From positions 32,001 through 96,000 of IMG/VR virus record IMGVR_UViG_3300032038_000011: a stretch of 64,000 bases of DNA; one strand, 5' to 3'. Origin of the DNA: a virus. Taxonomy: Duplodnaviria > Caudoviricetes. Numbering within the stretch: position 1 is the first letter of the stretch; every line of letters starts with the position of its first letter. Below the pieces are notes generated by a model that was not told the DNA's origin, searched no databases, and worked only from the letters and a program-made list of their open reading frames with translations. Shown here in pieces: positions 1 through 64,000 of the stretch. The position numbers and the translations under genes were made by a program.

Positions 1-162
1 TCCAGTATCTATAACCCATCCTTCAGGAGAAATAAAAGCACCTTGAATAAAACGACTAAATTGAAGGTATTCTTCTTCTAAATTAAAACTAAAATAAGCT
101 TTATTAAACTTAGACATAGCATCTTCCATTCTTTCTTTATCCATTTACCAATAATTCTCCTT

Positions 163-600
163 TTAATTTTGAAAATGTTTTATAAATTCGTCTAAATAAT
201 CGTAATCATAATAACTTTCTAATGGCTTTCTATGTGAGATAATTGCCTTACTTGAAGTTGTTTCAACTCCACCAAAGCAACTTTTTTCATATTTATCACA
301 AATTTCACATTTTTGTGGGCAAGTTGTACTATTATTCTTTAATTCATTTTCTGCATTTACAGAAGTAGTAAATTGCTTCCAAGTTTGTTCTAGTGATTTT
401 GCGTCACCACTAGTGCCTCTTTGATAATTATCCCACCATCCTTTGTCATCAAATGGTATTACAGTTGTTTTATCTGTTTGAATTGTAGTTTCTTTATTAC
501 TGCAATAAAAACACATAGGTGTAGTAGGGCTATATACTCTGCCGCACTCAGGACAACGCCAACCTTGAGGACCCCAACTTTGATAATTTGGATTATACAT
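163..600 (-). CDS. hypothetical protein with CxxC motifs
   Basis: 145-aa ORF with CPECG/CFYC motifs, in a minus-strand gene string. Confidence 0.6.
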   Translation of the reverse strand: MYNPNYQSWGPQGWRCPECGRVYSPTTPMCFYCSNKETTIQTDKTTVIPFDDKGWWDNYQRGTSGDAKSLEQTWKQFTTSVNAENELKNNSTTCPQKCEICDKYEKSCFGGVETTSSKAIISHRKPLESYYDYDYLDEFIKHFQN

Positions 601-788
601 TTTTATTTTCCTCCTTCTGGCTTATCGCACAGCACATTTGAGCATAGTTTGGTTGTGCTATTTGATTACTTTGTATCATATCGCGCAAACACATTTGCAT
701 ATTAGAATAAAATGGATAAGCACACGAACCTAAAGTTCCACTTGAAACTTGTAGCATTGTGCCACAACAAGGGCACATAATAATACAA

Positions 789-1007
789 CTATTCTCCATC
801 TCGTAACCTCTTAATTTCTCTATTAATATACCATATTGCCTTTTCTAAATCTTCAATTTCTTTATCAGGATTTTTAATACCTGCTCGCGCGATATATTTT
901 ACTGCATTGCCTCTATTGAAATTAAGATTCCATGCTTCAATAGCATCAATAACTTCTATTCCGCTATCTGCGAAATAATGATTAGGATGATTTACATTTT
1001 CAGACAT
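789..1007 (-). CDS. DUF3310-family phage protein (nucleotide kinase-like)
   Basis: VNHPNHY...IEVIDAIEAW...FNRGNAVKYIARAG.K...EDLEKAIWY signature. Confidence 0.8.
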   Translation of the reverse strand: MSENVNHPNHYFADSGIEVIDAIEAWNLNFNRGNAVKYIARAGIKNPDKEIEDLEKAIWYINREIKRLRDGE

Positions 1008-1136
1008 ACATTTCTCCTTTAAAAATATTCAAACAATATAAAATCTCCAATATACATAAAACGTAAAATTAAAGCAAAAAATAATATGATAAAAATAATT
1101 GTAAAGCAATCTAAATTATTATAAAAATTTTTCATT

Positions 1137-1523
1137 TTAATTTTTCCAAATAATATAACCACATTCACTTAAATCTCCAGGATAAAACCAATTTAACCAA
1201 GGAGATTGCTGTTTCGCGCGGAAACTTTTTAATTCAGCATTATATTTATTTATGCTTTCTACTAAAGTTCTTTCTTTATATTTTTCTTGATGTGTAACAT
1301 AATATTCAAGATTTGCATAATCAATATTTAATTGCGTTGCTTTTTCACGGCTTTCTACTCCGCAACAAATCATTGTAATTATTAATGCAAATAAAATAAT
1401 ACAAGCAAGCGTACAAAAAGCAAAACCGCCCATATTTATATCTTCATCATTTTTTTCTTTCCCATACCACATTAAAAAAATAGATAAAGCGAGAATATTT
1501 AAGCAAATAAGAAAAATTAGCAT
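1137..1523 (-). CDS. membrane protein
   Basis: Two hydrophobic N-terminal segments; GGAG RBS. Confidence 0.55.
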   Translation of the reverse strand: MLIFLICLNILALSIFLMWYGKEKNDEDINMGGFAFCTLACIILFALIITMICCGVESREKATQLNIDYANLEYYVTHQEKYKERTLVESINKYNAELKSFRAKQQSPWLNWFYPGDLSECGYIIWKN

Positions 1524-1532
1524 ATTAAACTC

Positions 1533-2270
1533 CTATTTAGTTAATTTTAATAAATATTTATTACTTAAAATATCTTCAATAGTTAATTCATCAAGAACCC
1601 AATATGGAATACGTTTTAATGGAATATTATTATTATAACACCATTGATTTTTAAAATTGTCTCGTTCTTGAGTTTTTTGAAAAACTTCTATAGTATTCCA
1701 ATTACCAGTAATTTGAAAATGTTGTATTCCATCATACTCTAATAAAAAACTATTTTCAATATAAAAATCAAATTTTGCTAAAGCATTAGTATTTGGAAAA
1801 ATACAAGTGCTAAATGTTTTTTGTGTTTCAAAATAAATATTATTTTCTTGTAAAAGTTGTATAATTTTATATTCACCATAAGATTTTAAACATCCACAAC
1901 TTTTAATATGCCCGTTAAGTAAATCACGTCCAGATACTAAAGTTTCATTTCCACAATTACAACGACATTTATATAATATATGTCTATCATTTGTTCGTCC
2001 AGCATTTTCTAATACTGTTAAATTATAAAAAGTTAAACCAATTAAATCTTTTATTTTACTTTTATTTCCACATTCAACACATCTTCTAGTAGGATTATTT
2101 TTCCTAGTTAAACTACCTCCACAAACAGTAAAAATTTTTCCACATGAACATTGACATTTCCAATATGGACGGTTATTTTTTATATTATGCTCATTAACAT
2201 AATTAAAATCTCGTTCTAATACTTTTAAACCATCAAAATCTTTACCAGTTAAATCTTTTACACTGGCCAT
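1533..2270 (-). CDS. putative free-standing homing endonuclease (CxC repeats plus C-terminal Vsr/PD-(D/E)XK-like domain)
   Basis: Repeated WKCQCSCG/YKCRCNCG..KSCGC motifs and C-terminal SYGE...FDFYI...LEYDGIQH. Confidence 0.7.
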   Translation of the reverse strand: MASVKDLTGKDFDGLKVLERDFNYVNEHNIKNNRPYWKCQCSCGKIFTVCGGSLTRKNNPTRRCVECGNKSKIKDLIGLTFYNLTVLENAGRTNDRHILYKCRCNCGNETLVSGRDLLNGHIKSCGCLKSYGEYKIIQLLQENNIYFETQKTFSTCIFPNTNALAKFDFYIENSFLLEYDGIQHFQITGNWNTIEVFQKTQERDNFKNQWCYNNNIPLKRIPYWVLDELTIEDILSNKYLLKLTK

Positions 2271-2276
2271 TTTTTA

Positions 2277-2474
2277 TCACTCCATAATTTGCCAAAATTG
2301 AGAGGCAATATTTTGAAGAGTATAATATAATTTTTCTTCATTTTTAGTAGATAAGCCTTTTTGATTATGCAACCATTTACTTAATGTAGTTAAATCGACT
2401 TTCATAATTTTAGCAATATAACTAAGTGACATACCATTATCTACAAAAAATTGTAATTTTTCTTTTAAAGTCAT
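2277..2474 (-). CDS. small XRE-type HTH protein
   Basis: MSLSYIAKIMKVDLTTLSKWL helix-turn-helix; start reassigned to the ATG after GGAGGG. Confidence 0.6.
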   Translation of the reverse strand: MTLKEKLQFFVDNGMSLSYIAKIMKVDLTTLSKWLHNQKGLSTKNEEKLYYTLQNIASQFWQIME

Positions 2475-2799
2475 AATATACCCTCCTTTCATTTTGAAAA
2501 TGATAATATTATCAAGATTCTTTGGCATTTTCTGCCAAATTTTTTTGATTTATAACTATTCCGTTATAAGATTTATTATACTCTAATTTTTGTTTATTTT
2601 TACAAATTGGACAATAAACATATGAATTTTCATATATTTCATTATCTTTTACATCAACGATTAATGCAGAACAATTTTCACAAATAAACCATAGGCCAGG
2701 ATGTTTTGCTGATAATACTTTCATTAAATAAAACCACTTCCATTATCATCATCTATAAAGAGAATAAAAATAGAAAGAAGAATGATTAGTAAATATGCG

Positions 2800-3373
2800 C
2801 TAATATGCATCTTCATCACCTAATGTATTTTCATCACAAAAACTATTTTTAGAAGTAAAATACCAATGAATTGGTTCATCATCAAGAACAGCAAAATCAG
2901 TTTTATACGCGCAATAACCAAAATCTCCATCAGTGTTTATGGTTGGATGCTCTTGCTCAAAATATTCACAATTGCGACAACATCGCACATTTATTTGAGC
3001 TGGAACAGTTTTGTTTTCTGTAATTTCTGGCTCAATATCATCAATTATATCTAAAATTTTATTTAAATGAGTATCTTTTAAATATTGTTCTAAAATTTCC
3101 CTACTATAGTATTTCAATGTCGTCTCCCCTAGAAGCATGATCATCATTACAAAAGCTATTTGTATCTACACGAATATAATGAGGAGTATACTTACCTTCT
3201 CCTTCAAAAGAAAGTCTCCTACACCAACCACGTGTGACATCTTGAAAAGGTTGAACGCCATCAATTTCAAAGAACGGACAATCGCGGCAAAACCTTACAT
3301 TGATTGTATATCCTTGGCCTTCAGCAGAAGCAATATCATCATCATCAACAAATGCGTTATAAATATATTCCAT
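2800..3373 (-). CDS. two tandem paralogous Cys-rich small proteins (2800-3147 and 3104-3373)
   Basis: Both contain INVR.CR.C..FE...G.C....NSFC. Confidence 0.55.
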
Positions 3374-3388
3374 ATTAAAAATCTCCTA

Positions 3389-4264
3389 TTAATGCGCTGC
3401 TAAATCTGCTTCATGAAGAAGCATTAATTCATTCCAAAGTTCTTCACCTAAACGCTCTCGCCAAGTAGCTTGTGCGCGCGAATCCATATAAGGAATCATA
3501 TGATAATTTATTAATGTAGCACAATGGTAAGAATCGCCCAGATTTAAAGAAAGATAAGCACTAACATTTTCGTGATTAGGGTAATGAGCATTTTTACCAT
3601 TATCTTTCTTCCAATATTCTTGCGTCCAAGCTTTACCAAAATCATGCCCTAATGCTGCTTCACAAATATAAGTCTTAAAATTATTTTTAAGAGTATAATC
3701 ATAGGCGTTAACACAATGCTCAAATAAAGTTAAAGTATGATGTTCATTTTTTTGATCGCCAAAATTAAGAACTTGATTAAGAATTTTATGGTATACTTCT
3801 CGTCTTTCTTCATAAGTACAATTGTGAACTACATCAATAATATCAAAACCCTCATTATAAACCGGAAGCTGTAGGGTCTTTAACTGCTTCATAAAAAGCC
3901 AATCCGGAACTTGACGTTCACGCATCTTATTCTGCTTCTGGCATACTTCTATCGGAGTATTAAAAACAACTGCGCGAATAATAGCATCCGGCCGCACGCT
4001 CTTCATCTGACGAATAGCATGAAGTCGATACTTCATAGTAAGATTGGTAGAACAGAAAATAACAGACTTATCCGCGCGCAGAGCATCTTTTGCGCGCTTA
4101 TAGATAAGATTAAAAACCTTATCCGGATTATCCTGGCAGGTAGCATCGCCATAAAGCTCTTCGCGCACAGCATCAGAATCTAGTACAACATAACCTTTCT
4201 GCTTATAAGCCCAAGTGGTCTTACCCGAAGCAGCAATGCCTACACAAAATACAACCTCTACCAT
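3389..4264 (-). CDS. polynucleotide kinase (AAA_33 P-loop) fused to an HD domain
   Basis: GIAASGKTT Walker A, DSDAVREEL, C-terminal H..TL.EH...HDFGK; start at the ATG after AAAGGAG. Confidence 0.8.
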   Translation of the reverse strand: MVEVVFCVGIAASGKTTWAYKQKGYVVLDSDAVREELYGDATCQDNPDKVFNLIYKRAKDALRADKSVIFCSTNLTMKYRLHAIRQMKSVRPDAIIRAVVFNTPIEVCQKQNKMRERQVPDWLFMKQLKTLQLPVYNEGFDIIDVVHNCTYEERREVYHKILNQVLNFGDQKNEHHTLTLFEHCVNAYDYTLKNNFKTYICEAALGHDFGKAWTQEYWKKDNGKNAHYPNHENVSAYLSLNLGDSYHCATLINYHMIPYMDSRAQATWRERLGEELWNELMLLHEADLAAH

Positions 4265-4277
4265 AAGTTCTCCTTTC

Positions 4278-4628
4278 TTAATGCGCGATAAATTTAGCGT
4301 TATCTGGAAAGTCATGAATTAATCGTTTTGGCAAATCTCCTATAAACCAAAGAGAATGAGTTTTTACAATTACTCCATCGTTAAATTGGATTTCCCAATA
4401 TTTTCCACCCATTCCATGAGGTTCATCTTTTTCGCTACCAATTTGATAAGCTTTTCTATCAATAATAACGTATTCATGATTTCTATCATTTATTACTCTT
4501 GCGGCAAATTTATCCCAGTGATAAAATTCATAACAGTTATTTTTGCCACAAATATAACTATTTGGGCCAATATTATAATAAAAATCACCTTGAATCTTTT
4601 GGCCGCAAACATAACAATACTTATCCAT
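4278..4628 (-). CDS. hypothetical phage protein
   Basis: 116-aa ORF directly downstream of a consensus promoter. Confidence 0.6.
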   Translation of the reverse strand: MDKYCYVCGQKIQGDFYYNIGPNSYICGKNNCYEFYHWDKFAARVINDRNHEYVIIDRKAYQIGSEKDEPHGMGGKYWEIQFNDGVIVKTHSLWFIGDLPKRLIHDFPDNAKFIAH

Positions 4629-4658
4629 AAACCTCTTCCCTTTCTTTTTTCTATATAT

Positions 4659-4687
4659 ATTATAGCAAAAAATAAAAAGGAAGTCAA
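4659..4687 (-). promoter_or_regulatory. sigma-A-type promoter overlapped by the upstream terminator hairpin
   Basis: TTGACT-N17-TATAAT on the minus strand; hairpin AAGGAAGTCAAGT/ACTTGACTTCCTT. Confidence 0.7.
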
Positions 4688-4709
4688 GTATTGACTTGAC
4701 TTCCTTATT

Positions 4710-5324
4710 TTATTGAATTAATTTCCAAACATCTGGAAAATCACGTGGAGCCCACATATTATTATCTATTAAAGATTCGTAAATGTGTTCACCAATACGT
4801 GTTCTATCGCCTATATTATAATTTTCTTTATTAATCTCATTCCATTCTTCAACCAAATCTGGAGGAGTTTTAATTTTTTCATAACAATCAGTATTTAATA
4901 CTGGATTTGCGTCATTAATAGGAGTTTGAATTACATTATATAATTTTCCATTATATAATACTTTATCTCCTTTTTGATATTTATTATTATAAGACCACTC
5001 TTCATATAAAAATTTTATTTTATAAGCATCATCATTTGAAAGCAAATTTAGTGCTTTAGATAATATTTTTCTGGAATTTAAGATTTGTTTCTGAGTGATA
5101 TTTTGAAAATCTCCAATTAGAGTTTGACAAATAAAATGTTCGTCAGCAATTGGTGCAGGAATAGCCACATTAGTTTCTGAAAATTTTTCAGCTTCTTTTT
5201 CATTTGCTACAATTATTTCTGAATATATTTGGCCTTGATACTCAAGAAAGAAATTTTTATCTGAATAAACTTTAATTAAAGGAGTTGAAGAGTTTGGACT
5301 AATATATCTTTCTTTTATTATCAT
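4710..5324 (-). CDS. protein with CBM5/12-like carbohydrate-binding repeats
   Basis: EEW....YQKGDKVLYNGKLY and EEW....YNIGD....GEHIYESLIDNNMWAP..FP..W. Confidence 0.65.
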   Translation of the reverse strand: MIIKERYISPNSSTPLIKVYSDKNFFLEYQGQIYSEIIVANEKEAEKFSETNVAIPAPIADEHFICQTLIGDFQNITQKQILNSRKILSKALNLLSNDDAYKIKFLYEEWSYNNKYQKGDKVLYNGKLYNVIQTPINDANPVLNTDCYEKIKTPPDLVEEWNEINKENYNIGDRTRIGEHIYESLIDNNMWAPRDFPDVWKLIQ

Positions 5325-5338
5325 TATTATACCCTCCT

Positions 5339-6787
5339 TTAAATACAAAATCCTACTATTATATAAGGACGAGTAGTTGAATTACCTGTAACTACTTCCA
5401 TAGGATGTTCTGCATTATTTATAGATCTTAATTGATCAGGATAATTAGAATTATTATTAGTATAATCTCTTAAAGCTACACAAATTTTTTGTCCATCAAT
5501 TTCATTAATATTTGTTTCACCTAAACGATAATCAATTTTACTCCAAGGATCGCTTTTAAAATAATTATAAGTAAACGCACCTGCTTGGATTGATGTTTTA
5601 ATGCCTAATTCAACTGCTGAAGGTGGCCAACAACCAGTTTCAATTGAAGAGTAATCATTTGCGTCGCCATTAGTATTAAATCCTTTACTAAATTTTTTTA
5701 CTGCTTTAATATTATTTTTAACTATATCTTCAAAACCTTCATATATTCTTGTTACAGCTTCTCGAAATTCTAAAGCATTTGCATATTGACGAGGAGTTGA
5801 ATTATCAAAATTACTACTTCCAACAGATTTTAATGTAAAATCTGATATAGTGACCCCTAGCCAAGAAGAATGTGCTGTTTTAGTATTATCTTCTGCTAAT
5901 ATATCTTGATTTTTCCCCACAAGATAAAACTCTACTGGCACTTCATTAATTTTTACTAGCATTTTTTTCCCTAATTCATATTCTGGCCCCAATTGACTAC
6001 TTTTATTACAATCTGATAAAATTTGTTCCCAAGTTTTATTTAAAAAATTATTTTTATCAGCTAATAAATCTCTTTCATAGTCTTCTAAAGAAAAAATTTT
6101 ATCTTTAAAAGAACCCCAATTATCCGCTGTTTTATAAGCAGATACTAAATCTTTTGGAACATAAATCCGCCCTTTGTCTCCACTACCGATAGGAGTAGTA
6201 TTAAACCCTGCTGTTCTTATTAAAGGAATTACATATGGATAATTTAAACGTAAATACTTTAAAAAATAATTATTTCTAAACCAAAAACCATTAAATTTAT
6301 AACTACTATTATCTGTTTCATTCATATAAAAATTCCCCAAAGATACGTCTGAAAGCCAATAATTATTCCAAAAACTTACTTTAATATTGTTTGCCACAGC
6401 AATATCATCGCTTCCCGCAGGTAATGGTTTTGTAGTTCCTTTAAAATTTGGTAAATTTAAAGTTTGAATTTTTGTATCTCTTAAAATAGAAGTTAATAAA
6501 TTATTATTACTATCAGGAAAATAAGAACGCTCAAATTCAATCGCTTGTAAATTATCTAAATTAATATTTAATAAATTATCTCCTTCTAAAATATATGGAG
6601 ATTGTTGCATATTTGGCAAATTAATTGTGGTTAAATTTGGATTACTTATAATTAATCTATTCCATAAAGGTTCACCAGTATCAGAATCTATTCTAATCAA
6701 CTCTGGTAAATTTAATTCTGTAAAACTTGACTCATTCTTAAAGAATGAGTCAAGTTTTGCTAAACTTTGCTGAGGATTTGTTATCAT
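5339..6787 (-). CDS. LRR-like protein with DUF6273-like C-terminus (putative receptor-binding accessory)
   Basis: LNLP repeats, IYVPKDLVSAYKTADNW motif, C-terminal ending IIVGFCI. Confidence 0.5.
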   Translation of the reverse strand: MITNPQQSLAKLDSFFKNESSFTELNLPELIRIDSDTGEPLWNRLIISNPNLTTINLPNMQQSPYILEGDNLLNINLDNLQAIEFERSYFPDSNNNLLTSILRDTKIQTLNLPNFKGTTKPLPAGSDDIAVANNIKVSFWNNYWLSDVSLGNFYMNETDNSSYKFNGFWFRNNYFLKYLRLNYPYVIPLIRTAGFNTTPIGSGDKGRIYVPKDLVSAYKTADNWGSFKDKIFSLEDYERDLLADKNNFLNKTWEQILSDCNKSSQLGPEYELGKKMLVKINEVPVEFYLVGKNQDILAEDNTKTAHSSWLGVTISDFTLKSVGSSNFDNSTPRQYANALEFREAVTRIYEGFEDIVKNNIKAVKKFSKGFNTNGDANDYSSIETGCWPPSAVELGIKTSIQAGAFTYNYFKSDPWSKIDYRLGETNINEIDGQKICVALRDYTNNNSNYPDQLRSINNAEHPMEVVTGNSTTRPYIIVGFCI

Positions 6788-9700
6788 AGTGGCCCTACCT
6801 CCTCCATTAGAGCTTGATATGTAGTATTAGTTGCGTCAACAATTCTAATATTACTTCTTTCAGATTCTATTAAACTATAAGGAACATTAGCATATCCTGA
6901 AGAATTAATAGAATTTGGATATAAATCTCTAACAACTGAATTTTTAACATATAAATAATTATTTCCAGCAATAAAACCAGAAAAACCTGAGTTTCTGTCT
7001 CTTTTAGATATAATTGGTAATTCAGAATTTAAAATAATTAAATTACAATTTTGCATATTATTAAAACTAAAATTATCTATTCTAATTTGGCCAGAACCAG
7101 TAAAAACAATAATACCATTATTTAAAGAATTAAAGCAATATTGTTCAAAATCAATATTAGTTCCAGTAAAAATATAAATTTTTCTATTTAATGTATTAGC
7201 ATAAGAAAACGCATAAGAATCTACAAAAGTTGCTTCAGTTTTTAATCTTTTAAGATTTGTACTATGGAAAAACGCAGCTTTAGGTATAGTAGTTATAGAA
7301 CCTAAATCGCAAGATACAATCTTATTTAAGAAATAATTTGTAAATATATCATCTTTATGATAATAAGTAATTAATAAATCCATATTACCAGTAACTCGTA
7401 ACCCTGAAGTTCCTGTTGGAACAAAAGGTTTTACGCTTAAATATCTATAAATACGTTCTTCATCATCAACTTCTCTTTCACTTTCATCGCCTATCATAGT
7501 TATTTGATTATTTTTTACTGGAAGATAATTTTCTATATCAGTATATAAAATTTTATTTGGTATACCTCCAGCAACAACAGTTCTTTCTAATTCTAATAAT
7601 GGTTCGCCTTGCTTTAAGCCATTAATATCTGTATTATAAAGTTTAACTTTATAAGTTTGAGGGCTTCTACTATATACGGCATACCAAGTTTGAGTAGTAT
7701 TAGTTTTAATTTGATCGGTTATTTCTTCACGATTGTCGCCAGTTTGAATACTATCTGCTATTTGATTTCCATCTGTAGTCCAATAATTTGGTCTATACTG
7801 ATAATAATTTCTTTCAAAAACATAATCGTCAGTATTCAAATTTTCCATAAATTCCCCTTCAAAATAATATCGAGTAATTGTGTTATATTTATTAATATCA
7901 GCAGTTTGTAAAATATAATCTATTTTGTATTCAATATCTTCAACGGGGAAAACATCTAAATTATCTTGAATATTTATTAATGGTTTATCCCATTCTTTCA
8001 AATTCCATCGTGTTGGTGCACCCCAAACCCAATTTGGGTCTTTAGCTAAATTGTAAGCTAGTAATTCTTCTTCATTAAATACTGTTTTAATATCATAAAT
8101 TACTTGGCTTCCTTGTCCACCAATAGTATATAATGTTTTAAGAAGTTTTCCATTTGGATCAAAAAATCTTATATTATAATACTCATGGTCTATATTTTCT
8201 TCATCAGTATAAAAGAATTTTAAATCATTTGTAAAATAATTTTGAAGTTCTTCTATATCGAAATCTCCCATATTTTCAGTTAATTTTATTGTTCCTGTAA
8301 TAGCATAATTAGGAATAGTTTTAACCTTTTCAAATAATTGTTTAAAATCTATACCTTGAACTTTCCAATTTACATTTAATAAATTTAATAATAATAAATT
8401 ATCTAAAGATAAAGTTCTATTAAAAGTATCAATTTGAGCACAATTATCTATAGTTAAATATTTTAAATTACTTAAATCATTAATAATAAAATTAGAATCT
8501 TTTAAATAATTTAAATTTTTCATAACAATAGCATTTGGATAACCCAAATAAGCTGTTTCTAATAGGCCACCATCTGCAAAAGAATAGCCAGAAAATGAAG
8601 AGCCAGAAGCATCTAAATATTTGAGTGCAGGACAACCTTCGAGAGATAATGGCGCACTTACTGCTTTTAAATTTTGAATTTCTAATCTTTCTAGCATACT
8701 ATTTGTTGAAAAATCAAATGTTCCTTGTTCTGTATCACTAATATTTAAATTTTGATAACCTTCTATATTTGAGCCTATTTTTATGGAGCGTAATCTATAA
8801 GCTGCACCAAATGAACTTTGGCCTGGATATAATGGAGATAAATCTCCTATTTCTTGAATCATTGAGGCAGTATCAATATTAATTACAGTATCATTTAACC
8901 CCAAATAATTGCCATTTTTTTCTCTAAAAACTAAAGTTTTCAATTCTCCTTTTTGGGCTTTTTCATGCAAATGATTATTACCCATATGTACTGTTACATA
9001 ACATTTATTATACATTTTTACACTTACTTCAGATTTAGAAGGAACTACAGAAAGAGAGGTTCTAATTATTTCTTTTGTTTCTTCATCCATATCATTTGTA
9101 ATTGTAGGAGTATATCCACGTAAAGTAACAATATTACCAACACTTCTAGGACTCATATATTTAGAAGCTAAATATAATTCTTGAAAAGTTTCATAATGTT
9201 GTCTTTGATGAATTTTTTGTCCTCCATCTAAGAAGCTTAACCATCCAGTATTAATACCTCTTTCGTAAGGTCTTAAATAATCATATCTATAACATTCATT
9301 CCAAACTCTTTCTGGGATTTTTTGTTGTTCATTTAATAAGAAATTATGGTAAGTTAATGAATTCCAAGCATTACTAAATTTTCCATCTTTAGAGCGTGCG
9401 GATTCTCTATTAATAAACATAGTTGCACAAGCTTCTGTTAAGTTACTTATAAAAATAAACCATACAGAATCTGCAGCATTAAAAACCATTTTACCATTTA
9501 TAGAATCATCTGCTTCATTACCATAATCAAAAACTAATTGTCCTTCATTATTATTACCATCACTAGTGTCGTTATCATAATTTTTACTTAAATCCCAAAT
9601 CCAATAACCTTCTTGATCTTCTCCATCAATATTTTTTATAGTTTTTGCTGCAGACCAGAAAGTATTTTTAGCAACATTATCAACCATTGTATGACGTTCA

Positions 9701-12700
9701 ATATAGCAAAAATGATAAACAACAGAATCCATAGCCATATAATCTTCACATTCAGATAACATTTTCGCCATACGACGTTCAAAACTGTCAATAGTATAAG
9801 TTCCTGCATATTCCGAAACTGTAGAACCCCTTAATACTTGAGTTCCTTCTCGTTCATGCCCTCTGAAAGTATAAGTTTCATAAGTTTCTGGACTTTCTAA
9901 TGGTTCATTTGTTGCGGCTTTTGGATTTCGACTTGCCATCCATTTAACAAAACGTTCCCATCCATCTGTAATCATTTTATCTGGAGTTTTAGTATTTGGG
10001 AAACGCATTCCGTAAGAATGATCCATATTTTTTACTTTTCCTGTCCAATCTAAATCTTCAGGCCAAGTAATCATACGTTGCCCTTCAGTAGTATTATCAT
10101 TTACTTCAATACAACACTCATTATCATTATGGAAAATATGAGTATTCTTTTTACTATTTCCTAAATTACCAATAGAATACATATAATATTTTTCTGACTG
10201 ACGAAGAGGTTTTTCAGAAAATAAAGGAACCTCTAATACAGATTCATGAGTTACAGGATCTTCTATAGTAGGCTCATCTATACCCCTATCTAAGATAAAT
10301 TGTACACCCATAACAAATTCCATACAATCTCTTTCAGATAAAGAGGGATAAGGTTGGAAATTTTGATACCACATAGCATTACACATATTATTAACTTGCT
10401 CACAAGAAGCAAAATTAACTTTCATATTAGCATATGTAATTGGAATTGAAGTATCAGTAAGTTTTATCCCTTTATGTTCAAGACCTTCAGCTAATAAATT
10501 TTCTCCACTTGCAGAAGCTAATTCAGCATTACTATATTTAGTAAAATTAATATCTGTATTTGCCGCGCCTTTTCGATAATTAACAGAAGAAGTTCCTTGA
10601 ACTGTTAAAGCTGCATTTTTTGCTGTTAAACCATCATAATATTCTTTTCCACCATTTAACCACATTTGAGTAAATTTATTAACTAATACTGGATCATCTT
10701 TTGCGGTTGTCATACGAGAAATATCATATAGCCAAATTCGACAATCTGGCGCAGCTTTATATAATAAATTATAATCTATTTCTCCATCATCACCAAGAAT
10801 ATTATTACGATTATATCTTGCTTTCATTGTTGTGGCGTTTGGAGCATCAGAAATAAAGTTGGCAATATGTTCGTCAATAGATAATTTTTTATAATAACTT
10901 TTAACTAGATATATATAAACATCACAGTTTGTAGAGCCAATTATAATATTAGATTTATCTGTTTGTTCAAATAAATCAGTAGAATTGCATACACGAACAG
11001 TAGACATAACTCCATCTACCCAACACATTATATAGCGTGGATTATTATTAGTTCCATAAACTTCAAATTCTAATTCAATATAAACATTTTCACCATATTG
11101 AGTAGATACACTTTGACCAGAAGATTTTAAAAATCCTCTATGGGCAAATAATTGAATGCCAATTTCATTTGAATAGCAATCTAAAATTTTTGCGTCATAA
11201 TCACTACAATTTGCTGTTTTTAAAATAATTTTAAAATTTAATCCATTTGTTAAATTAGAATTAAATAATTGTTTATTTATTGTTAATGTAGTTCCTGCTT
11301 TTATACAAATATATTGCTGAATATTTCTATTAGCATCTCTTTCTGTTTTAAGGCCACCATTAATCCAATCAAAATTATCCGAGAAAGTTAAAAGTTCATT
11401 ATTCCGTAAATCAGAATTGCTGACTATATCACTTGCTTTAATTTTAAAGTCATAATCACCAATTTCTTCGTTATCTATTTCAACACTTTTAACAGAAATA
11501 TGAATCTTTTTTATTACAGAGCCAACAGAAATTGTTAAAATTTTTTCTCCAATAGTAGTAGGAGAATAATTCCAATATTGAATTGACCTATTAATATTAT
11601 TCCAAATATCAACAGTTTCTCCATTTACTGCTAAAACAATATTACTAGTTAAAGTAGAATTTGGTGTATAAATAACAATAGGAAGAGCAACTGTATCATA
11701 TTGTTCCATTTCTTGAATAAAAATTCCATCTTCATCTTTAATAAAATTACCTTCTTCATCTTTTTTCATAATTTCAATTAAAGGTGAACTAGAAATAATA
11801 GGAGTTATATTAGAAGGTTCTAATACTATTATATCATGAAATTGAGAATCTGTAGTTTCATTTTTATTATCAATAGTTGCAGTTAAAAATATCTCACAAG
11901 TATGAGTTCCATGAGATAAATTATGCTCAAAAGTATATGTTTGTGTAATACCAGACTGTAATGTTGTTCTTGTTAAATAAATTTCATGGTCCGTTCCTTT
12001 ATCAATATAAATATGTGTAGTCTTATTAAGGTTAGCACCATAAGGAATCCATTCTAAAGTAATTACTCCAGTATTAAAAATAGTTTCTTCATTATAATCC
12101 CAAGTAAAAGAAAAATTGACAACATTAATTGTCCAAGTTTTTCTTACAATGGTATTATATTCTCCACCGGTATTTACAGAAACTTGTAAAATAATATTAT
12201 TTGTTCCAACAGATAAATAAGGTGAAATATTAAAATCATTATTTATAGTCGTAGTATCAGTATCAGATTTTAAGTTTTTTGCACTACTTGTCGCAACCTG
12301 AACTCCTCCTACGAACCATGTTGCAGTACCATCACCAACTAATTCTCCACTTGAGTCTCTTGCTTCTAATTTATATTCTATAAAACAAGGTTTCCCAGTT
12401 AAAATTTGTACAGAAGCTTCGGTAACACGAGTTATACTAGCAGTACCACTGATAGTAGTTCCTCCACTTCCACCACCTTTAGGTAATGGTATATAAGTAT
12501 TTTTAATATCCGCGTTCATTCCCTCAACATTTGTTGGCTTTTCGGTTTCTTCACGTTTTAAACGTAAATAGGTAGTTTCATCATCTTCTAGATCAACAAT
12601 ATCTGCATCTGTATAAACATCATCAATAGTATTTTTCCATCCTTCTACAGTAGTAATACGTGTTGAAAGTTGAGTATTTGCTGTTTCCGTAGCTGTAACT

Positions 12701-13773
12701 TTAGTATTTAAAGTAGCAATAGTACCGGGAATAGTTTTTAAAGTATCTATTAATGGATGCTCATCGCGCGAATAAGTACCATCTTCTTTTTGAGTTAATT
12801 CTCCATATAAATCAATTAATACATCAGAGAAAGTATAATCATTTGTAGATTCTCCAGACATACCTAAAGTTTCTAAAATATTAGAAACTAAATTATCTAA
12901 AGTATTAATTTTAGAAATTAAAGAATCTGTTAAAAATCCTGATTCAGGAATATCTTCTGCTTCAGGAAGCTCTCGACCTAATACTGCTATAATTTTATCA
13001 ATACGTGAACCACTTGAGTCTCCTCCATCACTAGAACCAAAAATTGCAGTATTTAAATCATTTATTTGTTCAATAATTGTTCTATTAGAACCAGAACTAC
13101 TATTTCCAAAAATGGCATTATAAATTTCAGTAATTCTAGTATCAATATCAGTATAATTATCTAACCAAGTATTATTAGAATAATAAGCAGAACCTAATCT
13201 TGGCCCAATAATAGCTGAAATATTGGTTGGTAAATCGGAAACATTATTTGTTAATGCTTGTAGACGAGCATTTAAAGAGTTAGAAGAAGTACTTCCACTA
13301 GAGCCTTCCCCAAATACTTCGTTATATAATTGCGTTATACGAACATCTATTGGATTAATATTATTTGGTCTTGTGTATGGTATAGATTGTATATCATAAT
13401 CAGTAGTACCAATAATTTGTTGAAGAGTTGTTTTTAAATCATTATTCTGTGCTGATAATCTATTATCAACACTATTATTTATTTGATTTTCAAAACCATC
13501 AATTCTTCCATTAATTTCTTCTACTTCATTATTAAAATTTTGTAAATCTGTTCTAATTGTTGTTATAAATTCATCTTTTATATTTTCCATTGTAGAACGA
13601 GATTCTAAAGCAATTTGAATACCTTGCTCTAAATTATTCATCTCAATTCTCTCAATTATTTCATTATCTTCCCATTTTTTAGGAGCGTATACTTTACTTT
13701 CATCTAAAGAATAAAATGCTCCAGAGGCTTGATAACGACTATCATCCATAAGATAATTAGTTTCATTTGCCAT
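6784..13773 (-). CDS. giant 2329-aa putative virion/adhesion protein (coiled N-terminus, beta-rich domains, CotH-kinase-like core, LRRs)
   Basis: QGTSSVNY, DNVAKN and YDNDT motifs typical of CotH-like domains in gut-phage tail proteins; LRR-like repeats towards the C-terminus. Confidence 0.55.
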   Translation of the reverse strand: MANETNYLMDDSRYQASGAFYSLDESKVYAPKKWEDNEIIERIEMNNLEQGIQIALESRSTMENIKDEFITTIRTDLQNFNNEVEEINGRIDGFENQINNSVDNRLSAQNNDLKTTLQQIIGTTDYDIQSIPYTRPNNINPIDVRITQLYNEVFGEGSSGSTSSNSLNARLQALTNNVSDLPTNISAIIGPRLGSAYYSNNTWLDNYTDIDTRITEIYNAIFGNSSSGSNRTIIEQINDLNTAIFGSSDGGDSSGSRIDKIIAVLGRELPEAEDIPESGFLTDSLISKINTLDNLVSNILETLGMSGESTNDYTFSDVLIDLYGELTQKEDGTYSRDEHPLIDTLKTIPGTIATLNTKVTATETANTQLSTRITTVEGWKNTIDDVYTDADIVDLEDDETTYLRLKREETEKPTNVEGMNADIKNTYIPLPKGGGSGGTTISGTASITRVTEASVQILTGKPCFIEYKLEARDSSGELVGDGTATWFVGGVQVATSSAKNLKSDTDTTTINNDFNISPYLSVGTNNIILQVSVNTGGEYNTIVRKTWTINVVNFSFTWDYNEETIFNTGVITLEWIPYGANLNKTTHIYIDKGTDHEIYLTRTTLQSGITQTYTFEHNLSHGTHTCEIFLTATIDNKNETTDSQFHDIIVLEPSNITPIISSSPLIEIMKKDEEGNFIKDEDGIFIQEMEQYDTVALPIVIYTPNSTLTSNIVLAVNGETVDIWNNINRSIQYWNYSPTTIGEKILTISVGSVIKKIHISVKSVEIDNEEIGDYDFKIKASDIVSNSDLRNNELLTFSDNFDWINGGLKTERDANRNIQQYICIKAGTTLTINKQLFNSNLTNGLNFKIILKTANCSDYDAKILDCYSNEIGIQLFAHRGFLKSSGQSVSTQYGENVYIELEFEVYGTNNNPRYIMCWVDGVMSTVRVCNSTDLFEQTDKSNIIIGSTNCDVYIYLVKSYYKKLSIDEHIANFISDAPNATTMKARYNRNNILGDDGEIDYNLLYKAAPDCRIWLYDISRMTTAKDDPVLVNKFTQMWLNGGKEYYDGLTAKNAALTVQGTSSVNYRKGAANTDINFTKYSNAELASASGENLLAEGLEHKGIKLTDTSIPITYANMKVNFASCEQVNNMCNAMWYQNFQPYPSLSERDCMEFVMGVQFILDRGIDEPTIEDPVTHESVLEVPLFSEKPLRQSEKYYMYSIGNLGNSKKNTHIFHNDNECCIEVNDNTTEGQRMITWPEDLDWTGKVKNMDHSYGMRFPNTKTPDKMITDGWERFVKWMASRNPKAATNEPLESPETYETYTFRGHEREGTQVLRGSTVSEYAGTYTIDSFERRMAKMLSECEDYMAMDSVVYHFCYIERHTMVDNVAKNTFWSAAKTIKNIDGEDQEGYWIWDLSKNYDNDTSDGNNNEGQLVFDYGNEADDSINGKMVFNAADSVWFIFISNLTEACATMFINRESARSKDGKFSNAWNSLTYHNFLLNEQQKIPERVWNECYRYDYLRPYERGINTGWLSFLDGGQKIHQRQHYETFQELYLASKYMSPRSVGNIVTLRGYTPTITNDMDEETKEIIRTSLSVVPSKSEVSVKMYNKCYVTVHMGNNHLHEKAQKGELKTLVFREKNGNYLGLNDTVINIDTASMIQEIGDLSPLYPGQSSFGAAYRLRSIKIGSNIEGYQNLNISDTEQGTFDFSTNSMLERLEIQNLKAVSAPLSLEGCPALKYLDASGSSFSGYSFADGGLLETAYLGYPNAIVMKNLNYLKDSNFIINDLSNLKYLTIDNCAQIDTFNRTLSLDNLLLLNLLNVNWKVQGIDFKQLFEKVKTIPNYAITGTIKLTENMGDFDIEELQNYFTNDLKFFYTDEENIDHEYYNIRFFDPNGKLLKTLYTIGGQGSQVIYDIKTVFNEEELLAYNLAKDPNWVWGAPTRWNLKEWDKPLINIQDNLDVFPVEDIEYKIDYILQTADINKYNTITRYYFEGEFMENLNTDDYVFERNYYQYRPNYWTTDGNQIADSIQTGDNREEITDQIKTNTTQTWYAVYSRSPQTYKVKLYNTDINGLKQGEPLLELERTVVAGGIPNKILYTDIENYLPVKNNQITMIGDESEREVDDEERIYRYLSVKPFVPTGTSGLRVTGNMDLLITYYHKDDIFTNYFLNKIVSCDLGSITTIPKAAFFHSTNLKRLKTEATFVDSYAFSYANTLNRKIYIFTGTNIDFEQYCFNSLNNGIIVFTGSGQIRIDNFSFNNMQNCNLIILNSELPIISKRDRNSGFSGFIAGNNYLYVKNSVVRDLYPNSINSSGYANVPYSLIESERSNIRIVDATNTTYQALMEEVGPL

Positions 13774-14132
13774 TTTATTCCCTCCTTCTTAGGATAGGTT
13801 AAAGTATATTCTTCTTAAATTAAGTAGTAAGTCTTTTAAGAAAATTTAGTTTTTTATAACAAAAAAGAAGAAAGTTATCTTTCTTCTTTTAATAAGGAGT
13901 TTTTGTCCAAATTTTATAAACCCCATTATTTAATCTTTCTTTAAAATCAGTAGGGTGTTTTAAGCATTCATTTCGTAATAAAGAATATCGTTCAATTTCA
14001 TTATAATCTGGATTATTAGAATTATATTCGATTATCCAAAATAAAGTTTCTTTGCCAATAATTGTTAAATTTCCAGTATAAGTAAGTAAATCATTATAAT
14101 TGGTTATTATATCAGGCATAATAAATCCCTCC

Positions 14133-14675
14133 TTAGTCCCAAAGACAATCAAAATGCTTAAAAAATTCTTTTCCAAAATCTTCTAACACTTGTCCTCGAG
14201 TTTTATGAATTTCTTCACAACGTTTATAGTATTGTTCTCTTATTTCTTCTTTAGTTGAAGAGCCATAAGAAGTTGTTGTTAAAAAAGGCCCATTTGGATG
14301 TTCTTTTTTATAAAGGTCATCTTCAAAAGTTTTTTCATAATCTTTACTATATTCATTTTGATCTTCTAGCCAATCATCATATTGTAACCGTTCAATTGTA
14401 TTAGCCATTTTATGAAGCCAATCGTGCCATTTTTCAGAAGTTTCAAATGGTTCCTTACCTGGATAAGCCATACCTTTATCAGCCATATATCTAAGCATTG
14501 ATGGTGTTGTAGAACAAAACCAAGAATCCCAATCCCAAACATCCCAAGAACACCAACCATATCGAATACGATGATAAGCTGCTTTAATATTTCTCCATAA
14601 TTGAGAAAACCATTTCCAAGGATGTGTTAAATAATAATGATTAGTATAAGGCCATTGAAATACATTTAAATTCAT
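14133..14675 (-). CDS. Trp-rich hypothetical phage protein
   Basis: 180-aa ORF ending F..LWD, coupled to neighbours. Confidence 0.55.
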   Translation of the reverse strand: MNLNVFQWPYTNHYYLTHPWKWFSQLWRNIKAAYHRIRYGWCSWDVWDWDSWFCSTTPSMLRYMADKGMAYPGKEPFETSEKWHDWLHKMANTIERLQYDDWLEDQNEYSKDYEKTFEDDLYKKEHPNGPFLTTTSYGSSTKEEIREQYYKRCEEIHKTRGQVLEDFGKEFFKHFDCLWD

Positions 14676-15231
14676 AAATTTGCTCCTTCCAGATGTTTAA
14701 TTTTTCTTACATATTCGCGTGCTTCATCTTCTGTTTCGTAAAGATGATATGGAATAGAATCTTCTTCAATTTTAGATAATTGAGGCTCACCCCATTCTAA
14801 AGGTACTTCTTTTATGGCCCACCATCTATCATTTATTCTAAATTTAGAAATTACTTTATCAGGAGAAAATTTGTCATATAAATCTAAAACAAAAACAGTT
14901 TGATTCATTAAAATTTAAATTTATAGAAAATATTCCCATTAGTTTGGTGGTCCATTTCCATATAAACACTATTTTTCTGACACCATTTTCCAGCCAAATC
15001 TCTTTCATTATCATATAGTAAATGAAAAAAATAATTTTTTCCTTGCTTTTTCGCGCGATTAAATTCATCATCAAGCAAAGAAAAAAGTGCTGGCGCGGCA
15101 TTTTTCTTTTTAAATAAACTCATAATTTTCTCCTTATCTACAAATAGTAATGATAAAACTAGTTATAATTATTAAAATTCCAAACCAAAAACCAATTGCT
15201 ACTGGATGCTTATAAAAAAAATCTTTCATTA

Positions 15232-15705
15232 TTATAATCTCCAAAGTATTAAATTATATTCTTTAAATTGTTCTTCTAATATTTTAAAAACTATATTCCA
15301 ATCTCCGCCACCAAGACCACAACCAATTTTATACGGCATATTTATCGGATAATTACGCCAATCTTCAGAGACATTATGTACGTGAAGGCAAATACGTTCA
15401 CAGCAAACTTTAAAAGCTTCGTAATCAGTATTACATTTATTATGTCCGCGCCAATCGTCTTGAGCAAACATACAACATGAACTACCATTTTCTTCATCTA
15501 CAAAAAGACAATGGCCTAATAATACTGTTGTATCCTCTTTAGCAATATTACAAAATTTTAAATATGACTTATAAGCTGCTGGAAAGTAATTTGGAAAAAT
15601 CGCGGCAACTCCTCGCCCCATTTTCCCTTTACAATTTACTTGATGACAAATAATACCTTCTGTAGCAGAAAACAAATCTCCTTCTTTAATTGTAATCATT
15701 TTCAA
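15232..15705 (-). CDS. macrodomain protein (ADP-ribose glycohydrolase-like)
   Basis: EGDLF...ICHQVNC.GKMGRGVA and MPYKIGCGLGGGDW motifs. Confidence 0.85.
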   Translation of the reverse strand: MKMITIKEGDLFSATEGIICHQVNCKGKMGRGVAAIFPNYFPAAYKSYLKFCNIAKEDTTVLLGHCLFVDEENGSSCCMFAQDDWRGHNKCNTDYEAFKVCCERICLHVHNVSEDWRNYPINMPYKIGCGLGGGDWNIVFKILEEQFKEYNLILWRL

Positions 15706-16426
15706 ATTCCTCTATAACAGAAGTAAAACCATTAATATAAGAATAATTATCTGTATTTTTAATTCTTTCACGAACTTGTATACTACCTAGTGCGGCACAC
15801 ATTGCTTCAAAATGGGAATAATTCCAAGGGTCTTTCATCCAACTAAAATATTCAAAAAGAATAGAAACAGGATTTAAATTATAACGAACAGCCTCTAACA
15901 TAGTGTGTTCCATAATTTGGTCAATTATACCATTAGTATAATATTCTTTTGGAGTAGAAGTATATTTATGTAAAAAATTTATAATGGCTTCGCGCGAATG
16001 CCCACAATGTTTAATTACCCAAATAATACCCTGATACATTTTATCCATTTTTATTATCCTCATTTTCTTTAAAAATTTTAATTAATTCTTCTTCATAATT
16101 GGTAAAATCTGCTCCACAAAAATCACAATAAGGTTGTAATTTTTGTTTCATACGACATTCACTACAGTAATAATAATCATTTTTATGAATTAATTTTGCT
16201 ATCATATATAAAAATACCTCATTATAGAAAAAACAAAAACGAAAACTGCTATACAAATTGCATAAAAGCCTTTCATACCTTCTCCAGTAACAATGTCTAA
16301 AATACCTATTGCTATTATAAGAAAACAAACGATTCCTTCTATAATCATATTATTCTCCTTTATTTTTACTATAATAATTATATCAAAATTCGCGCGAAAA
16401 GTCAAATAAAAAGAGTAGGATTTCTC

Positions 16427-17146
16427 CTACTCATTTGTTACATTTCTCTTATTTAGCTTAATCCAGTTAATTAGACCAATAATAGCCATAATTAGATAGA
16501 TAGATTTCTTAGTAAGATAAACGGGATCAAAATGCTGAATGTACATTGCTACAGCAACAATATCAGTAATAATCCACCATACATACTGCTCGCGGAATCG
16601 GAATAGCTCAAGAATAACAGCTACAATACCAATAGCTAGTGTCGCAGCGTCAAGCCAAGCTACGTTCCCGCCGACTTTGACAAGAATAGCGTGATAAATT
16701 ACAGTACCTGCGACAATTACGCCTGCGACCAGAGCATTCTGCCACCAAGTCATCTTTCTACTCTTAGTTAGCTCATTCTGCTGCTCGTCACGATGTCGTG
16801 CCCAATACCACCAAGAAATGATATTCATCGGGGCATAGAAGAAAATTTCAAGACACATCGTGCCGTAAATCTTCCAATACCAAAGATAAATAATATAAAC
16901 AAAGGTATTGATACAGGCGAACGGGAAATTAGAAATAGAGCCTTTCGCGCAAAGGAAAATACAAAACACACCAGCAATAGCACTGATAAAATTAATTACC
17001 GTTAGCCAAGGCGGGTTCATACTTTCTGCGGGATTCATAAAACTAAGAACCATTGCTCTTGCCGCAATAAAAATCATAATTGCGGCCATAAGCCATTCGT
17101 AAGGCTTCATTGCTTTCAACGACTTCTTCAGATTTTTAAACTTCAT
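16427..17146 (-). CDS. pnuC: nicotinamide riboside transporter PnuC
   Basis: Multi-TM protein with SWWYW, WLDA and REQYVWWIITD motifs, next to a NadR-like gene. Confidence 0.85.
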   Translation of the reverse strand: MKFKNLKKSLKAMKPYEWLMAAIMIFIAARAMVLSFMNPAESMNPPWLTVINFISAIAGVFCIFLCAKGSISNFPFACINTFVYIIYLWYWKIYGTMCLEIFFYAPMNIISWWYWARHRDEQQNELTKSRKMTWWQNALVAGVIVAGTVIYHAILVKVGGNVAWLDAATLAIGIVAVILELFRFREQYVWWIITDIVAVAMYIQHFDPVYLTKKSIYLIMAIIGLINWIKLNKRNVTNE

Positions 17147-17166
17147 AATAAATATATTCCTTTCTA

Positions 17167-17697
17167 TTATTTACAAAACCATTTTCTTGCTTCTTCTTCT
17201 GTCATACCACGAAGCATTGTAGCACTAATAGGGAAATTTTCTCTTGGAGGATCAACTAATACGTGTTCTGCCCACGGATAGGCACGTCTGAAATATTCGT
17301 CATAAGAAATTTCGCTACTAAAAGCCGCATTTAATTTCCCACAAGCATTAAGAACAAGTGGAGTTTCTGCATCCCAATCTTCTTTACCCTCGGCTGTCTT
17401 ACAATTTGTAACATCAATAAAAACTGGTGTTACATTACTAAATTTAGAACAAATACGTCGGAGTTCTTCTTTTCTAGCTTCTACACTAAGATACTTTTTG
17501 TCAAGAGTGGTATCATTTTTAATAATTTCTAACTCTTGATCGCCGCCATAGAATAGAATACAATATACTTTATCGCAAAGTAAAGCGGCAGTATTCAAAC
17601 AAAAGAAATGACCTCGATGAAATGGAATAAATTTTCCACCATACATTCCTATCTTATAGTGAAGATTAGCCTGAAAAGCATCTTCCCATTTAATCAA
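17167..17697 (-). CDS. NadR-like NMN adenylyltransferase domain (no kinase domain)
   Basis: GGKFIPFHRGH (HxGH) motif, FSSE..Y..Y, DPPRENFPISATMLR. Confidence 0.8.
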   Translation of the reverse strand: MIKWEDAFQANLHYKIGMYGGKFIPFHRGHFFCLNTAALLCDKVYCILFYGGDQELEIIKNDTTLDKKYLSVEARKEELRRICSKFSNVTPVFIDVTNCKTAEGKEDWDAETPLVLNACGKLNAAFSSEISYDEYFRRAYPWAEHVLVDPPRENFPISATMLRGMTEEEARKWFCK

Positions 17698-18402
17698 AAT
17701 ATCTTCTCTCCTTTCTTATGTATATATTATACCAGAAATTCAAGTTGAAGTCAATCTTTTTTAATAATTAAATCTCGCCATTTTTCGCACTTAATTGTTC
17801 ACTGATACTTCGCATTTACTTTTTTCCTTTGAAATAAATATAAAATCTTCTGGTTTGGCTTTTGACAAATCCATTTCAATAATTATATTTTCTGGTTTTT
17901 TTGAGCCTAAAATTGTTTTTTCAAAATCTTCTCTATTAGAATTATTTTCATATGAAAATGTATAATTACAATTTAAACAATCGCAATATACTGTTTCAGA
18001 ATTCTTATCAGGATTTATATTTATCCCATCTTTATATATTGGAGGATAATATACCGCAGTAACAGTTGAATATTTTACTTGATAATAACTTTTGCCGCAA
18101 TTTGGACACTTAATCATACGAGCCTCCCAGTCCTGCCATAGACATATGCCAAGCACTTTCTTCATCATCTACATTTTCATAAACTTCTTGCCAAGGACAC
18201 CATTTTGGTTTAAGCCAATTAGCCCAAATATCAGGAACTGATTCAGAAGTATTCCATTCAATAACAACCATTTCCTGTTTTGCGGCCGCGCAATATCGAA
18301 TTAGATATTGAACTCCTTGTACATTTTCTTTGTCTATAGCGTAAGTTTGCATACAAGGACATTCTATACATTTTTGCGGCATTCTTCTATTTAAAGCAAT
18401 CA

Positions 18403-18651
18403 TTAATCATCAATCCTCATATAAGTTTCTTCAAAAATATCTTCTCTACAAGGATAATATTCACCCTTTGGTCCACGAATAATCCAACTACCAGGAATAG
18501 CTTTCATTTCTCCTTCTAAAGTATGAATAAAAAGATTATTTGAACCGTCAATAACTGGATGATTATCTCCCATAAAATTAGCGATTTGATCAAAATTATG
18601 TCCGGTCCACTGAAAAGCATCAATTGGAATAGGCTTCTTTACAAACTTCAT
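18403..18651 (-). CDS. PGDYG-like conserved phage protein
   Basis: KKPIPIDAFQW...TLEGEMKA.PGSWIIRGPKGEYYPC..DIFEETY. Confidence 0.7.
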   Translation of the reverse strand: MKFVKKPIPIDAFQWTGHNFDQIANFMGDNHPVIDGSNNLFIHTLEGEMKAIPGSWIIRGPKGEYYPCREDIFEETYMRIDD

Positions 18652-18801
18652 ATTAGTCCTCCTTAATTTCTTTAGTAATATAAACGGGTGTACTTTTTTC
18701 TTCTTCTAAAGGAGTATTTTGCCATAAATAAACTCCCATATTTATGATAATACTAATATTTAGAACAATAATGAAAAGAATAAAAATTTCCATAATACCT
18801 C

Positions 18802-19095
18802 TTAATGATAGTTTTTACCATAAATACCAATTTCACCATTGGAAAGATAATACGGTGAGACGCCAAAAGCATAGCTACCTTCCGAGCCAATTATATAATA
18901 CATAACCTTTGTGTCTGGGTCATAACCGAGTCTAACAGAATATTCGCCTATAGCGCGCGAATAAAGCGTTTTAATTACATAAAAATTAGCAATAGTTTCA
19001 ACCGTTTGTCCGTTATCAAGAGCAATTCGCTTTGAGCAACCTGTTAGTGCGAGAAGTATACCTAAAATTAAAATAAAAATTAAAACTTTCTTCAT
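18802..19095 (-). CDS. putative lipoprotein
   Basis: Signal peptide with lipobox LTGC. Confidence 0.6.
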   Translation of the reverse strand: MKKVLIFILILGILLALTGCSKRIALDNGQTVETIANFYVIKTLYSRAIGEYSVRLGYDPDTKVMYYIIGSEGSYAFGVSPYYLSNGEIGIYGKNYH

Positions 19096-20291
19096 ATTAT
19101 CTCCTTAAAACTTATCTGCCATCCAAATACCAAGTTTCGCGCCTAAAAACGCCCCAATAATATAACCAATAAGCCAGTAGAAAAATCTCATTTAAAACAT
19201 CTCCGTCATAAGTATATCAAGATAATCGGATTCTAATCCAAGATAAGAAGCAAGAATATCTTCTGCTTCTTGCCAATATCCTTGTGCAACTGCTTCTTCC
19301 ATTTCTTCCATACATTCACTAACGAGATTGGTTGCTTCTAAAACAGAAATATTATCTCTATGCATAATTAAGTTAATAACATCATTCACTGAATTCATTT
19401 ACATACTCCCATTCATTACATTCTTCTCGTATTTTATCATCTGGTTTAGTATCCCACCAACGATAACGTTTATCGCGCCATTTTTCCGCAAATAACTCGT
19501 CAATAGCTTCTCTTACTTCATTTTCCCAATTATTACAAAAATAATGATTCCCATTTATCATTATAGGCTGTTGAGTAAAGCCAATGTCAAACATATAAGG
19601 CTGAAGAGAGGTATGACCATCAAAATAACATTCAAGCCATACTACCTCTCCAATTTCACCTATAGAACAAATGTCAGAAGTTGTAAGAAGTTTACTCATA
19701 ACGTGGCTCCAGTCCAAGTGCGGTGGCAATTTCAGCAGGAATAGGTTGGTCGGCCTTTTCATTTAAACGATCTTCAAGTCTAGCTCCTGCACTATATTCA
19801 TCAATGAAATAAACGCTCTTTGGTGTAGTTAAACCCATTTTCTTTAAGTATTCGCGCCAAGTAGGATATTTAGGCTCGGGGTGCTCTGCAGCCCAAGTAT
19901 TAACTACTTCTTCAATCTTTCCCCAATCGGTTGCTTCATCCATCGCCCAAATAGCGTCGCAATTGTGAATAGGGCAAATATGACAACAATCTTCTTGATA
20001 ATGTTCGTCATAATACTTACACATGCGTTGCCAATCGCGCATGATTTGAGCGAAATTTGTCATTCCCATGTATATTTGTCTCCCTTATATTCTTCAATTT
20101 CCATAACAGGTGTTTCAATCATGTGCGCGCCGCAGTGATGACAAAATTTTTCAGCAGAAGGAAAAGCAGAACTGCCATTAAAAGCCATAGTTTTACAATT
20201 GCTACAATGGAAAATTCCTCCGTGCCAAGAGCCATCCGCATCAGTGTATAAATCATAAATCCAATGAGCTGTAATTTCCATAATAATCTCC

Positions 20292-21467
20292 TTATTCATC
20301 TTCATTAATTCCAATTTCATTTTTACTTACAAGAGTTTGGAGATGCGCGGAAAGACTCTTCGCGCGCATCTCTTTATAAAATTCGTTCGCATTCTGCACC
20401 TTATTATCAAGCCGCGCGAAAAGAAAAGACTTTAGTGGCCCGATATAAGTACAAGCATAACGAGCAAAATCTGCACGAGTAGCAGGAGAATGCGACATTA
20501 TAGTAGAGAAAGCTAAGTCAGCAATATCAATTAAATGTTGCAACTGATGAATAACTTCATCAACAAAAGAACGAAATTCCGGATAATAGGCAATAAAATC
20601 ATCAAGAGAATCATTTTGCCACATTTCCACAACTCGTAGAACAGTTAAAGCTCCATTACCACGCAGCTTATGTAGCCGCAAGTATTCGTCGCCTTTAACC
20701 TTTATACGCAGAACAGAACCATTTTCTTTTTGATTATACGCAGTAACTACATAGCCTTCTTCATCTACGCCCATCTTATGCGCGGCTTCAATACATTCTG
20801 CAAGAGAAGTATAATGAAAATGGCGCGGACGCTTAACCCAAGAAGAATTCCAAAATAAGAAATCTTCGATTCCCATTCCAGTATCTTCTTCCATATTCAT
20901 CATCTTACGCATACCAAGAAAATAAATCGCAGCTTCATTGTAATGAATAACAATACGGTTCATCGGAGATACCATTTCAAACCAGTAGGTATACAAAGGA
21001 GATAGAGTAGAAAGAAATTCACCCCAAGAAACATGCTGCTGGATGATAGACTTAAAGATAGCACCAAAAGTAGTATCGCCGCATTCAGCCTTGAAAGCAT
21101 CAATAGTTCCATTAGTAGAAATATGCCATTCATTCCGGTCATACCATACTTTAATAATAGAACCATCAATCTTTTCCTGTACGTCTACGCCAAGAGTCCA
21201 ATCTATACGATTAGTAGAAGCATAAGATTCTCCATAGTTACCAAATTTATCCATTGCGCGGCAAATACAAAACCATTCACCCGCATCATTTTGACGAAAG
21301 ATAGACCCGCGCGCTTCAATAACTTCAGGTAGGTTAAAATCAGACTGAATCATATTATACTTTAAGATATAATAATCTCCATCCTGCTTGGTTTCAATAA
21401 AATACGGAGCAACAGCTAATTTAGCTTGCCAATCCGAATTTTCATTCATAAACTTAGTCAAATACAT
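20292..21467 (-). CDS. T4 Rnl1-like RNA ligase
   Basis: EARG, KFGN, motif I EKIDGS, EGYVV and IKVK...Y. Confidence 0.85.
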   Translation of the reverse strand: MYLTKFMNENSDWQAKLAVAPYFIETKQDGDYYILKYNMIQSDFNLPEVIEARGSIFRQNDAGEWFCICRAMDKFGNYGESYASTNRIDWTLGVDVQEKIDGSIIKVWYDRNEWHISTNGTIDAFKAECGDTTFGAIFKSIIQQHVSWGEFLSTLSPLYTYWFEMVSPMNRIVIHYNEAAIYFLGMRKMMNMEEDTGMGIEDFLFWNSSWVKRPRHFHYTSLAECIEAAHKMGVDEEGYVVTAYNQKENGSVLRIKVKGDEYLRLHKLRGNGALTVLRVVEMWQNDSLDDFIAYYPEFRSFVDEVIHQLQHLIDIADLAFSTIMSHSPATRADFARYACTYIGPLKSFLFARLDNKVQNANEFYKEMRAKSLSAHLQTLVSKNEIGINEDE

Positions 21468-22857
21468 ATTGTTGTTGCTCCTTTCCTTTTATGTATATAT
21501 TATAATATAATTTTATATTAAAGTCAAGGAGTAGGTTTATAGGATTTTTTATATAGTAAAAAATCTGGGAAATTAATCCCAGAAATGAAAATGAAATTAG
21601 GGGGGTTGGTTTAAGGGCTATAGAGTTTAAAAATAAAATTAAAACTTAATTGCGCGAATCAAAATGAAATTACCAACATTCATCATGTGGAGCCCAAATG
21701 TTGCCCCAAATAGCTTCTTCTTGCTTATCATAAAAATTTTGTAAAGTTTCTAAGTCATGCTGCTGCTCTAAAATTAATTTTCTAGCTTCAACAATCATTC
21801 TATCACAACCATGAATAAAATTTTTATGATATTCACAATTTTCGCAATCTTCTCTAATACAAGCTTCTAAACCTTTAATAACTCTATCAAATAAATCCTT
21901 AGTCATCTTCAATCACCGTATCATTCCAACAAACATTTAGACCGCTATTATTCGTAAATGTGCTAAAACCTAAATCATATAGCCAATCTCTAGTATCTTG
22001 ACTAATAGTTGGTAGTACTGCAGAAAAACAACCTTTGTATGCCGCATTTAAAATTATCTCAGCAACAAATTCTCTTTCTCGTGCGGCAATAGCTTCGTGT
22101 GCAATTTTATTACATTGCTTCACATTTAACTCTACTTTCTCAAGCAGAACACCATTCATATCATAAGTATTTTCCATATCATTCACCATTCTATATAATG
22201 TTCAAAAAGAAGTGAAGCTTCACTAACTTTAAAGCCTTCTGCGCGCAAAGCTTCAATTTGTTCAGGGGTTAATTGCATATAACAACCATGACTGCCTCGT
22301 GAAGCACTTTTTTCAATAGCTTTAGCAACTGAGGGATAAGCATGCTCAATGTCTTTTGCTTCTTTAGTTAATTTTCTTATCTTATCAATAAATCTCATTA
22401 CCAATTACTCTCCATTCCACTTATATAAAAATCATTTAATAGTTCAATTAAATATTTGGCTTCTTGATATGGCTTTTTATTAATATAATCAATCCAATAA
22501 TTATACCATTCATTACTATAATTAAAATTCTTTTGGACTAATTGTAAATTTTTAATAAAGACTTGATAACTTTCAGAATCATAAATATGTTTTGATTTAA
22601 TCGCGCGAATAACTTCAACTTGCATCATACAGGGATAATTCATATATTCTGTATAAAAAGAGCGCATAATAAGTTTTTCATCTTTCTTTAACTTAAAGCG
22701 TTCCATTTCTTCTTTACTTTCAAAATAATAATTGTAACGTATTATTTCAAAATTTTCTTCTTTACGAATAACCGATTCAGTACCTTTTTTCACTTAACTC
22801 AACCTCTCTTACTTTATATAAATATTATACACCAAAATTTCCTAAAAGTCAACAAAC

Positions 22858-23392
22858 GGGTCCCCTTGGGGACCGGTGACTCAAAAAGCGCGAAGCGCTT
22901 TTTGAGGAACGGGAAGGGGGACATAAGGTTTTCGCGCGGTTGTAAGAAAAGGAAAAATATAGCATTTTAAGTATTTAATATATGGTACATCCTTGTTGTA
23001 AAGAAAAGAAGAGATATGAATTTCTAGTATGTATAAGGTTAAATATAGAGAAGAGATAAGGAAGTTGTGAATTTGGGAGGGAAGGGTTGGTTTTAAAGTG
23101 AGGAGAATTTTGGGGTGTAGAAATTATAGTAGTGCGCCAAATTTTAACTCTTGTCAAGTATCTAACTCTATAAAATTTTTATCGAAAAAAAATGAATCCG
23201 GGGTTCTAGAGAATCTCGGATAAAAATTTTTTCTGACAAAATTTTTACCCCACCTCTTATAAATAGGTGGGGTAAATTTCTCGTCAGCATTTTAGAAAAA
23301 GTCAAATACTTGACTGTAGTAATTTTTTATCGAAAAAAAATGAGTCCGGGGGTGTCTATATAGACCCCCGGACCCAAATTTTTTCGATTTTT
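22858..23392. other. hairpin- and direct-repeat-rich non-coding region, candidate replication origin
   Basis: Several long inverted repeats and a duplicated AATTTTTTATCGAAAAAAAATGA(A/G)TCCGGGG, abutting the 3' end of the helicase gene. Confidence 0.45.
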
Positions 23393-24634
23393 CTACCTTT
23401 TAGAAATTATATGTCCATAATAAGCACCAGTTCCAACTTGTTCGATATTATAATTTTTAGAAATATCTTTTTTAAAAGAAGTCCATTTCTTAGGATAACC
23501 AATTTCTTGAATTAATTGTTCTTTATCTTCCTTTCCTAATTTACGGTTTAAATAATTATCTGGTATAATCCATTGAGTGTTTGCTATATCAGCTCTTACA
23601 GCTTGTTTTCTATTTAAACGTTTTTCATTAGCAGCCAATTGACTGTTATAATTATATTGTACTTGCCAATCTCCACGTTTTCTACCTGGGAATTGAATTT
23701 GTATATCCTTATTCCCACTATGTACAATTACAATTTGTACATTGTCGTCAATTAAATTCCAGCCTGTAGCATATGCTTCTGTGAGTATTATATCATCTAT
23801 GTCATCTGGATACTTATGATTATGTTGCAAGTGATTGACAATGTCTAACTGATTATTTGTCATTGGCTTTAAGGCTCGTCTAGACCATAAACAAACAACT
23901 TTACGTCCTGTATTTTCTTGAATTTCGCGCGCAAATTGTTCACCTTGTTCTATTGTAGGAACAAATATTAAACGTTTGACTTCTGGATTTGCGCGAAGTA
24001 GGACGTGAATATCTGAGTACTCATATTTCTGAAATACTTCATAGGCTATTAGCTGTTCTTGAATTTGAATTTCATTTATATATGATTTTAAACGTGCCCA
24101 TTTTTCTAAGTTATCCGCGGTTGCCGTTAAGCCAAACCACCACACTCCTTTCAGCTCTGCCCAGTGAAGTAAAGTGTCTATGGCTATATAGGAAAATGAT
24201 TCTTGTGAAAGTATAAGACAAATAACTTCTCGTGAGCTTTCTGGATTGCGCTTCCATATATTAGCTTCGTCTATTCTCACATACTTGATTAAATTATGAA
24301 TTTCGTCACAGCATATATAATCAAACATTTCAGCTACCAGTTCTCCACGCTTAACCATTGCGCCAAATTTTTGATAGTTTAATATATAGGGCTTATCCAG
24401 CTTCTCGCCCCACATTTGACATTCTTCGAGGGCTATTTTCTCTTCCTCACCCATTGTTGTGTCAATTAAAATAAGGCATCGCTGCGGCGCGACACCCAAT
24501 TGTTTTGGTATAGTATTTATTGCCGCTGTGGTTTTACCTTGACCAGTTTGCGCGACAATTAGGTTCAAACGCCCGCGCTCGTAATTTGGGCACTCTAAAT
24601 CAAGTGCTTCGGATAAATGTAATCCTTCTCTCAT
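23393..24634 (-). CDS. superfamily 2 helicase-like protein
   Basis: AQTGQGKTT Walker A, CDEIH Walker B, LTAT motif III, Q.PGR.R motif VI. Confidence 0.8.
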   Translation of the reverse strand: MREGLHLSEALDLECPNYERGRLNLIVAQTGQGKTTAAINTIPKQLGVAPQRCLILIDTTMGEEEKIALEECQMWGEKLDKPYILNYQKFGAMVKRGELVAEMFDYICCDEIHNLIKYVRIDEANIWKRNPESSREVICLILSQESFSYIAIDTLLHWAELKGVWWFGLTATADNLEKWARLKSYINEIQIQEQLIAYEVFQKYEYSDIHVLLRANPEVKRLIFVPTIEQGEQFAREIQENTGRKVVCLWSRRALKPMTNNQLDIVNHLQHNHKYPDDIDDIILTEAYATGWNLIDDNVQIVIVHSGNKDIQIQFPGRKRGDWQVQYNYNSQLAANEKRLNRKQAVRADIANTQWIIPDNYLNRKLGKEDKEQLIQEIGYPKKWTSFKKDISKNYNIEQVGTGAYYGHIISKR

Positions 24635-25006
24635 TTTTTTACACTCCTTTTTTGAAATTTTCTTTCAAAATTAAGGTATTTTTATTTATTTTTAAATTAT
24701 TTTAAATTATTTTATCAAATTTCCAGCTTTTTTCTTGTTGACTATGAGAAAAATTTCCAGCTCCTTTTCCAGCTTATTTCCAGCTCCTTACGGGGAAAAT
24801 ATGCGCGCGAAAACTCAGCTTGAACACACAACTTCCCTCCCCTCTTTCTAATACTATTATAACATAATTTTATATCCAAGTCAAGAAGTAGGTTTTAGTA
24901 TGGTAGCACTTTACTATGGTACTATGGTACCACTTTACCAGGGTGAAGTATTGTTAGGGGTTTGTAAATTAGAATGGCCGTTTAGTCTAATTTACGTAGG
25001 TTTAAC

Positions 25007-25035
25007 TTGACTTCTTGCGTGGTCTGTGCTATACT
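25007..25035 (+). promoter_or_regulatory. sigma-A-type promoter (representative of the cassette promoters)
   Basis: TTGACT-N17-TATACT with extended TG; -35 lies 10 bp from the core site, as in most units. Confidence 0.85.
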
Positions 25036-25065
25036 TATATCATCAAATGAAAGGAGATTTCAGAT

Positions 25066-25281
25066 ATGCCTTATAAGATGATTAAATGCCCGAAGTGTGG
25101 AGTTGAGGGAAGTTTTGAGATTGTCGCGGATTCTGCGCTTGGTTGGAACTATAACTATAATTGTTATAGTAAGATAGTTTTCTGTACTTGTCAGAATTGT
25201 AATACTTCCTTCTCTGCGGAAGAACTTTACGACATTATCGGATATGATGAAGATAGTGTTAAGATTGTGGAGGTAGTATAA
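25066..25281 (+). CDS. small zinc-ribbon protein
   Basis: CPKC...CQNC; AAAGGAG RBS. Confidence 0.65.
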   Translation: MPYKMIKCPKCGVEGSFEIVADSALGWNYNYNCYSKIVFCTCQNCNTSFSAEELYDIIGYDEDSVKIVEVV

Positions 25282-25282
25282 T

Positions 25283-25663
25283 ATGCGAAAGAATCATACT
25301 CATCGTGGATTTTATGTTAATCTGAAAAAGAAAAAAGTTACTGGAACTCTTTTGAAGGGTCGGACAGGGAAAAATATGAGTGTCCTTAAAATATATGAAT
25401 ACCGAGATTTTTTGTGGTATCTACATTTTAATGAATTTCAAGAGTATGGTTTGTTACTTCCTATCTATAGACTTCGTAAAAATTTGAAGTATCGAAAACC
25501 TATTATTAAAAGATGGGAAAAAGAATCGCGACACTTAAAGTGTCGTTTTATTTTTGTGTTAATTAAATTGTACGTACACTCTATTTTACCATACTTTAAC
25601 TTGACATATTACATACTATCTGCTATAATTGATTTATCAAATGAAGGGAGCGCAAGCGAATGA
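25283..25663 (+). CDS. hypothetical protein whose frame runs through a terminator, a site and a promoter
   Basis: ORF track; 3' part overlaps the hairpin at ~25528-25555 and site 25557. Confidence 0.4.
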   Translation: MRKNHTHRGFYVNLKKKKVTGTLLKGRTGKNMSVLKIYEYRDFLWYLHFNEFQEYGLLLPIYRLRKNLKYRKPIIKRWEKESRHLKCRFIFVLIKLYVHSILPYFNLTYYILSAIIDLSNEGSASE

Positions 25664-26357
25664 TTAGTGGAATTTTAACGGATATTTTGGGATATATTCT
25701 GTTTACAAGTTTTATTTTTTGTTTCTTTGGCGGCTGTGTTTACCTAATTATATATGGTGTTCGGCAATATTTAGAAGAAGAAGATGGGTTCTTTATTTTC
25801 GCAACTGTTATAGGATGTGTTGGCGCTATGATTGTTATAATTATCGTCTTAAAAGCTTTTGGACTATAATTGGAGGATATGTAATATGAAGAAAATTAGT
25901 TATAATGATGCTGCTTATATTTGCCGCTACAAAGAAAAGCATTTTTTTGAGAAGTATTTTTGTAATCATTATATTTGGATGAATAATCCAAATGAAGGAA
26001 TAATAAAAAAAGATATGAAAATTTGGTTTTATATCTTAACATTTATTCCTATCTGTATTCTTCAATTTATTTGTCTCTTGTGGGATGGTGGTATAAAGCA
26101 TTTTGAGATTCCTTCTATTAACATAATGGCTTATAACGTCACCGGACTAACTTCTGATAATGATGATACCACTATGTTTGGTAGGTTTAAGCAAGTATAT
26201 AATAAATAGCGGCAAAACCGCTATTTTTTTAATTATATGTAAATTAGATGTCACGTGTAATCTAATTCACGCAATTTTAACTTGACTATTCTAACTTTAT
26301 ATGTTATACTTATTTCAACAGATGAAGGAAAACATCTCAAACCAGAAAGGCATTAGA

Positions 26358-27008
26358 ATGTTTAAGTATGAGTGGGAAATTCAGGAAGCAAACAAAGAGT
26401 ATCTCGAACAGAGACAAATGTGCTTGGATGCTTATCAATCCATAGCAGAATGGGTTGGAGAAAAAGAAATTCAAACCGAAGTTAAAGGCACTGATGAAAA
26501 TATGTGCCGTTATATAGCCTTTGGTGACGTTGAACCGGAAATAGACGGTTACGAAAAAGGAATACTTTCAATTAATGCTCGTGTAGCTATTAAAAAGTAT
26601 TATACTTTTATCGAAGGTCAAGGTTATATACGGACGAAAGAATCTAATTTCATTGACCGTAGCGATCGCGACAAGTTCGAGAAAAATAATATTGAATATC
26701 CTAAAACTTGCGGTCTTTACATGATAGGGCAGACGTTTGTTAATCCTATCACTAATGAAAAGTTTTATTGGATTAAGGTTGGAGAAGCGCAAAATCTGGC
26801 ACGTCGTAGACATGATTACAATTCTATGACCGCTATGATTTGGGATATTGGATATTATACTAAAGATGATTTGACTGAATCTGAATGTCACGATAAATTG
26901 AAAGATATTGCCCTTCATCGTCATGCGGACGAATGGTTTTCTGTATCGCGCGAAAACTATTTGAAAATTTGCGAACAGGGCTTTGAATGGTTCAAAGAGG
27001 ATGAATAA
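26358..27008 (+). CDS. protein with C-terminal T5orf172/GIY-YIG-like domain
   Basis: GLYMIG...IKVGEAQNLARR...E..CH..L....DEWF; start reassigned after the CCAGAAAGG leader. Confidence 0.65.
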   Translation: MFKYEWEIQEANKEYLEQRQMCLDAYQSIAEWVGEKEIQTEVKGTDENMCRYIAFGDVEPEIDGYEKGILSINARVAIKKYYTFIEGQGYIRTKESNFIDRSDRDKFEKNNIEYPKTCGLYMIGQTFVNPITNEKFYWIKVGEAQNLARRRHDYNSMTAMIWDIGYYTKDDLTESECHDKLKDIALHRHADEWFSVSRENYLKICEQGFEWFKEDE

Positions 27009-27089
27009 TCCTCTTTTTTAATTTAGTGTAAATTAGACTATACGTATTGTTTAATTTACATTCGCTTAAAATTAAGGCGCTTTCGCGCC

Positions 27090-27269
27090 TTAATCTTTCA
27101 TTTCCTGAATATCTTCATCCCTTGTGTAAACAAGAACTTCCGTCCATCCCCAAGTTTTATTGCATTTAGGGCAAGTTCCATAACCAATATCATAATATGC
27201 GTGATTATGGTATTCGGTATCTACTACATCCTCAAAAGTAACTGTTTCGCCGCAATTAGGACATTTCAA
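27090..27269 (-). CDS. small zinc-ribbon protein (not in ORF track)
   Basis: TTG start, MKCPNCGETV...GTCPKCNKTW...EMKD*, 59 aa; paralog of the adjacent gene. Confidence 0.6.
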   Translation of the reverse strand: MKCPNCGETVTFEDVVDTEYHNHAYYDIGYGTCPKCNKTWGWTEVLVYTRDEDIQEMKD

Positions 27270-27270
27270 A

Positions 27271-27459
27271 TTAATCGACTTCCTTTATATCAGTTTCGTC
27301 ACTATAGATATAATTGACTTCATTCTGATAGGTACGTCCGCAAGTGGGACAGTGCCAAGTGTTGAATTGCGTCATAGTGGATGAACCACCAAAGTCCTGA
27401 TAGGTTTCAATCTCAACAAGCTCAAGTTCAGTATCGCAATGAGGGCAAATGTAATCCAT
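27271..27459 (-). CDS. small zinc-ribbon protein
   Basis: CPHC...CPTC. Confidence 0.65.
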   Translation of the reverse strand: MDYICPHCDTELELVEIETYQDFGGSSTMTQFNTWHCPTCGRTYQNEVNYIYSDETDIKEVD

Positions 27460-28036
27460 AATTATATATATTCCTTTCTTAAATTTTAGCTATTCTATAA
27501 TCGGGGCAATCTTGTTTATGTAATTTACATAAACGGTTATATGCTTCTTCATAAGAAGGCCAAGCCCATTTATAATTATCATCCGCTGGCGTCCAAAAAC
27601 TTCCACACATATCAACCCAAAGGATTTGAATTTGATACATAAAATTGCTCCCCTTTCGTTTTCTTGAATATATTATAGCATGAGATGGAATGAAAGTCAA
27701 GTTAATTTTCTGATATTTTCTATTTTTTCTTCAATCTGATATGAAACATATAGTTCTTTTTCAGAACGTATTTTCTTAATATATGCTTCTGCCTCGTCTT
27801 TGGTGTCAAAAGTTGCTATCAAAGTGTAAGTATCGCGGAAACCTTGACCGCCATAAACAACCTTATACACATGGTAATACATATCGGCTATAATTCTCAT
27901 TGACTTTCTCCTTTGCTTTTCTTGAATATAGTATATCATAGAAATACTTTGAAGTCAAGTTAATTATTAATTAATTAAAATGTACGTACCATTTAATTTA
28001 CATTTGCTTAAAAAGAAAAGGGCTTACGCCCTTTTC

Positions 28037-28438
28037 TTAACAGTGAGGACAATGAAGGCAATCATCACGGCATCCATAACAATAATCATCATCATCATAG
28101 TCATCATCATAGTCATCATCATCGTCGTCCTCGTCGTCCCAATCGTCGTCCTCGTCCTCGTCGTCATCCCAATAATCCTCGTCCTCGTCATAATCGACGG
28201 TCAGAAGGTCAGGATTCAGAGGACAACCATTGAGATTAACCATATAGCCCTCGTCATTTGCCGCGTCAATCGCGGAAATGATGTCGGTCAGAAGGCGGTC
28301 AGAATCAGCCTTGCGGGAATTGCGAATCGCATCATCCACCGCGTCACGCAGGGCAACCAGGGTCTTGATAGGCATATCAGTCAGAACCACGCCGCCGTTG
28401 ATGGAAGTGCCGCACTTGATGTTAGAGTTCATATTCAT
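28037..28438 (-). CDS. protein with very acidic C-terminal tract and Cys-rich end
   Basis: About 35-residue D/E-rich run followed by CYGCRDDCLHCPHC. Confidence 0.7.
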   Translation of the reverse strand: MNMNSNIKCGTSINGGVVLTDMPIKTLVALRDAVDDAIRNSRKADSDRLLTDIISAIDAANDEGYMVNLNGCPLNPDLLTVDYDEDEDYWDDDEDEDDDWDDEDDDDDDYDDDYDDDDYCYGCRDDCLHCPHC

Positions 28439-28826
28439 ATTGAATCCTTTCTCACTTGGGTTTGTTAAGTGTTTTCCTTCACTTGATGTTATTATTATAT
28501 CAGATGGAGTGGAGTTTGTCAAGTTAAGAGTTTGTTACTGTCTGCTTACCCACGCGGTAAGCATATCTACCGCGCAGCCAAAACCAACTGGAATTGCCCA
28601 TACCGCCCAATGATGGGGAACTTTACCCATCGTCCAAAGAATGAACACAATCGCACCAGTTACCTTAAACAAATTGATGTTTCTTGCTTGCATCTTAAAT
28701 TTCCTTTGGTTTGAAGTGTTGTCCTTCACTTGATGTATATATTATAGCATGGGTTTGGCTATTTGTCAAATTAAGAGTTGGTAAATTAAAATTGACGTAT
28801 GCTTTAATTAAATAGCACTTAACGTG

Positions 28827-29255
28827 CTACTTAATAAAGGTATCAATATCTGTTACTATTCGCGCGGAAACATAATGTTTCTTACAAGTTAAGGTTTCAT
28901 AGAAAGCCATATCTTTTTCATAGTTCTTATCAAAATCTAATATGGCATTCATGTTAGCTTGTATGGGATTAATATTGTATCTAAACTCCAAACGATTACG
29001 CCATGCTTTTGCGTTCTGTTCGGGAATGAGAAGTTCAAATTCAATATTCTGCTCCATAAGTCGGTTAATAACTGCTTGATGCGCGGAAATAAAGACATTG
29101 TATCCCGCAACACTAAGGTTATGAGCTAAAGCAACATAAAGATATTCCCATTTGTCTTTCTTGACAAAGTTAGAAGAATCTAAATCTATGGTAGTGTCAG
29201 GATTGTTACGACAATAGGTAGACTTTCCACAACCTTGATAGCCACAATAAATCAT
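28827..29255 (-). CDS. small P-loop kinase-like protein
   Basis: GYQGCGKST Walker A followed by IDLDSS. Confidence 0.7.
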   Translation of the reverse strand: MIYCGYQGCGKSTYCRNNPDTTIDLDSSNFVKKDKWEYLYVALAHNLSVAGYNVFISAHQAVINRLMEQNIEFELLIPEQNAKAWRNRLEFRYNINPIQANMNAILDFDKNYEKDMAFYETLTCKKHYVSARIVTDIDTFIK

Positions 29256-29373
29256 ACAATATCGCCCCTTTCATTATCTATTATACACATTTAGGGGCAA
29301 ATTGTCAAGTTAAACTTATGTAAATTAGAATCTACGTTAGGTGTAATTTACATAAACTTAAAAAGAAGGAGGA

Positions 29374-29733
29374 TTACTCCTCCTCCTTCTCCTTGGCTTC
29401 CTTTTCGGCCTTGGCCTTGGCCTTTTCGCGCTTGGCCTTGTCCTTAGCGGCCTTTTCGGCACGCTCGGCGGCCTTCGCGGCCTTCTTAGCCTGCTTGTCC
29501 TCATAGTCCGCAATCTCAGCGGCCATGAGTTCGGCGGCGGTCATGTCCTCGCGTTCCTCGGCCACGATGACGCCGATGCGGGCGTAGCGTTCCACGCCGT
29601 TGGAATCGGTCACAAGGCAACCGTACTGGCGGTCGTTAATCTTGTGAATACCTTCGACCTCGGAAATGTGCAGGGTGTTGAAGATAACGGTGCGGATGTT
29701 GGAATCGACAAGAGCCTTAGAAATCTTCGCCAT
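29374..29733 (-). CDS. protein with Lys/Ala-rich tail (paralog family)
   Basis: KKAAKAAERAEKAAKDKAK tail; similar to 34020-34322 and 34840-35295. Confidence 0.7.
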   Translation of the reverse strand: MAKISKALVDSNIRTVIFNTLHISEVEGIHKINDRQYGCLVTDSNGVERYARIGVIVAEEREDMTAAELMAAEIADYEDKQAKKAAKAAERAEKAAKDKAKREKAKAKAEKEAKEKEEE

Positions 29734-29826
29734 AGTAGGAAAATCCTTTCTGGTTTTTTAGTGTTTTCCTTCACTTGATGTATTCATTATAGCACGTTGT
29801 GTGCCTAATGTCAAGTTAAAAGTTTG

Positions 29827-29903
29827 TTACAAGAGCGTGGGTCTTACTGCGAATTTCGCGTAGCGCTCCGCGGTTATCGGCTTACTGCCCTCGCCCTTGG
29901 AAC
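29827..29903 (-). ncRNA. candidate ~75-nt structured RNA
   Basis: Own promoter and no ORF; closing stem CAAGGGCG/CGCTCTTG plus GGG/CCC; CAGTAAG occurs twice. Confidence 0.45.
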
Positions 29904-30018
29904 AATTATATTATAGCAGAAAATCCCACATAAGTCAAGTTAAAACATAGTAAATTACATTTGACGTTCTATCTAATTTACACTTGCTTAACAAGAAAAG
30001 ACCCTTGCGGGTCTTAAC

Positions 30019-31038
30019 TTAATATTTACAATCCAGTCCGGCATATTCGGCAAGCCGCCTCATGCGATTGACTAATCCTACGCAATAGGTAGACAAGGCT
30101 TTTTCCTGCTCTGCTGCTTCATCCTGTTTTGCGTCAACATAGCAAGCCATAGCATAATAAACGGTTTCACATTCGCGCTTGTCTGCCTTTTTCCTTCTCA
30201 TACAAAATTCATCAGTAGCGCCCAAGTCACGAAAAGGGAAAAACTTAATGCCTGGCGTTATGGCGTGGCGCTGTGCTATCTTGTGAAGTATGTAAGATTC
30301 AATGATAGCATCGTCAAGCGCGGTATGGCTTTCTTCAAAGTCGTATACATCGCAAAGGTATCTAAAAGTCGATTCGGCGGAAGTTTTGAAAAATGTTCCC
30401 GAATTAGTCAAAAGGCCATTTTCCAAACACTTGTTTTTATAGTTCACATTGTTTAACAAATGCGTTGTGGCAAGTCCCCACAAATCAAACATGGAATAAG
30501 TGTTGCCACGAAAACGAAAAATTTCCGCTTCAAAGTCGGGGTTACGCTGGTTTTTTTCGCCTTCCGCAATTCGCGCCGCACTTGCGCGTTGTATCTGTTC
30601 CCATTCATTATAGTTAGGACTATACAATTCCCGAATGTAAAGTTCAGTAAAAGGAATAGCCTTTTTGAAGTCGAACATTGCGTTAAATGCGCCGATTCCA
30701 TCCACCGAGGACATATCAGAAATGAAAATTTCCATAACTTCATCCCACGGTTTTATGCTGGTTTCGCCCTCTTTAAGCATATTAAGGTAAATCGGGCGTT
30801 TTTCCGCATAATACGCGGTATTGAAAATGGCAGGAACGGCGAAAGTTTCCGCAATCAGAAATTGCTTGCGCTCATAGATATTTCCTGCGCGGTCACAGAT
30901 AGTCCAGCCAATGTCATAAATCAAAGGTTTGGCAATGGCTATGCGCTTTTTGCGCTCAGGGTCGCCATTTGTGATTTCATCCGCAAAGGGCAAAGTTGCC
31001 GTTTCCGTATCGACTACCATAAATTTCAATTTCTTCAT
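30019..31038 (-). CDS. DEDDh 3'-5' exonuclease
   Basis: VVDTETA, AFNAMFD and HTALDDAIIE motifs. Confidence 0.85.
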   Translation of the reverse strand: MKKLKFMVVDTETATLPFADEITNGDPERKKRIAIAKPLIYDIGWTICDRAGNIYERKQFLIAETFAVPAIFNTAYYAEKRPIYLNMLKEGETSIKPWDEVMEIFISDMSSVDGIGAFNAMFDFKKAIPFTELYIRELYSPNYNEWEQIQRASAARIAEGEKNQRNPDFEAEIFRFRGNTYSMFDLWGLATTHLLNNVNYKNKCLENGLLTNSGTFFKTSAESTFRYLCDVYDFEESHTALDDAIIESYILHKIAQRHAITPGIKFFPFRDLGATDEFCMRRKKADKRECETVYYAMACYVDAKQDEAAEQEKALSTYCVGLVNRMRRLAEYAGLDCKY

Positions 31039-31189
31039 AAAAAGCCCTTTCTGGTTTGTCGTTGTTTTCCTTCAACTGTAAGTATATTATAGCACACCCA
31101 CCGTAGAATTGCAAGTTAAACTTTTGTAAATTAGACCTAACGTTCTATCTAATTTACATTAGCTTAAAAAAGAAATTAACCCTTGCGGG

Positions 31190-32236
31190 TTAATTCTTTT
31201 CGCGGATTGAATTAAGATGCTGCTGGTATTCCTTTTTGAAATTCTTTGCCGCTTCGTCCTTCGGCGTTGAATTACCAAAGGCAAGATACTGATAAATAAG
31301 ACCGTTGTTAGTAACTTCACAAGTTATATAAGACTTATCGGGGTCGTTTTTAAGGCGAACGGTTACAACGTGGGTATGGCCTTTATAAACCTTTTCCATA
31401 TACAGACGTTCAACGCAATTCCTTTGCGCTTCGCCCTCTTTGTGGAAATCCTCTTTTGTCAACAAGGGCTTGACAACAAAAGTATCATTTTCATAATAAA
31501 GCCATTCTTTATCATTATACTTTGCCAGTTCTTCGTTATAATGCGCATCCCTATATTCTTTTTCAAGATATTTAAGAACGGCATATTTAGTCAAAAAGTT
31601 CTTTTCGACTTCTACTTTACCAAACATTTTCATAGAAGTCTTGTAATACCAAGCTAACATATCCCTAATATAGCTTGCCTGATTATAACCTTCATACATT
31701 GCTTCCATGTGTTCACTAATAACACGATTCAAAGCAGTTTTAATATAATCAACAGGGAAATCAGCATTAAGCAAGGAAGAAAAAACTTCTTTCGCCCAAT
31801 CAGGCAAAGTATTAACGTACTGTTCATACTGTATCATGATAAGATACTTGTTAATTCTATAAGCATCATAATAATCATTGCAGTTTTCCTTAACATAATC
31901 TACAACCTTTTTAGTAAGGTTAAGTTTATTGTTAAGAGTTTCGGGTTCACTCGGAAACAGGCCCAAGCTCAAAAGCTGCTCAAAACGCGCGCCCTTTTCT
32001 TCATTATAAGCGGGGTCGTAAGAATGGGTAAACCTATTGCGATACCAATAAATGGCATAGCCCAACAAACCTTCCCTACGCCAAGTGGGCAAATTGTTAA
32101 AGGTAAAACACTTGGGAACACCCCTGACAGGCTTGCCAGACTTGCCGATAAACTGCCCGGTGGTAATATCCCACGCGCCGACCTTCAAAGAGCAATCATA
32201 AGCTACGATAAAATTACGTTCCTTAACAAAATTCAT
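31190..32236 (-). CDS. PcfJ-like domain protein
   Basis: C-terminal EGEAQRNCV..Y...YITCEV...Q....N motif. Confidence 0.7.
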   Translation of the reverse strand: MNFVKERNFIVAYDCSLKVGAWDITTGQFIGKSGKPVRGVPKCFTFNNLPTWRREGLLGYAIYWYRNRFTHSYDPAYNEEKGARFEQLLSLGLFPSEPETLNNKLNLTKKVVDYVKENCNDYYDAYRINKYLIMIQYEQYVNTLPDWAKEVFSSLLNADFPVDYIKTALNRVISEHMEAMYEGYNQASYIRDMLAWYYKTSMKMFGKVEVEKNFLTKYAVLKYLEKEYRDAHYNEELAKYNDKEWLYYENDTFVVKPLLTKEDFHKEGEAQRNCVERLYMEKVYKGHTHVVTVRLKNDPDKSYITCEVTNNGLIYQYLAFGNSTPKDEAAKNFKKEYQQHLNSIREKN

Positions 32237-32404
32237 TCTTAATCCCTTTCTGGTTTGTGTTGTTTTCCTTCAACTTTGTGAGTATATTATACACCCGATA
32301 TGGCTATTTGTCAATGCTTTTTTGTGTTAAGTATATATAAATTACACTATACGTTTAGTCTAATTAACATTCGCTAAAAGAAAAGCGCCCCGAAGGGCGC
32401 TGGA

Positions 32405-32749
32405 TTAGGTGCGGCGGGAGTAGGTGTTATTGCCGCCATTATCGGGGCGATGAACCTCAACCTCGTCCTGCCAGAGGTTAAGCATACCATACCGCATCTT
32501 GCTTGCGGTGAAGGTGTCGGGCATATCGGCACTGACGGCATCCCAAAGGTCCTTCACGGTCATCGGCTTGTCCCACGCGGCGCAAGCCATCAGGGCATCG
32601 TGCGCGGCGTTATACAGTTCAGTATTAGCCCGCGACTTTGCGGTGGTACGCTCCCACTCGGCGTTGACTTCATCACGAAGCACAGACAGGTCAACAGTGT
32701 TGTCGCCGTTCAGGTAGTTCTTCATCATCTCAAGAGTAGACTTCTTCAT
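32405..32749 (-). CDS. putative winged-helix protein
   Basis: KPMTVKDLW...TASKMRY pattern; own promoter and terminator. Confidence 0.5.
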   Translation of the reverse strand: MKKSTLEMMKNYLNGDNTVDLSVLRDEVNAEWERTTAKSRANTELYNAAHDALMACAAWDKPMTVKDLWDAVSADMPDTFTASKMRYGMLNLWQDEVEVHRPDNGGNNTYSRRT

Positions 32750-32841
32750 AGGGCATTAATTCCTTTCTCGTTTGTAGGGTGTCGTTCCCTTTGATGTATT
32801 TATTATAGCACTGATTGGCTATAATGTTAAGTTAAGAGTTC

Positions 32842-32959
32842 GTTAAAGGGGTTCGTGCGTTCCTCAAGGTTTAACCTTGCTTCTCTGTTTAACAGAGTGA
32901 CATACTATTGCGACTTTCAACCGCCGCCCCACGGGTCTGTGGCTCAGAACCCCTTTAAC
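32842..32959 (-). ncRNA. candidate 118-nt multibranched RNA
   Basis: Perfect 13-bp closing stem GTTAAAGGGGTTC/GAACCCCTTTAAC, four internal hairpins, directly downstream of TTGACA-N17-TATAAT. Confidence 0.6.
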
Positions 32960-33070
32960 ATCTTTATTATACCACGATTTCCAAACTTTGTCAAGTTAAG
33001 ATTTCGTGACGCCGTTTTTACGTGGGCTTTCTTATTAAAGTAGCACACCACTACAGGCAGCGGCCCTGTC

Positions 33071-33113
33071 TGGTGAGGGTGGCGGGAATCGAACCCGCGG
33101 TACCTTCGCCCTC
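33071..33113 (-). ncRNA. 43-nt tRNA minihelix (acceptor stem, T arm and CCA; no D or anticodon arm)
   Basis: GAGGGCG-AAGGTACC-GCGGG-TTCGATT-CCCGC-CACCCTC-A-CCA; promoter at 33125-33153. Confidence 0.6.
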
Positions 33114-33187
33114 TTGACAGTAACAGTATATCAAAAATTGAACTAAAAGTCAAGTAATTTTTATGTAAACTAAAATGTACGTGCGAT

Positions 33188-33610
33188 TTAATTAACAAAT
33201 AATTTATCAAATGAATAATCCTTAAAATATTTAGAATTATTATTTTGATTATTTAACGGTTCTCTAATTCTTAATCTAATTTGCTTTTTATCTCCAATAT
33301 CTTCTATTGGAACAATTGCGATTAAATCATAAGTTTGATTTACAAAAACGAAATAATCTACCTCTCCAATATAAGTAGATAAGTTTTTATTTGTGGTATG
33401 ATTTGTAGAACTACGAGTATAACAACAAATAGCACCATTTTGTTCTTCATTACAAGTTTTAACTTGTATTCTATTGAATTTACCATTAAATTCTGCTATC
33501 ATATCATAGCGTTCATTATCTCCCCAAGGAATACAAACAGGAATATTATATTTTTGAAATTCATATAGTGCTTTTGCTTCCGATAATTGGCCTTTTGTTT
33601 TAGTATTCAT
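33188..33610 (-). CDS. PD-(D/E)XK endonuclease, I-Ssp6803I-like (group I intron-associated family)
   Basis: G..SE.KA......IPWGDNERYDMI.......RIQVKT and Y...VDYF motifs. Confidence 0.8.
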   Translation of the reverse strand: MNTKTKGQLSEAKALYEFQKYNIPVCIPWGDNERYDMIAEFNGKFNRIQVKTCNEEQNGAICCYTRSSTNHTTNKNLSTYIGEVDYFVFVNQTYDLIAIVPIEDIGDKKQIRLRIREPLNNQNNNSKYFKDYSFDKLFVN

Positions 33611-33693
33611 ATTATCACTCCTATGATAAATAAAATTAAGGGCTGGCGTAGGAGCGCCTTATCTCATTAGTCGCGAACTAATGCTACCCCTGA

Positions 33694-33768
33694 TGGTGGG
33701 GATAGTGGGAGTCGGACCCACCGTACCGAAATTAAAAGTTTCGTGCCATACCGCTTGGCTATATCCCC
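33694..33768 (-). tRNA. tRNA-Lys(UUU), atypical
   Basis: Full 75-nt cloverleaf GGGGATA/TATCCCC, anticodon loop CTTTTAA, encoded CCA; T-loop TCCGACT is non-canonical. Confidence 0.8.
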
Positions 33769-34019
33769 ATACCACTTGGCTACACCCTCATAAGTTTTGG
33801 GAGTTCCTTTCCTCTCCCTCAACTGTAATTATTATAGCAGAATTAGAATGAAATGTCAAGTATTGGGATAGTTAAGATTTGGAAAATTAGAAATTACGGG
33901 ATTTCTAATTAAAATGAAATTAACAGAAAAAAGTATTGACAAGGAAATGAAATTCTGCTATAATAATAACTGTCAAGAGGACAAGGAAAAGTCCTAAAAA
34001 CCAGAAAGGATTTCAACTT

Positions 34020-34322
34020 ATGGCTATGACTGCTGCTGAAATGAAGGCTACTGCTCGTCAGGCAACTATCGCGGCTATTATGCCGTCCCTCCAGGAAAAC
34101 AACGCAATTAAGTTTGCGGACGGTTCCTTCGCTATCCTTCAGAATGTTGAAGGTCAGGATATTTGGACGGAAGTAACCGTCAAGTCCAAGGCTTACAAGG
34201 ATACCAAGGTATCCAAGGCGTTCAATCCGCGCGAAGCGGCGCAGGCGTGGGAAGCCGAACGTCAGATTAAGGCAGATAATAAGGCTGCCAAAGAAGCCGA
34301 AAAGGCGGCGAAGAAGGCGTAA
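34020..34322 (+). CDS. Lys/Ala-tail paralog, inverted relative to its neighbours
   Basis: 100-aa ORF with own promoter and leader, between sites 33881 and 34343. Confidence 0.75.
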   Translation: MAMTAAEMKATARQATIAAIMPSLQENNAIKFADGSFAILQNVEGQDIWTEVTVKSKAYKDTKVSKAFNPREAAQAWEAERQIKADNKAAKEAEKAAKKA

Positions 34323-34839
34323 GCCTTCTTCTTTTAATTTATTGTAAATTAGGTTGAACGTATAATATAATTTACATATAGTTAAAATAATAAGGATTAA
34401 ATCCTTATTATCATTCTTTCTTTTTCTTTACTATAACGATAAGATTTTACTTCTTTATATTTAAGTTTGTCAGGAATTTCACTAACTAAACCAACGTATA
34501 AAGCGCGACTGGTGTTAGGGTTCCAAATAATTACACGATTAACAATAACTTTGGTTTGTGCTGCGCGGATTAATCCTGCTACAATCATTATTTATCTCCT
34601 TTCATAGCTTCACGACAAATCTGCTTCCCTTCTTTACGTTCTTGTTTTTTATTTTTCTTCTTTGCGGGCATCACAGAAGGGCGATAGCCACACCAAGTTT
34701 CACGGTTCTGATTTTTCTTTTCCATTATATTCCCTCTCTTTCTATAAATAGTATATACTATTTTCTTCAATAAGTCAAGTTAATTATTTGTAATATAGAT
34801 TAAACGTACAGTGTAATTAACATAGAAATAAAGTGACGG

Positions 34840-35295
34840 TTAAACCGTCACTTCGTGGGGCAGGAACTGATTGTTATCGTCTTTTTCTTCTTCTTCAGGG
34901 TCAGGTGCGTGAATCATAGCCTGAAGCCCTTCGGTGTTGAGTTTCTTAATCGTCTTTTTCGCGGCGCGCTTGCGCTCCTTTTCTGCTGCTTCGCGCTCGG
35001 CCTTTTCCTTGCGCTTTGCTGCTTTGTCAGCCTTATCGGCCTTGACAAGTTCCCATTCATCATGGGCTGCGTAACCGTCATAGGCATCATAACCGCCGTC
35101 ACCATTGCGGGAGCCGCGCGGAATAGATACCTTAATCAGCGCAAACTTTTCATTGCCTTCGGCATCGACAACAGGCATAGCGAGTTCGCTTGCGCTAACA
35201 TCCATCACATCAGCGTCGTAGTGTTCAGACAGAGCGGCGGTCAGAACGGCAAGAACATCATTGCGAATCGCGGTTTCCAGTGCTGCTTGTGTCAT
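34840..35295 (-). CDS. Lys/Ala-tail paralog
   Basis: 151-aa ORF with the conserved leader. Confidence 0.75.
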   Translation of the reverse strand: MTQAALETAIRNDVLAVLTAALSEHYDADVMDVSASELAMPVVDAEGNEKFALIKVSIPRGSRNGDGGYDAYDGYAAHDEWELVKADKADKAAKRKEKAEREAAEKERKRAAKKTIKKLNTEGLQAMIHAPDPEEEEKDDNNQFLPHEVTV

Positions 35296-35558
35296 AGCAT
35301 TTCCTTTCTGGTTTAGTGTTGTCCTTCACTTTGTAGGTATATTATAGCAGATTTGAGAGGAGAAGTCAAGTTAAATAATTGTTACGATAATTGCGGAAAC
35401 AATCAAAATGTCAACGGCAAGAACCAAATAGATAAACATTTTGTTTCTCCTTTCATTTTCTATAAATATTATAGCATAAATTCTGTTGCTTGTCAAGTAA
35501 ATTTTTTGTTAAATACATACGACGTATAATTTAATTAACTTGAAATTAAAAAAGGCGG

Positions 35559-35999
35559 TTATCCCGTCTTTATCATTTGTGAAAGAATTTCAAAAATCTT
35601 TTCCGGTTCATAAGCTCCATTTCCCCACGCTGTGCGGTTTCTTTCTTCATCATCAAAAAGAATCCCGCCGCCTGTTACTGTGAGTTTATTTGTGCCATAA
35701 CGTTCAATTTTAATATAATCAAAATTAACGGAAGGCAAATGTTTTGCTAACCAGTAAAATTTTGCGATACTGATTTTAACCAAAAAATCGTCCGAGCCGT
35801 GTTTAGAACCCCATGAAATAATACCGATTTCATGGCCTTGGGTTTGTAGTTTGTTAAGATAACGAGCAAGCAAACTCATGTTAATAAGAGGTTTTGCCGC
35901 ATTATAAGGCGTGGTATCTTCATTTTGAAGATAATTCAACCAACCTTCAACGCCGTAAAAATCCGCAATAGTTCCATCCATATCCAACCAAATCTTCAT
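35559..35999 (-). CDS. HAD-superfamily 5'(3')-nucleotidase-like protein
   Basis: DMDGTIADF motif I and ILFDD motif IV. Confidence 0.8.
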   Translation of the reverse strand: MKIWLDMDGTIADFYGVEGWLNYLQNEDTTPYNAAKPLINMSLLARYLNKLQTQGHEIGIISWGSKHGSDDFLVKISIAKFYWLAKHLPSVNFDYIKIERYGTNKLTVTGGGILFDDEERNRTAWGNGAYEPEKIFEILSQMIKTG

Positions 36000-36117
36000 A
36001 ACACAAAACCCCTCTCATTTGATGTATTAAGTATAACATATATGGATTAAGAAGTCAAGTTAAATGTTTGTTATTTAGATTGGACGTTTAACCTAATTTA
36101 CATATAATTAAAGTGGA

Positions 36118-36489
36118 TTATTCATCCACTTTAACCCATTCCATTGTGCGTGTATCATATCTAAACAGACCGACCGCGCAACTAAAATCTTCATTATATA
36201 TACATGCGCTGATATTTTCACGAATAAACTCTGTTTCATCATCTGTGAAACTACCATTTCTTCGACAAAAGACACAACAACCATAGGCATCATCAAGCCA
36301 TTTTATCCAATCTTCAACATCAGGAGAAGAGCCAGGAGGAAGAATTTCTTCCATATTTTTATCATAGAAAGAAATTTTATTAGCAATACTTAATGCTAAA
36401 CCATAACCGATATTTTCATACTGTATACACGCATGGTAGTTATCAAATTCTTTATCATCATAAGCATAATACATAGTAACCTCGCGCAT
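36118..36489 (-). CDS. hypothetical single-gene cassette
   Basis: 123-aa ORF between sites 36069 and 36559 with own promoter. Confidence 0.65.
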   Translation of the reverse strand: MREVTMYYAYDDKEFDNYHACIQYENIGYGLALSIANKISFYDKNMEEILPPGSSPDVEDWIKWLDDAYGCCVFCRRNGSFTDDETEFIRENISACIYNEDFSCAVGLFRYDTRTMEWVKVDE

Positions 36490-37755
36490 AATTTATATCC
36501 TCTTTCATTTGATGTATATATTATATGCCATTTAGAATAAAATGTCAAGTTAAAATATTATTATATAAAAGAGACGTATAGTTTAATTAACATTTATATA
36601 ATAAAAAACGCGGTTATTGTTCCGCGTTATAGAATACCAGTAAATCAATAGCATTATTGATTTCAGTTATTGCTTTATTAAGACTTCGCTTGGCTTCGGT
36701 TTCGTAATGTCCCGCGTCTTGCGTTATAATATCATCAATAGTCATATCACAATAGTCTCGTGCGCGAATAAGAAGTTCAATATCATATTTCATATTATTT
36801 ATTCTCCTTCCATTTTTCATATACTCTTACAAGTTGGTCTGCTGTAGCTAAAAGAGAATAGACATCTATTGCGTCTTGACTATTACCTTCAAAATCACTT
36901 GACAGCTCATTTTCCAGCTGATATAGTGTACGAATAGTAGCTTTCAGCTTTTCCAGCTGTTCAGTAGTAAGTTTCTTCATATCCAGCTCCAGCTCCTCTC
37001 TTTTTTCTATATATATTATACCAGCTTCCAGCTCAGAAGTCAAGTTAATAATAGGTTAAGTTCAGCTAAAATTAGGTAGCACTAACAGACCCGATACACG
37101 GGCCGCTTTACTTAATTTTAACAGCATCTTAACCAAAAATCAATCACTCCTTAACACAGTCATAACAATTCACCTTCTTTCCTATAATATTCCACCATTA
37201 TTAATTATACCAAATTTCGCAAGGGTTGTCAAGTTAAATGTTCGTAAATTAGAGTAGCCGGATAGTCTAATTTACATTAGCTTAAAAAAGAATAGGCCAT
37301 TGGCCTATTCCCAATCTTCATCAAAATTTAACATTTCCAAATCTTCATCGAAGAAGAGTTCCATGGCCTCTTCAAGTTCCTTAACGCCATCTTCATCAAA
37401 GATGTGGTTAATTCTGTCCATGTCGCGGGCCATGTGGTAAATCATGCGCCATGCGGTCTTAATGTTCTTTTTACGTCCATCTCTGAACCAATAGTCGTCG
37501 GCGTCAAAGTCCCACATGTTGATTTCAAACATGCCATTGTCGTAAATGTAACCATAAACCAAAACGTGGCGAATCTGAATCTGGAAAAACATTGTAAAAT
37601 CTCCTCTCATGTTGTCGTTATTGTTGAACCGTTTTTTATTTTATTATACCACAAAAAAATGATTTGTCAATAGTTTTTCTATGTTAAAATTACGTATATT
37701 AGAATATCCGGATATTCTAATTAACATAAAAATAAAAGAAGGCAGGCGCCTTCTT

Positions 37756-37938
37756 TTAATCCTCATAGGTGTCAGTGCCTGCCTGCCGGATTGCCCACCG
37801 CTTTGCGCCGGCGATAGTTTTGAATCCTTTGCCAAGTCGCCAGCCCCAAGTACCACCTTCACCAACGTGATACTTGCCATCAGGCATCGGGGTGTCATCC
37901 CAAGTATAGTAATGTTCGCGATTGCCGACTGTGTTCAT
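37756..37938 (-). CDS. small protein, paralog of 43610-43804
   Basis: HYYT.D..P..DGKYHVGEG...KT..GAK.WA shared. Confidence 0.7.
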   Translation of the reverse strand: MNTVGNREHYYTWDDTPMPDGKYHVGEGGTWGWRLGKGFKTIAGAKRWAIRQAGTDTYED

Positions 37939-38061
37939 GTGAGTTACCTCCTTCATTTGATGATTTATTATAACATGGATAGGGGTATATTGTCAAGTTA
38001 AAAGTGCGTAAATTAGATGATACGTATCTTCTAATTTACATATAGTCAACATAAAAGGGGA

Positions 38062-38280
38062 TTAACCCCTTATATGTTGCGAATTGAAAGCGGCAACAAT
38101 CTCCCGAATTGTGTCGTTTTCGTTAAGAAGCGCCAAAGTACAAAATACAACTTCGGGGTTCTCGATGTAAATGATATACGCGCCCAAAGCGGCGTTAAAG
38201 TCGTTTGTATATTCTACTTTGACTTCTTCTTCTTTGGTGTACATGGTAACAAACTTGGTGGTAATGCTGTACTTTTTCAT
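38062..38280 (-). CDS. hypothetical single-gene cassette
   Basis: Between sites 38007 and 38349, with promoter and RBS. Confidence 0.65.
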   Translation of the reverse strand: MKKYSITTKFVTMYTKEEEVKVEYTNDFNAALGAYIIYIENPEVVFCTLALLNENDTIREIVAAFNSQHIRG

Positions 38281-38400
38281 GGTATTAACTCCCTTCATTT
38301 GATGATTTATTATAGCATGAATTGACGCAGTTTGTCAAGTTAATTGTGCGTAAATTAGATAGTACGGTTATTCTAATTTACATGGAATTAAAAGAAGGGA

Positions 38401-38625
38401 TTAAATCCCCTCTTTGAAAGTCGTGACTTCGATATACATGAAATTTGCTTCGTTGGTATCGGGGTCACGATAGTAAATAACTGTAACTGTGTCACCATAA
38501 TCAAATCCTTCACACAGGTAGCCACAAATCGAAAGACGATTCATAGCAGCGGCGATAGCATGGTTCATGGTATCGCGGGCGGCGATGATTTCACTGTTCT
38601 CATGGATAACGAAAATGCTCTTCAT
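38401..38625 (-). CDS. hypothetical single-gene cassette, paralog of 39113-39361
   Basis: Shared M..AI..A and F.YG...T.I.Y pattern. Confidence 0.65.
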   Translation of the reverse strand: MKSIFVIHENSEIIAARDTMNHAIAAAMNRLSICGYLCEGFDYGDTVTVIYYRDPDTNEANFMYIEVTTFKEGI

Positions 38626-38763
38626 AGGTTTATACCCCCTTCATTTGATGGATATATTATACCATTTTTCAGTGTTAAAAAACAAGCAATTGGAAGTTAA
38701 ACGTTAGTAAATTAGAATCTACGTTTATTCTAATTTACATATACTTAATAAAGAAGTGGAGGA

Positions 38764-38982
38764 TTAATCCTCCACGTAAAATCGCGGGTAGCGACCGACC
38801 TCGCTGTTATTACAGTTATAATAACAAAATTCGTTGTAGAAATTGTTAAAATTGCGGAACATCCAACCGGGTTTCATGTGGACAGCGAATTGCGAATCAG
38901 GACGCATATTCGCGGGTACAATGATGAACGGCTTTTTTTGTTCGTAGAGTTTACGGGCCTGCACTTTGTTAATCTGTTTCAT
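38764..38982 (-). CDS. hypothetical single-gene cassette
   Basis: Between sites 38706 and 39051; GGAGG RBS. Confidence 0.65.
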   Translation of the reverse strand: MKQINKVQARKLYEQKKPFIIVPANMRPDSQFAVHMKPGWMFRNFNNFYNEFCYYNCNNSEVGRYPRFYVED

Positions 38983-39112
38983 GGGATTGCCTCCTCTCAA
39001 TTTCTGTATATATTATAATACATAAAAAGCTATATGTCAAGTTAAACATTTGTAAATTAGACTGGCCGTATAGTCTAATTTACATACAGATAATAAAATG
39101 GGCTTGCGCCCA

Positions 39113-39361
39113 TTAGGTTTCAAGTTCGGCTTCGGTGATAACAATTGTGCCGGTTTCGGTTGTGCTTTCAGAGTACAAGCGCGGGACAAAGACTTTGTAT
39201 TCGATGGTAGTGTAGCCTTCGCCATAGGCGAAGTCAGTTACTTCATAGTTGGCATGGTGCGCGTATTGGATAGCGTTTTTGATGGCGCTGTCCATATCTT
39301 TGCAGATGACAACAACATCGGCCTCGCGGTTATCATAGACGACATACAGGAACTTACTCAT
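39113..39361 (-). CDS. hypothetical single-gene cassette
   Basis: Between sites 39051 and 39439; GGAGG RBS. Confidence 0.65.
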   Translation of the reverse strand: MSKFLYVVYDNREADVVVICKDMDSAIKNAIQYAHHANYEVTDFAYGEGYTTIEYKVFVPRLYSESTTETGTIVITEAELET

Positions 39362-39949
39362 GGTAGTTACCTCCTTCATTTGATGTCTTATTATACCATT
39401 TTCAATGTTAAGAAGTAAGCATGATATGATTAAACGTTTGTAAATTAGATTCTACGGTTACTCTAATTTACATTGGTATAATAAAAGCCGCGCGGTTAGC
39501 TACTCCGCGCGGTTGGCTCGTTCGCGGTCAGTGCGCCACTTCTGCCGCGGGTCAGTTCACTTACGTTACGCGGGATTATGCTACAACTGCCACGTTGCAC
39601 ATTGTCCCTTGCTCTAATAGGGTGGATTCATTGTCAAGCACCTCAAACACTATTGCAGGACATTTAATGACGATGGAGGAACGGCTGACTACTGCGGTGG
39701 CTCGTTCATTCTTTATCTCCCCTTTCGACAAGTCTATTATAACATGAGATATGGGATGTGTCAAGTTAAACGTTTGTTAATTAGATAATTTGTTTTGGGA
39801 AATGAAATAGGATTTTATTTGTAAATAATATGTTAATTTTGGGAAAAGAAATATAAAATGAAATTGGAAAAAGTTAAAGGAAAGTAAAATAAAATTGACG
39901 TTGAGTGTAATTTACATAATATTAAAATGAAATTGCGGTTTCCCGCAAT

Positions 39950-40258
39950 TTACCATGTACACATTACTTTTAACATTCCATTGTCTATTTTAATTACGGT
40001 CGAAAAACCAAGTTCTTCTAATTCTGATTTTAGACCTATTTTCAAATAATTTTGTGATTCTTCTGAAACAAGTCCCATACACAGCAGATTAAAATCATCG
40101 GCTGCGCTTTGATAGCCGGCATTAGCTGCGGCAAAATTTGCTTCGTTCATTTTATATAATACCGCAGGAACAAAATCGTTTTTAATACGATTGTATTCGG
40201 CAAGACGAGCATCAGAGGAAACCTTGCGAAGAGTAGCGGCATTGTAGATAGGCGTCAT
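39950..40258 (-). CDS. hypothetical single-gene cassette
   Basis: Between sites 39883 and 40329; AA..GY...LEELGF..W resembles the 21899-22404 proteins. Confidence 0.6.
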   Translation of the reverse strand: MTPIYNAATLRKVSSDARLAEYNRIKNDFVPAVLYKMNEANFAAANAGYQSAADDFNLLCMGLVSEESQNYLKIGLKSELEELGFSTVIKIDNGMLKVMCTW

Positions 40259-40392
40259 ATTTATAATCTCCTTTGCTTTTCTTGTATATAGTATATCATA
40301 TATATAAAAGGGCGTCAAGTTAAATGATTATTAATTAGACTATACGTTCAATGTAATTTACAGAAAAGCAAAATAAAACGCGGTTGCCCGCG

Positions 40393-40656
40393 TTAAGGTT
40401 TCTTTGTACAAAGAATAACTTTGGAGTAGTGAGTGAGATATGTAATACCGTTCATTGTAAACTGAACGACATCAGATTCGTCAAAGTCGCGCCATGACGT
40501 TACTGTGCCTTCAATAAGTTCGCCGTTGCCGAGTTCAAGAATTGCGTGGGTAAAAGTCTGGGTTGTGTCCCAACCAACTTGGCGATTGCCAACTCGGCAA
40601 GCAGTCAGCGCGAGAGCAAGGGAGAGAATGAGAACCACACAAATAATCTTCTTCAT
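40393..40656 (-). CDS. putative lipoprotein
   Basis: Signal peptide with lipobox LTAC. Confidence 0.7.
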   Translation of the reverse strand: MKKIICVVLILSLALALTACRVGNRQVGWDTTQTFTHAILELGNGELIEGTVTSWRDFDESDVVQFTMNGITYLTHYSKVILCTKKP

Positions 40657-40837
40657 TTTGGGATACCGTTCCTTTCTTTTTTCTTGAATTTATTATAGCA
40701 TAATTATTTTGAAATGTCAAGTTAAAAGGTTGTTAAATAGAATTGACGTTTGATGTAATTTACAATTGTTTAACTTGACATTTCGGGATTGCTATGTTAT
40801 AATGATTACAGAAATTAAGAGAGCGAGGTAATTTGAA

Positions 40838-41026
40838 ATGAAAAGAAAGTGCTACGTTGTTGAAATGAACTCCGCGCTGGATGGTCTGTTTGAACAGTTG
40901 GATGATTACGGTTTTGATTATGAATGTGAAGAGCATTGGCCCGCGCCCGGTTATATAGAAATTTACGTGCTGTATTATCCTCATGAGATTCGGGACTTGG
41001 AAAATATTTTCGCGCCGTATGTTTAA
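40838..41026 (+). CDS. small acidic protein, inverted single-gene cassette
   Basis: Between sites 40731 and 41050, with promoter TTGACA at 40775. Confidence 0.7.
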   Translation: MKRKCYVVEMNSALDGLFEQLDDYGFDYECEEHWPAPGYIEIYVLYYPHEIRDLENIFAPYV

Positions 41027-41777
41027 CATACGGTTTTATTTTGAAATTATGTTAATTAGAGGATACGTAGTATCTAATTTACATTGAATTAAAATTATGG
41101 GATACATCAAAAGATGTATCCCTGCATCATTTCATCAAATTCTGAAAATGAAATGCCGTTTTCGTCGGGGTCAAGAATGTTCGCCTGATAGTCCCAATAA
41201 ATACGCACCTGTTCCTCAGAAGTCAGATTTTCCCACTCCATACGGGATACCTCGCTTTCGTTTGTTTGCAAGATTATTATAGCAAAAATAAAATGAAATG
41301 TCAAGTTAAATGATTATTAATTAGATTATACGTGCGGTCTAATTAACAGGAATTTAAAATAAAATTGCGAAACTTTTTATGTTTCGCAATTTGAAATTGA
41401 AATTAAGGAATTAATATTTCCTTAACATCCCATTTCATTCCCGTGCAATGCGTGCGCCAATTTGCCGCATTTTGTGCCTCTTCGCGCGTGCGATAGTAGG
41501 AAGAACCTTGAAAACCACCACAATAGATTGCATACACTGTCATTTTAGGAAAATCCCCTTTCGTTTGTTTCTGAAATTATTATATCATTTTTGAAATGAA
41601 ATGTCAAGTTATTTTTATGTAAAATAGAACTTACGTTTAATATAATTTACATAAATTTAATTTGGGTTAGTTTTGGGATTGTCTAAATATTGTCATAATA
41701 AAAACTTTAAAAAGGGTTTGATTTTGAAATTAGTTTATGATATAATATATATAGAAAAGCAAGGGAGGTTTTGGGAT

Positions 41778-41957
41778 ATGCGCGCGAAAGACTATAAGAA
41801 AAGGAATAGTTTTTCATATAAAATTAAAATGTGGTTTTATCGGCTGACTTTTCGGGATGTTATGTCTACCAGTAAAATTGTTATTATTTCTATAATAAAT
41901 TTTATAATGGCGGTTTTAGGATTCTTAATCCTCTTTTTTGGCCCGTCATTTCTTTAA
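41778..41957 (+). CDS. small membrane protein, inverted cassette
   Basis: GGGAGG RBS, hydrophobic C-terminus; between sites 41618 and 41995. Confidence 0.55.
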   Translation: MRAKDYKKRNSFSYKIKMWFYRLTFRDVMSTSKIVIISIINFIMAVLGFLILFFGPSFL

Positions 41958-42055
41958 GAAAATGAAATGAAATTAGGGTGTGAGGTTTCGGGAATGTAAA
42001 TTATATCATACGTATTTTATAATTAACAAAAATAAAATAAAATAAAAGGTTGGAA

Positions 42056-42355
42056 TTACTTCCAACCTTCCATATATCCTGCGTATCGAATCATAACAAT
42101 TTCATCATCGTAAATGGTAGGCGTGTCACGTTCTTCCATTATCGCGGCGACAATATCACCGCAGTCGAAATCTTCGATTCCTTGCCATATCCATTCATTG
42201 CCATTGAAGTCTACGAGAACCATAAAGTTCTGTTCGTAGTTAATTAAGTCAACTACGAAAGCTTGAGGATACTGTTCTGCGCTGGCACAAGCCACAATTC
42301 CCATAAAGATAGCACAAGCAACAACGATACACCAAACAATAACAAACTTCTTCAT
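42056..42355 (-). CDS. putative exported protein
   Basis: Signal peptide ending ASA; between sites 41995 and 42424. Confidence 0.65.
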   Translation of the reverse strand: MKKFVIVWCIVVACAIFMGIVACASAEQYPQAFVVDLINYEQNFMVLVDFNGNEWIWQGIEDFDCGDIVAAIMEERDTPTIYDDEIVMIRYAGYMEGWK

Positions 42356-42473
42356 ACTATATACTCCCTTCATTTGATGGTATAAGTATAACATATATAT
42401 AGTATGATGTCAAGTTAAACTACTGTAAATTAGATAATACGTTTACTCTAATTAACATAGAGTTATCGCGGAT

Positions 42474-42713
42474 TTAACCTCCGCGATAATTTGGATGAAC
42501 TCGTTCGTATGCACTAACTTTTCTAAAACTGTTATATTCTTGTTGCGTTATCTCTTTGCCGAATATAACCATTTTAGTGTGCTTAACACTTGGCATTTTT
42601 CGCGCTTTGTCGCAAGCCTCAAGCAAATTATTTGCTTTGAAAACAAACTTAATTTCAGTGCTTCGACCTGTTCCGCAATGTCCACGATGACAAACGACTT
42701 CAAAGTATTTCAT
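42474..42713 (-). CDS. hypothetical single-gene cassette
   Basis: 79-aa basic ORF between sites 42424 and 42784. Confidence 0.65.
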   Translation of the reverse strand: MKYFEVVCHRGHCGTGRSTEIKFVFKANNLLEACDKARKMPSVKHTKMVIFGKEITQQEYNSFRKVSAYERVHPNYRGG

Positions 42714-43307
42714 GGTTGTTACTCCCTTCTTTTATTCTGGTTATATTATAACATAGTTCTTGACCTTTGTCAAGTTATGTTTATGTTAATTAGGTTGGAC
42801 GTTTAATGTAATTTACATTAGCTTAATTTCCAGTTCCAGCTTTCCAGCTCCATATAAATGTTAAGTTTATGTTAAAGTTTCCAGCTCCAATGTTAATTTT
42901 ATGTTAATTAGAATGCGGCTTCCAGCTCTCAGTTCCAGCTCCCAGCTCGCGGCCGCGCCGGAGCCGAGGAACTTCCAGCTCCACGCAAATTTCCAGCTCC
43001 CCACCGGCACGCCGACCGGAGCCGAGGCAGGCCAAGGGCGCCCGCGCGAACCGAGCAAATTTACGCATAATTCATATTCTCTTAACATAGCTTTAACAAA
43101 CCTCGCTTCTGAGGGCATATTCCCCCATCCTCTATATTATAGCAGATAAATGTTAATTGTCAAGGTAGTTTATGTTAAAAGTATGTGAATTAGATTAAAT
43201 TTAACAAAGTTAAGCTGACGTAAATTAGACTGCCCGGATAGTCTAATTTACACAGGCTTAATGTTAGTGGTGACTAACTACTATGTTAAAAAAAAGAAAA
43301 GAGGGCG

Positions 43308-43559
43308 TTAAGCCCTCTTTTCGTGGTGGCGCTCGATGTAGCGCAGGCTGTGCAGGCAATCTTTGACGGCCTCGCGCGCGGTCTCCGCTACCCACAAAAA
43401 CGTGGTCTTGACTTCCCACTCGGTCAGGTCAGTAACCTCGATGGTCCATCCCATCGCGGTCTTATTCATCGAAAGTTCAAAGTGTCCGCTCGCGCTGTCG
43501 TTGCCGTGGTCGAAAGTGTAATGGTTGGCGCTGATCTTCTGGATGTAAAGGTTCTTCAT
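43308..43559 (-). CDS. hypothetical protein (GC-rich operon)
   Basis: AAGGAGG RBS, GC-rich codons. Confidence 0.65.
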   Translation of the reverse strand: MKNLYIQKISANHYTFDHGNDSASGHFELSMNKTAMGWTIEVTDLTEWEVKTTFLWVAETAREAVKDCLHSLRYIERHHEKRA

Positions 43560-43609
43560 GATTGTCTCCTCCTTAATTTTAGGTCGTGGGAGGGCTTGCG
43601 CCCTCCCGA

Positions 43610-43804
43610 TTATTCGCGGTAGTCGTCGCGGCCGCCGTTCTTTTTGACGGCCCAGTTCTTTGCGCCTCGGGCAGTTTTGTAGACGCCCTTGTGTTCCCAG
43701 TGGTACTGGGTGCCCTCGCCCACGTGGTACTTGCCATCGCGGTCAGGCTCGGTGTCGTAGGTGTAATAGTGGTATTTGCTGCCGGTGTAGCCTGCCTTCA
43801 TCAT
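43610..43804 (-). CDS. small protein, paralog of 37756-37938
   Basis: DGKYHVGEG motif. Confidence 0.7.
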   Translation of the reverse strand: MMKAGYTGSKYHYYTYDTEPDRDGKYHVGEGTQYHWEHKGVYKTARGAKNWAVKKNGGRDDYRE

Positions 43805-43832
43805 TGTAACTTCCTCCTCTCAGGGACGGGCA

Positions 43833-44216
43833 TTAAGCCCGTCCCGTGCTCCTCAAGTATTCCTGCCAGACTCGCTCCACCTCGGCGAGGTAGTCATTGA
43901 CTACCTTGCCGGTGAAGCGCTGAGCTGCGTAGTACAACTCGCGCAGGTCGTAGTGGTGGAACGCTTCCAACACGTCCCTGCCCTCGTCGGACTGGTTCAG
44001 ATCGTAGTCCCTCAGGCTGGGAGTCAAGTCCTCGGGATGGCCGTAGTAGACCATGACCGCGAGGCGCTTCTCGGGTTCGAACTCGACGTGGCCGAAGCCG
44101 CAGTTCTCAGCCTCGGTATCGAGGTCGAAGTTCATGGAAAACTGGGCCATGCAGAACTGCTCGTCAAAGAGCAGGCCGTACTCGGTAACGGTGGTGTTGT
44201 AGTTGCAGATCATCAT
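43833..44216 (-). CDS. acidic hypothetical protein
   Basis: AAGGAGG RBS before MMICNYN. Confidence 0.65.
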   Translation of the reverse strand: MMICNYNTTVTEYGLLFDEQFCMAQFSMNFDLDTEAENCGFGHVEFEPEKRLAVMVYYGHPEDLTPSLRDYDLNQSDEGRDVLEAFHHYDLRELYYAAQRFTGKVVNDYLAEVERVWQEYLRSTGRA

Positions 44217-44428
44217 TGTAGTAACCTCCTTGTATTTGGTCGTTATTGTAAAGCTGAGGGGCTTGCGCCCCTCAGTGGTTGCGGCCATGAATTACCTCAT
44301 TCATGCCTTTGATTTCTACCTCGTTCGCCTTGAACTGTTTTTCAAGGCTCCGCAGGTCCAGCACCATAGCGATTATAAACAAAGTCAACATGTTTTTACC
44401 TCCTTCCAAAGGGTGAGGGCTTGCGCCC

Positions 44429-45001
44429 TCACTCCTTCATATCGCGGTCGATCTCGCTGGGGCAGTAGGCCGTGATCCGACCGCCGAGGCCCTTGACCTC
44501 GTCGCGGATCTTGACCTCGTTGCCGTCGGCGTCGGTGATGATGGTTACGCCGTCGATCTGAACTCGGTTCAGGCCGCCGACCCACTTCGCGCCGATGGTC
44601 TTGCAAACCACCTTCTCGAAGGTGCGCGCCCTCGGGCCGGCGCAGGGGCTGGGGTCGAGCGGCAGGTCCGAGTAGGTCCGGAACTTCTGCTCGAGCTGGC
44701 GAACCGTGATCCGGTTGCCGAAGGTCTTGCGGAACGCGGTCTCGCTGATCTTGCGAACCTTCAACACGTTGTCGCTGATCACAAGGAAGCCGGTCTCGAG
44801 GGCGCGGTCGTTGCCAACAACCTCGATCAGGGTCTGGCGGCTGACGCAAGCCAGAACCAACTTGCGGGTCGCGCCGTGAACGCCTGCGCCGTCGGCGGTC
44901 GTCATGGCGAACCAATAACGCTCGGCGTGGCGCGGGTCGTTCAGGTAGTTCAACGCGGTGAGCTTCGCGGCGGCGGCGATGGTGGGATCGTACTTCTTCA
45001 T
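44429..45001 (-). CDS. hypothetical protein, first gene of the GC-rich operon
   Basis: AAGGAGG RBS before MKKYDP. Confidence 0.65.
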   Translation of the reverse strand: MKKYDPTIAAAAKLTALNYLNDPRHAERYWFAMTTADGAGVHGATRKLVLACVSRQTLIEVVGNDRALETGFLVISDNVLKVRKISETAFRKTFGNRITVRQLEQKFRTYSDLPLDPSPCAGPRARTFEKVVCKTIGAKWVGGLNRVQIDGVTIITDADGNEVKIRDEVKGLGGRITAYCPSEIDRDMKE

Positions 45002-45200
45002 GGGGTTTACCTCCTTTTTTGTGGGTCGTTGTGTTTTGTGCTGGTTGGTCGTGCGGTCGGCGGTCGGGTTCAGTTGCTGCTCGCCTGTCGGGTTCATCAC
45101 TGCTCGGCGTTCACGGCTCTCACGTGCGCTGGTCTGGGCAGCTTCCTACTCCCGTCGGGGTCCTTGCGCGTCGCGTCTGGCAGCCGCGACTGGCGGTGGG

Positions 45201-45219
45201 CTGTTCAATTTTCAAGGTT
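45201..45219 (-). promoter_or_regulatory. rrn boxA-like antitermination motif in a long leader
   Basis: AACCTTGAAAATTGAACAG embedded in a GC-rich leader downstream of the promoter at 45303-45330. Confidence 0.55.
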
Positions 45220-45552
45220 CGCCGCTTGCTCGACCTGCTGGCCGTCCAGCCCGGCGGGTTCCTCGGGCTGCGGGGTTCTCGCTCATCCCCCCAACAGCTA
45301 TGATTATACTCGCCCCAACGAAAAAAGCAAGCATTTTTTTTTATTCATCAATATTCATAGCAAAGGGGGGGGTTATACATAGGATTCTGAATAATTATGC
45401 AATTTTTCGGCACCCACCCTCCCCATTTTCCACACCCCAGTTCAAAATAAAACACCCTCGGCTCCAAAGCATAAAATCCCAAATACTTGACAAATCTAAT
45501 AAAATATGATAAAATTTAAAATGAAGGAAGTTGTATCTTCAGATAAACGGAG

Positions 45553-46896
45553 ATGCAATATATGAAAAAGAAATACTCACTCGACTACTCTATTGAGCGA
45601 GATACCGACCGATTACACGCCGTTGAAGAAATTTTAGATACTTTGGATACCAAACCTTCCAATTCTGAATTAGAGCAAATGGCTTCCTATATTCTATATG
45701 GTAAGGATGAAGAAGGTAAAAACGCCGTACAAAGGGGCGAAACCACCGACTCCAATAAACGCTACAATAGCTTTCAACGTGCCGCGGACAAAGTCCAATC
45801 GCTTGATGAAATTTTAGAAAACCCATTAAACGACCAACAAGCCCTTCAATCGCTTGAAACCCGCTATATTTATACAAAGAAAAAACCAGCTATACATCGT
45901 CCCAAATACGATAAAAAAACTGGTGAATTAATCGATCCTGGCGATTCCGAAATTCCAGGTATGCAAGACCTTTGGGATTGTATTGACCGCCTAGATCGCA
46001 TCGTAGCAGTAAACGAAGGTAAAATTCCACCCGATGAAAATACCCAAATTTTTAAAGACTCATATCGTCTTTACCAATTAAAGCATTCCCTTATTGATAT
46101 AAGACGCCACCAATATTATCTTAAAGATGCCTACAAGCCCACCCTCCATTTTCTCGCGCTAACCCCTCCCAAAGCTCAAACTTATAATTGGGACGAAGAT
46201 TCCTATTACTGGATGCCCCTCGACAAATGGCAAGAACGCGTTAATAATGCCCTTCTACATACAATAAGTAAAAATTTAGAAGACTATGAAACACGTGAAA
46301 ATCCATACACAAAAGAAATTGAAGTAAAATGGGTAGTGCGTAAACACACATTTGATTGGGAAAACCCATCCCACATTAAAGCATTAATAAACAATTATTC
46401 AGCTATTTATATGGAGCTTAACGAAAAATTAGATAGTTGGGGGCGCACCCTTATTTATGACTTTGACCGCTATTTTGATATGTCTGGGTTTAGTGAAGCG
46501 CGCGAATACATACTAACAAGAAAAATAGACCATGCTTCTTACACCGAAATTCGAGAAGAACTTCAAGAAAAATTTGGTCTAAAATACAATGAAAACCACA
46601 TTTGTACTATTCTCGCAAAAGAAATTCCAGAAAAGATGGCGGCAACAGCTACTAAACATCGAATGCTTTTAACAACGCCAATAACAGAACGCAAACGCTG
46701 TTTTACTTGCAAGAAGTGGTTGCCGCGAAACAACTATTTTTTCGCTACCAATAATAGCCGCAAAGATAAATTTGCTTCTAATTGTAAAGAATGCGAAAAA
46801 CAAAAAAGAATAGCAAGAGGAGGTCAGTCCGCGTATGACAGACGAAATAAAGACGCGAAGATGCTTGAAGTGCAGGCAGGAGAAACCAATTCATGA
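45553..46896 (+). CDS. putative DNA-binding protein (HTH plus C-terminal zinc finger)
   Basis: SYTEIREELQEKFG...ENHICTI HTH-like segment; CFTC...CKEC. Confidence 0.5.
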   Translation: MQYMKKKYSLDYSIERDTDRLHAVEEILDTLDTKPSNSELEQMASYILYGKDEEGKNAVQRGETTDSNKRYNSFQRAADKVQSLDEILENPLNDQQALQSLETRYIYTKKKPAIHRPKYDKKTGELIDPGDSEIPGMQDLWDCIDRLDRIVAVNEGKIPPDENTQIFKDSYRLYQLKHSLIDIRRHQYYLKDAYKPTLHFLALTPPKAQTYNWDEDSYYWMPLDKWQERVNNALLHTISKNLEDYETRENPYTKEIEVKWVVRKHTFDWENPSHIKALINNYSAIYMELNEKLDSWGRTLIYDFDRYFDMSGFSEAREYILTRKIDHASYTEIREELQEKFGLKYNENHICTILAKEIPEKMAATATKHRMLLTTPITERKRCFTCKKWLPRNNYFFATNNSRKDKFASNCKECEKQKRIARGGQSAYDRRNKDAKMLEVQAGETNS

Positions 46897-47764
46897 GTTT
46901 CAATACACTTCGTCCAACTTTTTTCCTTCTCATCGCTCTCAAATTTGTACTTCTTGTCTTGAATTAATGATAGACCAATCGAATATGGGTGAAGTTGATA
47001 GACTTTGCCGCTGGCTTGATGTGCCTTTTGATCTTAATAAATGGGCGCAATTGTATTCTATACACAAAGATCATACTTTAACAGCCTACTTCAATACACT
47101 ACTAGACGACCACTACCAAGCTTTGCAATGGGCAGATGAAAATGAGAGATGGCGTCTTGCGCGCGAAGAAGGTACAATTGATGATGAAATTGAAGCTTTA
47201 AGTGAAGCTAAAGTGCGGAAATTAAAAAGAATTTGGTCTACTAATTACTCTAATGAAGAATTACTTTTTCTCGAAGATTACTACAATCAGATACTTGCTA
47301 CTCAAAACGTTTCAACTCCAATTCTACAGCATTACGCGCGAGATTTATGTGAAATTGAACTTCGCATAAAGAAAGGTTTGCGCGAAGGCTTAGATATTAA
47401 AAAGGATATGGATGCGCGCGATAACATAATAAAAATCGCGCACTTCGAAGCAAATAATGCCAAAAATGCCGCAGACTTTGAAAGTGTAGGTGAATTAATG
47501 GTCTATTACGGCAAAAAAGGTTGGCATCCAAAATGGCATTCAGAACCAAAAGATGATGTTGATTTCTGTATGCAGAATATACAAAATTATTTGAAACGTT
47601 TAGTTATTAATGAAGGTAATTTCTCCGAGCAAGTTGAAGATAGACGTGAACGCTATAATTTAACTGAACGTTTAGAAAATATAGAAAATGAAGCTGTTGA
47701 ATTTGATGAAACTGCTGATATTGAGTATGAGGATGAATCAGCTTTGATTCAAGATTTAGTATGA
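46835..47764 (+). CDS. zinc-finger protein upstream of TerL (SPbeta YonG-like; possible small terminase)
   Basis: N-terminal CLKC...CTSC; size and position before terminase. Confidence 0.45.
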   Translation: MTDEIKTRRCLKCRQEKPIHEFQYTSSNFFPSHRSQICTSCLELMIDQSNMGEVDRLCRWLDVPFDLNKWAQLYSIHKDHTLTAYFNTLLDDHYQALQWADENERWRLAREEGTIDDEIEALSEAKVRKLKRIWSTNYSNEELLFLEDYYNQILATQNVSTPILQHYARDLCEIELRIKKGLREGLDIKKDMDARDNIIKIAHFEANNAKNAADFESVGELMVYYGKKGWHPKWHSEPKDDVDFCMQNIQNYLKRLVINEGNFSEQVEDRRERYNLTERLENIENEAVEFDETADIEYEDESALIQDLV

Positions 47765-49554
47765 CAGACTTTATTACTCAAAAAGTTGAATTGCGCGATG
47801 GCGTCCCAATTGAGAAAGGAGTTGTTCTTACAAAAGAGTTTCTTGACGCAAATCAAGAATTATTTACTAGTTATTTAAATTATTGGCTGCTATACCCAGA
47901 TTTATTTTTAGATGCTATACAACAGCAAGACGACGCAAAAAATTTTCATTTGTTTTTCTATCAGCGAATAGCTTTACGAGCTTCAATGCGTTACCGTTAT
48001 CATTATTGGACGGCAACTCGCGCGACCTCTAAATCTTTTACTGCTTATTTAAGTGCTGTTGTGCGCGCAGTTTTATTACCTGGTTCTAACATATTTATTT
48101 CTTCTGATGTTAAGGGTACAGTTATTAAGATTGCTGAAGCTAAATTTAATGAAATTTGGCGTCACTGGCCTATGCTTAAAAATGAGTTACAAACTCGTGA
48201 AAGTGGCGGCCAACAAGGTGAAAAGAAAAGTGGTAACTATTATGAGTTACGTTTTCGTAATGATAGTATGATTACAGTTGTTTCTAAAGATACTAGCCGT
48301 GGTTTAAGAGCGACAGCAGGTATTCTAGAAGAATGTGCAACCATTGAAGAAGAAGATTATAACGAAGTTCTACTACCTCAAATGAACGTTGCTAGAAGAG
48401 AAGTAGATGGAACTTTAAATCCAGAAGAGCCTACCTCCGCACAAATATTTATTACTACCGCGCGCGAAAAGACTGTATTTATGTATAGTAAATTAATAGA
48501 ATGTGCGGTGAACGCTATTTTGCGACCAAACGAATATTTTATTTGGGGTCTTTCTTATGAAGTACCATTACATTATGGGCTTTTAGATAAAGCAACCTTA
48601 ATGGACCAACGTTATTCTAATACAATGAGTGAAGATTCATTTGCTCGAGAATCATTATCAATTTGGACCGGGAATAGCAAAGAAGCTTGGTTAGATTCTA
48701 AAAGGATTAATAAGCGACGAACTCTATTAAAATGTGAGCGAAAAGCACAAGAAAATCCTACTAACCCAGATACTTTTTATGTGATAGGAGTTGACGTTGC
48801 CAGATATGAAGCTAATACAGCAATTATGGTAATTAAAGTAATTCCTAATTTAAATGGTTTTAAGAAAAATGTTATTTATACAGAAGTCATTCATGGAGCT
48901 AACTATATTACAGATCAAGCTCCTCGTTTAAAGAAATTAATTGAATTATATCATCCTAAAGAAATTGTTATTGACGGTAATGGCCCAGGTATTGGCTTAT
49001 TAGATGCTATGGCTCTTCCTTCTTTTGACGCAAAAACTGGGGAACAATTTCCTGCTTATTTTGCTTTCAATAACGAGCATCATTTACCTCCAGAAAAGAA
49101 AAATGAATCGGAAGAACCATTACCAGAATACAATGCTATTATTTATGATATAAAAGCTGGTTCATCTAATGATGACGCGATTCATTCGAACTTTTTCGCG
49201 CAATTAAGTAATGGTACATTATCTTTACTCGCGCACGAACGAATCGTAAAAGATAAATTACTTCATACTAATAAAGGTAAGAAGATGTCTCTTTATGATA
49301 GAAGAGTTTATTTATTACCTTATGAAATGACTTCTCGATTAGTTGATGAATTAAATAATTTAAAATTAAAACCAACTGGTGTGCAAAATCAATTTAAAAT
49401 AGAAAAAATTTCTAGTTCTGTAAATAAAGACCGTTTTTCTGCTTTAGAGTATGGCTTATATAGAGTTAAATATTATGAAGATAAAATGATTAAACGTTCT
49501 AAGAAAAAGAATTTTGCACAATATGTTTTCTATAGTCCAAGAAAAAGGGGGTGA
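47761..49554 (+). CDS. terminase large subunit
   Basis: ATRATSKS Walker A, RGLRA..ILEE Walker B region, ITTA motif III, GVDVAR and KDRFSA nuclease motifs. Confidence 0.9.
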   Translation: MTDFITQKVELRDGVPIEKGVVLTKEFLDANQELFTSYLNYWLLYPDLFLDAIQQQDDAKNFHLFFYQRIALRASMRYRYHYWTATRATSKSFTAYLSAVVRAVLLPGSNIFISSDVKGTVIKIAEAKFNEIWRHWPMLKNELQTRESGGQQGEKKSGNYYELRFRNDSMITVVSKDTSRGLRATAGILEECATIEEEDYNEVLLPQMNVARREVDGTLNPEEPTSAQIFITTAREKTVFMYSKLIECAVNAILRPNEYFIWGLSYEVPLHYGLLDKATLMDQRYSNTMSEDSFARESLSIWTGNSKEAWLDSKRINKRRTLLKCERKAQENPTNPDTFYVIGVDVARYEANTAIMVIKVIPNLNGFKKNVIYTEVIHGANYITDQAPRLKKLIELYHPKEIVIDGNGPGIGLLDAMALPSFDAKTGEQFPAYFAFNNEHHLPPEKKNESEEPLPEYNAIIYDIKAGSSNDDAIHSNFFAQLSNGTLSLLAHERIVKDKLLHTNKGKKMSLYDRRVYLLPYEMTSRLVDELNNLKLKPTGVQNQFKIEKISSSVNKDRFSALEYGLYRVKYYEDKMIKRSKKKNFAQYVFYSPRKRG

Positions 49555-51116
49555 CAACTTTGGAAGGCACAAATAAGAAACATGATTTCTCAAAATTTCG
49601 ATTACAAGTAACAAGAAATCTCGCGCGAGCACCTATAACAGAAAATGCTTATCTTCGTTGGGGTTATCGCAATGGAAAAAGAGTTTCCAATGATGATTTT
49701 ACTCTAGAAGAAATAAACGCTATTATTCGTTCTGGTGAATTAGATGCTTATCGTGAATTATCTAATTTTTATTATCGTACTAATGGCGATTATAGGAATA
49801 ATATAGATTTTCTTGCTTCTTTACCTTTATATGATACGGTAGTAATTCCTGTTTTAGCTTCTGGTAAAGGTTCACACGCGCAAATTATTAAAGATTTTGA
49901 AAGAGCTTGTATTTTTATAGAAAAATTAGATATACCTAATACTTTTAATTATATTACTAAAGAATGGTTAAAAGTTGGTGTATATAACGGTATTTTGAGA
50001 GAAGATGGTGAAGATGTAATAATTCAAGATTTGCCTTTAGAATTTTGTAGAACTCGTTTTAAGGATTTTAATAATCTTCCCATCTTAGAATTTAATTTAC
50101 ATTATTTTGAGAGAATACATGACGAAGAACTTCAAGAAGAAGCTGTTGAAAGTTTTCCAGAAGTTGTTAAAAAAGCCTGGCGAGATTATGAAAATGCTAA
50201 AAAGCTAATTGATCCTTGGATAATGATTCCTGCAGAATCTGGTGGTATTTGTTTTACTTTTATTAACGATCAATCACCTTTATTAATAGCAAGTATTCCG
50301 CAATTAAAGAAATTAGAGGATGCTGTTGGGCGTGAAGAAAAACGTGATGAAAATGAATTATATAAATTATTAATTCAACAAATGCCTATAGATGATGGTG
50401 AATTAGTATTCCCACTAGAAGAAGCCGCAGAAATGCACGCTTCTGTCGCAGCGATGTTAAGTGGAACAGATACAGTAGATGTTTTAACTACTTTTGGAGA
50501 TACAGATTTAGAAAGTCTACAAGATACTTCCGCGGCTGCGCAATCAAATGATAGAATTAAAAAATATCGTGATAATGCTTATGATTTCTTAGGCAGAAGT
50601 TCTTTATTATTTAATGCAGATGGTAGCTCTACGTTAGCTTATACTATTAAAAAAGATGAAGCTTTAATGATTTCTTACTTAAATGTTTATGAAACTTGGA
50701 TTAAATTTCATTTAAATAGTAAGTTTTCTCGTCCAGGATTAACTTTTGATTTTGAAATTTTGCCTACTACAGTTTTTAATAGACAAGATATCCAACAAAA
50801 TTATTTCCGAGCTGCACAGTATGGTTATTCTAAAATGTTTGCGGGCGTTGTAATGGGTATTAAACAGCGCGATCAAATTAGTTTAATGGAATTTGAAAAT
50901 GATTTTTTAAAGATGTCAGAAAAAATGATTCCATTACAATCTTCTTATACTACTCCAGGCGGAGAAGTCGCAAATGAAGAAAAAAATAATTCTTCGGGAC
51001 AAAAAACAGGAAGTACACAAAAGAGTGATGACCTAAATAATAAGGGAGGTCGTCCTGAACTCCCTGACGAACAAAAATCTGAAAAAACTCAAGCTAATAT
51101 TAAAGCTGCTGGGTAA
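49551..51116 (+). CDS. portal protein
   Basis: 521 aa directly after TerL; C-terminal PLQSSYT...GGRP. Confidence 0.8.
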   Translation: MTTLEGTNKKHDFSKFRLQVTRNLARAPITENAYLRWGYRNGKRVSNDDFTLEEINAIIRSGELDAYRELSNFYYRTNGDYRNNIDFLASLPLYDTVVIPVLASGKGSHAQIIKDFERACIFIEKLDIPNTFNYITKEWLKVGVYNGILREDGEDVIIQDLPLEFCRTRFKDFNNLPILEFNLHYFERIHDEELQEEAVESFPEVVKKAWRDYENAKKLIDPWIMIPAESGGICFTFINDQSPLLIASIPQLKKLEDAVGREEKRDENELYKLLIQQMPIDDGELVFPLEEAAEMHASVAAMLSGTDTVDVLTTFGDTDLESLQDTSAAAQSNDRIKKYRDNAYDFLGRSSLLFNADGSSTLAYTIKKDEALMISYLNVYETWIKFHLNSKFSRPGLTFDFEILPTTVFNRQDIQQNYFRAAQYGYSKMFAGVVMGIKQRDQISLMEFENDFLKMSEKMIPLQSSYTTPGGEVANEEKNNSSGQKTGSTQKSDDLNNKGGRPELPDEQKSEKTQANIKAAG

Positions 51117-51127
51117 GGAGAATAATT

Positions 51128-52423
51128 ATGGAAAAGCAAATACCTATTTATTTTGATAGCGTAGTGATTGATTCTCCCTTTCAAGGAATATCTGAAAGTA
51201 ACCCAAATATTGGTCGCTTAAAGGTACGAGTATTTACCAAATACGGTAATAGAAATGGTTCTTATATTACTGAAGCAGTAGCTAATCAGTTGATAGAATC
51301 TGCTACTCAAGGTACTACTCCCGTAGTTGGTTTCTTTGACCCAGCAACTGAAAGCTGGGCCTCTCACAGCGGCCCAACTTTAGCTAATGGCTATGGTTAT
51401 GTAGAAAATTTCCTTGGCTGGGAGCCATTTGAAGATACAGATGGCGTTACAAGAGAATACGCAGTTTTTTCAGTAGTGCTTTTTACTGATTATTATGAAG
51501 AAGCAAAAAAGATTTTTGGCCAAAATCAATCTATGGAACTTGATCCACTTTCTATTGATGGTGATTGGACAATGATTGAGGGTCAAGAATACTTTGTTTA
51601 TACTAAAGCAAAAATGCTTGGCTTCTGCGTAATTGGTGAGCACGAACCATGTTTTTCGGTATCCTCATTCTTTTCTAAGAATGATGACATATATAAATCA
51701 CAATATGAGAAGTTCTCTTCACTTCTGTTTAACCTCAAAGCACAAGTAGAAGAGGCTGAAAAAAATAATGAAGGAGGAGAACAACCAATGAATGAGTTTG
51801 AAAACAAGGAAACTGTAGAACAGGTTGAGAATCCTCAAGTACAGGAAGAAGTACAAGATACGTTTCAGCAAACTCAAGAAACTGTTGAGCCTGAAGTCGC
51901 CGAAGCTTCAGCTGCAGAAAATTTTGAGGAAAAACCAGCTGAGGTTGAACCAGAAGTTCAAGAACCAGTATCAGAGGAACCTTCTGAATTTGAAGCTTTA
52001 CAAACCAAATTCAATGAACTACAGGAATCCTATAATCAGTTACAATCTGATTACTCCACAGCACAAGCTCGCATTGAAGAACTTGAACAGTTCCAAACCT
52101 CAACCAATACAGAGCTTGAAACTCTTCGCTCTAAGAACGAAGAACTACAGACTTCTTTACAGACTTACACAAATCAAGCCTTAGAAGCTGAAAATAATCG
52201 TAAAAATGAACTAATAAAGAAATACGAAAAAGTAATGAAAGAAGAGGAAATTAGTGATATTAAAGAGAAGGCTAATGACTTTTCTTATGATGAATTAGAG
52301 AGCAAGTTAGCAATTGCTTTTGCTAATAAACAAATGGCTGGTAATGAAATTAAGAAAGTACCACTACCAGATCCAGAACATGCTCAATTCGCATTATTTA
52401 TGGAAAAATATCGTATAGATTAA
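51128..52423 (+). CDS. prohead protease/scaffold protein
   Basis: NRNGS, QSMEL and EPCF motifs, acidic coiled-coil C-terminus. Confidence 0.7.
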   Translation: MEKQIPIYFDSVVIDSPFQGISESNPNIGRLKVRVFTKYGNRNGSYITEAVANQLIESATQGTTPVVGFFDPATESWASHSGPTLANGYGYVENFLGWEPFEDTDGVTREYAVFSVVLFTDYYEEAKKIFGQNQSMELDPLSIDGDWTMIEGQEYFVYTKAKMLGFCVIGEHEPCFSVSSFFSKNDDIYKSQYEKFSSLLFNLKAQVEEAEKNNEGGEQPMNEFENKETVEQVENPQVQEEVQDTFQQTQETVEPEVAEASAAENFEEKPAEVEPEVQEPVSEEPSEFEALQTKFNELQESYNQLQSDYSTAQARIEELEQFQTSTNTELETLRSKNEELQTSLQTYTNQALEAENNRKNELIKKYEKVMKEEEISDIKEKANDFSYDELESKLAIAFANKQMAGNEIKKVPLPDPEHAQFALFMEKYRID

Positions 52424-52437
52424 GGAGGGAAATTATT

Positions 52438-53070
52438 ATGGCTTTAACAAGATTTCCACTAACAAATCCCAATAGCCTATCTAGCAAGTATCGCCCAGGC
52501 GAGAAGCTATATGCAACTCTAGAGCTAAATCAGGTTGCTTTCCCAAAGACTGGTATGGTAGTTTCTCAGACCCCACTATCTGAAGAATTTACAATCAACG
52601 CTCCTTGTGAGAATGGTATGTGGGTTGTAGGCGATAAGGCTGCTGGCGTTATTGCTGCTCCAGCTGCTGCTACTGATAAGCCTATTGGTATTGTTTATAC
52701 TGCTGAAAAAGAATATGATGATTATCATTATGGTCTAGCACGTTTTGGTCGCAAGATTGCTGGCGACTATCCTCGTGTTGGTTTACTAGGTATCGGTGAT
52801 ACCGTAACTACTAACTGCCTACAGTATGATGCTGGTCAAGGTGCTGCTTTTGCTGATTTTGATGCTCTAGATACCTATTTAAGCGGTGATCTAAGTGGCA
52901 CAAATAAGGCTTATGTTATTATTCCTAGCGGACAAGATGATATTAAGTGTGTCCCACAGATTGTTAAATCTCTACCAAATGGCTATGCTGGTATTTATGG
53001 CCGCATTGTAAAATACTACACTGTACCTAACGGCGAAAAGGGCGTTAAGTATCAGATTATTAGTCTATAA
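52438..53070 (+). CDS. head decoration/structural protein
   Basis: ENGM motif; position between scaffold and capsid. Confidence 0.55.
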   Translation: MALTRFPLTNPNSLSSKYRPGEKLYATLELNQVAFPKTGMVVSQTPLSEEFTINAPCENGMWVVGDKAAGVIAAPAAATDKPIGIVYTAEKEYDDYHYGLARFGRKIAGDYPRVGLLGIGDTVTTNCLQYDAGQGAAFADFDALDTYLSGDLSGTNKAYVIIPSGQDDIKCVPQIVKSLPNGYAGIYGRIVKYYTVPNGEKGVKYQIISL

Positions 53071-53085
53071 TAGGAGGTGCGAACT

Positions 53086-54192
53086 ATGAATAAGCTACAA
53101 GTTCTAATGAATGGTGTTTTCGGCCGCAAGGTTCCTGCTGAGTTCGCTGCCGAAAATTATGACTATGAGGCTGCTCTTCGCGACGAGCTAACTAAGCTAC
53201 TTTGCGACGATAAGGGCCGTTTAAATCGCTATAAGTTTGAGCGTAATAAGATTGATCTATTTGAATTACTATCTCAGAATCTAGAGGAAGTTCTACCACG
53301 TAATATTCAGAGTGCTCTAGATATGTTTACAGAAGTTATTCGTGTACCACAGGGTTCTCGTTTAGAGTTCCGTGTAACTCGTGGTAAGCAGCGTGGTCGT
53401 CAGTTTGTTACTCGTGCTACCGAATCTGGTAACTATGAGACTTTCCGTCTAGACCGCGATAAGTTTGATGTATATCCACAGGCTATCGGTGGAGCCGGTT
53501 ATGTAGACTTCGAACGTTATCTCGATGGTCTAGAGAACATGACTGATATTTATGAGATTATCCAACAGGGTATTACTGACCGTATTTTTGAAATGGTTCA
53601 GGAAATGCTTCTAAGTTCTTGGAACATGGCTGGTCGCCCAGCAAAGAATAAGGTTATTGCTTCTAGCTTTGACCCAGCTTCTATGGTTAAGCTTTGCAAT
53701 GTAGTTGCCGCTTATGGTGATCCAATTATTTACTGCACTCCAGAGTTCGCCGCAGAGATGGTAAATGCTATTATTTACAATAACACTACTAAGATTTCCG
53801 ATCAGGATATGCTTGAGGTTCGTGACCGTGGTTATATCGGTCGTTTCCGTGGTGTTCCAGTTGTTGTAATGCCACAGTCTTATACTGATGAAAAGAATGA
53901 GAAGTTAGTTATGAATCCTTCTTTCGCATATGTAATGCCTGCTGGTAAGGAAAAGATCATCAAGCTAGGTTTTGAAGGTTCTCCTTATTTCCGTGAGTGG
54001 GATGACCATGAGGGTGACAATCAGATTGTTCTACAGGGTTATCTAAAGGTTGGCGTTGGCATGATTGGTACTCCTAATTATTGGGGCATCTATTACAATG
54101 CTGGTATCGAAGCTGATGGCTGGAAGGATTATAATGATAATCTAGATGCTAAAATCGCTAGCACTTATGCTGCTGCACATCCAAATAGCTAA
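53086..54192 (+). CDS. major capsid protein
   Basis: 368 aa, strongly biased codons, GYIGRFRGVPVV motif, terminator follows. Confidence 0.8.
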   Translation: MNKLQVLMNGVFGRKVPAEFAAENYDYEAALRDELTKLLCDDKGRLNRYKFERNKIDLFELLSQNLEEVLPRNIQSALDMFTEVIRVPQGSRLEFRVTRGKQRGRQFVTRATESGNYETFRLDRDKFDVYPQAIGGAGYVDFERYLDGLENMTDIYEIIQQGITDRIFEMVQEMLLSSWNMAGRPAKNKVIASSFDPASMVKLCNVVAAYGDPIIYCTPEFAAEMVNAIIYNNTTKISDQDMLEVRDRGYIGRFRGVPVVVMPQSYTDEKNEKLVMNPSFAYVMPAGKEKIIKLGFEGSPYFREWDDHEGDNQIVLQGYLKVGVGMIGTPNYWGIYYNAGIEADGWKDYNDNLDAKIASTYAAAHPNS

Positions 54193-54214
54193 TTAATATA
54201 AACAAATCACTTTA

Positions 54215-54250
54215 ATGGGGTGGGTGAGAATCTCGCCCATCCCATTTTTC
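54215..54250 (+). terminator. intrinsic terminator after the capsid gene
   Basis: ATGGGGTGGGTGAG/CTCGCCCATCCCAT hairpin plus T tract. Confidence 0.7.
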
Positions 54251-54276
54251 TTTTAGAGTTAAAGGAGGAAATTATT

Positions 54277-54726
54277 ATGGCAAAAATTACTTTAAAGAAT
54301 ATTAGTTCTGCTACTGTTGTTATTGGTACTTCTGATGGTGCTATGAGAAGTCGTAGTCTCGCGCCAAATCGTGTTATTACTCTTACTCCTACTGAGTATG
54401 AAGATTTAATGTATGAGCCTGGCGTTCAGAACATGATTCGCGGCGGTTATATTAAGATTGATGGTGTTGCAGAAGATCGTGCAGTAATTGAGACTCCTAC
54501 TAATGTAATGAGTCGTGATGAAATTATTAAGATGCTTAATAATCGTGATATTACTGCTTTTGCTAATTATATTAAGATTGCACCTTCTGCGGCAAAAGAT
54601 ACTATTGTACAATATGTAGTAGAGAATAACATTACAGATAATGCTTTTACCGCTCTTATTAAGAAATATTGCGGCATTGATGTAATTCAGGCTATTTCTG
54701 TAAAGCATCAAGCTGAAGAGAAATAA
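54277..54726 (+). CDS. virion-associated hypothetical protein
   Basis: AAGGAGG RBS; position after capsid. Confidence 0.6.
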   Translation: MAKITLKNISSATVVIGTSDGAMRSRSLAPNRVITLTPTEYEDLMYEPGVQNMIRGGYIKIDGVAEDRAVIETPTNVMSRDEIIKMLNNRDITAFANYIKIAPSAAKDTIVQYVVENNITDNAFTALIKKYCGIDVIQAISVKHQAEEK

Positions 54727-54729
54727 TTT

Positions 54730-55227
54730 ATGGCTACTCCCTTTCTCAAAGTATACGATGCCTTTTTGGCACGAATTACCGCGGATGAATGGACACTTGA
54801 GGAAGAATTAGCAATCGTTGAGCGGGATTGGCAAGAACTTCTAAAAATTGCCATTTTTAGATTTAAGTATCCGCGGACAAGTCTGGATACACAAAAAGTT
54901 GAAACTACTGATTCTGATTCTAATCAATTAGAAGTTTATGAATTTGTAGATGATTTAACCAATGACGAAATACAACTTTTAGCCTTGTACATGAAACACG
55001 AATGGGTTAAAAGATGTATTGCTAGTTGGGAAAATATTCGGCAGTTGTACGCTGATAAAGATTTTTCACAAGCAAATCATTTAGATAAATTAAATAAGTT
55101 GGAGGCCGCAATTCAAGTTGAAGTGCGGCGTGCGGAAGGAATTTATGATCGTTCGCGTAAAAAAACTCCAGCTGAATTATTTAGACGTTTAGCAGGTAAG
55201 AAAAATGCTTTACGAAGAGACGTTTGA
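54730..55227 (+). CDS. head-tail adaptor-like protein
   Basis: TPF..VYDAFL..I and DFSQANHL motifs; synteny. Confidence 0.6.
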   Translation: MATPFLKVYDAFLARITADEWTLEEELAIVERDWQELLKIAIFRFKYPRTSLDTQKVETTDSDSNQLEVYEFVDDLTNDEIQLLALYMKHEWVKRCIASWENIRQLYADKDFSQANHLDKLNKLEAAIQVEVRRAEGIYDRSRKKTPAELFRRLAGKKNALRRDV

Positions 55228-55469
55228 AGGTTATAAAAATAAATTAAAAGGGCGTCTTTATGGTGTGCTTTGTGAAAAAGAAAAAGAAGGCGGAGATTGG
55301 GAAAAATTTTTAAATTCAATATTAATTGAATTAAAAGGTTTAGAGCCAACGTCTATTAATTATTGGCCGCTAATGGGAAAATTAAATTCATTACGATTCT
55401 TAAATTATGAATATTTTAGAAAAACAATTTTTGAATGTATGAATTTAATTGGTAGTTTAGAGGTTCCTA

Positions 55470-56669
55470 ATGAATTACCTTGATGTTTATTTTTCAAGAA
55501 TTAATCACTTAGGTGAAACAACTGCTGAACGAATACGAAATGGTGGGAAACGTTCTTTTGAAAAATGGCTTGCGGAATCGCCTCATACTTTAAGAAATTT
55601 ATCTGTTGAAAGAGGAATATATTTTGATGGAATTATTCTTACTAGTAAAGATAAAGAATATGAAAAAATTATGTTTTTAGAAGTTGCTTTAGATATTCCT
55701 ATTAAAGTAGGAGATATTATGAATTGGACTCTTGACGATGGTTCTATTGAAAAATGGATTTTAATTCAGGAAGAAAAGAAAGTTAATGGAACTTTTAGAA
55801 GCTTTTGGATTGTTCGCTGTAATTATCTTATGAAATGGATAGATAGTGAAGGACATTTGCAATCTTCTTGGGCGTATTTTGTAAGTTCTTTAGATAGCAA
55901 AATAAAGGGAAATTTTAGGACATGGAATAACTTAATTACTCCACAACCTAATAAATTCGCGGAATTATTAATGCCGCGTTATTCTATAGATAGAGCAACA
56001 AATTTTATTGTAGAAGATGAATCTTGGACGGTAGTTGAATATGATTACTCTAGTGTTCCAGGAGTTATTTATCTTTCGCTAACAGAAACTAAAGTTAATG
56101 CAATATATGATGATACTGTTAATGATATTGCAGATTTAGATAAATTAGCGGTTTATGATATATCTATTCCAGAAATAACTCAAAAATTTAAAGTTAATGA
56201 TATTATTGATCTAACTTTTACTTTAATGAAAAATGGCGTACCTTCAAATGAAGAAGTTGAGTTTATTTCTAGTGATAAAAAAATAGCTAAAATAATTGAT
56301 AATAAATTAACTGCTATTTCTAAGGGAAATGTAGATATTATTATTCAATTAAAACAATATCCTACAATTCAAAAAATTATTTCTATTGAAATTGGGGATG
56401 AAGAAAATGAATTTTCTGCATATATTGAAGGAAATGATAATCTTCGATTAGATAGAAAAGGAATTTATATTTTAAAAGGGACTGGAGAAATTTCTGATAA
56501 AGTGGTTTTCACAATTAATGATACTACTCTTGCGCGAATTATTAAAACTACTAATAATAGTTGTGAAATACAAGCAAATTCTAAAAATAAATTAGGAAAA
56601 GTAGTATTAAGTGCGACTTATCAAAATGTAATGTATACTAAAGAAATTTCTATTATTCCATTATGGTAG
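55470..56669 (+). CDS. head-closure/neck protein with Ig-like domain
   Basis: RCNY.MKW motif; FISSDKKIAKI...LTAISKG Ig-like segment. Confidence 0.55.
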   Translation: MNYLDVYFSRINHLGETTAERIRNGGKRSFEKWLAESPHTLRNLSVERGIYFDGIILTSKDKEYEKIMFLEVALDIPIKVGDIMNWTLDDGSIEKWILIQEEKKVNGTFRSFWIVRCNYLMKWIDSEGHLQSSWAYFVSSLDSKIKGNFRTWNNLITPQPNKFAELLMPRYSIDRATNFIVEDESWTVVEYDYSSVPGVIYLSLTETKVNAIYDDTVNDIADLDKLAVYDISIPEITQKFKVNDIIDLTFTLMKNGVPSNEEVEFISSDKKIAKIIDNKLTAISKGNVDIIIQLKQYPTIQKIISIEIGDEENEFSAYIEGNDNLRLDRKGIYILKGTGEISDKVVFTINDTTLARIIKTTNNSCEIQANSKNKLGKVVLSATYQNVMYTKEISIIPLW

Positions 56670-57223
56670 GTGATTTTATGAATGAGTTAAATCAAACTAT
56701 AAAAAAAGAAAAACCCACTCAAAGACGCTTTGCTGTAATGGGAGAAAATACATTTTTAATTGCTAATAAATTAATGCAAAATCAAGCAATTTGTAGATTA
56801 TTAAAATATCCAACAAAAGATCCTTTTTCTGAAAAAGACCCAGTTACTGGGAAAGATCAACCAGATGTTGATGGAATCGAATTAATTAATAAACAAATAT
56901 TAATTGTTCCAAAAATATATGATGATTCAAATGATGAAATGTCTTATATTGTAACAGTATTTGATGATTTTACTGTAAATACTTTAAATCCAGAATTTAA
57001 AATAACTACTTTACGTTTTGATATTGCTTGTCCTTATGATAAGTGGCTTTTAAATGAAAGATCTCTTCGACCATATTTAATTATGGAAGAAATAGATAAG
57101 ATGTTTAATCAGGGTAAATTAAAAGGAATTGGTAATTTGCAATTTTATCGCGCAGATAATTTAACTTTGTCTCCCTGGATTGGAGGCTATTCCATGAGGT
57201 ATAAAATTAATGAATTTAACTGA
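56663..57223 (+). CDS. tail completion/terminator-like protein
   Basis: RPY.IMEEIDKMFN...GIG motif; synteny. Confidence 0.5.
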   Translation: MVGDFMNELNQTIKKEKPTQRRFAVMGENTFLIANKLMQNQAICRLLKYPTKDPFSEKDPVTGKDQPDVDGIELINKQILIVPKIYDDSNDEMSYIVTVFDDFTVNTLNPEFKITTLRFDIACPYDKWLLNERSLRPYLIMEEIDKMFNQGKLKGIGNLQFYRADNLTLSPWIGGYSMRYKINEFN

Positions 57224-57989
57224 TACTGAGACTTTAAAATTTTTAAAAGGCTCTCCAGTTTTTTTAGAAGATATTTGCGCGGTTTATCCTGTTACAATTG
57301 GAGAAATTGTTGACGAGGGTTATGATAATTTTCAAAAATATTTAGGAATATTAATTTCAGAAAAGCCTATTGTTAATTCTAAAGATGATCCTGAATTAAA
57401 AGAAATGTTAGATAATTTAACAGATTTTCAGTATCTATTACTAATGGCTTCTATAGATTTTGAAGTTAATGATACCTTAAAGAAAGCTTTTAATTTTTTT
57501 ATTAAAGAAGAAGTTGATTTTTCTTTTGACCCCGCACAAATTATTATAGGGCCAGTTGAAGAAAACCACTTATTAACAGAGGAAAAGTTTTATGATTTAC
57601 AAAGACTTTTACGTCGAATGTATTTTATAGAACAAGAGGGCGATGAAATTATTATTTATCCAGATGACCCTCCCGCAACCAAAAGGATTAAAATGCAAAT
57701 GCGAGCTAATCGAGAAAAAGTTCGAAAAGCTAAAGCTAAAAAGGCTGAACGAGAAAAATCTGATTTAAAATTTTCAGATTTATTAGGAAGTATTACAATT
57801 AATGATTGCGGCTTAAACATGGATAATATATGGAATATTACATATTATGCTTTTCACGACCAGTTAAAAAGAATGGGTTGGCGTGATCAGTTTAATATAA
57901 ACAATCGCGCCGCATTAGCTGGTGCAAAATTAAAAAAATCACAACTCAAGCATTGGATGCGTTCCATTGCGAGTTCTGATAAATCATGA
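57210..57989 (+). CDS. tail-associated hypothetical protein
   Basis: 259 aa just upstream of the tail tube gene. Confidence 0.5.
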   Translation: MNLTDTETLKFLKGSPVFLEDICAVYPVTIGEIVDEGYDNFQKYLGILISEKPIVNSKDDPELKEMLDNLTDFQYLLLMASIDFEVNDTLKKAFNFFIKEEVDFSFDPAQIIIGPVEENHLLTEEKFYDLQRLLRRMYFIEQEGDEIIIYPDDPPATKRIKMQMRANREKVRKAKAKKAEREKSDLKFSDLLGSITINDCGLNMDNIWNITYYAFHDQLKRMGWRDQFNINNRAALAGAKLKKSQLKHWMRSIASSDKS

Positions 57990-58006
57990 TTTAGGAGGTA
58001 ACTCAC

Positions 58007-59056
58007 ATGGCTGTTAATATTTTTGAAAAATACGGTATTAAGGAAGTTGCCAATGTTTATTTTGAAGCTCTAGAAGACGATCCTAAGTCTAACGTTTATA
58101 AGGGCGACATTGTTCTATTCCTAGATACCCTAAAGGTTTCTACTATTGAAACAACTGCTGAGACCACTGATGCTACTGGTGGTTGGGGCAATCCAAAGCT
58201 AATTTCTTGGGACTATGGTAAGGAAATTACCATTACTCTAGAAGATGCTCTAATTTCTCTAGAGTCTCTACGTTTCATGCTTGGTGGTGCTATTCATCGC
58301 TCTGGTGTAAATGAAGAGTCTGTAATTGTACGTTATAATGAGGAAATTGAAGTTAAGGAAGATGGCAAGATTTCTATTCCTATTGACCATATTACAGGTA
58401 AGAAGTTTGCTCGTCCTATTGTTGGTACATCTGATCATCCAATTCGTCTAATTAATTTAGGCGGTGGTAAGGATAGTGCAACTGCAGGCACTCGAACACA
58501 AATTACTAATGGAACTTTAGAAGATAATACTTCTATTACTTTCTATAATAAAGCTATGGGCGTTGGTAGTATTTCTGGCACTGGGGATGACGCTCAAAAA
58601 ATTGGTGTTGCTCCTAAAAAGGGTGATCGTATTCGTATTTTCTGGGAAGAGGAAGTAAAAGAAGCAAAAGATAAGGATTATGCTGTTGAAGTAACTATTT
58701 CTCCTGATACTTTCCCAGGTACTTATCGTGTTGTTGGCGATACTTTCATGCGTTCTCAGGCTACTGGTAAGGACGAAGCATTCCAGTTTGTAATTGGTAA
58801 GGCTAAGGTTCAGTCTAATGTAACCATTACTCTAGAAGCTGAAGGCGATCCTTCTACTTTCGAAATGACTCTAACTGTTCTACGTAGTGATGGAGATAAT
58901 GGTCAAGAAATGATGAAGCTAATCCGTTATGGTACTGCTGCTGCTGATGCTGCTAATGGTGGCGATGACATTGGTTCTCTAACTGCTCCTACAGGCGGCC
59001 AGGGCGACAATCAAGGCGGCCAGGGCGACAATCAAGGTGGCCAAACCGGTAATTAA
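58007..59056 (+). CDS. major tail (tube) protein
   Basis: TLKVSTIE...ATGGWGNP.LISWD.K, EGDPSTF; biased codons; terminator follows. Confidence 0.75.
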   Translation: MAVNIFEKYGIKEVANVYFEALEDDPKSNVYKGDIVLFLDTLKVSTIETTAETTDATGGWGNPKLISWDYGKEITITLEDALISLESLRFMLGGAIHRSGVNEESVIVRYNEEIEVKEDGKISIPIDHITGKKFARPIVGTSDHPIRLINLGGGKDSATAGTRTQITNGTLEDNTSITFYNKAMGVGSISGTGDDAQKIGVAPKKGDRIRIFWEEEVKEAKDKDYAVEVTISPDTFPGTYRVVGDTFMRSQATGKDEAFQFVIGKAKVQSNVTITLEAEGDPSTFEMTLTVLRSDGDNGQEMMKLIRYGTAAADAANGGDDIGSLTAPTGGQGDNQGGQGDNQGGQTGN

Positions 59057-59076
59057 TAATTGAATATAAAAATATA

Positions 59077-59107
59077 AAACTAGGGGCATTAGCCCCTAGT
59101 TTTTATT
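59077..59107 (+). terminator. intrinsic terminator
   Basis: AAACTAGGGGC/GCCCCTAGTTT plus T tract. Confidence 0.75.
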
Positions 59108-59112
59108 TTTAG

Positions 59113-60003
59113 GTGGTGAATCAGATGCTTGATCAGTATTTTGGCATTAAAGAACTTTCAGAAGTTGTTTTAAAAGCCCACGACCCTATGCAATTTGGTT
59201 CAAGATACCTTGAAGCGGGAGAGCCCGTATTATATTTTGAAAAAGTAAATATGGCTGTACTAAATGAACGACAATCTACAATTATGGCACGAGGAGGTTG
59301 GTCCAATATGCCTCGTGTTATCTGGGAGGATCGTTCAGAAGTACAATTCTCCCTTACTGAAGGTGTTATGTCTTCAATTAGTATGGGAATTTTATTAAGT
59401 GCTTCTGTTTCAGAAGCTAAGCAAAACAAAGAATCTCTTTTAGTACCTAAAAGAGAAGGTCCATTTGAATTAGAAGATGGATGTATTTATATAACACATC
59501 AACCTGTGTTATATCCTGAGAAAAAAGTTTTTATTTATCAATACGAGCGAGGAGTCGCTCAGAAAAAAGTTTTTGGGCAATTAGATCCAGAAAATAATAA
59601 ATATAATCCTTTTTTAGACGAAACTGAAATATGTATTAAAGTGTTTGAAGATAAAGAAAGGAAAAAAGAAGCGGACGCCACAAAAGAATATATTGTGGAT
59701 TATTATTATGAGTATAATGATGAAGCATTGCTTTATACAATACAAAAAGAAAGATTTAATGGATTGTTCACTCTTGAGGGTAAGTTTTACTCCAAGGATG
59801 AAAACGATGGCTTAAATTATACAAATTTGATTTATATGCCAAAAGTAAGAGTCGTGAGTGATATAAACTTACGCTTGGGAGAAAGGGCTGATCCAACTAC
59901 GTCCGTATTTAATATTATTGGATTACCAGAAAACGTAGGCGGTAATAGAAAGGGTATGATTTTGGAGATTACGCGTTTAAGCGAAGATATAGACGCTGAA
60001 TGA
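59113..60003 (+). CDS. second tail-tube-like paralog
   Basis: FGIKE...G..VL.F...A.GGW.N....W aligns with the preceding gene. Confidence 0.6.
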   Translation: MVNQMLDQYFGIKELSEVVLKAHDPMQFGSRYLEAGEPVLYFEKVNMAVLNERQSTIMARGGWSNMPRVIWEDRSEVQFSLTEGVMSSISMGILLSASVSEAKQNKESLLVPKREGPFELEDGCIYITHQPVLYPEKKVFIYQYERGVAQKKVFGQLDPENNKYNPFLDETEICIKVFEDKERKKEADATKEYIVDYYYEYNDEALLYTIQKERFNGLFTLEGKFYSKDENDGLNYTNLIYMPKVRVVSDINLRLGERADPTTSVFNIIGLPENVGGNRKGMILEITRLSEDIDAE

Positions 60004-60040
60004 GCCACTTCCTAAGTGTAGGGAAGTGGCTCTTTTTTAT
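60002..60040 (+). terminator. intrinsic terminator
   Basis: GAGCCACTTCCT/GGGAAGTGGCTC plus T tract. Confidence 0.7.
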
Positions 60041-60065
60041 TTGGTGCAAAAGGAGAGTGAAAAGT

Positions 60066-63000
60066 ATGTCTAATGAAATAGGCAGTTTTGTAGTTAGTAT
60101 AAAAGCTCAAATAGAAGGTTATCAAGAGCAAATTAACGCTATAAAAGCAAAATTAGTTGAAATTGGCAAAGATACGGATATTGGAAAAGAAATAGCGAAA
60201 TCTTTAAAATTAGCTGAGTCACAAGTAGAACGCCTTGGGAAAACCATGGATAAACGTATTTCTTCAGAATCTCAAATTACGGCATTAACGGATAATTTAC
60301 AAAATATTAGTCGTTTAATAATGGATATTGGAGATTCTTTTGGGAAAGTTACTTGGAATGATTTAAATGTTGATGGTTTAAGAGATAAAATTCAAAGTGC
60401 TAAGTCTGAAATTGATAATTTAACAAACTCAATGCAAGAAAATGTTTCTAAAGGTTTTGCAGAAGCCTTAGCTTCATCTGCAGAAATGAGAGATGTTTTT
60501 AAGTCTTTAAAAATTGACCCGGCTCAAATGGGCGTAGAAGAAGTTACTGAAAAATTAAGACTTAGTTTAATTCAAGCAACTTCAATTTTAGAAAATTATA
60601 AAGCTGAATTAGATAAAATTATTCCAAAAGCAGAAGAAGCTACTCAAAAAATGAACGCTATTGAGATAGATAAAACTAAAGCAGAGCAAGCAAAAGCTAG
60701 TATTAATGACATTTTTAAAAATTTGCAAGTTGTTTCTAAAGTAGACACTAATTCTGCAGTTGGTGAACTTTATACAGAAATTGTAGGAAAATGTGATGAG
60801 TTATATTATGATTTAGATCAAAAAGGAAAAGGAATAGTAGATAAAATTAAAGAGCTTAATTTTAAAATGTTAAATGAAACAGATCCAACAAAATTTAAAG
60901 AATATTTAACTCAAATAGATGAAAGTTTTAAACAGTTAAATGGTAAAGGTTTAACTGCGAACGTTGATGGTTTTGGCACTCGCTTAGAAAGTATTTTTAA
61001 ATCTATTATGTCAGTAGATAGTCATAAATTTGTTGAAGGTATCGAGCAAGTTAGAACTGCCTTAGAAGGATTATTTGCTGATAATAAAAATTTTAATTTA
61101 TCTCCAGAAGACGCAAAAAGTTTTATTGAAAAAGTTTTAAATATTGAAGCAACAAAAGAATCAATAAAAGCTAAAAGAGAAGAGGTCTCAGCACTTATAA
61201 AAAGTTATTTAACTGGAGTTTCTCAAGATTATAAAGAAGCTTCTAAAGTGGCAACTGGGTTAAATAATTCAAAAAATACTGCTCAGAAAAAATATGATGA
61301 AGCGCAAGCAAAAAGTGAAGCAATTAAAACTGCTGAAACAAAATATTTAGCTGAAATAAAAGCATTAGAAAATAAAAATGCTGAATTAAAAGCTCAATTA
61401 GATAATGCAGTAAAAAGATTAGAAGCTTTAGAAAAAGAATCTGAGTCTCGTAAAAATGGAAAATCTCCAATGGGAGATTTTGGTAGAAAACAAAAGCAAA
61501 CTGCCGCTCAGTCTTTAAACGATGCTGCAAATGCTGCTGGAAAATATAGTGCTCAATTAGAACAAGTAAAAGCGCGCGAACAAGCTATTGGTAATATACA
61601 ATCTTTTGTTCAAAGATGGTTTAGTGTTTATGCTGCGGCACGTTTAGTATCTAATGCGTTTAAATCCATGAAAACAAATTTACAAGATTTAGACGATATT
61701 ATGACTCAAATTTCTATAGTTACTGATAAAACACAAGGTGATTTATGGAAACAAATGCCACAGTATTCTGATATGGCAAAGCAATATGCTTCTTCTATTA
61801 AAGGCGTTTATGAAGTTTCTCAGCTATACTATCAGCAAGGTTTAGGTCAAAATGATGTTATGGCTCTTACTGAGCAAACATTAAAAATGGCTAAGATTTC
61901 TGGTTTAGAATATGCAACAGCAACTGACTATATGACGAATGCTGTTCGTTCTTTCAAAATGGAAATGTCTGATGCGCAGACTGTTGTTGATGTATATTCT
62001 GCTATTGCCGCGAGTTCTGCAACTAATACTGCGGAATTAGCTACCGCAATGAGTAAAACTGCTTCATCTGCGCAAGCTGTTGGTTCTAGTTTCGAGAATA
62101 CTTCTGCAATGATGGCAGTTATGATTGAAGCTACTCGTGAATCTGCAGAAAATATTGGTTCTGCTATGAAATCTATCATTTCTCGTTATGGTGAAATGAC
62201 AAAGAGTCCTTCTAAGTTAATTGACAGCGAAGGTGAAGCAATGAGCCTTAATAAGGTTGATACTGCTTTACAATCTGTTGGAATTTCTATTCACGATGCG
62301 CAAGGTCAATTTAGAGATTTTGATGATGTTATTACTGAATTATCAGGTAGTTGGGATAAAATTGATAAAAATACTCAACGTTACATTGCTACTGTAATGG
62401 CTGGTAATAGACAACAGTCTCGTTTCTTAGCCTTGGTTTCTAATGGAGAACGTTTAGAAGAATTAACTGAAAAAGCTGCGAATGCAGAAGATACAGCTAC
62501 TTTACAAGTATTAAAAACTATGGACTCTATTTCTGCAAAAGTACAACAATTGCAGACTAGTTTACAAGGTTTATATACAGAGAGTGGATTTGAAGATTTA
62601 TATAAAGGTATATTAGATGGGTTAACTAGAATTATAGATACTTTTAATAATATGCCTAAAATGTTTAATTCTATTCCAGTTACTGCTATAGCAACTTTTG
62701 CTCAATTATTTGTTAATATTGGTAGTTTAATTGGCTCTGCTGTTTCTGCTTGGAAAGCTAAGTGGTCTACTACTAGGACTGATTTAGAAAATGCTATTTC
62801 AAGTGGCACAGCGAATGGAGTTCAAGCAGCTCAGTTAAATGCTAATAGTTTAGTTAGAATGTTTGAGAGTGCTGCAAATAGAATTAAAAATGTATTAACT
62901 GGAGCAATTGCGCAAGGAACTTCTCCAACCTCTAATGAATTAATTACAACTAATACAAAATATCAGCCAATTGAAGTTAATAAAAAATGGAGTGAAGAAA

Positions 63001-64000
63001 AGCAACAAGCTGCTACTGCTTATAATAATACTTTTAATACTCCTCAAACAGAAGCTATTCGAGAGAAAAATTATCAACAAGCTCTTGATTTAGGGCTAAT
63101 GAAACCTCAATTAACTTTTTGGCAGCAATATGGTACTACGATTAGTAATGCTGCTCGTGCAGCTGGTGCTGGTTTACAAATTTTATCTGCTACAATGGAT
63201 AAAACTACTAGAAGTGGAGAAAAAAGTGCAGCAGCAGTTAATTTATTAGGTGGTGCTTTAACTACTGCTGGATATATAGGTATGGGCCCAATGGGCTGGG
63301 CTGGCGCGGCTGTTACTGCTATTACTACTTTAATTAATGTAACAGACGCTTTTATTGAGACTTCTCAAGAAAAAGTAAAACGACTACAAGAAGCAGCTAC
63401 AAAATCAAATAATGAATTTTTACAAAAGAAAACAGATTATAAAGAATTAGATGAACAAATTAAAAAAGTAGATGAATTAAAGAAAGCTCGTTTTGATAGT
63501 GCTGAAGCTAATAAAGAATATTTAGACGCCAGTAATGCTTTAGCTTCTTTAGCTCCTGATTTAATTTCTTATATTGATAGCGAAGGCAACGCAGTATTAG
63601 ATTTAAGTAAATCATATGAAGTTTTGTCTGAAGCTCGTAGACAAGCTGCTGAAAGTGGAAAAGAAGCCGGGCAAAATAGTGTTGATTTAGCTCTTGCTCA
63701 AGAAGAAGAAGCAAATGAGAATTATAATAAAGTTATAAGTCAAATTGCTAGTGAAATAACAAATATTGATTTTGAAAGTGCTATGCCTTTCGCAAGACGA
63801 AATGTAATTAATAATGCTAATATTTCTGAAAATAATAAAGGTTTTTATCAAGATTTCTTTAAAAACTTTTTTGAAAGTAGTCAAGGTATAGGCGTTTTAA
63901 ATGGAACAAGTGATATTGGTCAAGCAGTTGATGATTATCTTTTAAGTCTTGAAACTGATATTGAAATTAGCTCTGAGCAATATCATGAAATTATAGAATT
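60066..64000 (+). CDS. tail tape measure protein (partial, runs off the window)
   Basis: AAGGAG RBS and ATG at 60066, frame appears open to the end; TP901-type motifs (GSAMKSIISR, AGNRQQSRFLAL). Confidence 0.85.
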   Translation, partial: MSNEIGSFVVSIKAQIEGYQEQINAIKAKLVEIGKDTDIGKEIAKSLKLAESQVERLGKTMDKRISSESQITALTDNLQNISRLIMDIGDSFGKVTWNDLNVDGLRDKIQSAKSEIDNLTNSMQENVSKGFAEALASSAEMRDVFKSLKIDPAQMGVEEVTEKLRLSLIQATSILENYKAELDKIIPKAEEATQKMNAIEIDKTKAEQAKASINDIFKNLQVVSKVDTNSAVGELYTEIVGKCDELYYDLDQKGKGIVDKIKELNFKMLNETDPTKFKEYLTQIDESFKQLNGKGLTANVDGFGTRLESIFKSIMSVDSHKFVEGIEQVRTALEGLFADNKNFNLSPEDAKSFIEKVLNIEATKESIKAKREEVSALIKSYLTGVSQDYKEASKVATGLNNSKNTAQKKYDEAQAKSEAIKTAETKYLAEIKALENKNAELKAQLDNAVKRLEALEKESESRKNGKSPMGDFGRKQKQTAAQSLNDAANAAGKYSAQLEQVKAREQAIGNIQSFVQRWFSVYAAARLVSNAFKSMKTNLQDLDDIMTQISIVTDKTQGDLWKQMPQYSDMAKQYASSIKGVYEVSQLYYQQGLGQNDVMALTEQTLKMAKISGLEYATATDYMTNAVRSFKMEMSDAQTVVDVYSAIAASSATNTAELATAMSKTASSAQAVGSSFENTSAMMAVMIEATRESAENIGSAMKSIISRYGEMTKSPSKLIDSEGEAMSLNKVDTALQSVGISIHDAQGQFRDFDDVITELSGSWDKIDKNTQRYIATVMAGNRQQSRFLALVSNGERLEELTEKAANAEDTATLQVLKTMDSISAKVQQLQTSLQGLYTESGFEDLYKGILDGLTRIIDTFNNMPKMFNSIPVTAIATFAQLFVNIGSLIGSAVSAWKAKWSTTRTDLENAISSGTANGVQAAQLNANSLVRMFESAANRIKNVLTGAIAQGTSPTSNELITTNTKYQPIEVNKKWSEEKQQAATAYNNTFNTPQTEAIREKNYQQALDLGLMKPQLTFWQQYGTTISNAARAAGAGLQILSATMDKTTRSGEKSAAAVNLLGGALTTAGYIGMGPMGWAGAAVTAITTLINVTDAFIETSQEKVKRLQEAATKSNNEFLQKKTDYKELDEQIKKVDELKKARFDSAEANKEYLDASNALASLAPDLISYIDSEGNAVLDLSKSYEVLSEARRQAAESGKEAGQNSVDLALAQEEEANENYNKVISQIASEITNIDFESAMPFARRNVINNANISENNKGFYQDFFKNFFESSQGIGVLNGTSDIGQAVDDYLLSLETDIEISSEQYHEIIE

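Follow-up and report, generated by a model that had tools for sequence, protein, structure and literature searches.

Introduction

In the virulent Firmicutes phage phi29, inverted repeats upstream of the -35 box at the sigma-A promoters A2c, A2b and A3 are the sites of p4, a small phage protein that contacts RNA polymerase and turns early promoters off and late ones on; there are four p4 sites in one control region. Stoperators are 13-bp asymmetric sites bound by the monomeric immunity repressor of temperate phages; they block elongation in one orientation, and their motifs co-evolve with the repressor. In the Bacillus phage SPbeta, the element SPBRE is bound by one master regulator, MrpR (PMC10516654). 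Promoter-early stem-loops (PeSLs) have been described in T4-type phages (Arbiol et al. 2010, PMC2839356; Comeau et al. 2014, PMC4122927). Here we describe an uncultivated large phage in which about 30 small early genes lie in a row, in units separated by a dyad, and compare this array with the known systems. The window analysed was a 64,000-nt stretch of the virus record.

Results

Dyad sites are confined to one block

The core pattern, allowing at most three mismatches, gave 25 matches where 0 were expected. These matches were used for a PWM, which detected 32 sites scoring at least 15.8 bits, whereas the top score in shuffled sequence was 10.8. Together with two degenerate sites, at 28780 and 33881, which are both CG-centred and have promoters in register, the window holds 34 dyad sites within 24963-43252 (Table 1), the number counted in the initial annotation. 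That annotation had seen none elsewhere in the window, and this held in a PWM scan of the whole 136,935-bp record, which gave no dyad site outside 24963-43252. The same array was present in five related virus records with 9-42 sites each.

The full site of about 52 bp has (A/C)CG(T/G) at its centre, flanked by the inner arm TGTWAATTA at +/-8-16 and, further out, by TTAA at +/-22-25; the 34-bp core consists of complementary 11-bp arms and a 12-nt spacer. The centres of the two inner arms are separated by 25 bp, a non-integral number of helical turns. The axial CG had been described as invariant and was found in 34/34 window sites and in 180/180 sites over six related records, under a PWM threshold that a CG-less site could also have cleared. 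From the earlier consensus, the outer TTAA was kept at both flank types, but the G of the inner TTAGA proved to be a preference only. Among 185,579 bacterial and archaeal species genomes, the exact motif matched a single 2.2-kb MAG contig, which argues that it is not the operator of a host regulon.

The site centre switched in concert, genome by genome, among ACGT, CCGG and GGCCGGCC, with ACGT in 30 of the 31 sites of G001 and CCGG in 28 of the 37 sites of G005. Symmetric variable positions showed no compensatory covariation (z -2.8 to 2.9) except for the pair -1/+2, which is explained by the concerted centres. The half-sites thus drift independently, like protein sites and unlike hairpins. 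Distant relatives, located via the neighbouring sigma-like gene, had this position occupied by other palindromes, not all of which had the central CG. The variants were a 32-bp form with the centre CTGGCCGGCCAG, a form with GCCGGC, a 21-bp palindrome TTTAGATGT..ACATCTAAA whose distance was fixed at 27 bp in 29/32 promoters, and a 22-bp palindrome TTTACTGTAC..GTACAGTAAA placed at 31 or 41 bp.

The dyad lies between a terminator and a phased promoter

The layout was the terminator of one unit, the dyad, and then the near-consensus sigma-A promoter of the next unit. In 125/151 promoter flanks, exactly 10 bp separated the start of the -35 hexamer from the core, and in 19/151 the distance was 21-22 bp, about one helical turn more. 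The outer TTAA abuts the -35 box (TTAAC|TTGACA), so the core spans roughly -46 to -79. An independent scan gave 23 perfect TTGACA/TATAAT promoters, and terminator-like hairpins numbered 42 compared to 13.7 in shuffles, in agreement with the frequent terminators noted earlier. The intervals had also been described as self-contained units; the usual 10-bp promoter distance was confirmed, but 14-19% of the sites were without an adjacent promoter. These promoter-less sites (26/180) had a median score of 34.6 bits compared to 34.7 for the remainder, and an adjacent promoter can therefore not be the sole reason for site retention. Strong sigma-A promoters outside the array were without a dyad, which shows that the dyad marks a subset of promoters. 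The array genes were nearly all ORFans or small zinc ribbons.

Table 1. Dyad sites and selected genes of the array. Bits, PWM score; strand is given as "." for sites; LP, leftward promoter at left; RP, rightward promoter at right; LT and RT, terminator at left and right.
Feature	Position	Strand	Bits	Remarks
Conserved 413-aa P-loop protein	23393..24634	-		left boundary of array
Dyad site 1, array left end	24963..24996	.	43.9	RP
Dyad site	25557..25590	.	27.5	LT, RP
Dyad site	26238..26271	.	35.8	LT, RP
Dyad site, convergent junction	27027..27060	.	41.4	LT, RT, promoter-less
Dyad site	27969..28002	.	22.5	LP, RT
Degenerate dyad site	28780..28813	.	9.3	leftward -35 10 bp off core, promoter at 28769
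Dyad site	29319..29352	.	39.4	LP, RT
Dyad site	29949..29982	.	35.8	LP, RT
339-aa cassette gene	30019..31038	-		DEDDh exonuclease motifs D10, E12, D123, H238, D243
Dyad site	31125..31158	.	41.7	0 mismatches; LP, RT
Dyad site	32336..32369	.	39.7	leftward promoter, -35 22 bp off core; RT
Dyad site	33164..33197	.	23.3	LP
Degenerate dyad site	33881..33914	.	11.4	promoters both flanks (33859, 33936), each 21 bp off core
Dyad site, promoter-less	34343..34376	.	40.7	hairpin each flank, only left scored terminator by classifier
Dyad site	34789..34822	.	34.1	LP, RT
Dyad site	35507..35540	.	23.4	LP, RT
Dyad site	36069..36102	.	37.1	LP, RT
Dyad site, weakest of 32	36559..36592	.	15.8	LP, RT
Dyad site, CCGG centre	37243..37276	.	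43.3	LP, RT
Dyad site, CCGG centre	37693..37726	.	36.3	leftward promoter 22 bp off core
Dyad site	38007..38040	.	42.1	LP, RT
Dyad site	38349..38382	.	42.1	LP, RT
Dyad site	38706..38739	.	40.4	only extended -10 promoter, further left; RT
Dyad site, best match	39051..39084	.	47.2	LP, RT
Dyad site	39439..39472	.	43.9	extended -10 promoter at left; RT
Dyad site	39883..39916	.	25.8	without detectable promoter
Dyad site	40329..40362	.	38.9	LP, RT
Dyad site	40731..40764	.	34.0	divergent promoters, both flanks
62-aa acidic ORF	40838..41026	+		sole cassette opposing leftward block; in all type-A arrays
Dyad site, convergent junction	41050..41083	.	39.5	promoter-less; kept in all type-A relatives
Dyad site	41315..41348	.	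37.3	LP, RT
Dyad site	41618..41651	.	35.1	LP
Dyad site	41995..42028	.	34.1	promoter-less; RT
Dyad site	42424..42457	.	42.9	LP, RT
Dyad site	42784..42817	.	39.6	LP
Dyad site, CCGG centre, array right end	43219..43252	.	43.8	
Sigma-factor-like protein	45553..46896	+		right boundary of array region; anchor for finding relatives

Cassettes are exchanged as whole units

A comparison of relatives showed that cassettes were gained, lost and replaced as whole units with breakpoints at sites or modules, as had been proposed for the cassettes as units of exchange. An insertion in G004 added about 3.3 kb of extra cassettes and had the sites 39051..39084 and 39439..39472 as its edges. The crossover points were scattered over the module and not located at the CG, and single junctions broke to the left of, inside or to the right of the core. 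At junctions sharing one neighbour, the spacer beside the shared cassette was 0.48-0.59 alike, which did not set it apart from random pairs (0.44-0.46), whereas syntenic sites reached 0.72. The palindromic dinucleotide had been expected to permit inversion, but cassette orientation was the same in 167/168 homologous pairs. Exact homology between modules had a median of 10 bp and a maximum of 27 bp, and homology this short is a poor substrate for classical homologous recombination.

The initial annotation had also called for a search for recombinases elsewhere in the genome. PF00239 and PF00589 gave no match in five records including the complete genomes G001 and G005, PF01548 and PF00665 gave none in four complete genomes (G001, G005, G008 and G009), and the complete genomes searched yielded no recombinase of the serine, tyrosine, IS110 or rve type. 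There were no signs of lysogeny, as neither an integrase nor copies in bacterial genomes were found. With no recombinase match and no switch at the dyad centre, the integron/shufflon-like platform with a serine-type recombinase cutting at the CG was not supported. The initial interpretation as a whole was partly supported, and the evidence favoured the two alternatives that it had listed, an operator in many copies and a promoter-linked shuffling element of the PeSL kind.

Discussion

The explanation that we prefer, with somewhat better than even confidence, is that the dyad is an operator-like site for a candidate phage regulator, within a PeSL-like terminator-promoter module that doubles as a recombination seam. 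An operator is suggested by the confinement of 34 sites to one 18-kb block, the rigid promoter phasing, the half-site drift without covariation, the concerted genome-specific centres, the other palindromes in the same place in relatives, and the marking of a promoter subset by a motif whose exact form was absent from bacterial genomes except for one MAG contig. The cassette-wise mosaicism with breakpoints at modules points to an operator and a seam combined. We infer that each dyad is a putative docking site for a sequence-specific DNA-binding protein, probably phage-encoded, array-linked and acting as a dimer or a dimer of dimers. The bound protein would control the upstream RNA polymerase contacts at about 30 early promoters simultaneously, most likely as a timed shut-off and possibly as activation, and at promoter-less junctions its role may be that of a boundary, a roadblock or a partner in looping. 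With its terminator, dyad, promoter and shared leader, the repeated module would provide short homologies where general recombination could gain, lose or replace whole cassettes, as at T4-type PeSLs. No binding protein for the dyad was identified among the array genes. A counter-point is that the site lies upstream of the -35 box and not over the promoter, and that the promoters already match the consensus, which makes it hard to see either simple occlusion or any need for activation. The distance between the inner arms, the undiminished scores of the promoter-less sites and the short exact homology between modules are further observations of this kind.

The palindrome could instead act without any trans-acting protein, as no more than a cis component within a mobile terminator-promoter module, for instance a symmetric UP-like or curved element, and be kept because modules of a pure PeSL type spread by duplication and recombination. 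The AT-rich arms lie at -40 to -60, where alpha-CTD contacts are made, and the composite terminator-promoter structure, ORFan cargo and module indels match PeSLs. We consider this unlikely, since an UP element has no need of dyad symmetry or of a CG that is invariant at -62, the centres of one genome change together, relatives retain the position but substitute other perfect palindromes, promoter-less sites are conserved, and strong promoters outside the array manage without a dyad. It is also quite improbable that a host response regulator, WalR-P or a similar OmpR-family protein, docks beside the -35 box and couples early transcription to host growth. OmpR-type activators act at about -35 to -51, which is what the promoter-proximal box pair spans, and a phage-encoded OmpR-type winged helix was not found. 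The half-site WGTTAA-N5-TGTWAA resembles the Firmicutes WalR/VicR consensus TGTWAH-N5-TGTWAH (confirmed in PMC4168254), which may not be that of the host; the inner hexamer was perfect in 240/360 half-sites, the outer one had exactly one mismatch in 274/360, and 6/7 exact consensus matches of the genome were inside the array. However, both hexamers were perfect in only 5/360 half-sites, and the consensus has a low information content in AT-rich DNA. A WalR-type dock would also leave unexplained the invariant CG, the inner TTA-A, the dyad symmetry and the genome-specific centres, and it fits poorly with the unrelated palindromes of related lineages and with a full motif missing from bacterial genomes.

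Dedicated site-specific recombination, where a recombinase brings two dyads together for strand exchange at the CG so that cassettes are excised, inserted or inverted as in integrons, shufflons and serine integrase systems, would account for a geometry like that of a large serine integrase site (about 25+2+25 bp, a central dinucleotide that never varies, half-site motifs of an inner and an outer kind), for cassettes as units of variation with breakpoints at sites, and for promoter-less sites being kept equally well. We nevertheless find it very unlikely: the recombinase families had no match, the breaks were scattered and the spacers beside shared cassettes near random, orientation was kept where a palindromic site and core should invert freely, the fixed 10-bp link to the -35 box would have no role, and some related lineages are without the central CG. 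Hardly credible is a function as a nucleic-acid structure, either an RNA hairpin serving as a processing or termination signal or a DNA cruciform. The 11-bp arms are complementary and a site downstream of the terminator is reachable by read-through transcription, but the variable arm and spacer pairs other than -1/+2 were without compensatory change, the 12-nt spacer does not pair with itself (148/180 sites form 0-2 of 4 pairs), and the site comes after the U-tract of an intrinsic terminator. A search of Rfam gave no match.

The operator-like site within a recombining module can be compared with the known systems. Large serine integrase att, integron attC and shufflon sfx sites resemble the dyads in being symmetric sites of about 50 bp, spaced at cassette-sized intervals, whose central dinucleotide is invariant, but in this array no recombinase gene was found, crossovers are off-centre, there are almost no inversions, and each cassette carries a promoter of its own. 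Compared to the phi29 p4 sites, there are about 30 sites of another sequence and length, and no p4-like gene was recognised. SPBRE is likewise a repeated element in the promoter regions of many phage genes, but its motif has 15 bp and about ten ChAP-seq peaks, and its repressor has a recombinase fold and maintains lysogeny (PMC10516654), whereas the present array comprises 34 sites of 34-52 bp, and no gene resembling PF00589 was found. The stoperators of Cluster A mycobacteriophages (PMC9283540, PMC6550527) are also dozens of intergenic copies of one lineage-specific motif, which is protein-binding there and putatively so here; the array differs in having 34-52-bp palindromes upstream of the -35 box, with no repressor gene identified and no sign of lysogeny. 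PeSLs and this array are both repeated composites in which a terminator stem-loop is combined with a strong early promoter of the host-sigma type, crowded into a plastic region of small ORFan genes. In both, the insertions, deletions and replacements between relatives occur at the modules, with homologous recombination as the ascribed cause. A conserved long dyad is missing from PeSLs, whose stem-loop is the GC-rich terminator itself and which belong to T4-type phages. In contrast, this phage is large and siphovirus-like with Firmicutes-type promoters, and its array has, at a fixed distance between terminator and promoter, a palindrome of its own that is AT-rich, 34-52 bp long and invariant in its CG.

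RESULTS

To locate the dyad sites that separate the small early-gene cassettes, the window was scanned with the pattern TGTAAATTAGA-N5-CG-N5-TCTAATTTACA, allowing up to three mismatches, and this gave 25 matches compared to none in shuffled sequences. A weight matrix made from these matches found 32 sites, all within 24963-43252, and the weakest of them scored 15.8 bits compared to a maximum of 10.8 in shuffled genomes. Two degenerate copies bring the total to 34 (see table), the number counted in the initial annotation, and the observation as such was confirmed in full. No site was found beyond the array in the 136,935-bp IMG/VR record whose bases 32001-96000 make up the window (G000, estimated completeness 80%). 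An exact-pattern scan of viral contigs then gave five further records with the motif. In every fetched record the sites, 9-42 in number, formed one array; the two complete related genomes, of 184 and 181 kb, had 31 and 37. Across the 180 sites of the six records, the central CG was present in 180/180, and T-14, A-12, A-11, T-9, A-8 and A-6 with their mirror positions, as well as the outer TTAA at +/-22-25, were near-invariant. The base to the left of the CG was A or C and that to the right T or G. In G000 and its relatives, GATC occurred genome-wide at 0.1-0.5 and ACGT at 0.4-0.76 of expectation, a scarcity that, judged from composition, points to possible restriction avoidance. ACGT or CCGG was retained at every dyad centre despite the genome-wide scarcity of ACGT.

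The sites are embedded in a larger module. In its usual form, the promoter flank reads outward from the core as N5-TTAAC-TTGACA-17 bp-(TG)nTATAAT, with a leader, a ribosome-binding site and ATG after it, and the opposite flank reads N5-TTAAAA and then a GC-rich hairpin, which terminates the neighbouring unit. This arrangement was found at 118 of 180 sites, while six had promoters on both sides, 11 had terminators on both sides and the remainder were partial; under a laxer promoter definition, at least one promoter was present at 154/180 sites. Of 151 promoter flanks, 125 had the start of the -35 hexamer exactly 10 bp from the core and 19 had it at 21-22 bp, and because of this fixed distance the core extends from approximately -46 to -79. 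An independent search of 24900-43300 for consensus sequences gave 23 perfect TTGACA/TATAAT promoters, and the same interval held 42 terminator-like hairpins compared to 13.7 +/- 4 in shuffles. The array promoters are consensus promoters and should not need an activator. Sites lacking a promoter were no less conserved than the others; thus, the site must have a further role beyond its effect on a neighbouring promoter, and may serve as a boundary, a roadblock or a looping partner. Nine cassette leaders had a motif in common, ATCAAATGARRG, running into the ribosome-binding site, and the repeated module therefore reaches about 75 bp past the dyad. Outside the arrays of G000 and two relatives (G001 and G005), dozens of near-perfect promoters of a second class, AATAT-TTGACT-17-TGnTATAAT, were found without TTAAC and without any dyad, throughout the rest of the genome in replication and other modules. 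Host-sigma promoters may thus fall into two classes, either temporal or regulatory.

Units were mostly oriented leftward, with three at the left end rightward. One inner cassette was turned round, which accounts for a promoter/promoter site at one end of it and a terminator/terminator site at the other. The approximately 31 cassettes carry small ORFans and zinc-ribbon proteins, with few exceptions: a DEDDh exonuclease-like protein, a PcfJ-like protein, a PD-(D/E)XK nuclease beside a tRNA-Lys gene, and a weak nucleotidase-like match under Pfam's cut-off. The tRNA-Lys was the only match in Rfam. One array gene had about 2,680 relatives in metagenomes, which marks the phage family as a large one. 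Two paralogous array proteins of 151 and 119 aa, in which an N-terminal domain without a known family is followed by a Lys/Glu-rich tail, were found in every type of array, even the most distant ones. A 126-aa open frame that spans a terminator, a dyad site and the next promoter is probably not a gene. Next to the array, five small genes form a leftward operon with about 53% G+C in a genome of 33% G+C. The genes of the operon are separated by copies of one hairpin (GAGGGCTTGCGCCCTC); the operon is variable between close relatives and had no family match. In every relative, the array region is separated from the terminase/portal genes by the gene of a sigma-factor-like protein of 447 aa (phrog_5767), whose C-terminal tail resembles a zinc ribbon.

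The array gave no megablast match among GenBank phages, and the portal protein was 24-31% identical to those of large Enterococcus, Lactococcus 949-type and Bacillus siphoviruses. When the cassette interiors of the six records were compared, 174 cassettes fell into 76 clusters, 32 of them singletons. The backbone order was conserved, whole cassettes had been inserted, deleted or replaced, and a few translocations were seen among the clustered cassettes. Between G000 and its close relative G004 (about 90% identity), alignment blocks stopped at the sites, and one pair of sites in G000 brackets additional cassettes that amount to approximately 3.3 kb in G004. Variation thus comes in units of one cassette, as the initial annotation had supposed. 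Exact identity between modules was short, with a median of 10 bp and a maximum of 27, so exchanges are rare and occur at short homologies.

To survey the wider family, 38 loci were fetched with the array-adjacent sigma-like protein as an anchor, taking 10 kb of the array side of each. Only some had the type-A motif of G000; the others showed the same layout with different palindromes upstream of TTGACA promoters (types B to E). Type-B loci had up to 30 GGCCGGCC per 10 kb on the array side compared to none on the structural side. Type D is without a central CG, and the invariant CG is thus a trait of some lineages and not of the architecture. In the relative G006, the sequence on either side of the array was 90-97% identical to that of G000, yet the array itself was of type B, from which it follows that arrays are swapped as whole modules. 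A set of 185,579 reference species genomes lacked the exact type-A motif, save for one 2.2-kb MAG contig (JAZLEM010000151.1). The MAG is labelled Acetobacter sp., and the contig may be a misbinned phage fragment.

Given that arrays are swapped whole, a cognate binder, if phage-encoded, should lie inside the array. No array gene that was either universal or restricted to type A had a recognisable DNA-binding domain, family searches for C5 methyltransferases (PF00145) and OmpR-type winged helices (PF00486) were without match, and nothing was returned by PDB sequence searches or the protein atlas. Several candidates were rejected. The PD-(D/E)XK nuclease, weighed as the enzyme that acts on the dyads and likened to a free-standing homing-type gene, is specific to G000 within the array and has only weak, distant matches elsewhere in the relatives G002 and G005. 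A 339-aa protein, read as a DEDDh exonuclease from its invariant D10, E12, D123, H238 and D243, seemed to co-vary with site type, but type-B arrays simply have a shorter paralogue. The 62-aa protein of the inverted cassette was present in all type-A arrays and in G006, but it is acidic and missing from the other type-B to type-E loci. A 72-aa basic protein occurred in a type-D locus too, a GC-rich 190-aa protein was only 25-31% identical between phages with identical arms, and type-D-specific ORFs had no family match. The idea that the phage sigma-like protein uses the arms as its promoter was dropped as numerology. Outside the arrays, and at differing positions, all genomes encode members of a family of small Xre-like HTH proteins (about 65 aa) that share the motif KWL(H/N)G, and no link between them and the dyad sites was found.

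Features of the array, its surroundings and related records (positions in the window unless preceded by a record name; G, related virus records; L, fetched loci)
Feature	Position or record	Description
Degenerate dyad copies	28780, 33881	
Leader motif	25042, 25636, 36023, 36513, 37961, 38303, 38649, 39384, 42378	ATCAAATGARRG
Sites bracketing extra cassettes of G004	39084, 39442	
Reversed cassette	40765-41048	
Promoter/promoter site	40731	
Terminator/terminator site	41050	
126-aa open frame	25283-25663	spans dyad site 25557
119-aa paralogue	29374-29733	
151-aa paralogue	34840-35295	
339-aa protein	30019-31038	
PD-(D/E)XK endonuclease gene	33188-33610	
PD-(D/E)XK endonuclease and tRNA-Lys(UUU) genes	33188-33768	one cassette; endonuclease PF11645, E 4e-29
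Five-gene operon	43308-45001	
Sigma-factor-like protein	45553-46896	
Xre-like HTH family	2346-2441 (-); G005:73766; G006:8261; G008:82314	
Type B	G006, G008 and others	32 bp, TGTWAA-N4-CTGGCCGGCCAG-N4-TTWACA
Type C	G009	GCCGGC-centred element with AGTTA/TAACT boxes
Type D	L067, L071	21 bp, TTTAGATGT..ACATCTAAA, distance fixed at 27 bp in 29/32 promoters
Type E	L080	22 bp, TTTACTGTAC..GTACAGTAAA, at 31 or 41 bp

DISCUSSION

The initial annotation had read the sites as places where a recombinase exchanges strands at the CG, as in an integron, a shufflon or a serine-integrase system. The shape of the site, a symmetric 34-bp core (52 bp with the outer TTAA) around an unvarying CG, is what such a model would ask for, but the model was not supported. 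In six-frame HMM searches that detected each family in control genomes, no match was found to serine recombinases (PF00239) or, at E<=0.01, to tyrosine recombinases (PF00589) in five records (G000, G001, G002, G004 and G005), two of them complete; IS110-type DEDD transposases (PF01548) and rve integrases (PF00665) had no match in four complete genomes. Exchange at the CG would also be expected to move each half-spacer with its cassette. At junctions with one shared neighbour, however, the spacer beside the shared cassette was 0.48-0.59 identical, close to the 0.44-0.46 of random pairs and below the 0.72 of syntenic sites, and individual junctions switched to the left of, within or to the right of the core, so that crossovers scatter over the module. 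A palindromic site and core should invert as readily as delete, but inversion was almost absent, with orientation kept in 167 of 168 homologous cassette pairs, and the fixed distance to the -35 hexamer would have no purpose in recombination. It is very improbable that an enzyme outside the known recombinase families, such as one of the ORFan proteins of the array, runs a cassette-exchange system by breaking or pairing DNA at the CpG-centred palindrome, with the scattered junctions produced by later gene conversion and the centres ACGT, CCGG and GGCCGGCC acting as specificity classes that limit exchange to compatible phages. Fixed-geometry palindromes between phage cassettes should not be called recombinase sites before there is junction evidence.

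The drift pattern is not what an RNA hairpin or cruciform stem at the dyad would produce either, because the half-sites drift independently and the centre changes in concert within each genome. Among the 180 sites, there was no excess of complementary pairs at the symmetric variable positions (spacer, -7/+8, -13/+14 and -17/+18). The only covarying symmetric pair was -1/+2, and this is because the centres are genome-specific: ACGT at 30/31 sites in G001, 25/32 in G000 and 31/42 in G004, and CCGG at 28/37 in G005. A co-evolving DNA-binding protein would be expected to produce both the separate drift of the half-sites and the concerted change of their centre within a genome. A lead in this direction is a WalR/VicR-like host response regulator docking at the half-sites, each of which resembles the consensus TGTWAH-N5-TGTWAH (PMC4168254). 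The inner hexamer was perfect in 240 of 360 half-sites and the outer hexamer matched with one mismatch in 274, but both were perfect in only five, and such docking leaves the centre, the symmetry and the lineage-specific forms unexplained.

The best-supported reading is that the dyad is a putative operator, present in many copies and differing by lineage, which stands in helical register with approximately 30 early promoters and lies within a PeSL-like terminator-promoter module that doubles as a cassette-exchange seam. The inner arms do not fit neatly with an operator of this kind, as their centre-to-centre distance of 25 bp is no integral number of helical turns, and neither do the consensus promoters and the well-conserved sites that lack a promoter. 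If the operator reading is true, uncultivated phages of about 180 kb from an abundant family would have their whole early gene set under one switch. This switch would be a CpG-centred operator of unusual length, present in approximately 30 copies that keep helical register with promoters of host type, and its sequence would have diversified by lineage. They would then offer a natural system for early-gene timing and insulation in virulent phages, for the co-evolution of operator-regulator specificity outside lysogeny, and for regulatory modules that serve as seams in the swapping of anti-host genes.

Compared to known systems, the array differs from integrons in several respects. Integrons have an IntI tyrosine recombinase beside the array, whereas PF00589 was without match in the five records searched; attC sites are conserved as a folded single-strand hairpin structure, whereas here the sequence is conserved and covariation is lacking; and integron cassettes are promoterless and served by a common Pc promoter, whereas 81-86% of the sites here have their own consensus promoter. 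Sites of serine recombinases are, like the dyad, symmetric, 26-50 bp long and share a dinucleotide between partners. However, elements of that kind encode the catalytic domain, which was not found in the five records, and exchange at the central dinucleotide, whereas the switch points here are spread over the module. Shufflons are recognised by polymorphism in segment orientation, in contrast to the 167/168 collinear pairs. Repressor operators such as those of the SPBRE/MrpR system and stoperators maintain lysogeny; the phages described here do not present themselves as temperate, because an integrase was not found and the motif was absent from the reference genomes apart from the single MAG contig, and no MrpR-like gene (PF00589) was found in the five records, where small Xre-like HTH genes outside the array showed no tie to the sites. 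The closest likeness is to the PeSLs (promoter-early stem-loops) of T4-type phages. These are repeated composites of a strong host-sigma early promoter and a terminator stem-loop, as at 118 of 180 sites here, and lie in plastic regions of small genes without assigned function, comparable to the mostly ORFan cassettes of the array. Insertions, deletions and replacements between close relatives end at PeSLs just as they do at the sites that separate G000 from G004, and exchange at short homologies has likewise been proposed for them.

Follow-up and report, generated by a model that had tools for sequence, protein, structure and literature searches.

The window analysed here, a stretch of 64,000 nucleotides from a Caudoviricetes record, is an array of promoter-gene-terminator cassettes with orphan genes, and it raises the question of whether the leaders of some of these cassettes carry a common RNA fold and, if so, how such a fold would act. 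The original prediction had put a motif of this kind, made of a hairpin, an A-rich linker and a possible pseudoknot at the Shine-Dalgarno sequence (SD), in nine leaders. We searched with a covariance model, R1, trained on 33 copies from other phages and on none from the window. Its matches were exactly these nine leaders, each on the coding strand of its following gene (Table 1), with 24-54 bits and E values of 3e-15 to 2e-5, which confirmed their places. The best match beyond them had 9 bits and an E value of about 1, and R1 detected no copies beyond the nine over the whole 136,935-bp (137-kb) record.

Table 1. Leader motifs of the window with their predicted promoters and following genes; positions are those of the R1 matches unless indicated.
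Copy	Position	Strand	Stem	Loop	Linker	Tail and SD	R1 (bits)	Promoter	Gene
1	26317-26350	+	AGATG/CATCT	AAGGAAAA	CAAA	CC, AGAAAGG	54.2	26282-26310	26358-27005, 216 aa, weak T5orf172 match (Pfam)
2	28445-28484 (R1 28463-28484)	-	AAGTG/CACTT	AAGGAAAA	AACAAA	CC, 6-nt insert, AGAAAGGA	24 (hairpin part alone)	28522-28494	28040-28438, 133 aa, very acidic tail
3	28703-28734	-	AAGTG/CACTT	AAGGACAA	CAAA	CC, AAAGGA (shortened)	29.3	28769-28741	28538-28693, 52 aa, hydrophobic
4	29745-29779	-	AGTG/CACT	AAGGAAAA	AAAAAA	CC, AGAAAGGA	44	29814-29786	29377-29733, 119 aa, GC3 0.77
5	31046-31080	-	GTTG/CAAC	AAGGAAAA	GACAAA	CC, AGAAAGG	40.6	31114-31086	30022-31038, 339 aa, phrog_20187
6	32245-32278	-	GTTG/CAAC	AAGGAAAA	ACAAA	CC, AGAAAGG	54.4	32314-32286	31193-32236, 348 aa, PcfJ-like
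7 (variant class)	32762-32794	-	AGGG/CCCT	AACGACA	ACAAA	CG, AGAAAGG	24.4	32830-32802	32408-32749, 114 aa
8	33975-34009	+	AGGAC/GTCCT	AAGGAAAA	AAAAA	CC, AGAAAGG	42.2	33936-33964	34020-34319, 100 aa
9	35303-35334	-	AGTG/CACT	AAGGACAA	AAA	CC, AGAAAGG	33.4	35369-35341	34843-35295, 151 aa

The leader hairpin and its carriers

The motif is composed of a weak hairpin of 4-5 bp with the loop AAGGAAAA, an A-rich linker ending in AAACC, and the SD AGAAAGG, which joins the CC without a gap. We gathered 372 unique copies, taken from viral contigs of rumen and gut and from metagenome-assembled genomes (MAGs) of Clostridia. The loop was AAGGAAAA, ending in AA, in 286 of the 372 (loops of the ..ACA type end in CA), the linker ended in CAAA or AAAA in 308, and the unpaired loop and linker bases were near-invariant across copies, conservation figures that are inflated because most loci were retrieved with a pattern that fixed loop and tail. 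Stem and linker together measured 9 or 10 nt in 328 of the 372 copies.

The stems quoted originally, with their compensating changes, proved correct, and pairing was kept across 41 different 4-bp stem forms. Among 109 distinct sequences, the four core pairs were paired in 93-100% of cases, double-change cells numbered 153 against 51 in shuffles (none of 500 shuffles reached 153), and the covariation score was 0.726 against 0.198, with slid controls below 0.08. To judge from these sequence comparisons, the hairpin is a real fold, common among the phages and integrated elements that gut Clostridia carry. Taken alone, the hairpins are weak (-2.2 to -4.3 kcal/mol), so that a partner, for instance the ribosome, or tertiary contacts would be needed. 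Single-sequence folding gave no significant z-scores, as stems of this length escape detection by thermodynamics.

The nine downstream genes are unrelated to each other, being orphan genes apart from the three matches listed in Table 1, and terminators follow them. None was recognisable as the gene for an SSB, a protein that binds single-stranded DNA, and no queuosine biosynthesis or transport genes were found among them. GC3 was 0.49 for the motif genes versus 0.30 for the other cassette genes. The terminase points to a Bacillota host. Carriers range widely, with large phages that look lytic at one end and small arrays linked to integrases at the other, and in whole Clostridia MAGs the motif was encountered only inside mobile elements, so that host genes apparently do without it. 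A search for 16S rRNA in five host MAGs, from which the anti-SD tail could be read, recovered none.

Searches of Rfam and of GenBank phages yielded no counterpart. With Rfam 15, only tRNA-Lys passed in the window and the leaders had no match, either at gathering scores or with lax E-value filters; no preQ1 family appeared at E<=10 over positions 26000-36000, or in one 76-nt leader for which lax filters were set. When the region and one leader were compared with GenBank phages by megablast and blastn, the matches were chance or promoter-like only, and the best of them, Dulem virus 31, was rejected as a promoter look-alike. In the literature we found no description of the loop sequence or of stacking-type enhancers; the supplement of a 10,000-candidate viral RNA catalogue (PMC10690425) lay outside this comparison. 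The leaders thus appear to form an uncatalogued cis-acting RNA module, with no matching Rfam family.

Loop-tail pairing and the ribosome-binding site

The original prediction had further noted that in the 32762 copy the loop GG becomes CG while the tail CC becomes CG, a change that is correct and that recurs in other phages. Across the collection, loop GG always occurred with tail CC (365 copies) and loop CG always with tail CG (7 independent-looking copies, with several stems and genes), and no truly discordant copy was observed. R1 alignments put the variant loops in insert columns, and pair counts were taken from a second model whose seed included one variant. In that alignment, in which two AACGACA copies were set aside, the pair between loop base 3 and tail base 2 was GC in 117 sequences, CG in 3 and unpaired in none, and the pair between loop base 4 and tail base 1 was GC in 120. 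One orthologous cassette lineage, comprising relatives of the 32762 cassette, has both states, GG/CC in some phages and CG/CG in others. This concordance supports an H-type mini-pseudoknot in which, by the sequence evidence, loop bases 3-4 (GG) are predicted to pair with the CC placed 9-10 nt past the loop. A helix of two pairs is marginal.

The SD follows the CC in register 0 in 358 of the 372 copies; of the 141 in which the retrieval pattern did not force this register, 127 show it. From GG to the start codon there are 7-10 nt. The junction is broken in about 4% of copies. The CC-AGAAAGG ending described as usual holds in the window except in two leaders, 28726, which reads CC-AAAGGA, and 28479, with six extra bases between CC and SD, and the tie of the motif to the SD of a gene subset is supported. 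The insert of 28479 repeats the 5' stem strand and could form an alternative hairpin, which we dropped since it is not kept in relatives.

Each of the nine window copies sits 9-13 nt downstream of a -10 box, in promoters matching 10-12 of 12 consensus positions, so that the hairpin is predicted to lie inside the transcript in all nine leaders. In the collection, 323 of 373 copies have a stem that begins at this distance, some 2-6 nt from the 5' end. Around 50 are found between cistrons, some of them after stop codons, or behind another 5' hairpin; the intercistronic copies indicate that the motif belongs to the ribosome-binding site and not only to the 5' end.

Candidate modes of action

With moderate confidence, no better than even, we read the motif as a cis-acting translation and stability module for early genes of Clostridia mobile elements. 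Its A-rich third loop could lie along the stem, and the 3' strand of the pseudoknot would abut the SD in fixed register. The SD after the CC (AGAAAGGA) would be the complement of the final eight bases of Firmicute 16S rRNA, whose 3' end we take to be that of Bacillus subtilis. The two-pair helix could then stack on one end of the duplex between SD and anti-SD, docking the folded leader on the 30S platform. A leader docked in this way would capture ribosomes more strongly and, short as it is, would be shielded from 5'-end-dependent decay. The module would act on the RNA, chiefly on the initiation of translation and in second place on protection of the 5' end. Its targets would be strongly transcribed, mostly monocistronic early genes that are needed fast and in quantity, and no small-molecule ligand is assumed. 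The shared translational control of the original prediction was itself inferential, and a regulated switch would fit no better than a constitutive enhancer or stabiliser.

Several points sit uneasily with this module, the marginal two-pair helix and the copies with a broken CC-SD junction among them. A fold that helps ribosomes might be expected in host genes too, which apparently lack it, and the near-invariant unpaired adenines would suit a protein partner equally well.

Among phage mRNAs, the operator of gene 32 in T4, T2 and RB69 is likewise a small 5' leader pseudoknot upstream of the ribosome-binding site (PMC3014915). It governs translation and accompanies a stable message, lies 67 nt upstream and nucleates cooperative gp32 binding over an unstructured A+U-rich tract (PMC3014915). 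That operator, however, serves one autoregulated gene, whose ssDNA-binding product binds it, whereas the leader motif abuts the SD and precedes many unrelated genes.

The main rival to the translation and stability module is an operator for a trans-acting RNA-binding protein, be it a repressor or activator from the mobile element, timing the shut-off of early genes as T4 RegA does, or a protein of the host, for example CsrA, that would read the pseudoknot and SD and co-regulate all carriers; we consider it possible, if rather unlikely. The nine copies per genome before unrelated early genes resemble the roughly 30-mRNA regulon of T4 RegA, in which one feature shared by many early-mRNA initiation regions could permit coordinated control (PMC3014915), and the near-invariant unpaired bases, the weak fold that requires a partner and the restriction to mobile elements, away from host genes, would also suit a protein. 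RegA sites, however, are unstructured, A+U-rich and overlap the AUG (PMC3014915), whereas the leader motif is folded and precedes the SD; no protein resembling RegA was found.

The CsrA version, proposed originally from the loop sequence, has weakened. In the main class one GGA lies in the hairpin loop and another in the SD, some 22 nt away, which is how dual CsrA sites are arranged. The loop GGA is nevertheless absent from the seven CG-class copies, which compensate in the tail and therefore point to base pairing rather than to protein read-out of GGA, and in the supported fold the loop GG is paired. Against the operator reading as a whole, no CsrA (PF02599), S1, cold-shock or S21 domain was found in the 137-kb record, no candidate binder emerged, and very different elements would all need the same factor.

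Generic 5' stabilisers, including those of the STAB-SD type, occur in Bacillus mRNAs and in phage SP82 early RNA. That the motif is a protective 5'-terminal hairpin of this kind, or a decoy SD against 5'-end-dependent RNases, with incidental loop-tail pairing, is in our view improbable. The Firmicute context, the purine-rich, SD-like AAGGA of the loop and the position of the hairpin near the 5' end of a short leader are all in keeping with it; the tRNA and small-RNA transcripts of this rumen phage also begin with hairpins having purine-rich loops, and the first ~17 transcribed bases resemble ordinary leaders, where GAAGGGAG is the real SD. It accounts poorly, however, for the copies away from 5' ends, for stems this weak, for the fixed loop-to-CC distance and CC-SD register, and for a loop that pairs in cis with the tail. 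Moreover, AAGGA has 5 nt of complementarity to the 16S 3' end and the AACGA of the CG class has none, yet the latter is kept with a compensating tail, which argues against reading the loop as a decoy SD.

The likeness to preQ1-I riboswitches suggested originally stood as to architecture and failed as to family membership. The preQ1-I aptamer (RF00522) is a compact H-type pseudoknot of about 34 nt, with a P1 of roughly 5 bp, an L1 of 2 nt, an L2 of several nt and a (U/A)C specificity base directly before the P1 3' strand (PMC11625349). The leader motif shares the P1 size, the short L1, the very short P2, an A-rich L3 able to occupy the minor groove of P1 and an SD placed at the 3' edge, and its fold is weak without a partner, as would suit a ligand that stabilises the two-pair helix and alters SD access. 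It differs in lacking a sequence or model match (none of the riboswitch families in Rfam gives a score, lax filters included) and a specificity cytosine before the P1 3' strand, where most loops end in AA; its P2 consists of two pairs and leaves the SD itself outside the helix. The downstream genes are not a metabolic set and have no queuosine link, and nine copies per genome, with hundreds across mobile elements, are unlike any known riboswitch. A preQ1-I-like translational switch is thus, in our estimate, very improbable.

A DNA-level element, either a linker for cassette-shuffling recombination or a DNA-binding-protein operator at +1 to +30, is hardly credible. The orphan-gene cassette arrays recall the hyperplastic regions of RB49 and phi1 and the PeSL cassettes that T4-type phages carry, in which a strong sigma-70 promoter, an SD and stem-loops belong to each cassette (PMC2839356). 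The PeSL stem-loop, however, terminates transcription upstream of the promoter and serves as a linker for DNA recombination (PMC2839356), whereas the leader hairpin is a covarying RNA fold of 4-5 bp downstream of the -10 box, with no U tract and with terminators separate from it. The conserved blocks of the motif, of only 8 and about 12 nt, are split by freely varying, compensating stem bases (41 types). The motif keeps to the sense strand in every case and goes with the SD, promoterless copies inside operons included.

Returning to the translation and stability module, it is conceivable, as a tentative structural-enhancer model, that the loop guanines form a third strand continuing the 16S 3' end, so that GG:CC stacked on SD:anti-SD locks the leader on the 30S platform, with GG:CC and CG:CG as interchangeable 'keys' by which Clostridia mobile elements would prevail over host mRNAs within the first minutes of an infection. 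Translational control by small leader pseudoknots has precedents in single genes (T4 gene 32, ribosomal-protein operators) and in riboswitches; here, a fold of about 35 nt with strong covariation and hundreds of copies would give many unrelated early genes a portable front end, in uncultured phages and in integrated elements that belong to Clostridia of rumen and gut. Because the model finds the motif cleanly, it can serve as a practical marker of early-gene cassettes in metagenomic phage contigs. If the motif raises or gates translation, it would explain the fast expression of takeover and anti-defence genes by such elements and would provide a compact, transferable expression part for Firmicutes.

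The motif leaders and their distribution

The record has 136,935 bp (34% G+C), the window being its bases 32001-96000, and at 26.3-35.3 kb of the window it carries an array of short promoter-gene-terminator units, nine of which open their transcript with the motif pattern. The promoters of these strongly promoted early cassettes match TTGACA-N17-TATAAT at 10-12 of the 12 bases and are followed after 9-13 bases by a stem of 4-5 bp. If transcription starts about 7 nt past the -10 box, the 5' end precedes the hairpin by 2-6 nt, which puts the hairpin inside the transcript. The loop is usually AAGGAAAA, with AAGGACAA in two leaders and AACGACA in one. On its 3' side come the complementary stem strand and an A-rich linker ending in AAACC (in AAACG only in the single AACGACA copy), then the SD AGAAAGG and, 7-12 bases downstream, ATG.

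The original prediction that nine cassette leaders share one motif was borne out by R1, a covariance model of the motif seeded with 33 copies, all from phages other than this one. Run on the window with filters off, R1 recovered exactly these nine leaders with 24-54 bits, the next match scoring 9 bits, and the same nine were its only matches in the whole record. No Rfam 15 family fell on the leaders, nor did one emerge when a single 76-nt leader was searched with lax filters, and BLAST against GenBank phages returned nothing real. An exact pattern search (loop, gap of 6-20 nt, then AAACCAGAAAGG) matched at least 117 IMG/VR contig stretches and at least 120 from contigs of prokaryote genomes. 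Among the genome contigs listed, matches with a real stem came from rumen, faecal or gut MAGs labelled Clostridia, Acutalibacteraceae, Christensenellales, Oscillospiraceae and Ruminococcus; the remaining ones were long-gap chance matches. On 860 kb of viral loci, R1 found 295 copies at E<0.001. A parser that asked only for an SD with a start codon, 3 bp or more of stem, a loop beginning with AA[G/C]G and the tail A[A/C]AC[C/G] yielded 372 unique copies once one spurious match had been discarded. Because the retrieval pattern used for most loci prescribed loop and tail, the conservation of those bases is overstated, and the unforced subset is given where relevant.

Hairpin and pseudoknot fold

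Stem changes were compensated, as had been proposed. Among 109 distinct sequences, the four core pairs were 93-100% paired and covaried above shuffles, three of the four with at least three pair types. Double-change cells numbered 153 compared to 51 in shuffles and were reached by none of 500 shuffles, in sequences that share descent and for which shuffle counts are not probabilities. The covariation score was 0.726 (0.198 in shuffles), and at most 0.08 when the 3' partner was slid by 1-3 columns. The stem can be lengthened on the outside by a fifth pair (A-U in 38 of the 109), and 41 different 4-bp stems occurred among the 372 copies. The hairpins alone are weak (-2.2 to -4.3 kcal/mol, z-scores not significant), so that the case for this conserved RNA fold rests on comparative evidence and not on energy.

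In a tabulation anchored only on NN-AGAAAGG, GG loops were always accompanied by CC before the SD, and the loops AACGACA or AACGAAAA always by CG. The filtered set held 365 GG/CC and seven CG/CG copies, none being truly discordant, and the latter combine at least three stems (AGGG, GCGG and AAGAG) with different genes downstream. One orthologous cassette, with a common promoter and the stem GGG/CCC, is GG/CC in three loci and CG/CG in three, including the 32762 copy of the window, for which a preserved loop-to-tail pairing had been put forward; the swap seen there thus recurs elsewhere. When the copies were aligned with a second model, whose seed took in a variant copy, loop position 3 and the second of the two bases before the SD were G-C in 117, C-G in 3 and unpaired in none, and loop position 4 and the first of the two bases were G-C in 120. 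Replacement of loop G by C together with tail C by G is the change expected from antiparallel Watson-Crick pairing. Stem and linker together measure 9 or 10 nt in 328 of the 372 copies, which fixes the loop-to-CC distance whatever the stem length. These comparisons support an H-type mini-pseudoknot composed of S1 (4-5 bp), L1 (AA), S2 (two pairs), L2 (3-4 nt, mostly A) and L3 (4-6 nt, ending in AAA). Variation is confined to one of the two S2 pairs and independent switches are few (an estimated two to four), so that the evidence for the pseudoknot is good but falls short of proof.

Genes, neighbours and integrated elements

Motif genes are mostly orphans, the recognisable ones being a PcfJ-like protein, a weak T5orf172 match and phrog_20187. 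One of them encodes an acidic protein whose C-terminal third is nearly all Asp/Glu, with interspersed Tyr and Trp and a Cys-rich tip, which is like DNA-mimic anti-restriction proteins in composition only; another encodes a 52-aa hydrophobic peptide. GC3 was 0.49 in motif genes compared to 0.30 in the other cassette genes (Mann-Whitney p=0.002; one of the eight "motif" genes was a false call). The large terminase shares 33-38% identity with its counterparts in phages of Geobacillus, Enterococcus, Bacillus and Lactococcus, which places the host in the Bacillota. Features in and around the cassette array are collected in the table.

Coordinates of features discussed (window numbering unless a genome or contig is named)
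Position	Strand	Feature	Remarks
20295-21467	-	T4-type RNA ligase 1 domain protein	Flanks cassette array
23396-24634	-	ResIII helicase-like protein	Flanks cassette array
25007-42413		Ordinary cassette leaders	
26230-26270, 27020-27060, 29320-29355, 31120-31160		Near-palindromes of ~34 bp (..TAAATTAGA..ACGT..TCTAATTTA..)	These and others sit between cassettes, beside terminators
28040-28438	-	Motif gene, acidic protein	133 aa, pI 4.1
29840-29905	-	Short non-coding transcript, probably a phage small RNA	Consensus promoter 29938-29910; long closing stem; no ribosome-binding site; no Rfam family match
32842-32960	-	Short non-coding transcript, probably a phage small RNA	Consensus promoter 32994-32966; long closing stem; no ribosome-binding site; no Rfam family match
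33071-33113	-	Promoter-driven acceptor/T-arm minihelix	Partial Rfam tmRNA match (26 bits, E 1.5e-7, below gathering score); not called by ARAGORN
33694-33768		tRNA-Lys	With tRNA-like pieces, in the transcript of the next row
33800-33831	-	Hairpin GGGAG / AGGAAAGGAA / CTCCC (purine-rich loop) starting a tRNA transcript	Promoter 33859-33831; no AAACC tail, no SD, no model score
genome 7757-, 7312-, 1368-		Three further promoters, outside the window	Transcripts start with hairpins; two precede tRNAs
L166:3624-7537		Tyrosine integrase and array of paralogous small genes	Clostridia MAG contig
L131:867-3587		Tyrosine integrase and array of paralogous small genes	Clostridia MAG contig

Two Clostridia MAG contigs (L166 and L131) have the motif at the head of an array of small paralogues, which follows a tyrosine integrase; in L166 this integrase adjoins a host GAPDH gene. 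The array genes (about 125-180 aa, no Pfam match) each carry the same pseudoknot leader, in some copies intercistronic, and the arrays resemble an integrated element in which one gene family is repeated; the motif therefore occurs in integrated elements too. In four such MAGs (2.9-4.3 Mb), R1 found only 3-5 copies per genome, clustered almost entirely at a single locus (in G003, one copy out of five lay on a second contig). With 150 candidates scored per genome, the motif is restricted to mobile elements and host housekeeping genes do not seem to use it.

The SD junction and its possible role

A sigma-70-type promoter lies directly upstream of 323 of 373 copies; among the roughly 50 copies that have none, some follow a stop codon inside an operon and some stand behind another 5'-terminal hairpin. 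The relation to the SD is stricter. The 7-8 bases right after CC pair (Watson-Crick or G-U) with UCCUUUCU in 358 of 372 copies, and in 127 of the 141 not forced by the retrieval pattern, and the start codon stands 7-10 nt from GG in 323 copies. Non-motif cassette leaders of the phage have GGAG- or GAGG-type SDs. With a looser tie to promoters and a fixed SD junction, the motif therefore belongs to the ribosome-binding site and is not just a 5' cap.

Past the -10 box, ordinary cassette leaders have the sequence ..CATCAAATGAAGGGAG.., to which the first ~17 transcribed bases of the motif leaders (..CATCAAGTGAAGGA..) are nearly identical. An ordinary leader, SD included, may be the source of the 5' strand and loop of the hairpin, a second SD having been added downstream.

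The reading that we prefer, and to which we give an even chance, takes the motif as a cis-acting module that helps to capture ribosomes and shields the short leader. Its main rival, possible but clearly less probable, is an operator for an unnamed protein that co-regulates the motif set, as RegA does for about 30 T4 mRNAs (PMC3014915). Such an operator would explain why the unpaired adenines are invariant and why the motif is confined to mobile elements. Against it, searches of the phage record for CsrA, S1, cold-shock and S21 turned up no RNA-binding domain, and one factor would have to serve very different elements. CsrA, which had been suggested as a partner, is weakened by the variant copies with CG in both loop and tail. 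A plain 5' stabiliser or decoy SD is improbable, leaving the intercistronic copies, the fixed geometry and those same variants unexplained. Although its architecture is like that of preQ1-I, the motif is very unlikely to be a riboswitch, as it lacks the specificity cytosine that defines this class, any match to the model and any link to queuosine genes. A recombination linker acting as DNA, of the kind seen in the PeSL cassettes of T4-type phages (PMC2839356), is at odds with the compensating stems and with the dependence on strand and SD.

In the preferred reading of a ribosome-capturing module, the SD after CC would pair with the very last bases of 16S rRNA. In Bacillus subtilis this end reads ...CCUCCUUUCU-3'; that of the host may differ. 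The end of the SD:anti-SD duplex could serve as a stacking surface for the two-pair helix, and the stacking could hold the folded leader on the 30S platform. Such stacking would explain why register and loop-to-CC distance are fixed, why the stem is weak and needs a partner, and why the motif is found on genes needed at once.

Follow-up and report, generated by a model that had tools for sequence, protein, structure and literature searches.

Why is almost every small early gene of a phage set apart from its neighbours, irrespective of gene direction, by one and the same palindrome? The array in question lies in a window of 64,000 nt (the whole stretch of DNA that was analysed) from an uncultured 137-kb phage, whose portal protein reaches no more than 31% identity to any portal in the phage collection and 29% to those of Enterococcus phages. 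The palindrome, GTAAATTAGA-N5-CG-N5-TCTAATTTAC, is a 32-mer present in 34 copies in the window, and the element measures 52 bp once the outer TTAA boxes are counted (TTAA-N6-GTAAATTAGA-N4-(A/C)CG(T/G)-N4-TCTAATTTAC-N6-TTAA). Scanning the complete 136,935-bp genome with a weight matrix at a listing threshold of 6 bits placed all 34 sites, scoring 21-47.5 bits, within 24964-43251 and none in the rest of the genome, while 20 shuffles used as a control gave 0-3 matches above 6 bits and a top score of 15.1 bits. Each of five relatives carries 9-43 sites that follow the same rules, and in the two complete ones (181 and 184 kb) every site is located inside arrays. Among 185,579 prokaryote species genomes scanned, the site turned up in a single place, a 2.2-kb contig from a metagenome-assembled genome, hence it is not a common host operator. 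Docking of a putative regulator is the most likely role of the palindrome.

An upstream operator owned by each unit would give two sites at divergent and none at convergent junctions. We observed a single site common to both units at all three divergent junctions, and, at all four convergent junctions, a full promoterless site between the 3′ ends of two genes. This agrees with a preliminary description of the locus, which had placed full, promoterless sites at the convergent positions 27027, 34343, 41050 and 41995 (27028, 34344, 41051 and 41996 in our scan) and sites at the divergent positions 33881, 40731 and 41618; the -35 boxes that it reported 10 bp away on both sides of the site at 40731 were likewise recovered, the distance being 11 bp when measured from the 32-mer instead of its 34-mer. 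The convergent sites score 44.3 (27028), 38.9 (34344), 39.8 (41051) and 34.8 bits (41996), and intrinsic terminators flank the first three on both sides and 41996 on one side only. A -10-like TATAAT within the 41996 site is not kept in the relatives G003 or G004. Every convergent junction carries a site in all six genomes, and comparison with the relatives showed that arms and CG of the convergent sites are conserved and their spacers diverged. The presence of a site at each strand switch is weak evidence taken alone, because about three quarters of all gene junctions in the array carry one; the informative point is the presence of full sites at promoterless junctions. The single site at divergent and convergent junctions alike supports the view that the sites are shared unit boundaries whatever the orientation, an arrangement that inversion or insertion at the sites predicts. 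The positions are compiled in Table 1.

Table 1 Positions of the early-gene array, its palindromic sites at strand switches and related features (numbering of the window)
Feature	Position	Strand	Remarks
Left-arm promoters	4659..24884	-	4687, 16405, 17754, 21527, 22852, 24884; all TTGACT-17-TATAAT; without site and without TTAAC box
Early-gene array	24964..43251		~45 small genes with 34 palindromes in between; most genes with their own sigma-70-type consensus promoter, conserved leader and terminator
Convergent site	27028..27059		terminator/terminator, promoterless; borders the left plus-strand block against the minus-strand block
Array promoter without full site	28494..28540	-	retains GTTAA-N6-TGTTAC, which in the variant site of distant relatives is the promoter-proximal half
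Divergent site	33882..33913		two promoters, -35 boxes 33859- and 33936+, each 22 bp from the 32-mer; weakest site, 21 bits
Lone unit	33914..34343	+	gene 34020-34319, 100-aa protein with Lys/Ala-rich tail, highly conserved in metagenomes
Convergent site	34344..34375		promoterless; terminators on both sides
Tandem-context full site	39884..39915		no adjoining promoter; promoter 39764 and a decayed second copy follow 119 bp away
Divergent site	40732..40763		two consensus promoters, one per side, both 11 bp from the 32-mer: TGTCAA 40715-40720, TTGACA 40775-40780
Lone unit	40764..41050	+	gene 40838-41023, acidic 62-aa protein
Convergent site	41051..41082		promoterless; arms and central CG kept in relatives, spacers diverged
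Divergent site	41619..41650		minus-strand promoter 11 bp away (left); the plus-strand unit's own weaker promoter 67 bp away (right)
Lone unit	41651..41995	+	gene 41778-41954, 59-aa membrane protein
Convergent site	41996..42027		promoterless; terminator on the right side only
Last array site	43220..43251		degenerate half-site between it and promoter 43163; two full tandem sites here in G003

The sites are tied to transcription, as indicated by the quantised distance between the 32-mer and the -35 box, which across the six genomes is 11 bp in 124 cases, 22-23 bp in 24 and 33 bp in one, with almost nothing between. With the usual start point taken as 7 nt after the -10 element, these gaps centre the dyad at roughly -62.5, -73.5 and -84.5, which corresponds to class I type spacing at integral helical turns (about -61.5, -71.5 and -82.5). 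A strong promoter stands exactly 11 or 22-23 bp away, on at least one side, at 26 of the 34 sites, and at two more strong sites (38707 and 39440) a promoter without a -35 box, with an extended -10 only, is placed like the 22-bp class. Sites and promoters are therefore not generally decoupled, a claim of the preliminary description that proved overstated, although the siteless left-arm promoters on which it drew do exist. Most array promoters are a perfect TTGACA-17-TGnTATAAT, and some promoters of the array lack a full site (29814, 32830 and 35369, besides the one listed in Table 1). Conversely, six full sites have no in-phase promoter, namely the four convergent ones and those at 39884 and 43220, and they are as strong as the remaining sites.

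The central CG is unchanged in all 182 sites and the central tetramer covaries between ACGT and CCGG (observed 0.80, expected 0.59), which points to probable protein contacts rather than a hairpin. Mirror positions of the spacers are complementary only at chance frequency, and this lack of covariation again indicates a protein-binding site. Within the site, conservation is higher in the terminator-side half than in the promoter-side half, which is unexpected for a simple operator, and the T-run of the terminator merges into the outer TTAA box. Distant relatives keep the outer TTAA boxes, the abutment to -35 and the CCGG centre with different arms, as expected if the site and a putative binder had co-evolved. 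No repressor-like HTH came out of Pfam and PHROG scans of ~125 ORFs, the sole HTH belonging to a GIY-YIG homing endonuclease, and no repressor or lysogeny module was found; a fold search started from the product of gene 34020 yielded weak matches only.

Comparison of the relatives suggests that gene exchange at the palindrome takes place over evolutionary time. Of 31 homology-block ends, 10 lie no further than 35 bp from the centre of a site, against 4.1 expected (p = 0.005), and 9 do so in a set of 21, against 2.7 expected (p = 7e-4). Indel ends between relatives fall inside sites two to three times more often than by chance, several of them within the 32-mer; about two thirds of the homology breakpoints are outside sites, some in a promoter or leader. 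In G003, a single chimeric site replaces those at 26239 and 27028 and the intervening unit is missing. A replacement of one unit by ten units has its breaks inside two sites. Cassette position and orientation vary among relatives, with three gene families found in opposite orientation. The earlier preference for cassette boundaries over operators thus holds as far as shared boundaries, breaks in sites and opposite orientations are concerned, but the promoter phasing favours regulator sites that also mark boundaries.

Three lone plus-strand units had been proposed as candidates for flipping, with the layout at 40731 as the product of an inversion. The one shared site does fit an inversion, but the orientation of the units, which would have to vary, is fixed in the related contigs examined. 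The 34020 protein matches more than 360 protein clusters (74-99% identity among the 120 best listed), and its unit is on the same strand in G003, G002, G005 and G001, being located in the left plus-strand block in the latter two. Across all the related contigs found, with amino-acid identities of 63-97%, neither the orientation of the 40838 unit nor the types of its flanking sites change, and the layout is identical in 7 IMG/VR and 24 metagenome loci (the sets overlap, some contigs appearing under two names), and the layout of the 41778 unit is identical in 8 loci. No orientation polymorphism of the three units was detected in the related contigs (~30 for one unit, fewer for the others), assemblies of which represent the majority form. 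The units are best explained as old, fixed products of recombination between sites and not as switches, a view that shares the moderate confidence of the reading to which it belongs.

According to that reading, which we favour with moderate confidence, the palindrome is the site of a putative regulator that flanks transcription units and is passively used as recombination homology, in the manner of the PeSL cassettes discussed below and with no sign of active flipping. A symmetric element of ~52 bp, one between neighbouring early transcription units, would be bound by a putative dimeric or tetrameric factor that is probably phage-encoded. The outer TTAA box on the promoter side would adjoin the -35 hexamer or sit one or two extra helical turns off, so that the bound factor would face RNA polymerase from about -62.5, -73.5 or -84.5, the geometry for contact between an upstream factor and the polymerase alpha subunit. 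As the array promoters are near-perfect consensus promoters, its most likely job would be global shut-off or tuning of the early genes, comparable to phi29 p4 on the strong A2c promoter, with insulation of units from their neighbours as a possible extra role; repression or activation by the putative factor is something we purely infer. Because the element is symmetric and the best-conserved repeat of the array, it would double as a homology patch in both orientations, and general recombination between elements could add, delete, replace and rarely invert promoter-gene-terminator units, leaving one shared divergent and one promoterless convergent site. The six promoterless full sites of equal strength make a pure promoter operator insufficient as an explanation, and their conservation may be credited to insulation, looping, cooperative binding or concerted evolution by gene conversion.

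Other roles in transcription would account for parts of this pattern. The factor might be an upstream activator or enhancer, injected with the DNA or of host origin, that boosts early promoters by bringing in RNA polymerase via the C-terminal domain of its alpha subunit, the promoterless copies being gene-converted leftovers. The dyad indeed sits at the classic class I positions known from CAP-type activation, the promoters at 38707 and 39440 that lack a -35 box lie behind strong sites, and divergent promoters have one symmetric site in common. We nevertheless consider this unlikely, as perfect consensus promoters should need no activation, equally strong left-arm promoters seem to function without a site, and promoterless sites score like promoter-linked ones, with arms and CG conserved; a host activator is unlikely in particular because bacterial genomes practically lack the site. 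A bound protein acting as an insulator or roadblock, which stops read-through between units and backs up the terminators, would explain why a site follows each terminator, convergent ones included in six of six genomes, as well as the better-conserved terminator-side half and its merging with the T-run, and stoperators, many elongation-blocking repressor sites across a phage genome, offer a precedent (PMC9283540). Yet good intrinsic terminators already exist at nearly all junctions, a roadblock does not require a constant helical phase to the following -35 box, and stoperators are asymmetric and orientation-dependent whereas the palindromes here are symmetric, which leaves this role quite improbable.

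The two readings that dispense with a regulator both appear very unlikely to us. Active site-specific recombination of the integron, shufflon or invertase kind would have a recombinase cut at the central CG, with cassettes inverting, excising and inserting during infection and thereby creating variation within the population; the 52-bp palindromes would then be crossover sites of cassette shuffling by a recombinase of an undescribed family or by a host enzyme. Their size and layout (inverted arms, invariant palindromic central dinucleotide, flanking boxes) resemble those of recombinase crossover sites, a flip between site centres would leave exactly one shared divergent and one promoterless convergent site, and both the indel ends inside the 32-mer and the variable position and orientation of cassettes fit. 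If true, a widespread rumen/gut phage group would gain an integron-like insertion, excision and inversion of self-expressed early genes. Against this, no match to Resolvase (PF00239) or Phage_integrase (PF00589) was obtained in G000 and five relatives, two of the six genomes being complete, and no serine or tyrosine recombinase was found in them; none of the related contigs found departs from the orientation and flanking site types of the lone units, breakpoints are mostly outside sites, and the phasing of 11, 22 and 33 bp to -35 is left unexplained. As assemblies hide minority orientations, active recombination is unsupported rather than disproved. Alternatively, the element, which is A/T-rich and lies at the position of an UP element, could act in an UP-like way with no dedicated protein, as the core that has stayed conserved in a duplicated promoter-terminator cassette and is kept uniform by frequent recombination; T4-type PeSL motifs need no known binding protein either (PMC2839356). 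Dyad symmetry, the invariant CG and the ACGT/CCGG covariation are foreign to UP elements, full sites are kept at promoterless places, and arms change between lineages while the architecture stays, all of which speak against it.

Among known systems, inverted repeats bound cassettes or invertible segments in integrons (attC), shufflons (sfx) and the Hin/Gin systems (hix/gix) as they do here, and in serine invertases the central dinucleotide is the crossover point. The array differs in that no IntI tyrosine recombinase is found beside it (PF00589, G000 and five relatives) and no serine or tyrosine invertase gene in the six records (PF00239, PF00589). In place of promoterless cassettes on a common Pc with a 3′ attC, nearly all units are self-promoted; the sites are promoter-phased, and both orientations were not seen in related contigs of close relatives, the assemblies representing the majority form. 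The KorB operator (OB) of the IncP plasmid RK2 and the conserved inverted repeats of phiC31 are palindromes in 12-18 copies that serve one global regulator, some copies abutting -35 and others lying far from promoters. The palindrome shares both kinds of copies with them, but those operators are shorter (13-17 bp), have known binders (a ParB-type protein and the phiC31 repressor) and do not occur once per gene unit. The p4 protein of phi29 reportedly represses the strong early promoter A2c and activates the weak late A3 from the same geometry. Its sites are, as here, widely spaced inverted repeats upstream of -35 for an alpha-contacting factor (putative in our case), and repression of A2c through the polymerase alpha subunit is stated in a title listed in PMC11806353 (Monsalve et al. 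1996). Unlike the array, phi29 has few sites of unrelated sequence, without promoterless copies or a cassette-boundary role, and no p4-like protein was identified in the array phage.

The stoperators of the cluster A mycobacteriophages L5 and Bxb1 are 13-bp asymmetric sites of the monomeric immunity repressor of a temperate phage, are orientation-dependent and lie inside transcription units (PMC9283540). Both systems have dozens of intergenic copies of one protein-binding site (putative here), many of them promoterless, for one genome-wide regulator, but the sites of the array are symmetric dyads of 32-52 bp that are confined to the early genes and located between a terminator and the next promoter, and no repressor-like protein was found among the scanned ORFs. 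The PeSL (promoter-early stem-loop) cassettes of T4-type phages, mobile regulatory cassettes that recombine by short homology (Arbiol et al. 2010, PMC2839356; Comeau et al. 2014, PMC4122927), resemble the array in their hyperplastic regions, where every small orphan gene has a flanking conserved composite of a terminator stem-loop and a strong sigma-70-type early promoter, in recombination at the motifs that accounts for insertions, deletions and replacements among close relatives, and in that no dedicated recombinase is known. Both hallmarks, the intergenic composite flanking small orphan genes and the indel or replacement ends in repeated motifs between close relatives, are present in the array; a further PeSL hallmark is the release of minicircles, circular products excised when adjacent motifs recombine. 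What sets the array apart from PeSL is that it belongs to an unrelated, low-GC phage and has, between terminator and promoter, a separate perfect dyad of 32-52 bp with an invariant CG that is helically phased with -35, occurs also without a promoter and includes inversions in its pattern.

The phage under study derives from a linear viral record of 136,935 bp with an estimated completeness of ~80%. Its portal protein reaches no more than 31% identity to any phage portal in the collection (top match, a faecal phage record without annotation) and 29% identity to the portal of 130-140-kb Enterococcus phages, and no close relative was found by Megablast against 50,697 phage records. The two arms of the window flank an early-gene block, here called the array. 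A single open reading frame (ORF) encoding 4,661 aa lies just past the right end of the window (locus L065:103-14088; genome ~96000-110000).

A scan of the whole genome with a weight matrix built from the repeat yielded 34 sites (21-47.5 bits), all of them within the array, compared to 0-3 weak matches in each shuffled genome. The core of the site, GTAAATTAGA-N5-CG-N5-TCTAATTTAC, is a palindromic 32-mer, and TTAA boxes conserved six bases beyond each arm extend it to a full element of 52 bp. The preliminary description had placed a site at every strand switch and none at equally good promoters of the left arm. Both observations were confirmed, including the symmetric -35 boxes on both sides of site 40732, and the left-arm promoters were also found to lack the TTAAC box, which lies ahead of all -35 boxes of the array. 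Since about three quarters of the gene junctions in the array have a site, its occurrence at every strand switch is in itself not improbable; the telling point is the presence of full sites at promoterless positions.

Features of the window and its genome (window positions unless marked otherwise)
Feature	Position	Strand	Remark
Left arm	1-24,600	minus	RNA ligase, polynucleotide kinase, helicase-like protein, 2,329-aa protein
Array	24964-43251		Block of ~45 small genes, 18 kb, between the two arms
Right arm	45,500-64,000	plus	Sigma-like protein, terminase, portal, structural genes
Convergent sites (n = 4)	27028, 34344, 41051, 41996		Between two gene 3' ends
Divergent sites (n = 3)	33882, 40732, 41619		One shared site per junction
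Sites without phased promoter (n = 6)	27028, 34344, 41051, 41996, 39884, 43220		The convergent sites and two others
Lone unit, gene 34020-34319	33914-34343	plus	
Lone unit, gene 40838-41023	40764-41050	plus	
Lone unit, gene 41778-41954	41651-41995	plus	
Second leader type	26310-26357, 28440-28500, 29735-29790, 31040-31090, 32240-32290, 32750-32805, 33965-34019, 35296-35345		Short hairpin leader
GIY-YIG homing endonuclease	L066:10427-11263 (genome 125327-126163)		Free-standing, C-terminal HTH

Several further elements were observed in and around the array. Short direct repeats (GGTACCATAG / GTACCATAG / GCTACCATAC) occupy positions 24890-24950, after the last promoter of the left arm (24884) and before the first site (24964). 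About nine units possess a second type of leader, consisting of a short hairpin with a AAGGAAAA-type loop followed by AAACCAGAAAGG directly before the start codon, and the remaining units share the common leader CATCAAATGAAGGAG. Past the last site, a five-gene minus-strand operon (43300-45300) has a GC content of 55-60%, compared to ~33% for the genome, with near-identical GAGGGCTTGCGCCCTC hairpins between its genes and a GC-rich untranslated stretch of ~300 nt at 45000-45300.

A hairpin or cruciform was considered as the function of the palindrome. Complementarity between mirror positions of the variable spacers does not exceed the expectation from base composition, every one of 182 distinct sites (six genomes) has the central CG, and the central tetramer covaries between ACGT and CCGG; together, these features are characteristic of a symmetric protein contact and not of a hairpin, whether in RNA or in DNA. 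The hairpin reading was rejected on the spacer result and on a search of Rfam, in which a tRNA was the sole match. The tetramer is mostly CCGG in the array of relative G005 and ACGT in that of relative G001 (L014 and L015), and the window sites include both centres as well as hybrids such as CCGT and ACGG.

In the six genomes, the 32-mer and the -35 hexamer are separated by 11 bp (n = 124), 22-23 bp (n = 24) or 33 bp (n = 1). Assuming a normal start point, the dyad would be located near -62.5, -73.5 or -84.5, positions that correspond to whole helical turns, so that a factor bound there would face RNA polymerase. A strong promoter occupies one of these phases at 26 of the 34 window sites, and two further sites have an extended -10 promoter at the 22-bp-class placement. 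There is thus a close spatial link between sites and promoters, and their proposed decoupling does not hold in general but applies to six sites only. Promoter-like 10-of-12 matches inside the convergent sites 34344 and 41996 were considered as cryptic promoters and rejected as normal site variation with no gene to serve; the match in 41996 is not conserved in relatives G003 or G004.

Exact-pattern and protein searches showed that numerous viral and metagenome contigs share this architecture. Five relatives compared in detail contain 43, 30, 9, 35 and 33 sites, and in the two of them that are complete (181 kb, and 184 kb with terminal repeats) every site lies within the array. Tandem junctions follow the order promoter-site-terminator in all compared genomes, divergent junctions share one site and convergent junctions have one promoterless site. 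The relatives' homologue of convergent site 41051 has kept arms and CG though spacers and flanks have diverged, and copies of this type may be either maintained by selection or homogenized by gene conversion. In distant relatives (181 and 169 kb), the element still has its outer TTAA boxes, abuts the -35 box and centres on CCGG, with TGTTAAC arms and a GC-rich core between them; the position relative to the -35 box is that of the window site. Written out, this variant reads GTTAA-N6-TGTTAAC, GC-rich CCGG core, GTTAACA-N6-TTAA (loci L028:700-5100 and L029:1-4700). Its proximal half is also present at several window promoters "without a site". The structure is real, conserved and unusual in form.

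The preliminary description regarded the sites as cassette boundaries rather than simple operators, and the boundary part of this claim is supported. With an operator upstream of, and belonging to, each unit, inversion would yield a divergent junction with two sites and a convergent junction with no site; a single site is observed at each, and this argument is sound. Because half-site flanks are either promoter-type (AGTTAA...) or terminator-type (TTTTAA...AT), inversion of 40748-41066 from one site centre to the other would give back two canonical promoter/terminator sites. Relative G003 (~90% identical) lacks unit 26271-27027 and has one chimeric site in its place; in this genome, ten units also replace one (39084-39439) with breaks at both ends inside sites, and sites form a tandem pair at the end of the array. 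Of 31 homology-block ends, 10 lie no more than 35 bp from a site centre (4.1 expected), as do 9 in a second set of 21 (2.7 expected). Three gene families are on opposite strands in different relatives, and unit 33914-34343 is found in a different array block in G005 and G001. The segment 33103-33767, comprising site 33165, a PD-(D/E)XK (PDDEXK_5) endonuclease gene (33188-33610) and tRNA-Lys(UUU) (33694-33768), looks like a mobile insertion; all of it except the last base or so is missing from G003.

Not supported is the view of these boundaries as recombination sites instead of operators. Judged from assemblies, which show majority forms only, the orientation of the lone units is fixed across relatives, the outcome that the preliminary description had named as speaking against its idea; flipping, if it takes place, would be rare. 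The site on the left of the 40838 unit is flanked by a promoter at 11 bp on each side (at two loci, one of them at 22 bp), and any site detected on its right is promoterless, in 7 IMG/VR and 24 metagenome loci (overlapping sets) down to 63% protein identity; the layout of the 41778 unit is the same in 8 loci, and the 34020 unit keeps its strand in all relatives. No Resolvase or Phage_integrase domain was found in the six records (the window genome and the five relatives). Breakpoints within promoters, leaders or genes, and so not in sites, make up about two thirds of the total. An array working as a shuffling machine is not demonstrated, and the overall pattern fits general recombination between short repeats rather than a dedicated recombinase. 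It resembles the pattern in the promoter-early stem-loop (PeSL) cassettes of T4-type phages, for which such recombination has been proposed (PMC2839356).

As for the binding factor, a host regulator was considered. Among 185,579 prokaryote species (one genome each), the degenerate site pattern matched once, on a 2.2-kb contig (L016:537-568) binned into an Acetobacter metagenome-assembled genome (MAG) and probably a wrongly binned phage fragment. A host operator was rejected on this count, and, given the near-absence of the site from prokaryote genomes, the factor is probably phage-encoded. Pfam and PHROG scans of 86 window, 43 array and 40 further ORFs gave no repressor-type domain, and the sole helix-turn-helix (HTH) signal of the remaining genome comes from the C-terminal part of the GIY-YIG homing endonuclease. 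A second GIY-YIG protein was detected by Pfam among the ORFs outside the window, and a zinc-ribbon protein (25066-25278) weakly matched phrog_1305 ("DNA binding protein", E = 9e-5). The PD-(D/E)XK enzyme cannot be required, since G003, judged by homology blocks, is without its stretch yet has 43 sites. A lead is the product of gene 34020-34319, a candidate binder of 100 aa with a Lys/Ala-rich tail (C-terminal helix) that is far more conserved than the products of its neighbours and matches >360 metagenome protein clusters (74-99% identity among the best 120). Its AlphaFold2 model (pLDDT 72) gave HU proteins as top, weak Foldseek matches (E = 0.3-0.5) and unrelated folds in VIA-align (best Z 4.5), and a profile search against PDB sequences had no match. 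The Lys/Ala-tailed proteins 29374, 34020 and 34840 have no detectable BLASTP similarity to each other.

Anatomy, phasing, conservation and recombination pattern of the sites are shown; as to function, we infer that a symmetric factor would bind the 52-bp element at each junction and, on the promoter side, would touch a fixed face of RNA polymerase. As the promoters already match the consensus, the favoured effect would be shut-off or tuning of early transcription rather than activation, on the model of phi29 p4, which reportedly represses the A2c promoter. At terminator ends and convergent junctions, the element may help to insulate units or serve as a partner in cooperative binding, and the better conservation of the terminator-side half-site compared to the promoter-side half hints that this side matters.

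A site at every strand switch is best explained as a regulator site flanking each transcription unit and passively used as recombination homology. This suggests a rule for early genes, in which one symmetric, putatively protein-binding element per junction is phased to promoters and marks the points of unit exchange, in a lineage that is uncultured and appears to be abundant, as seen in many metagenome contigs. The binder, if found, would count as a new global regulator acting on early transcription in phages, and its composite operator would be unusually large; the system would also supply natural promoter, insulator and boundary parts. The array combines two known kinds of arrangement, PeSL-type cassettes and arrays of global-regulator sites, and it takes the PeSL concept, in which regulatory motifs act as handles for recombination, beyond the T4-type phages, with inversion added.
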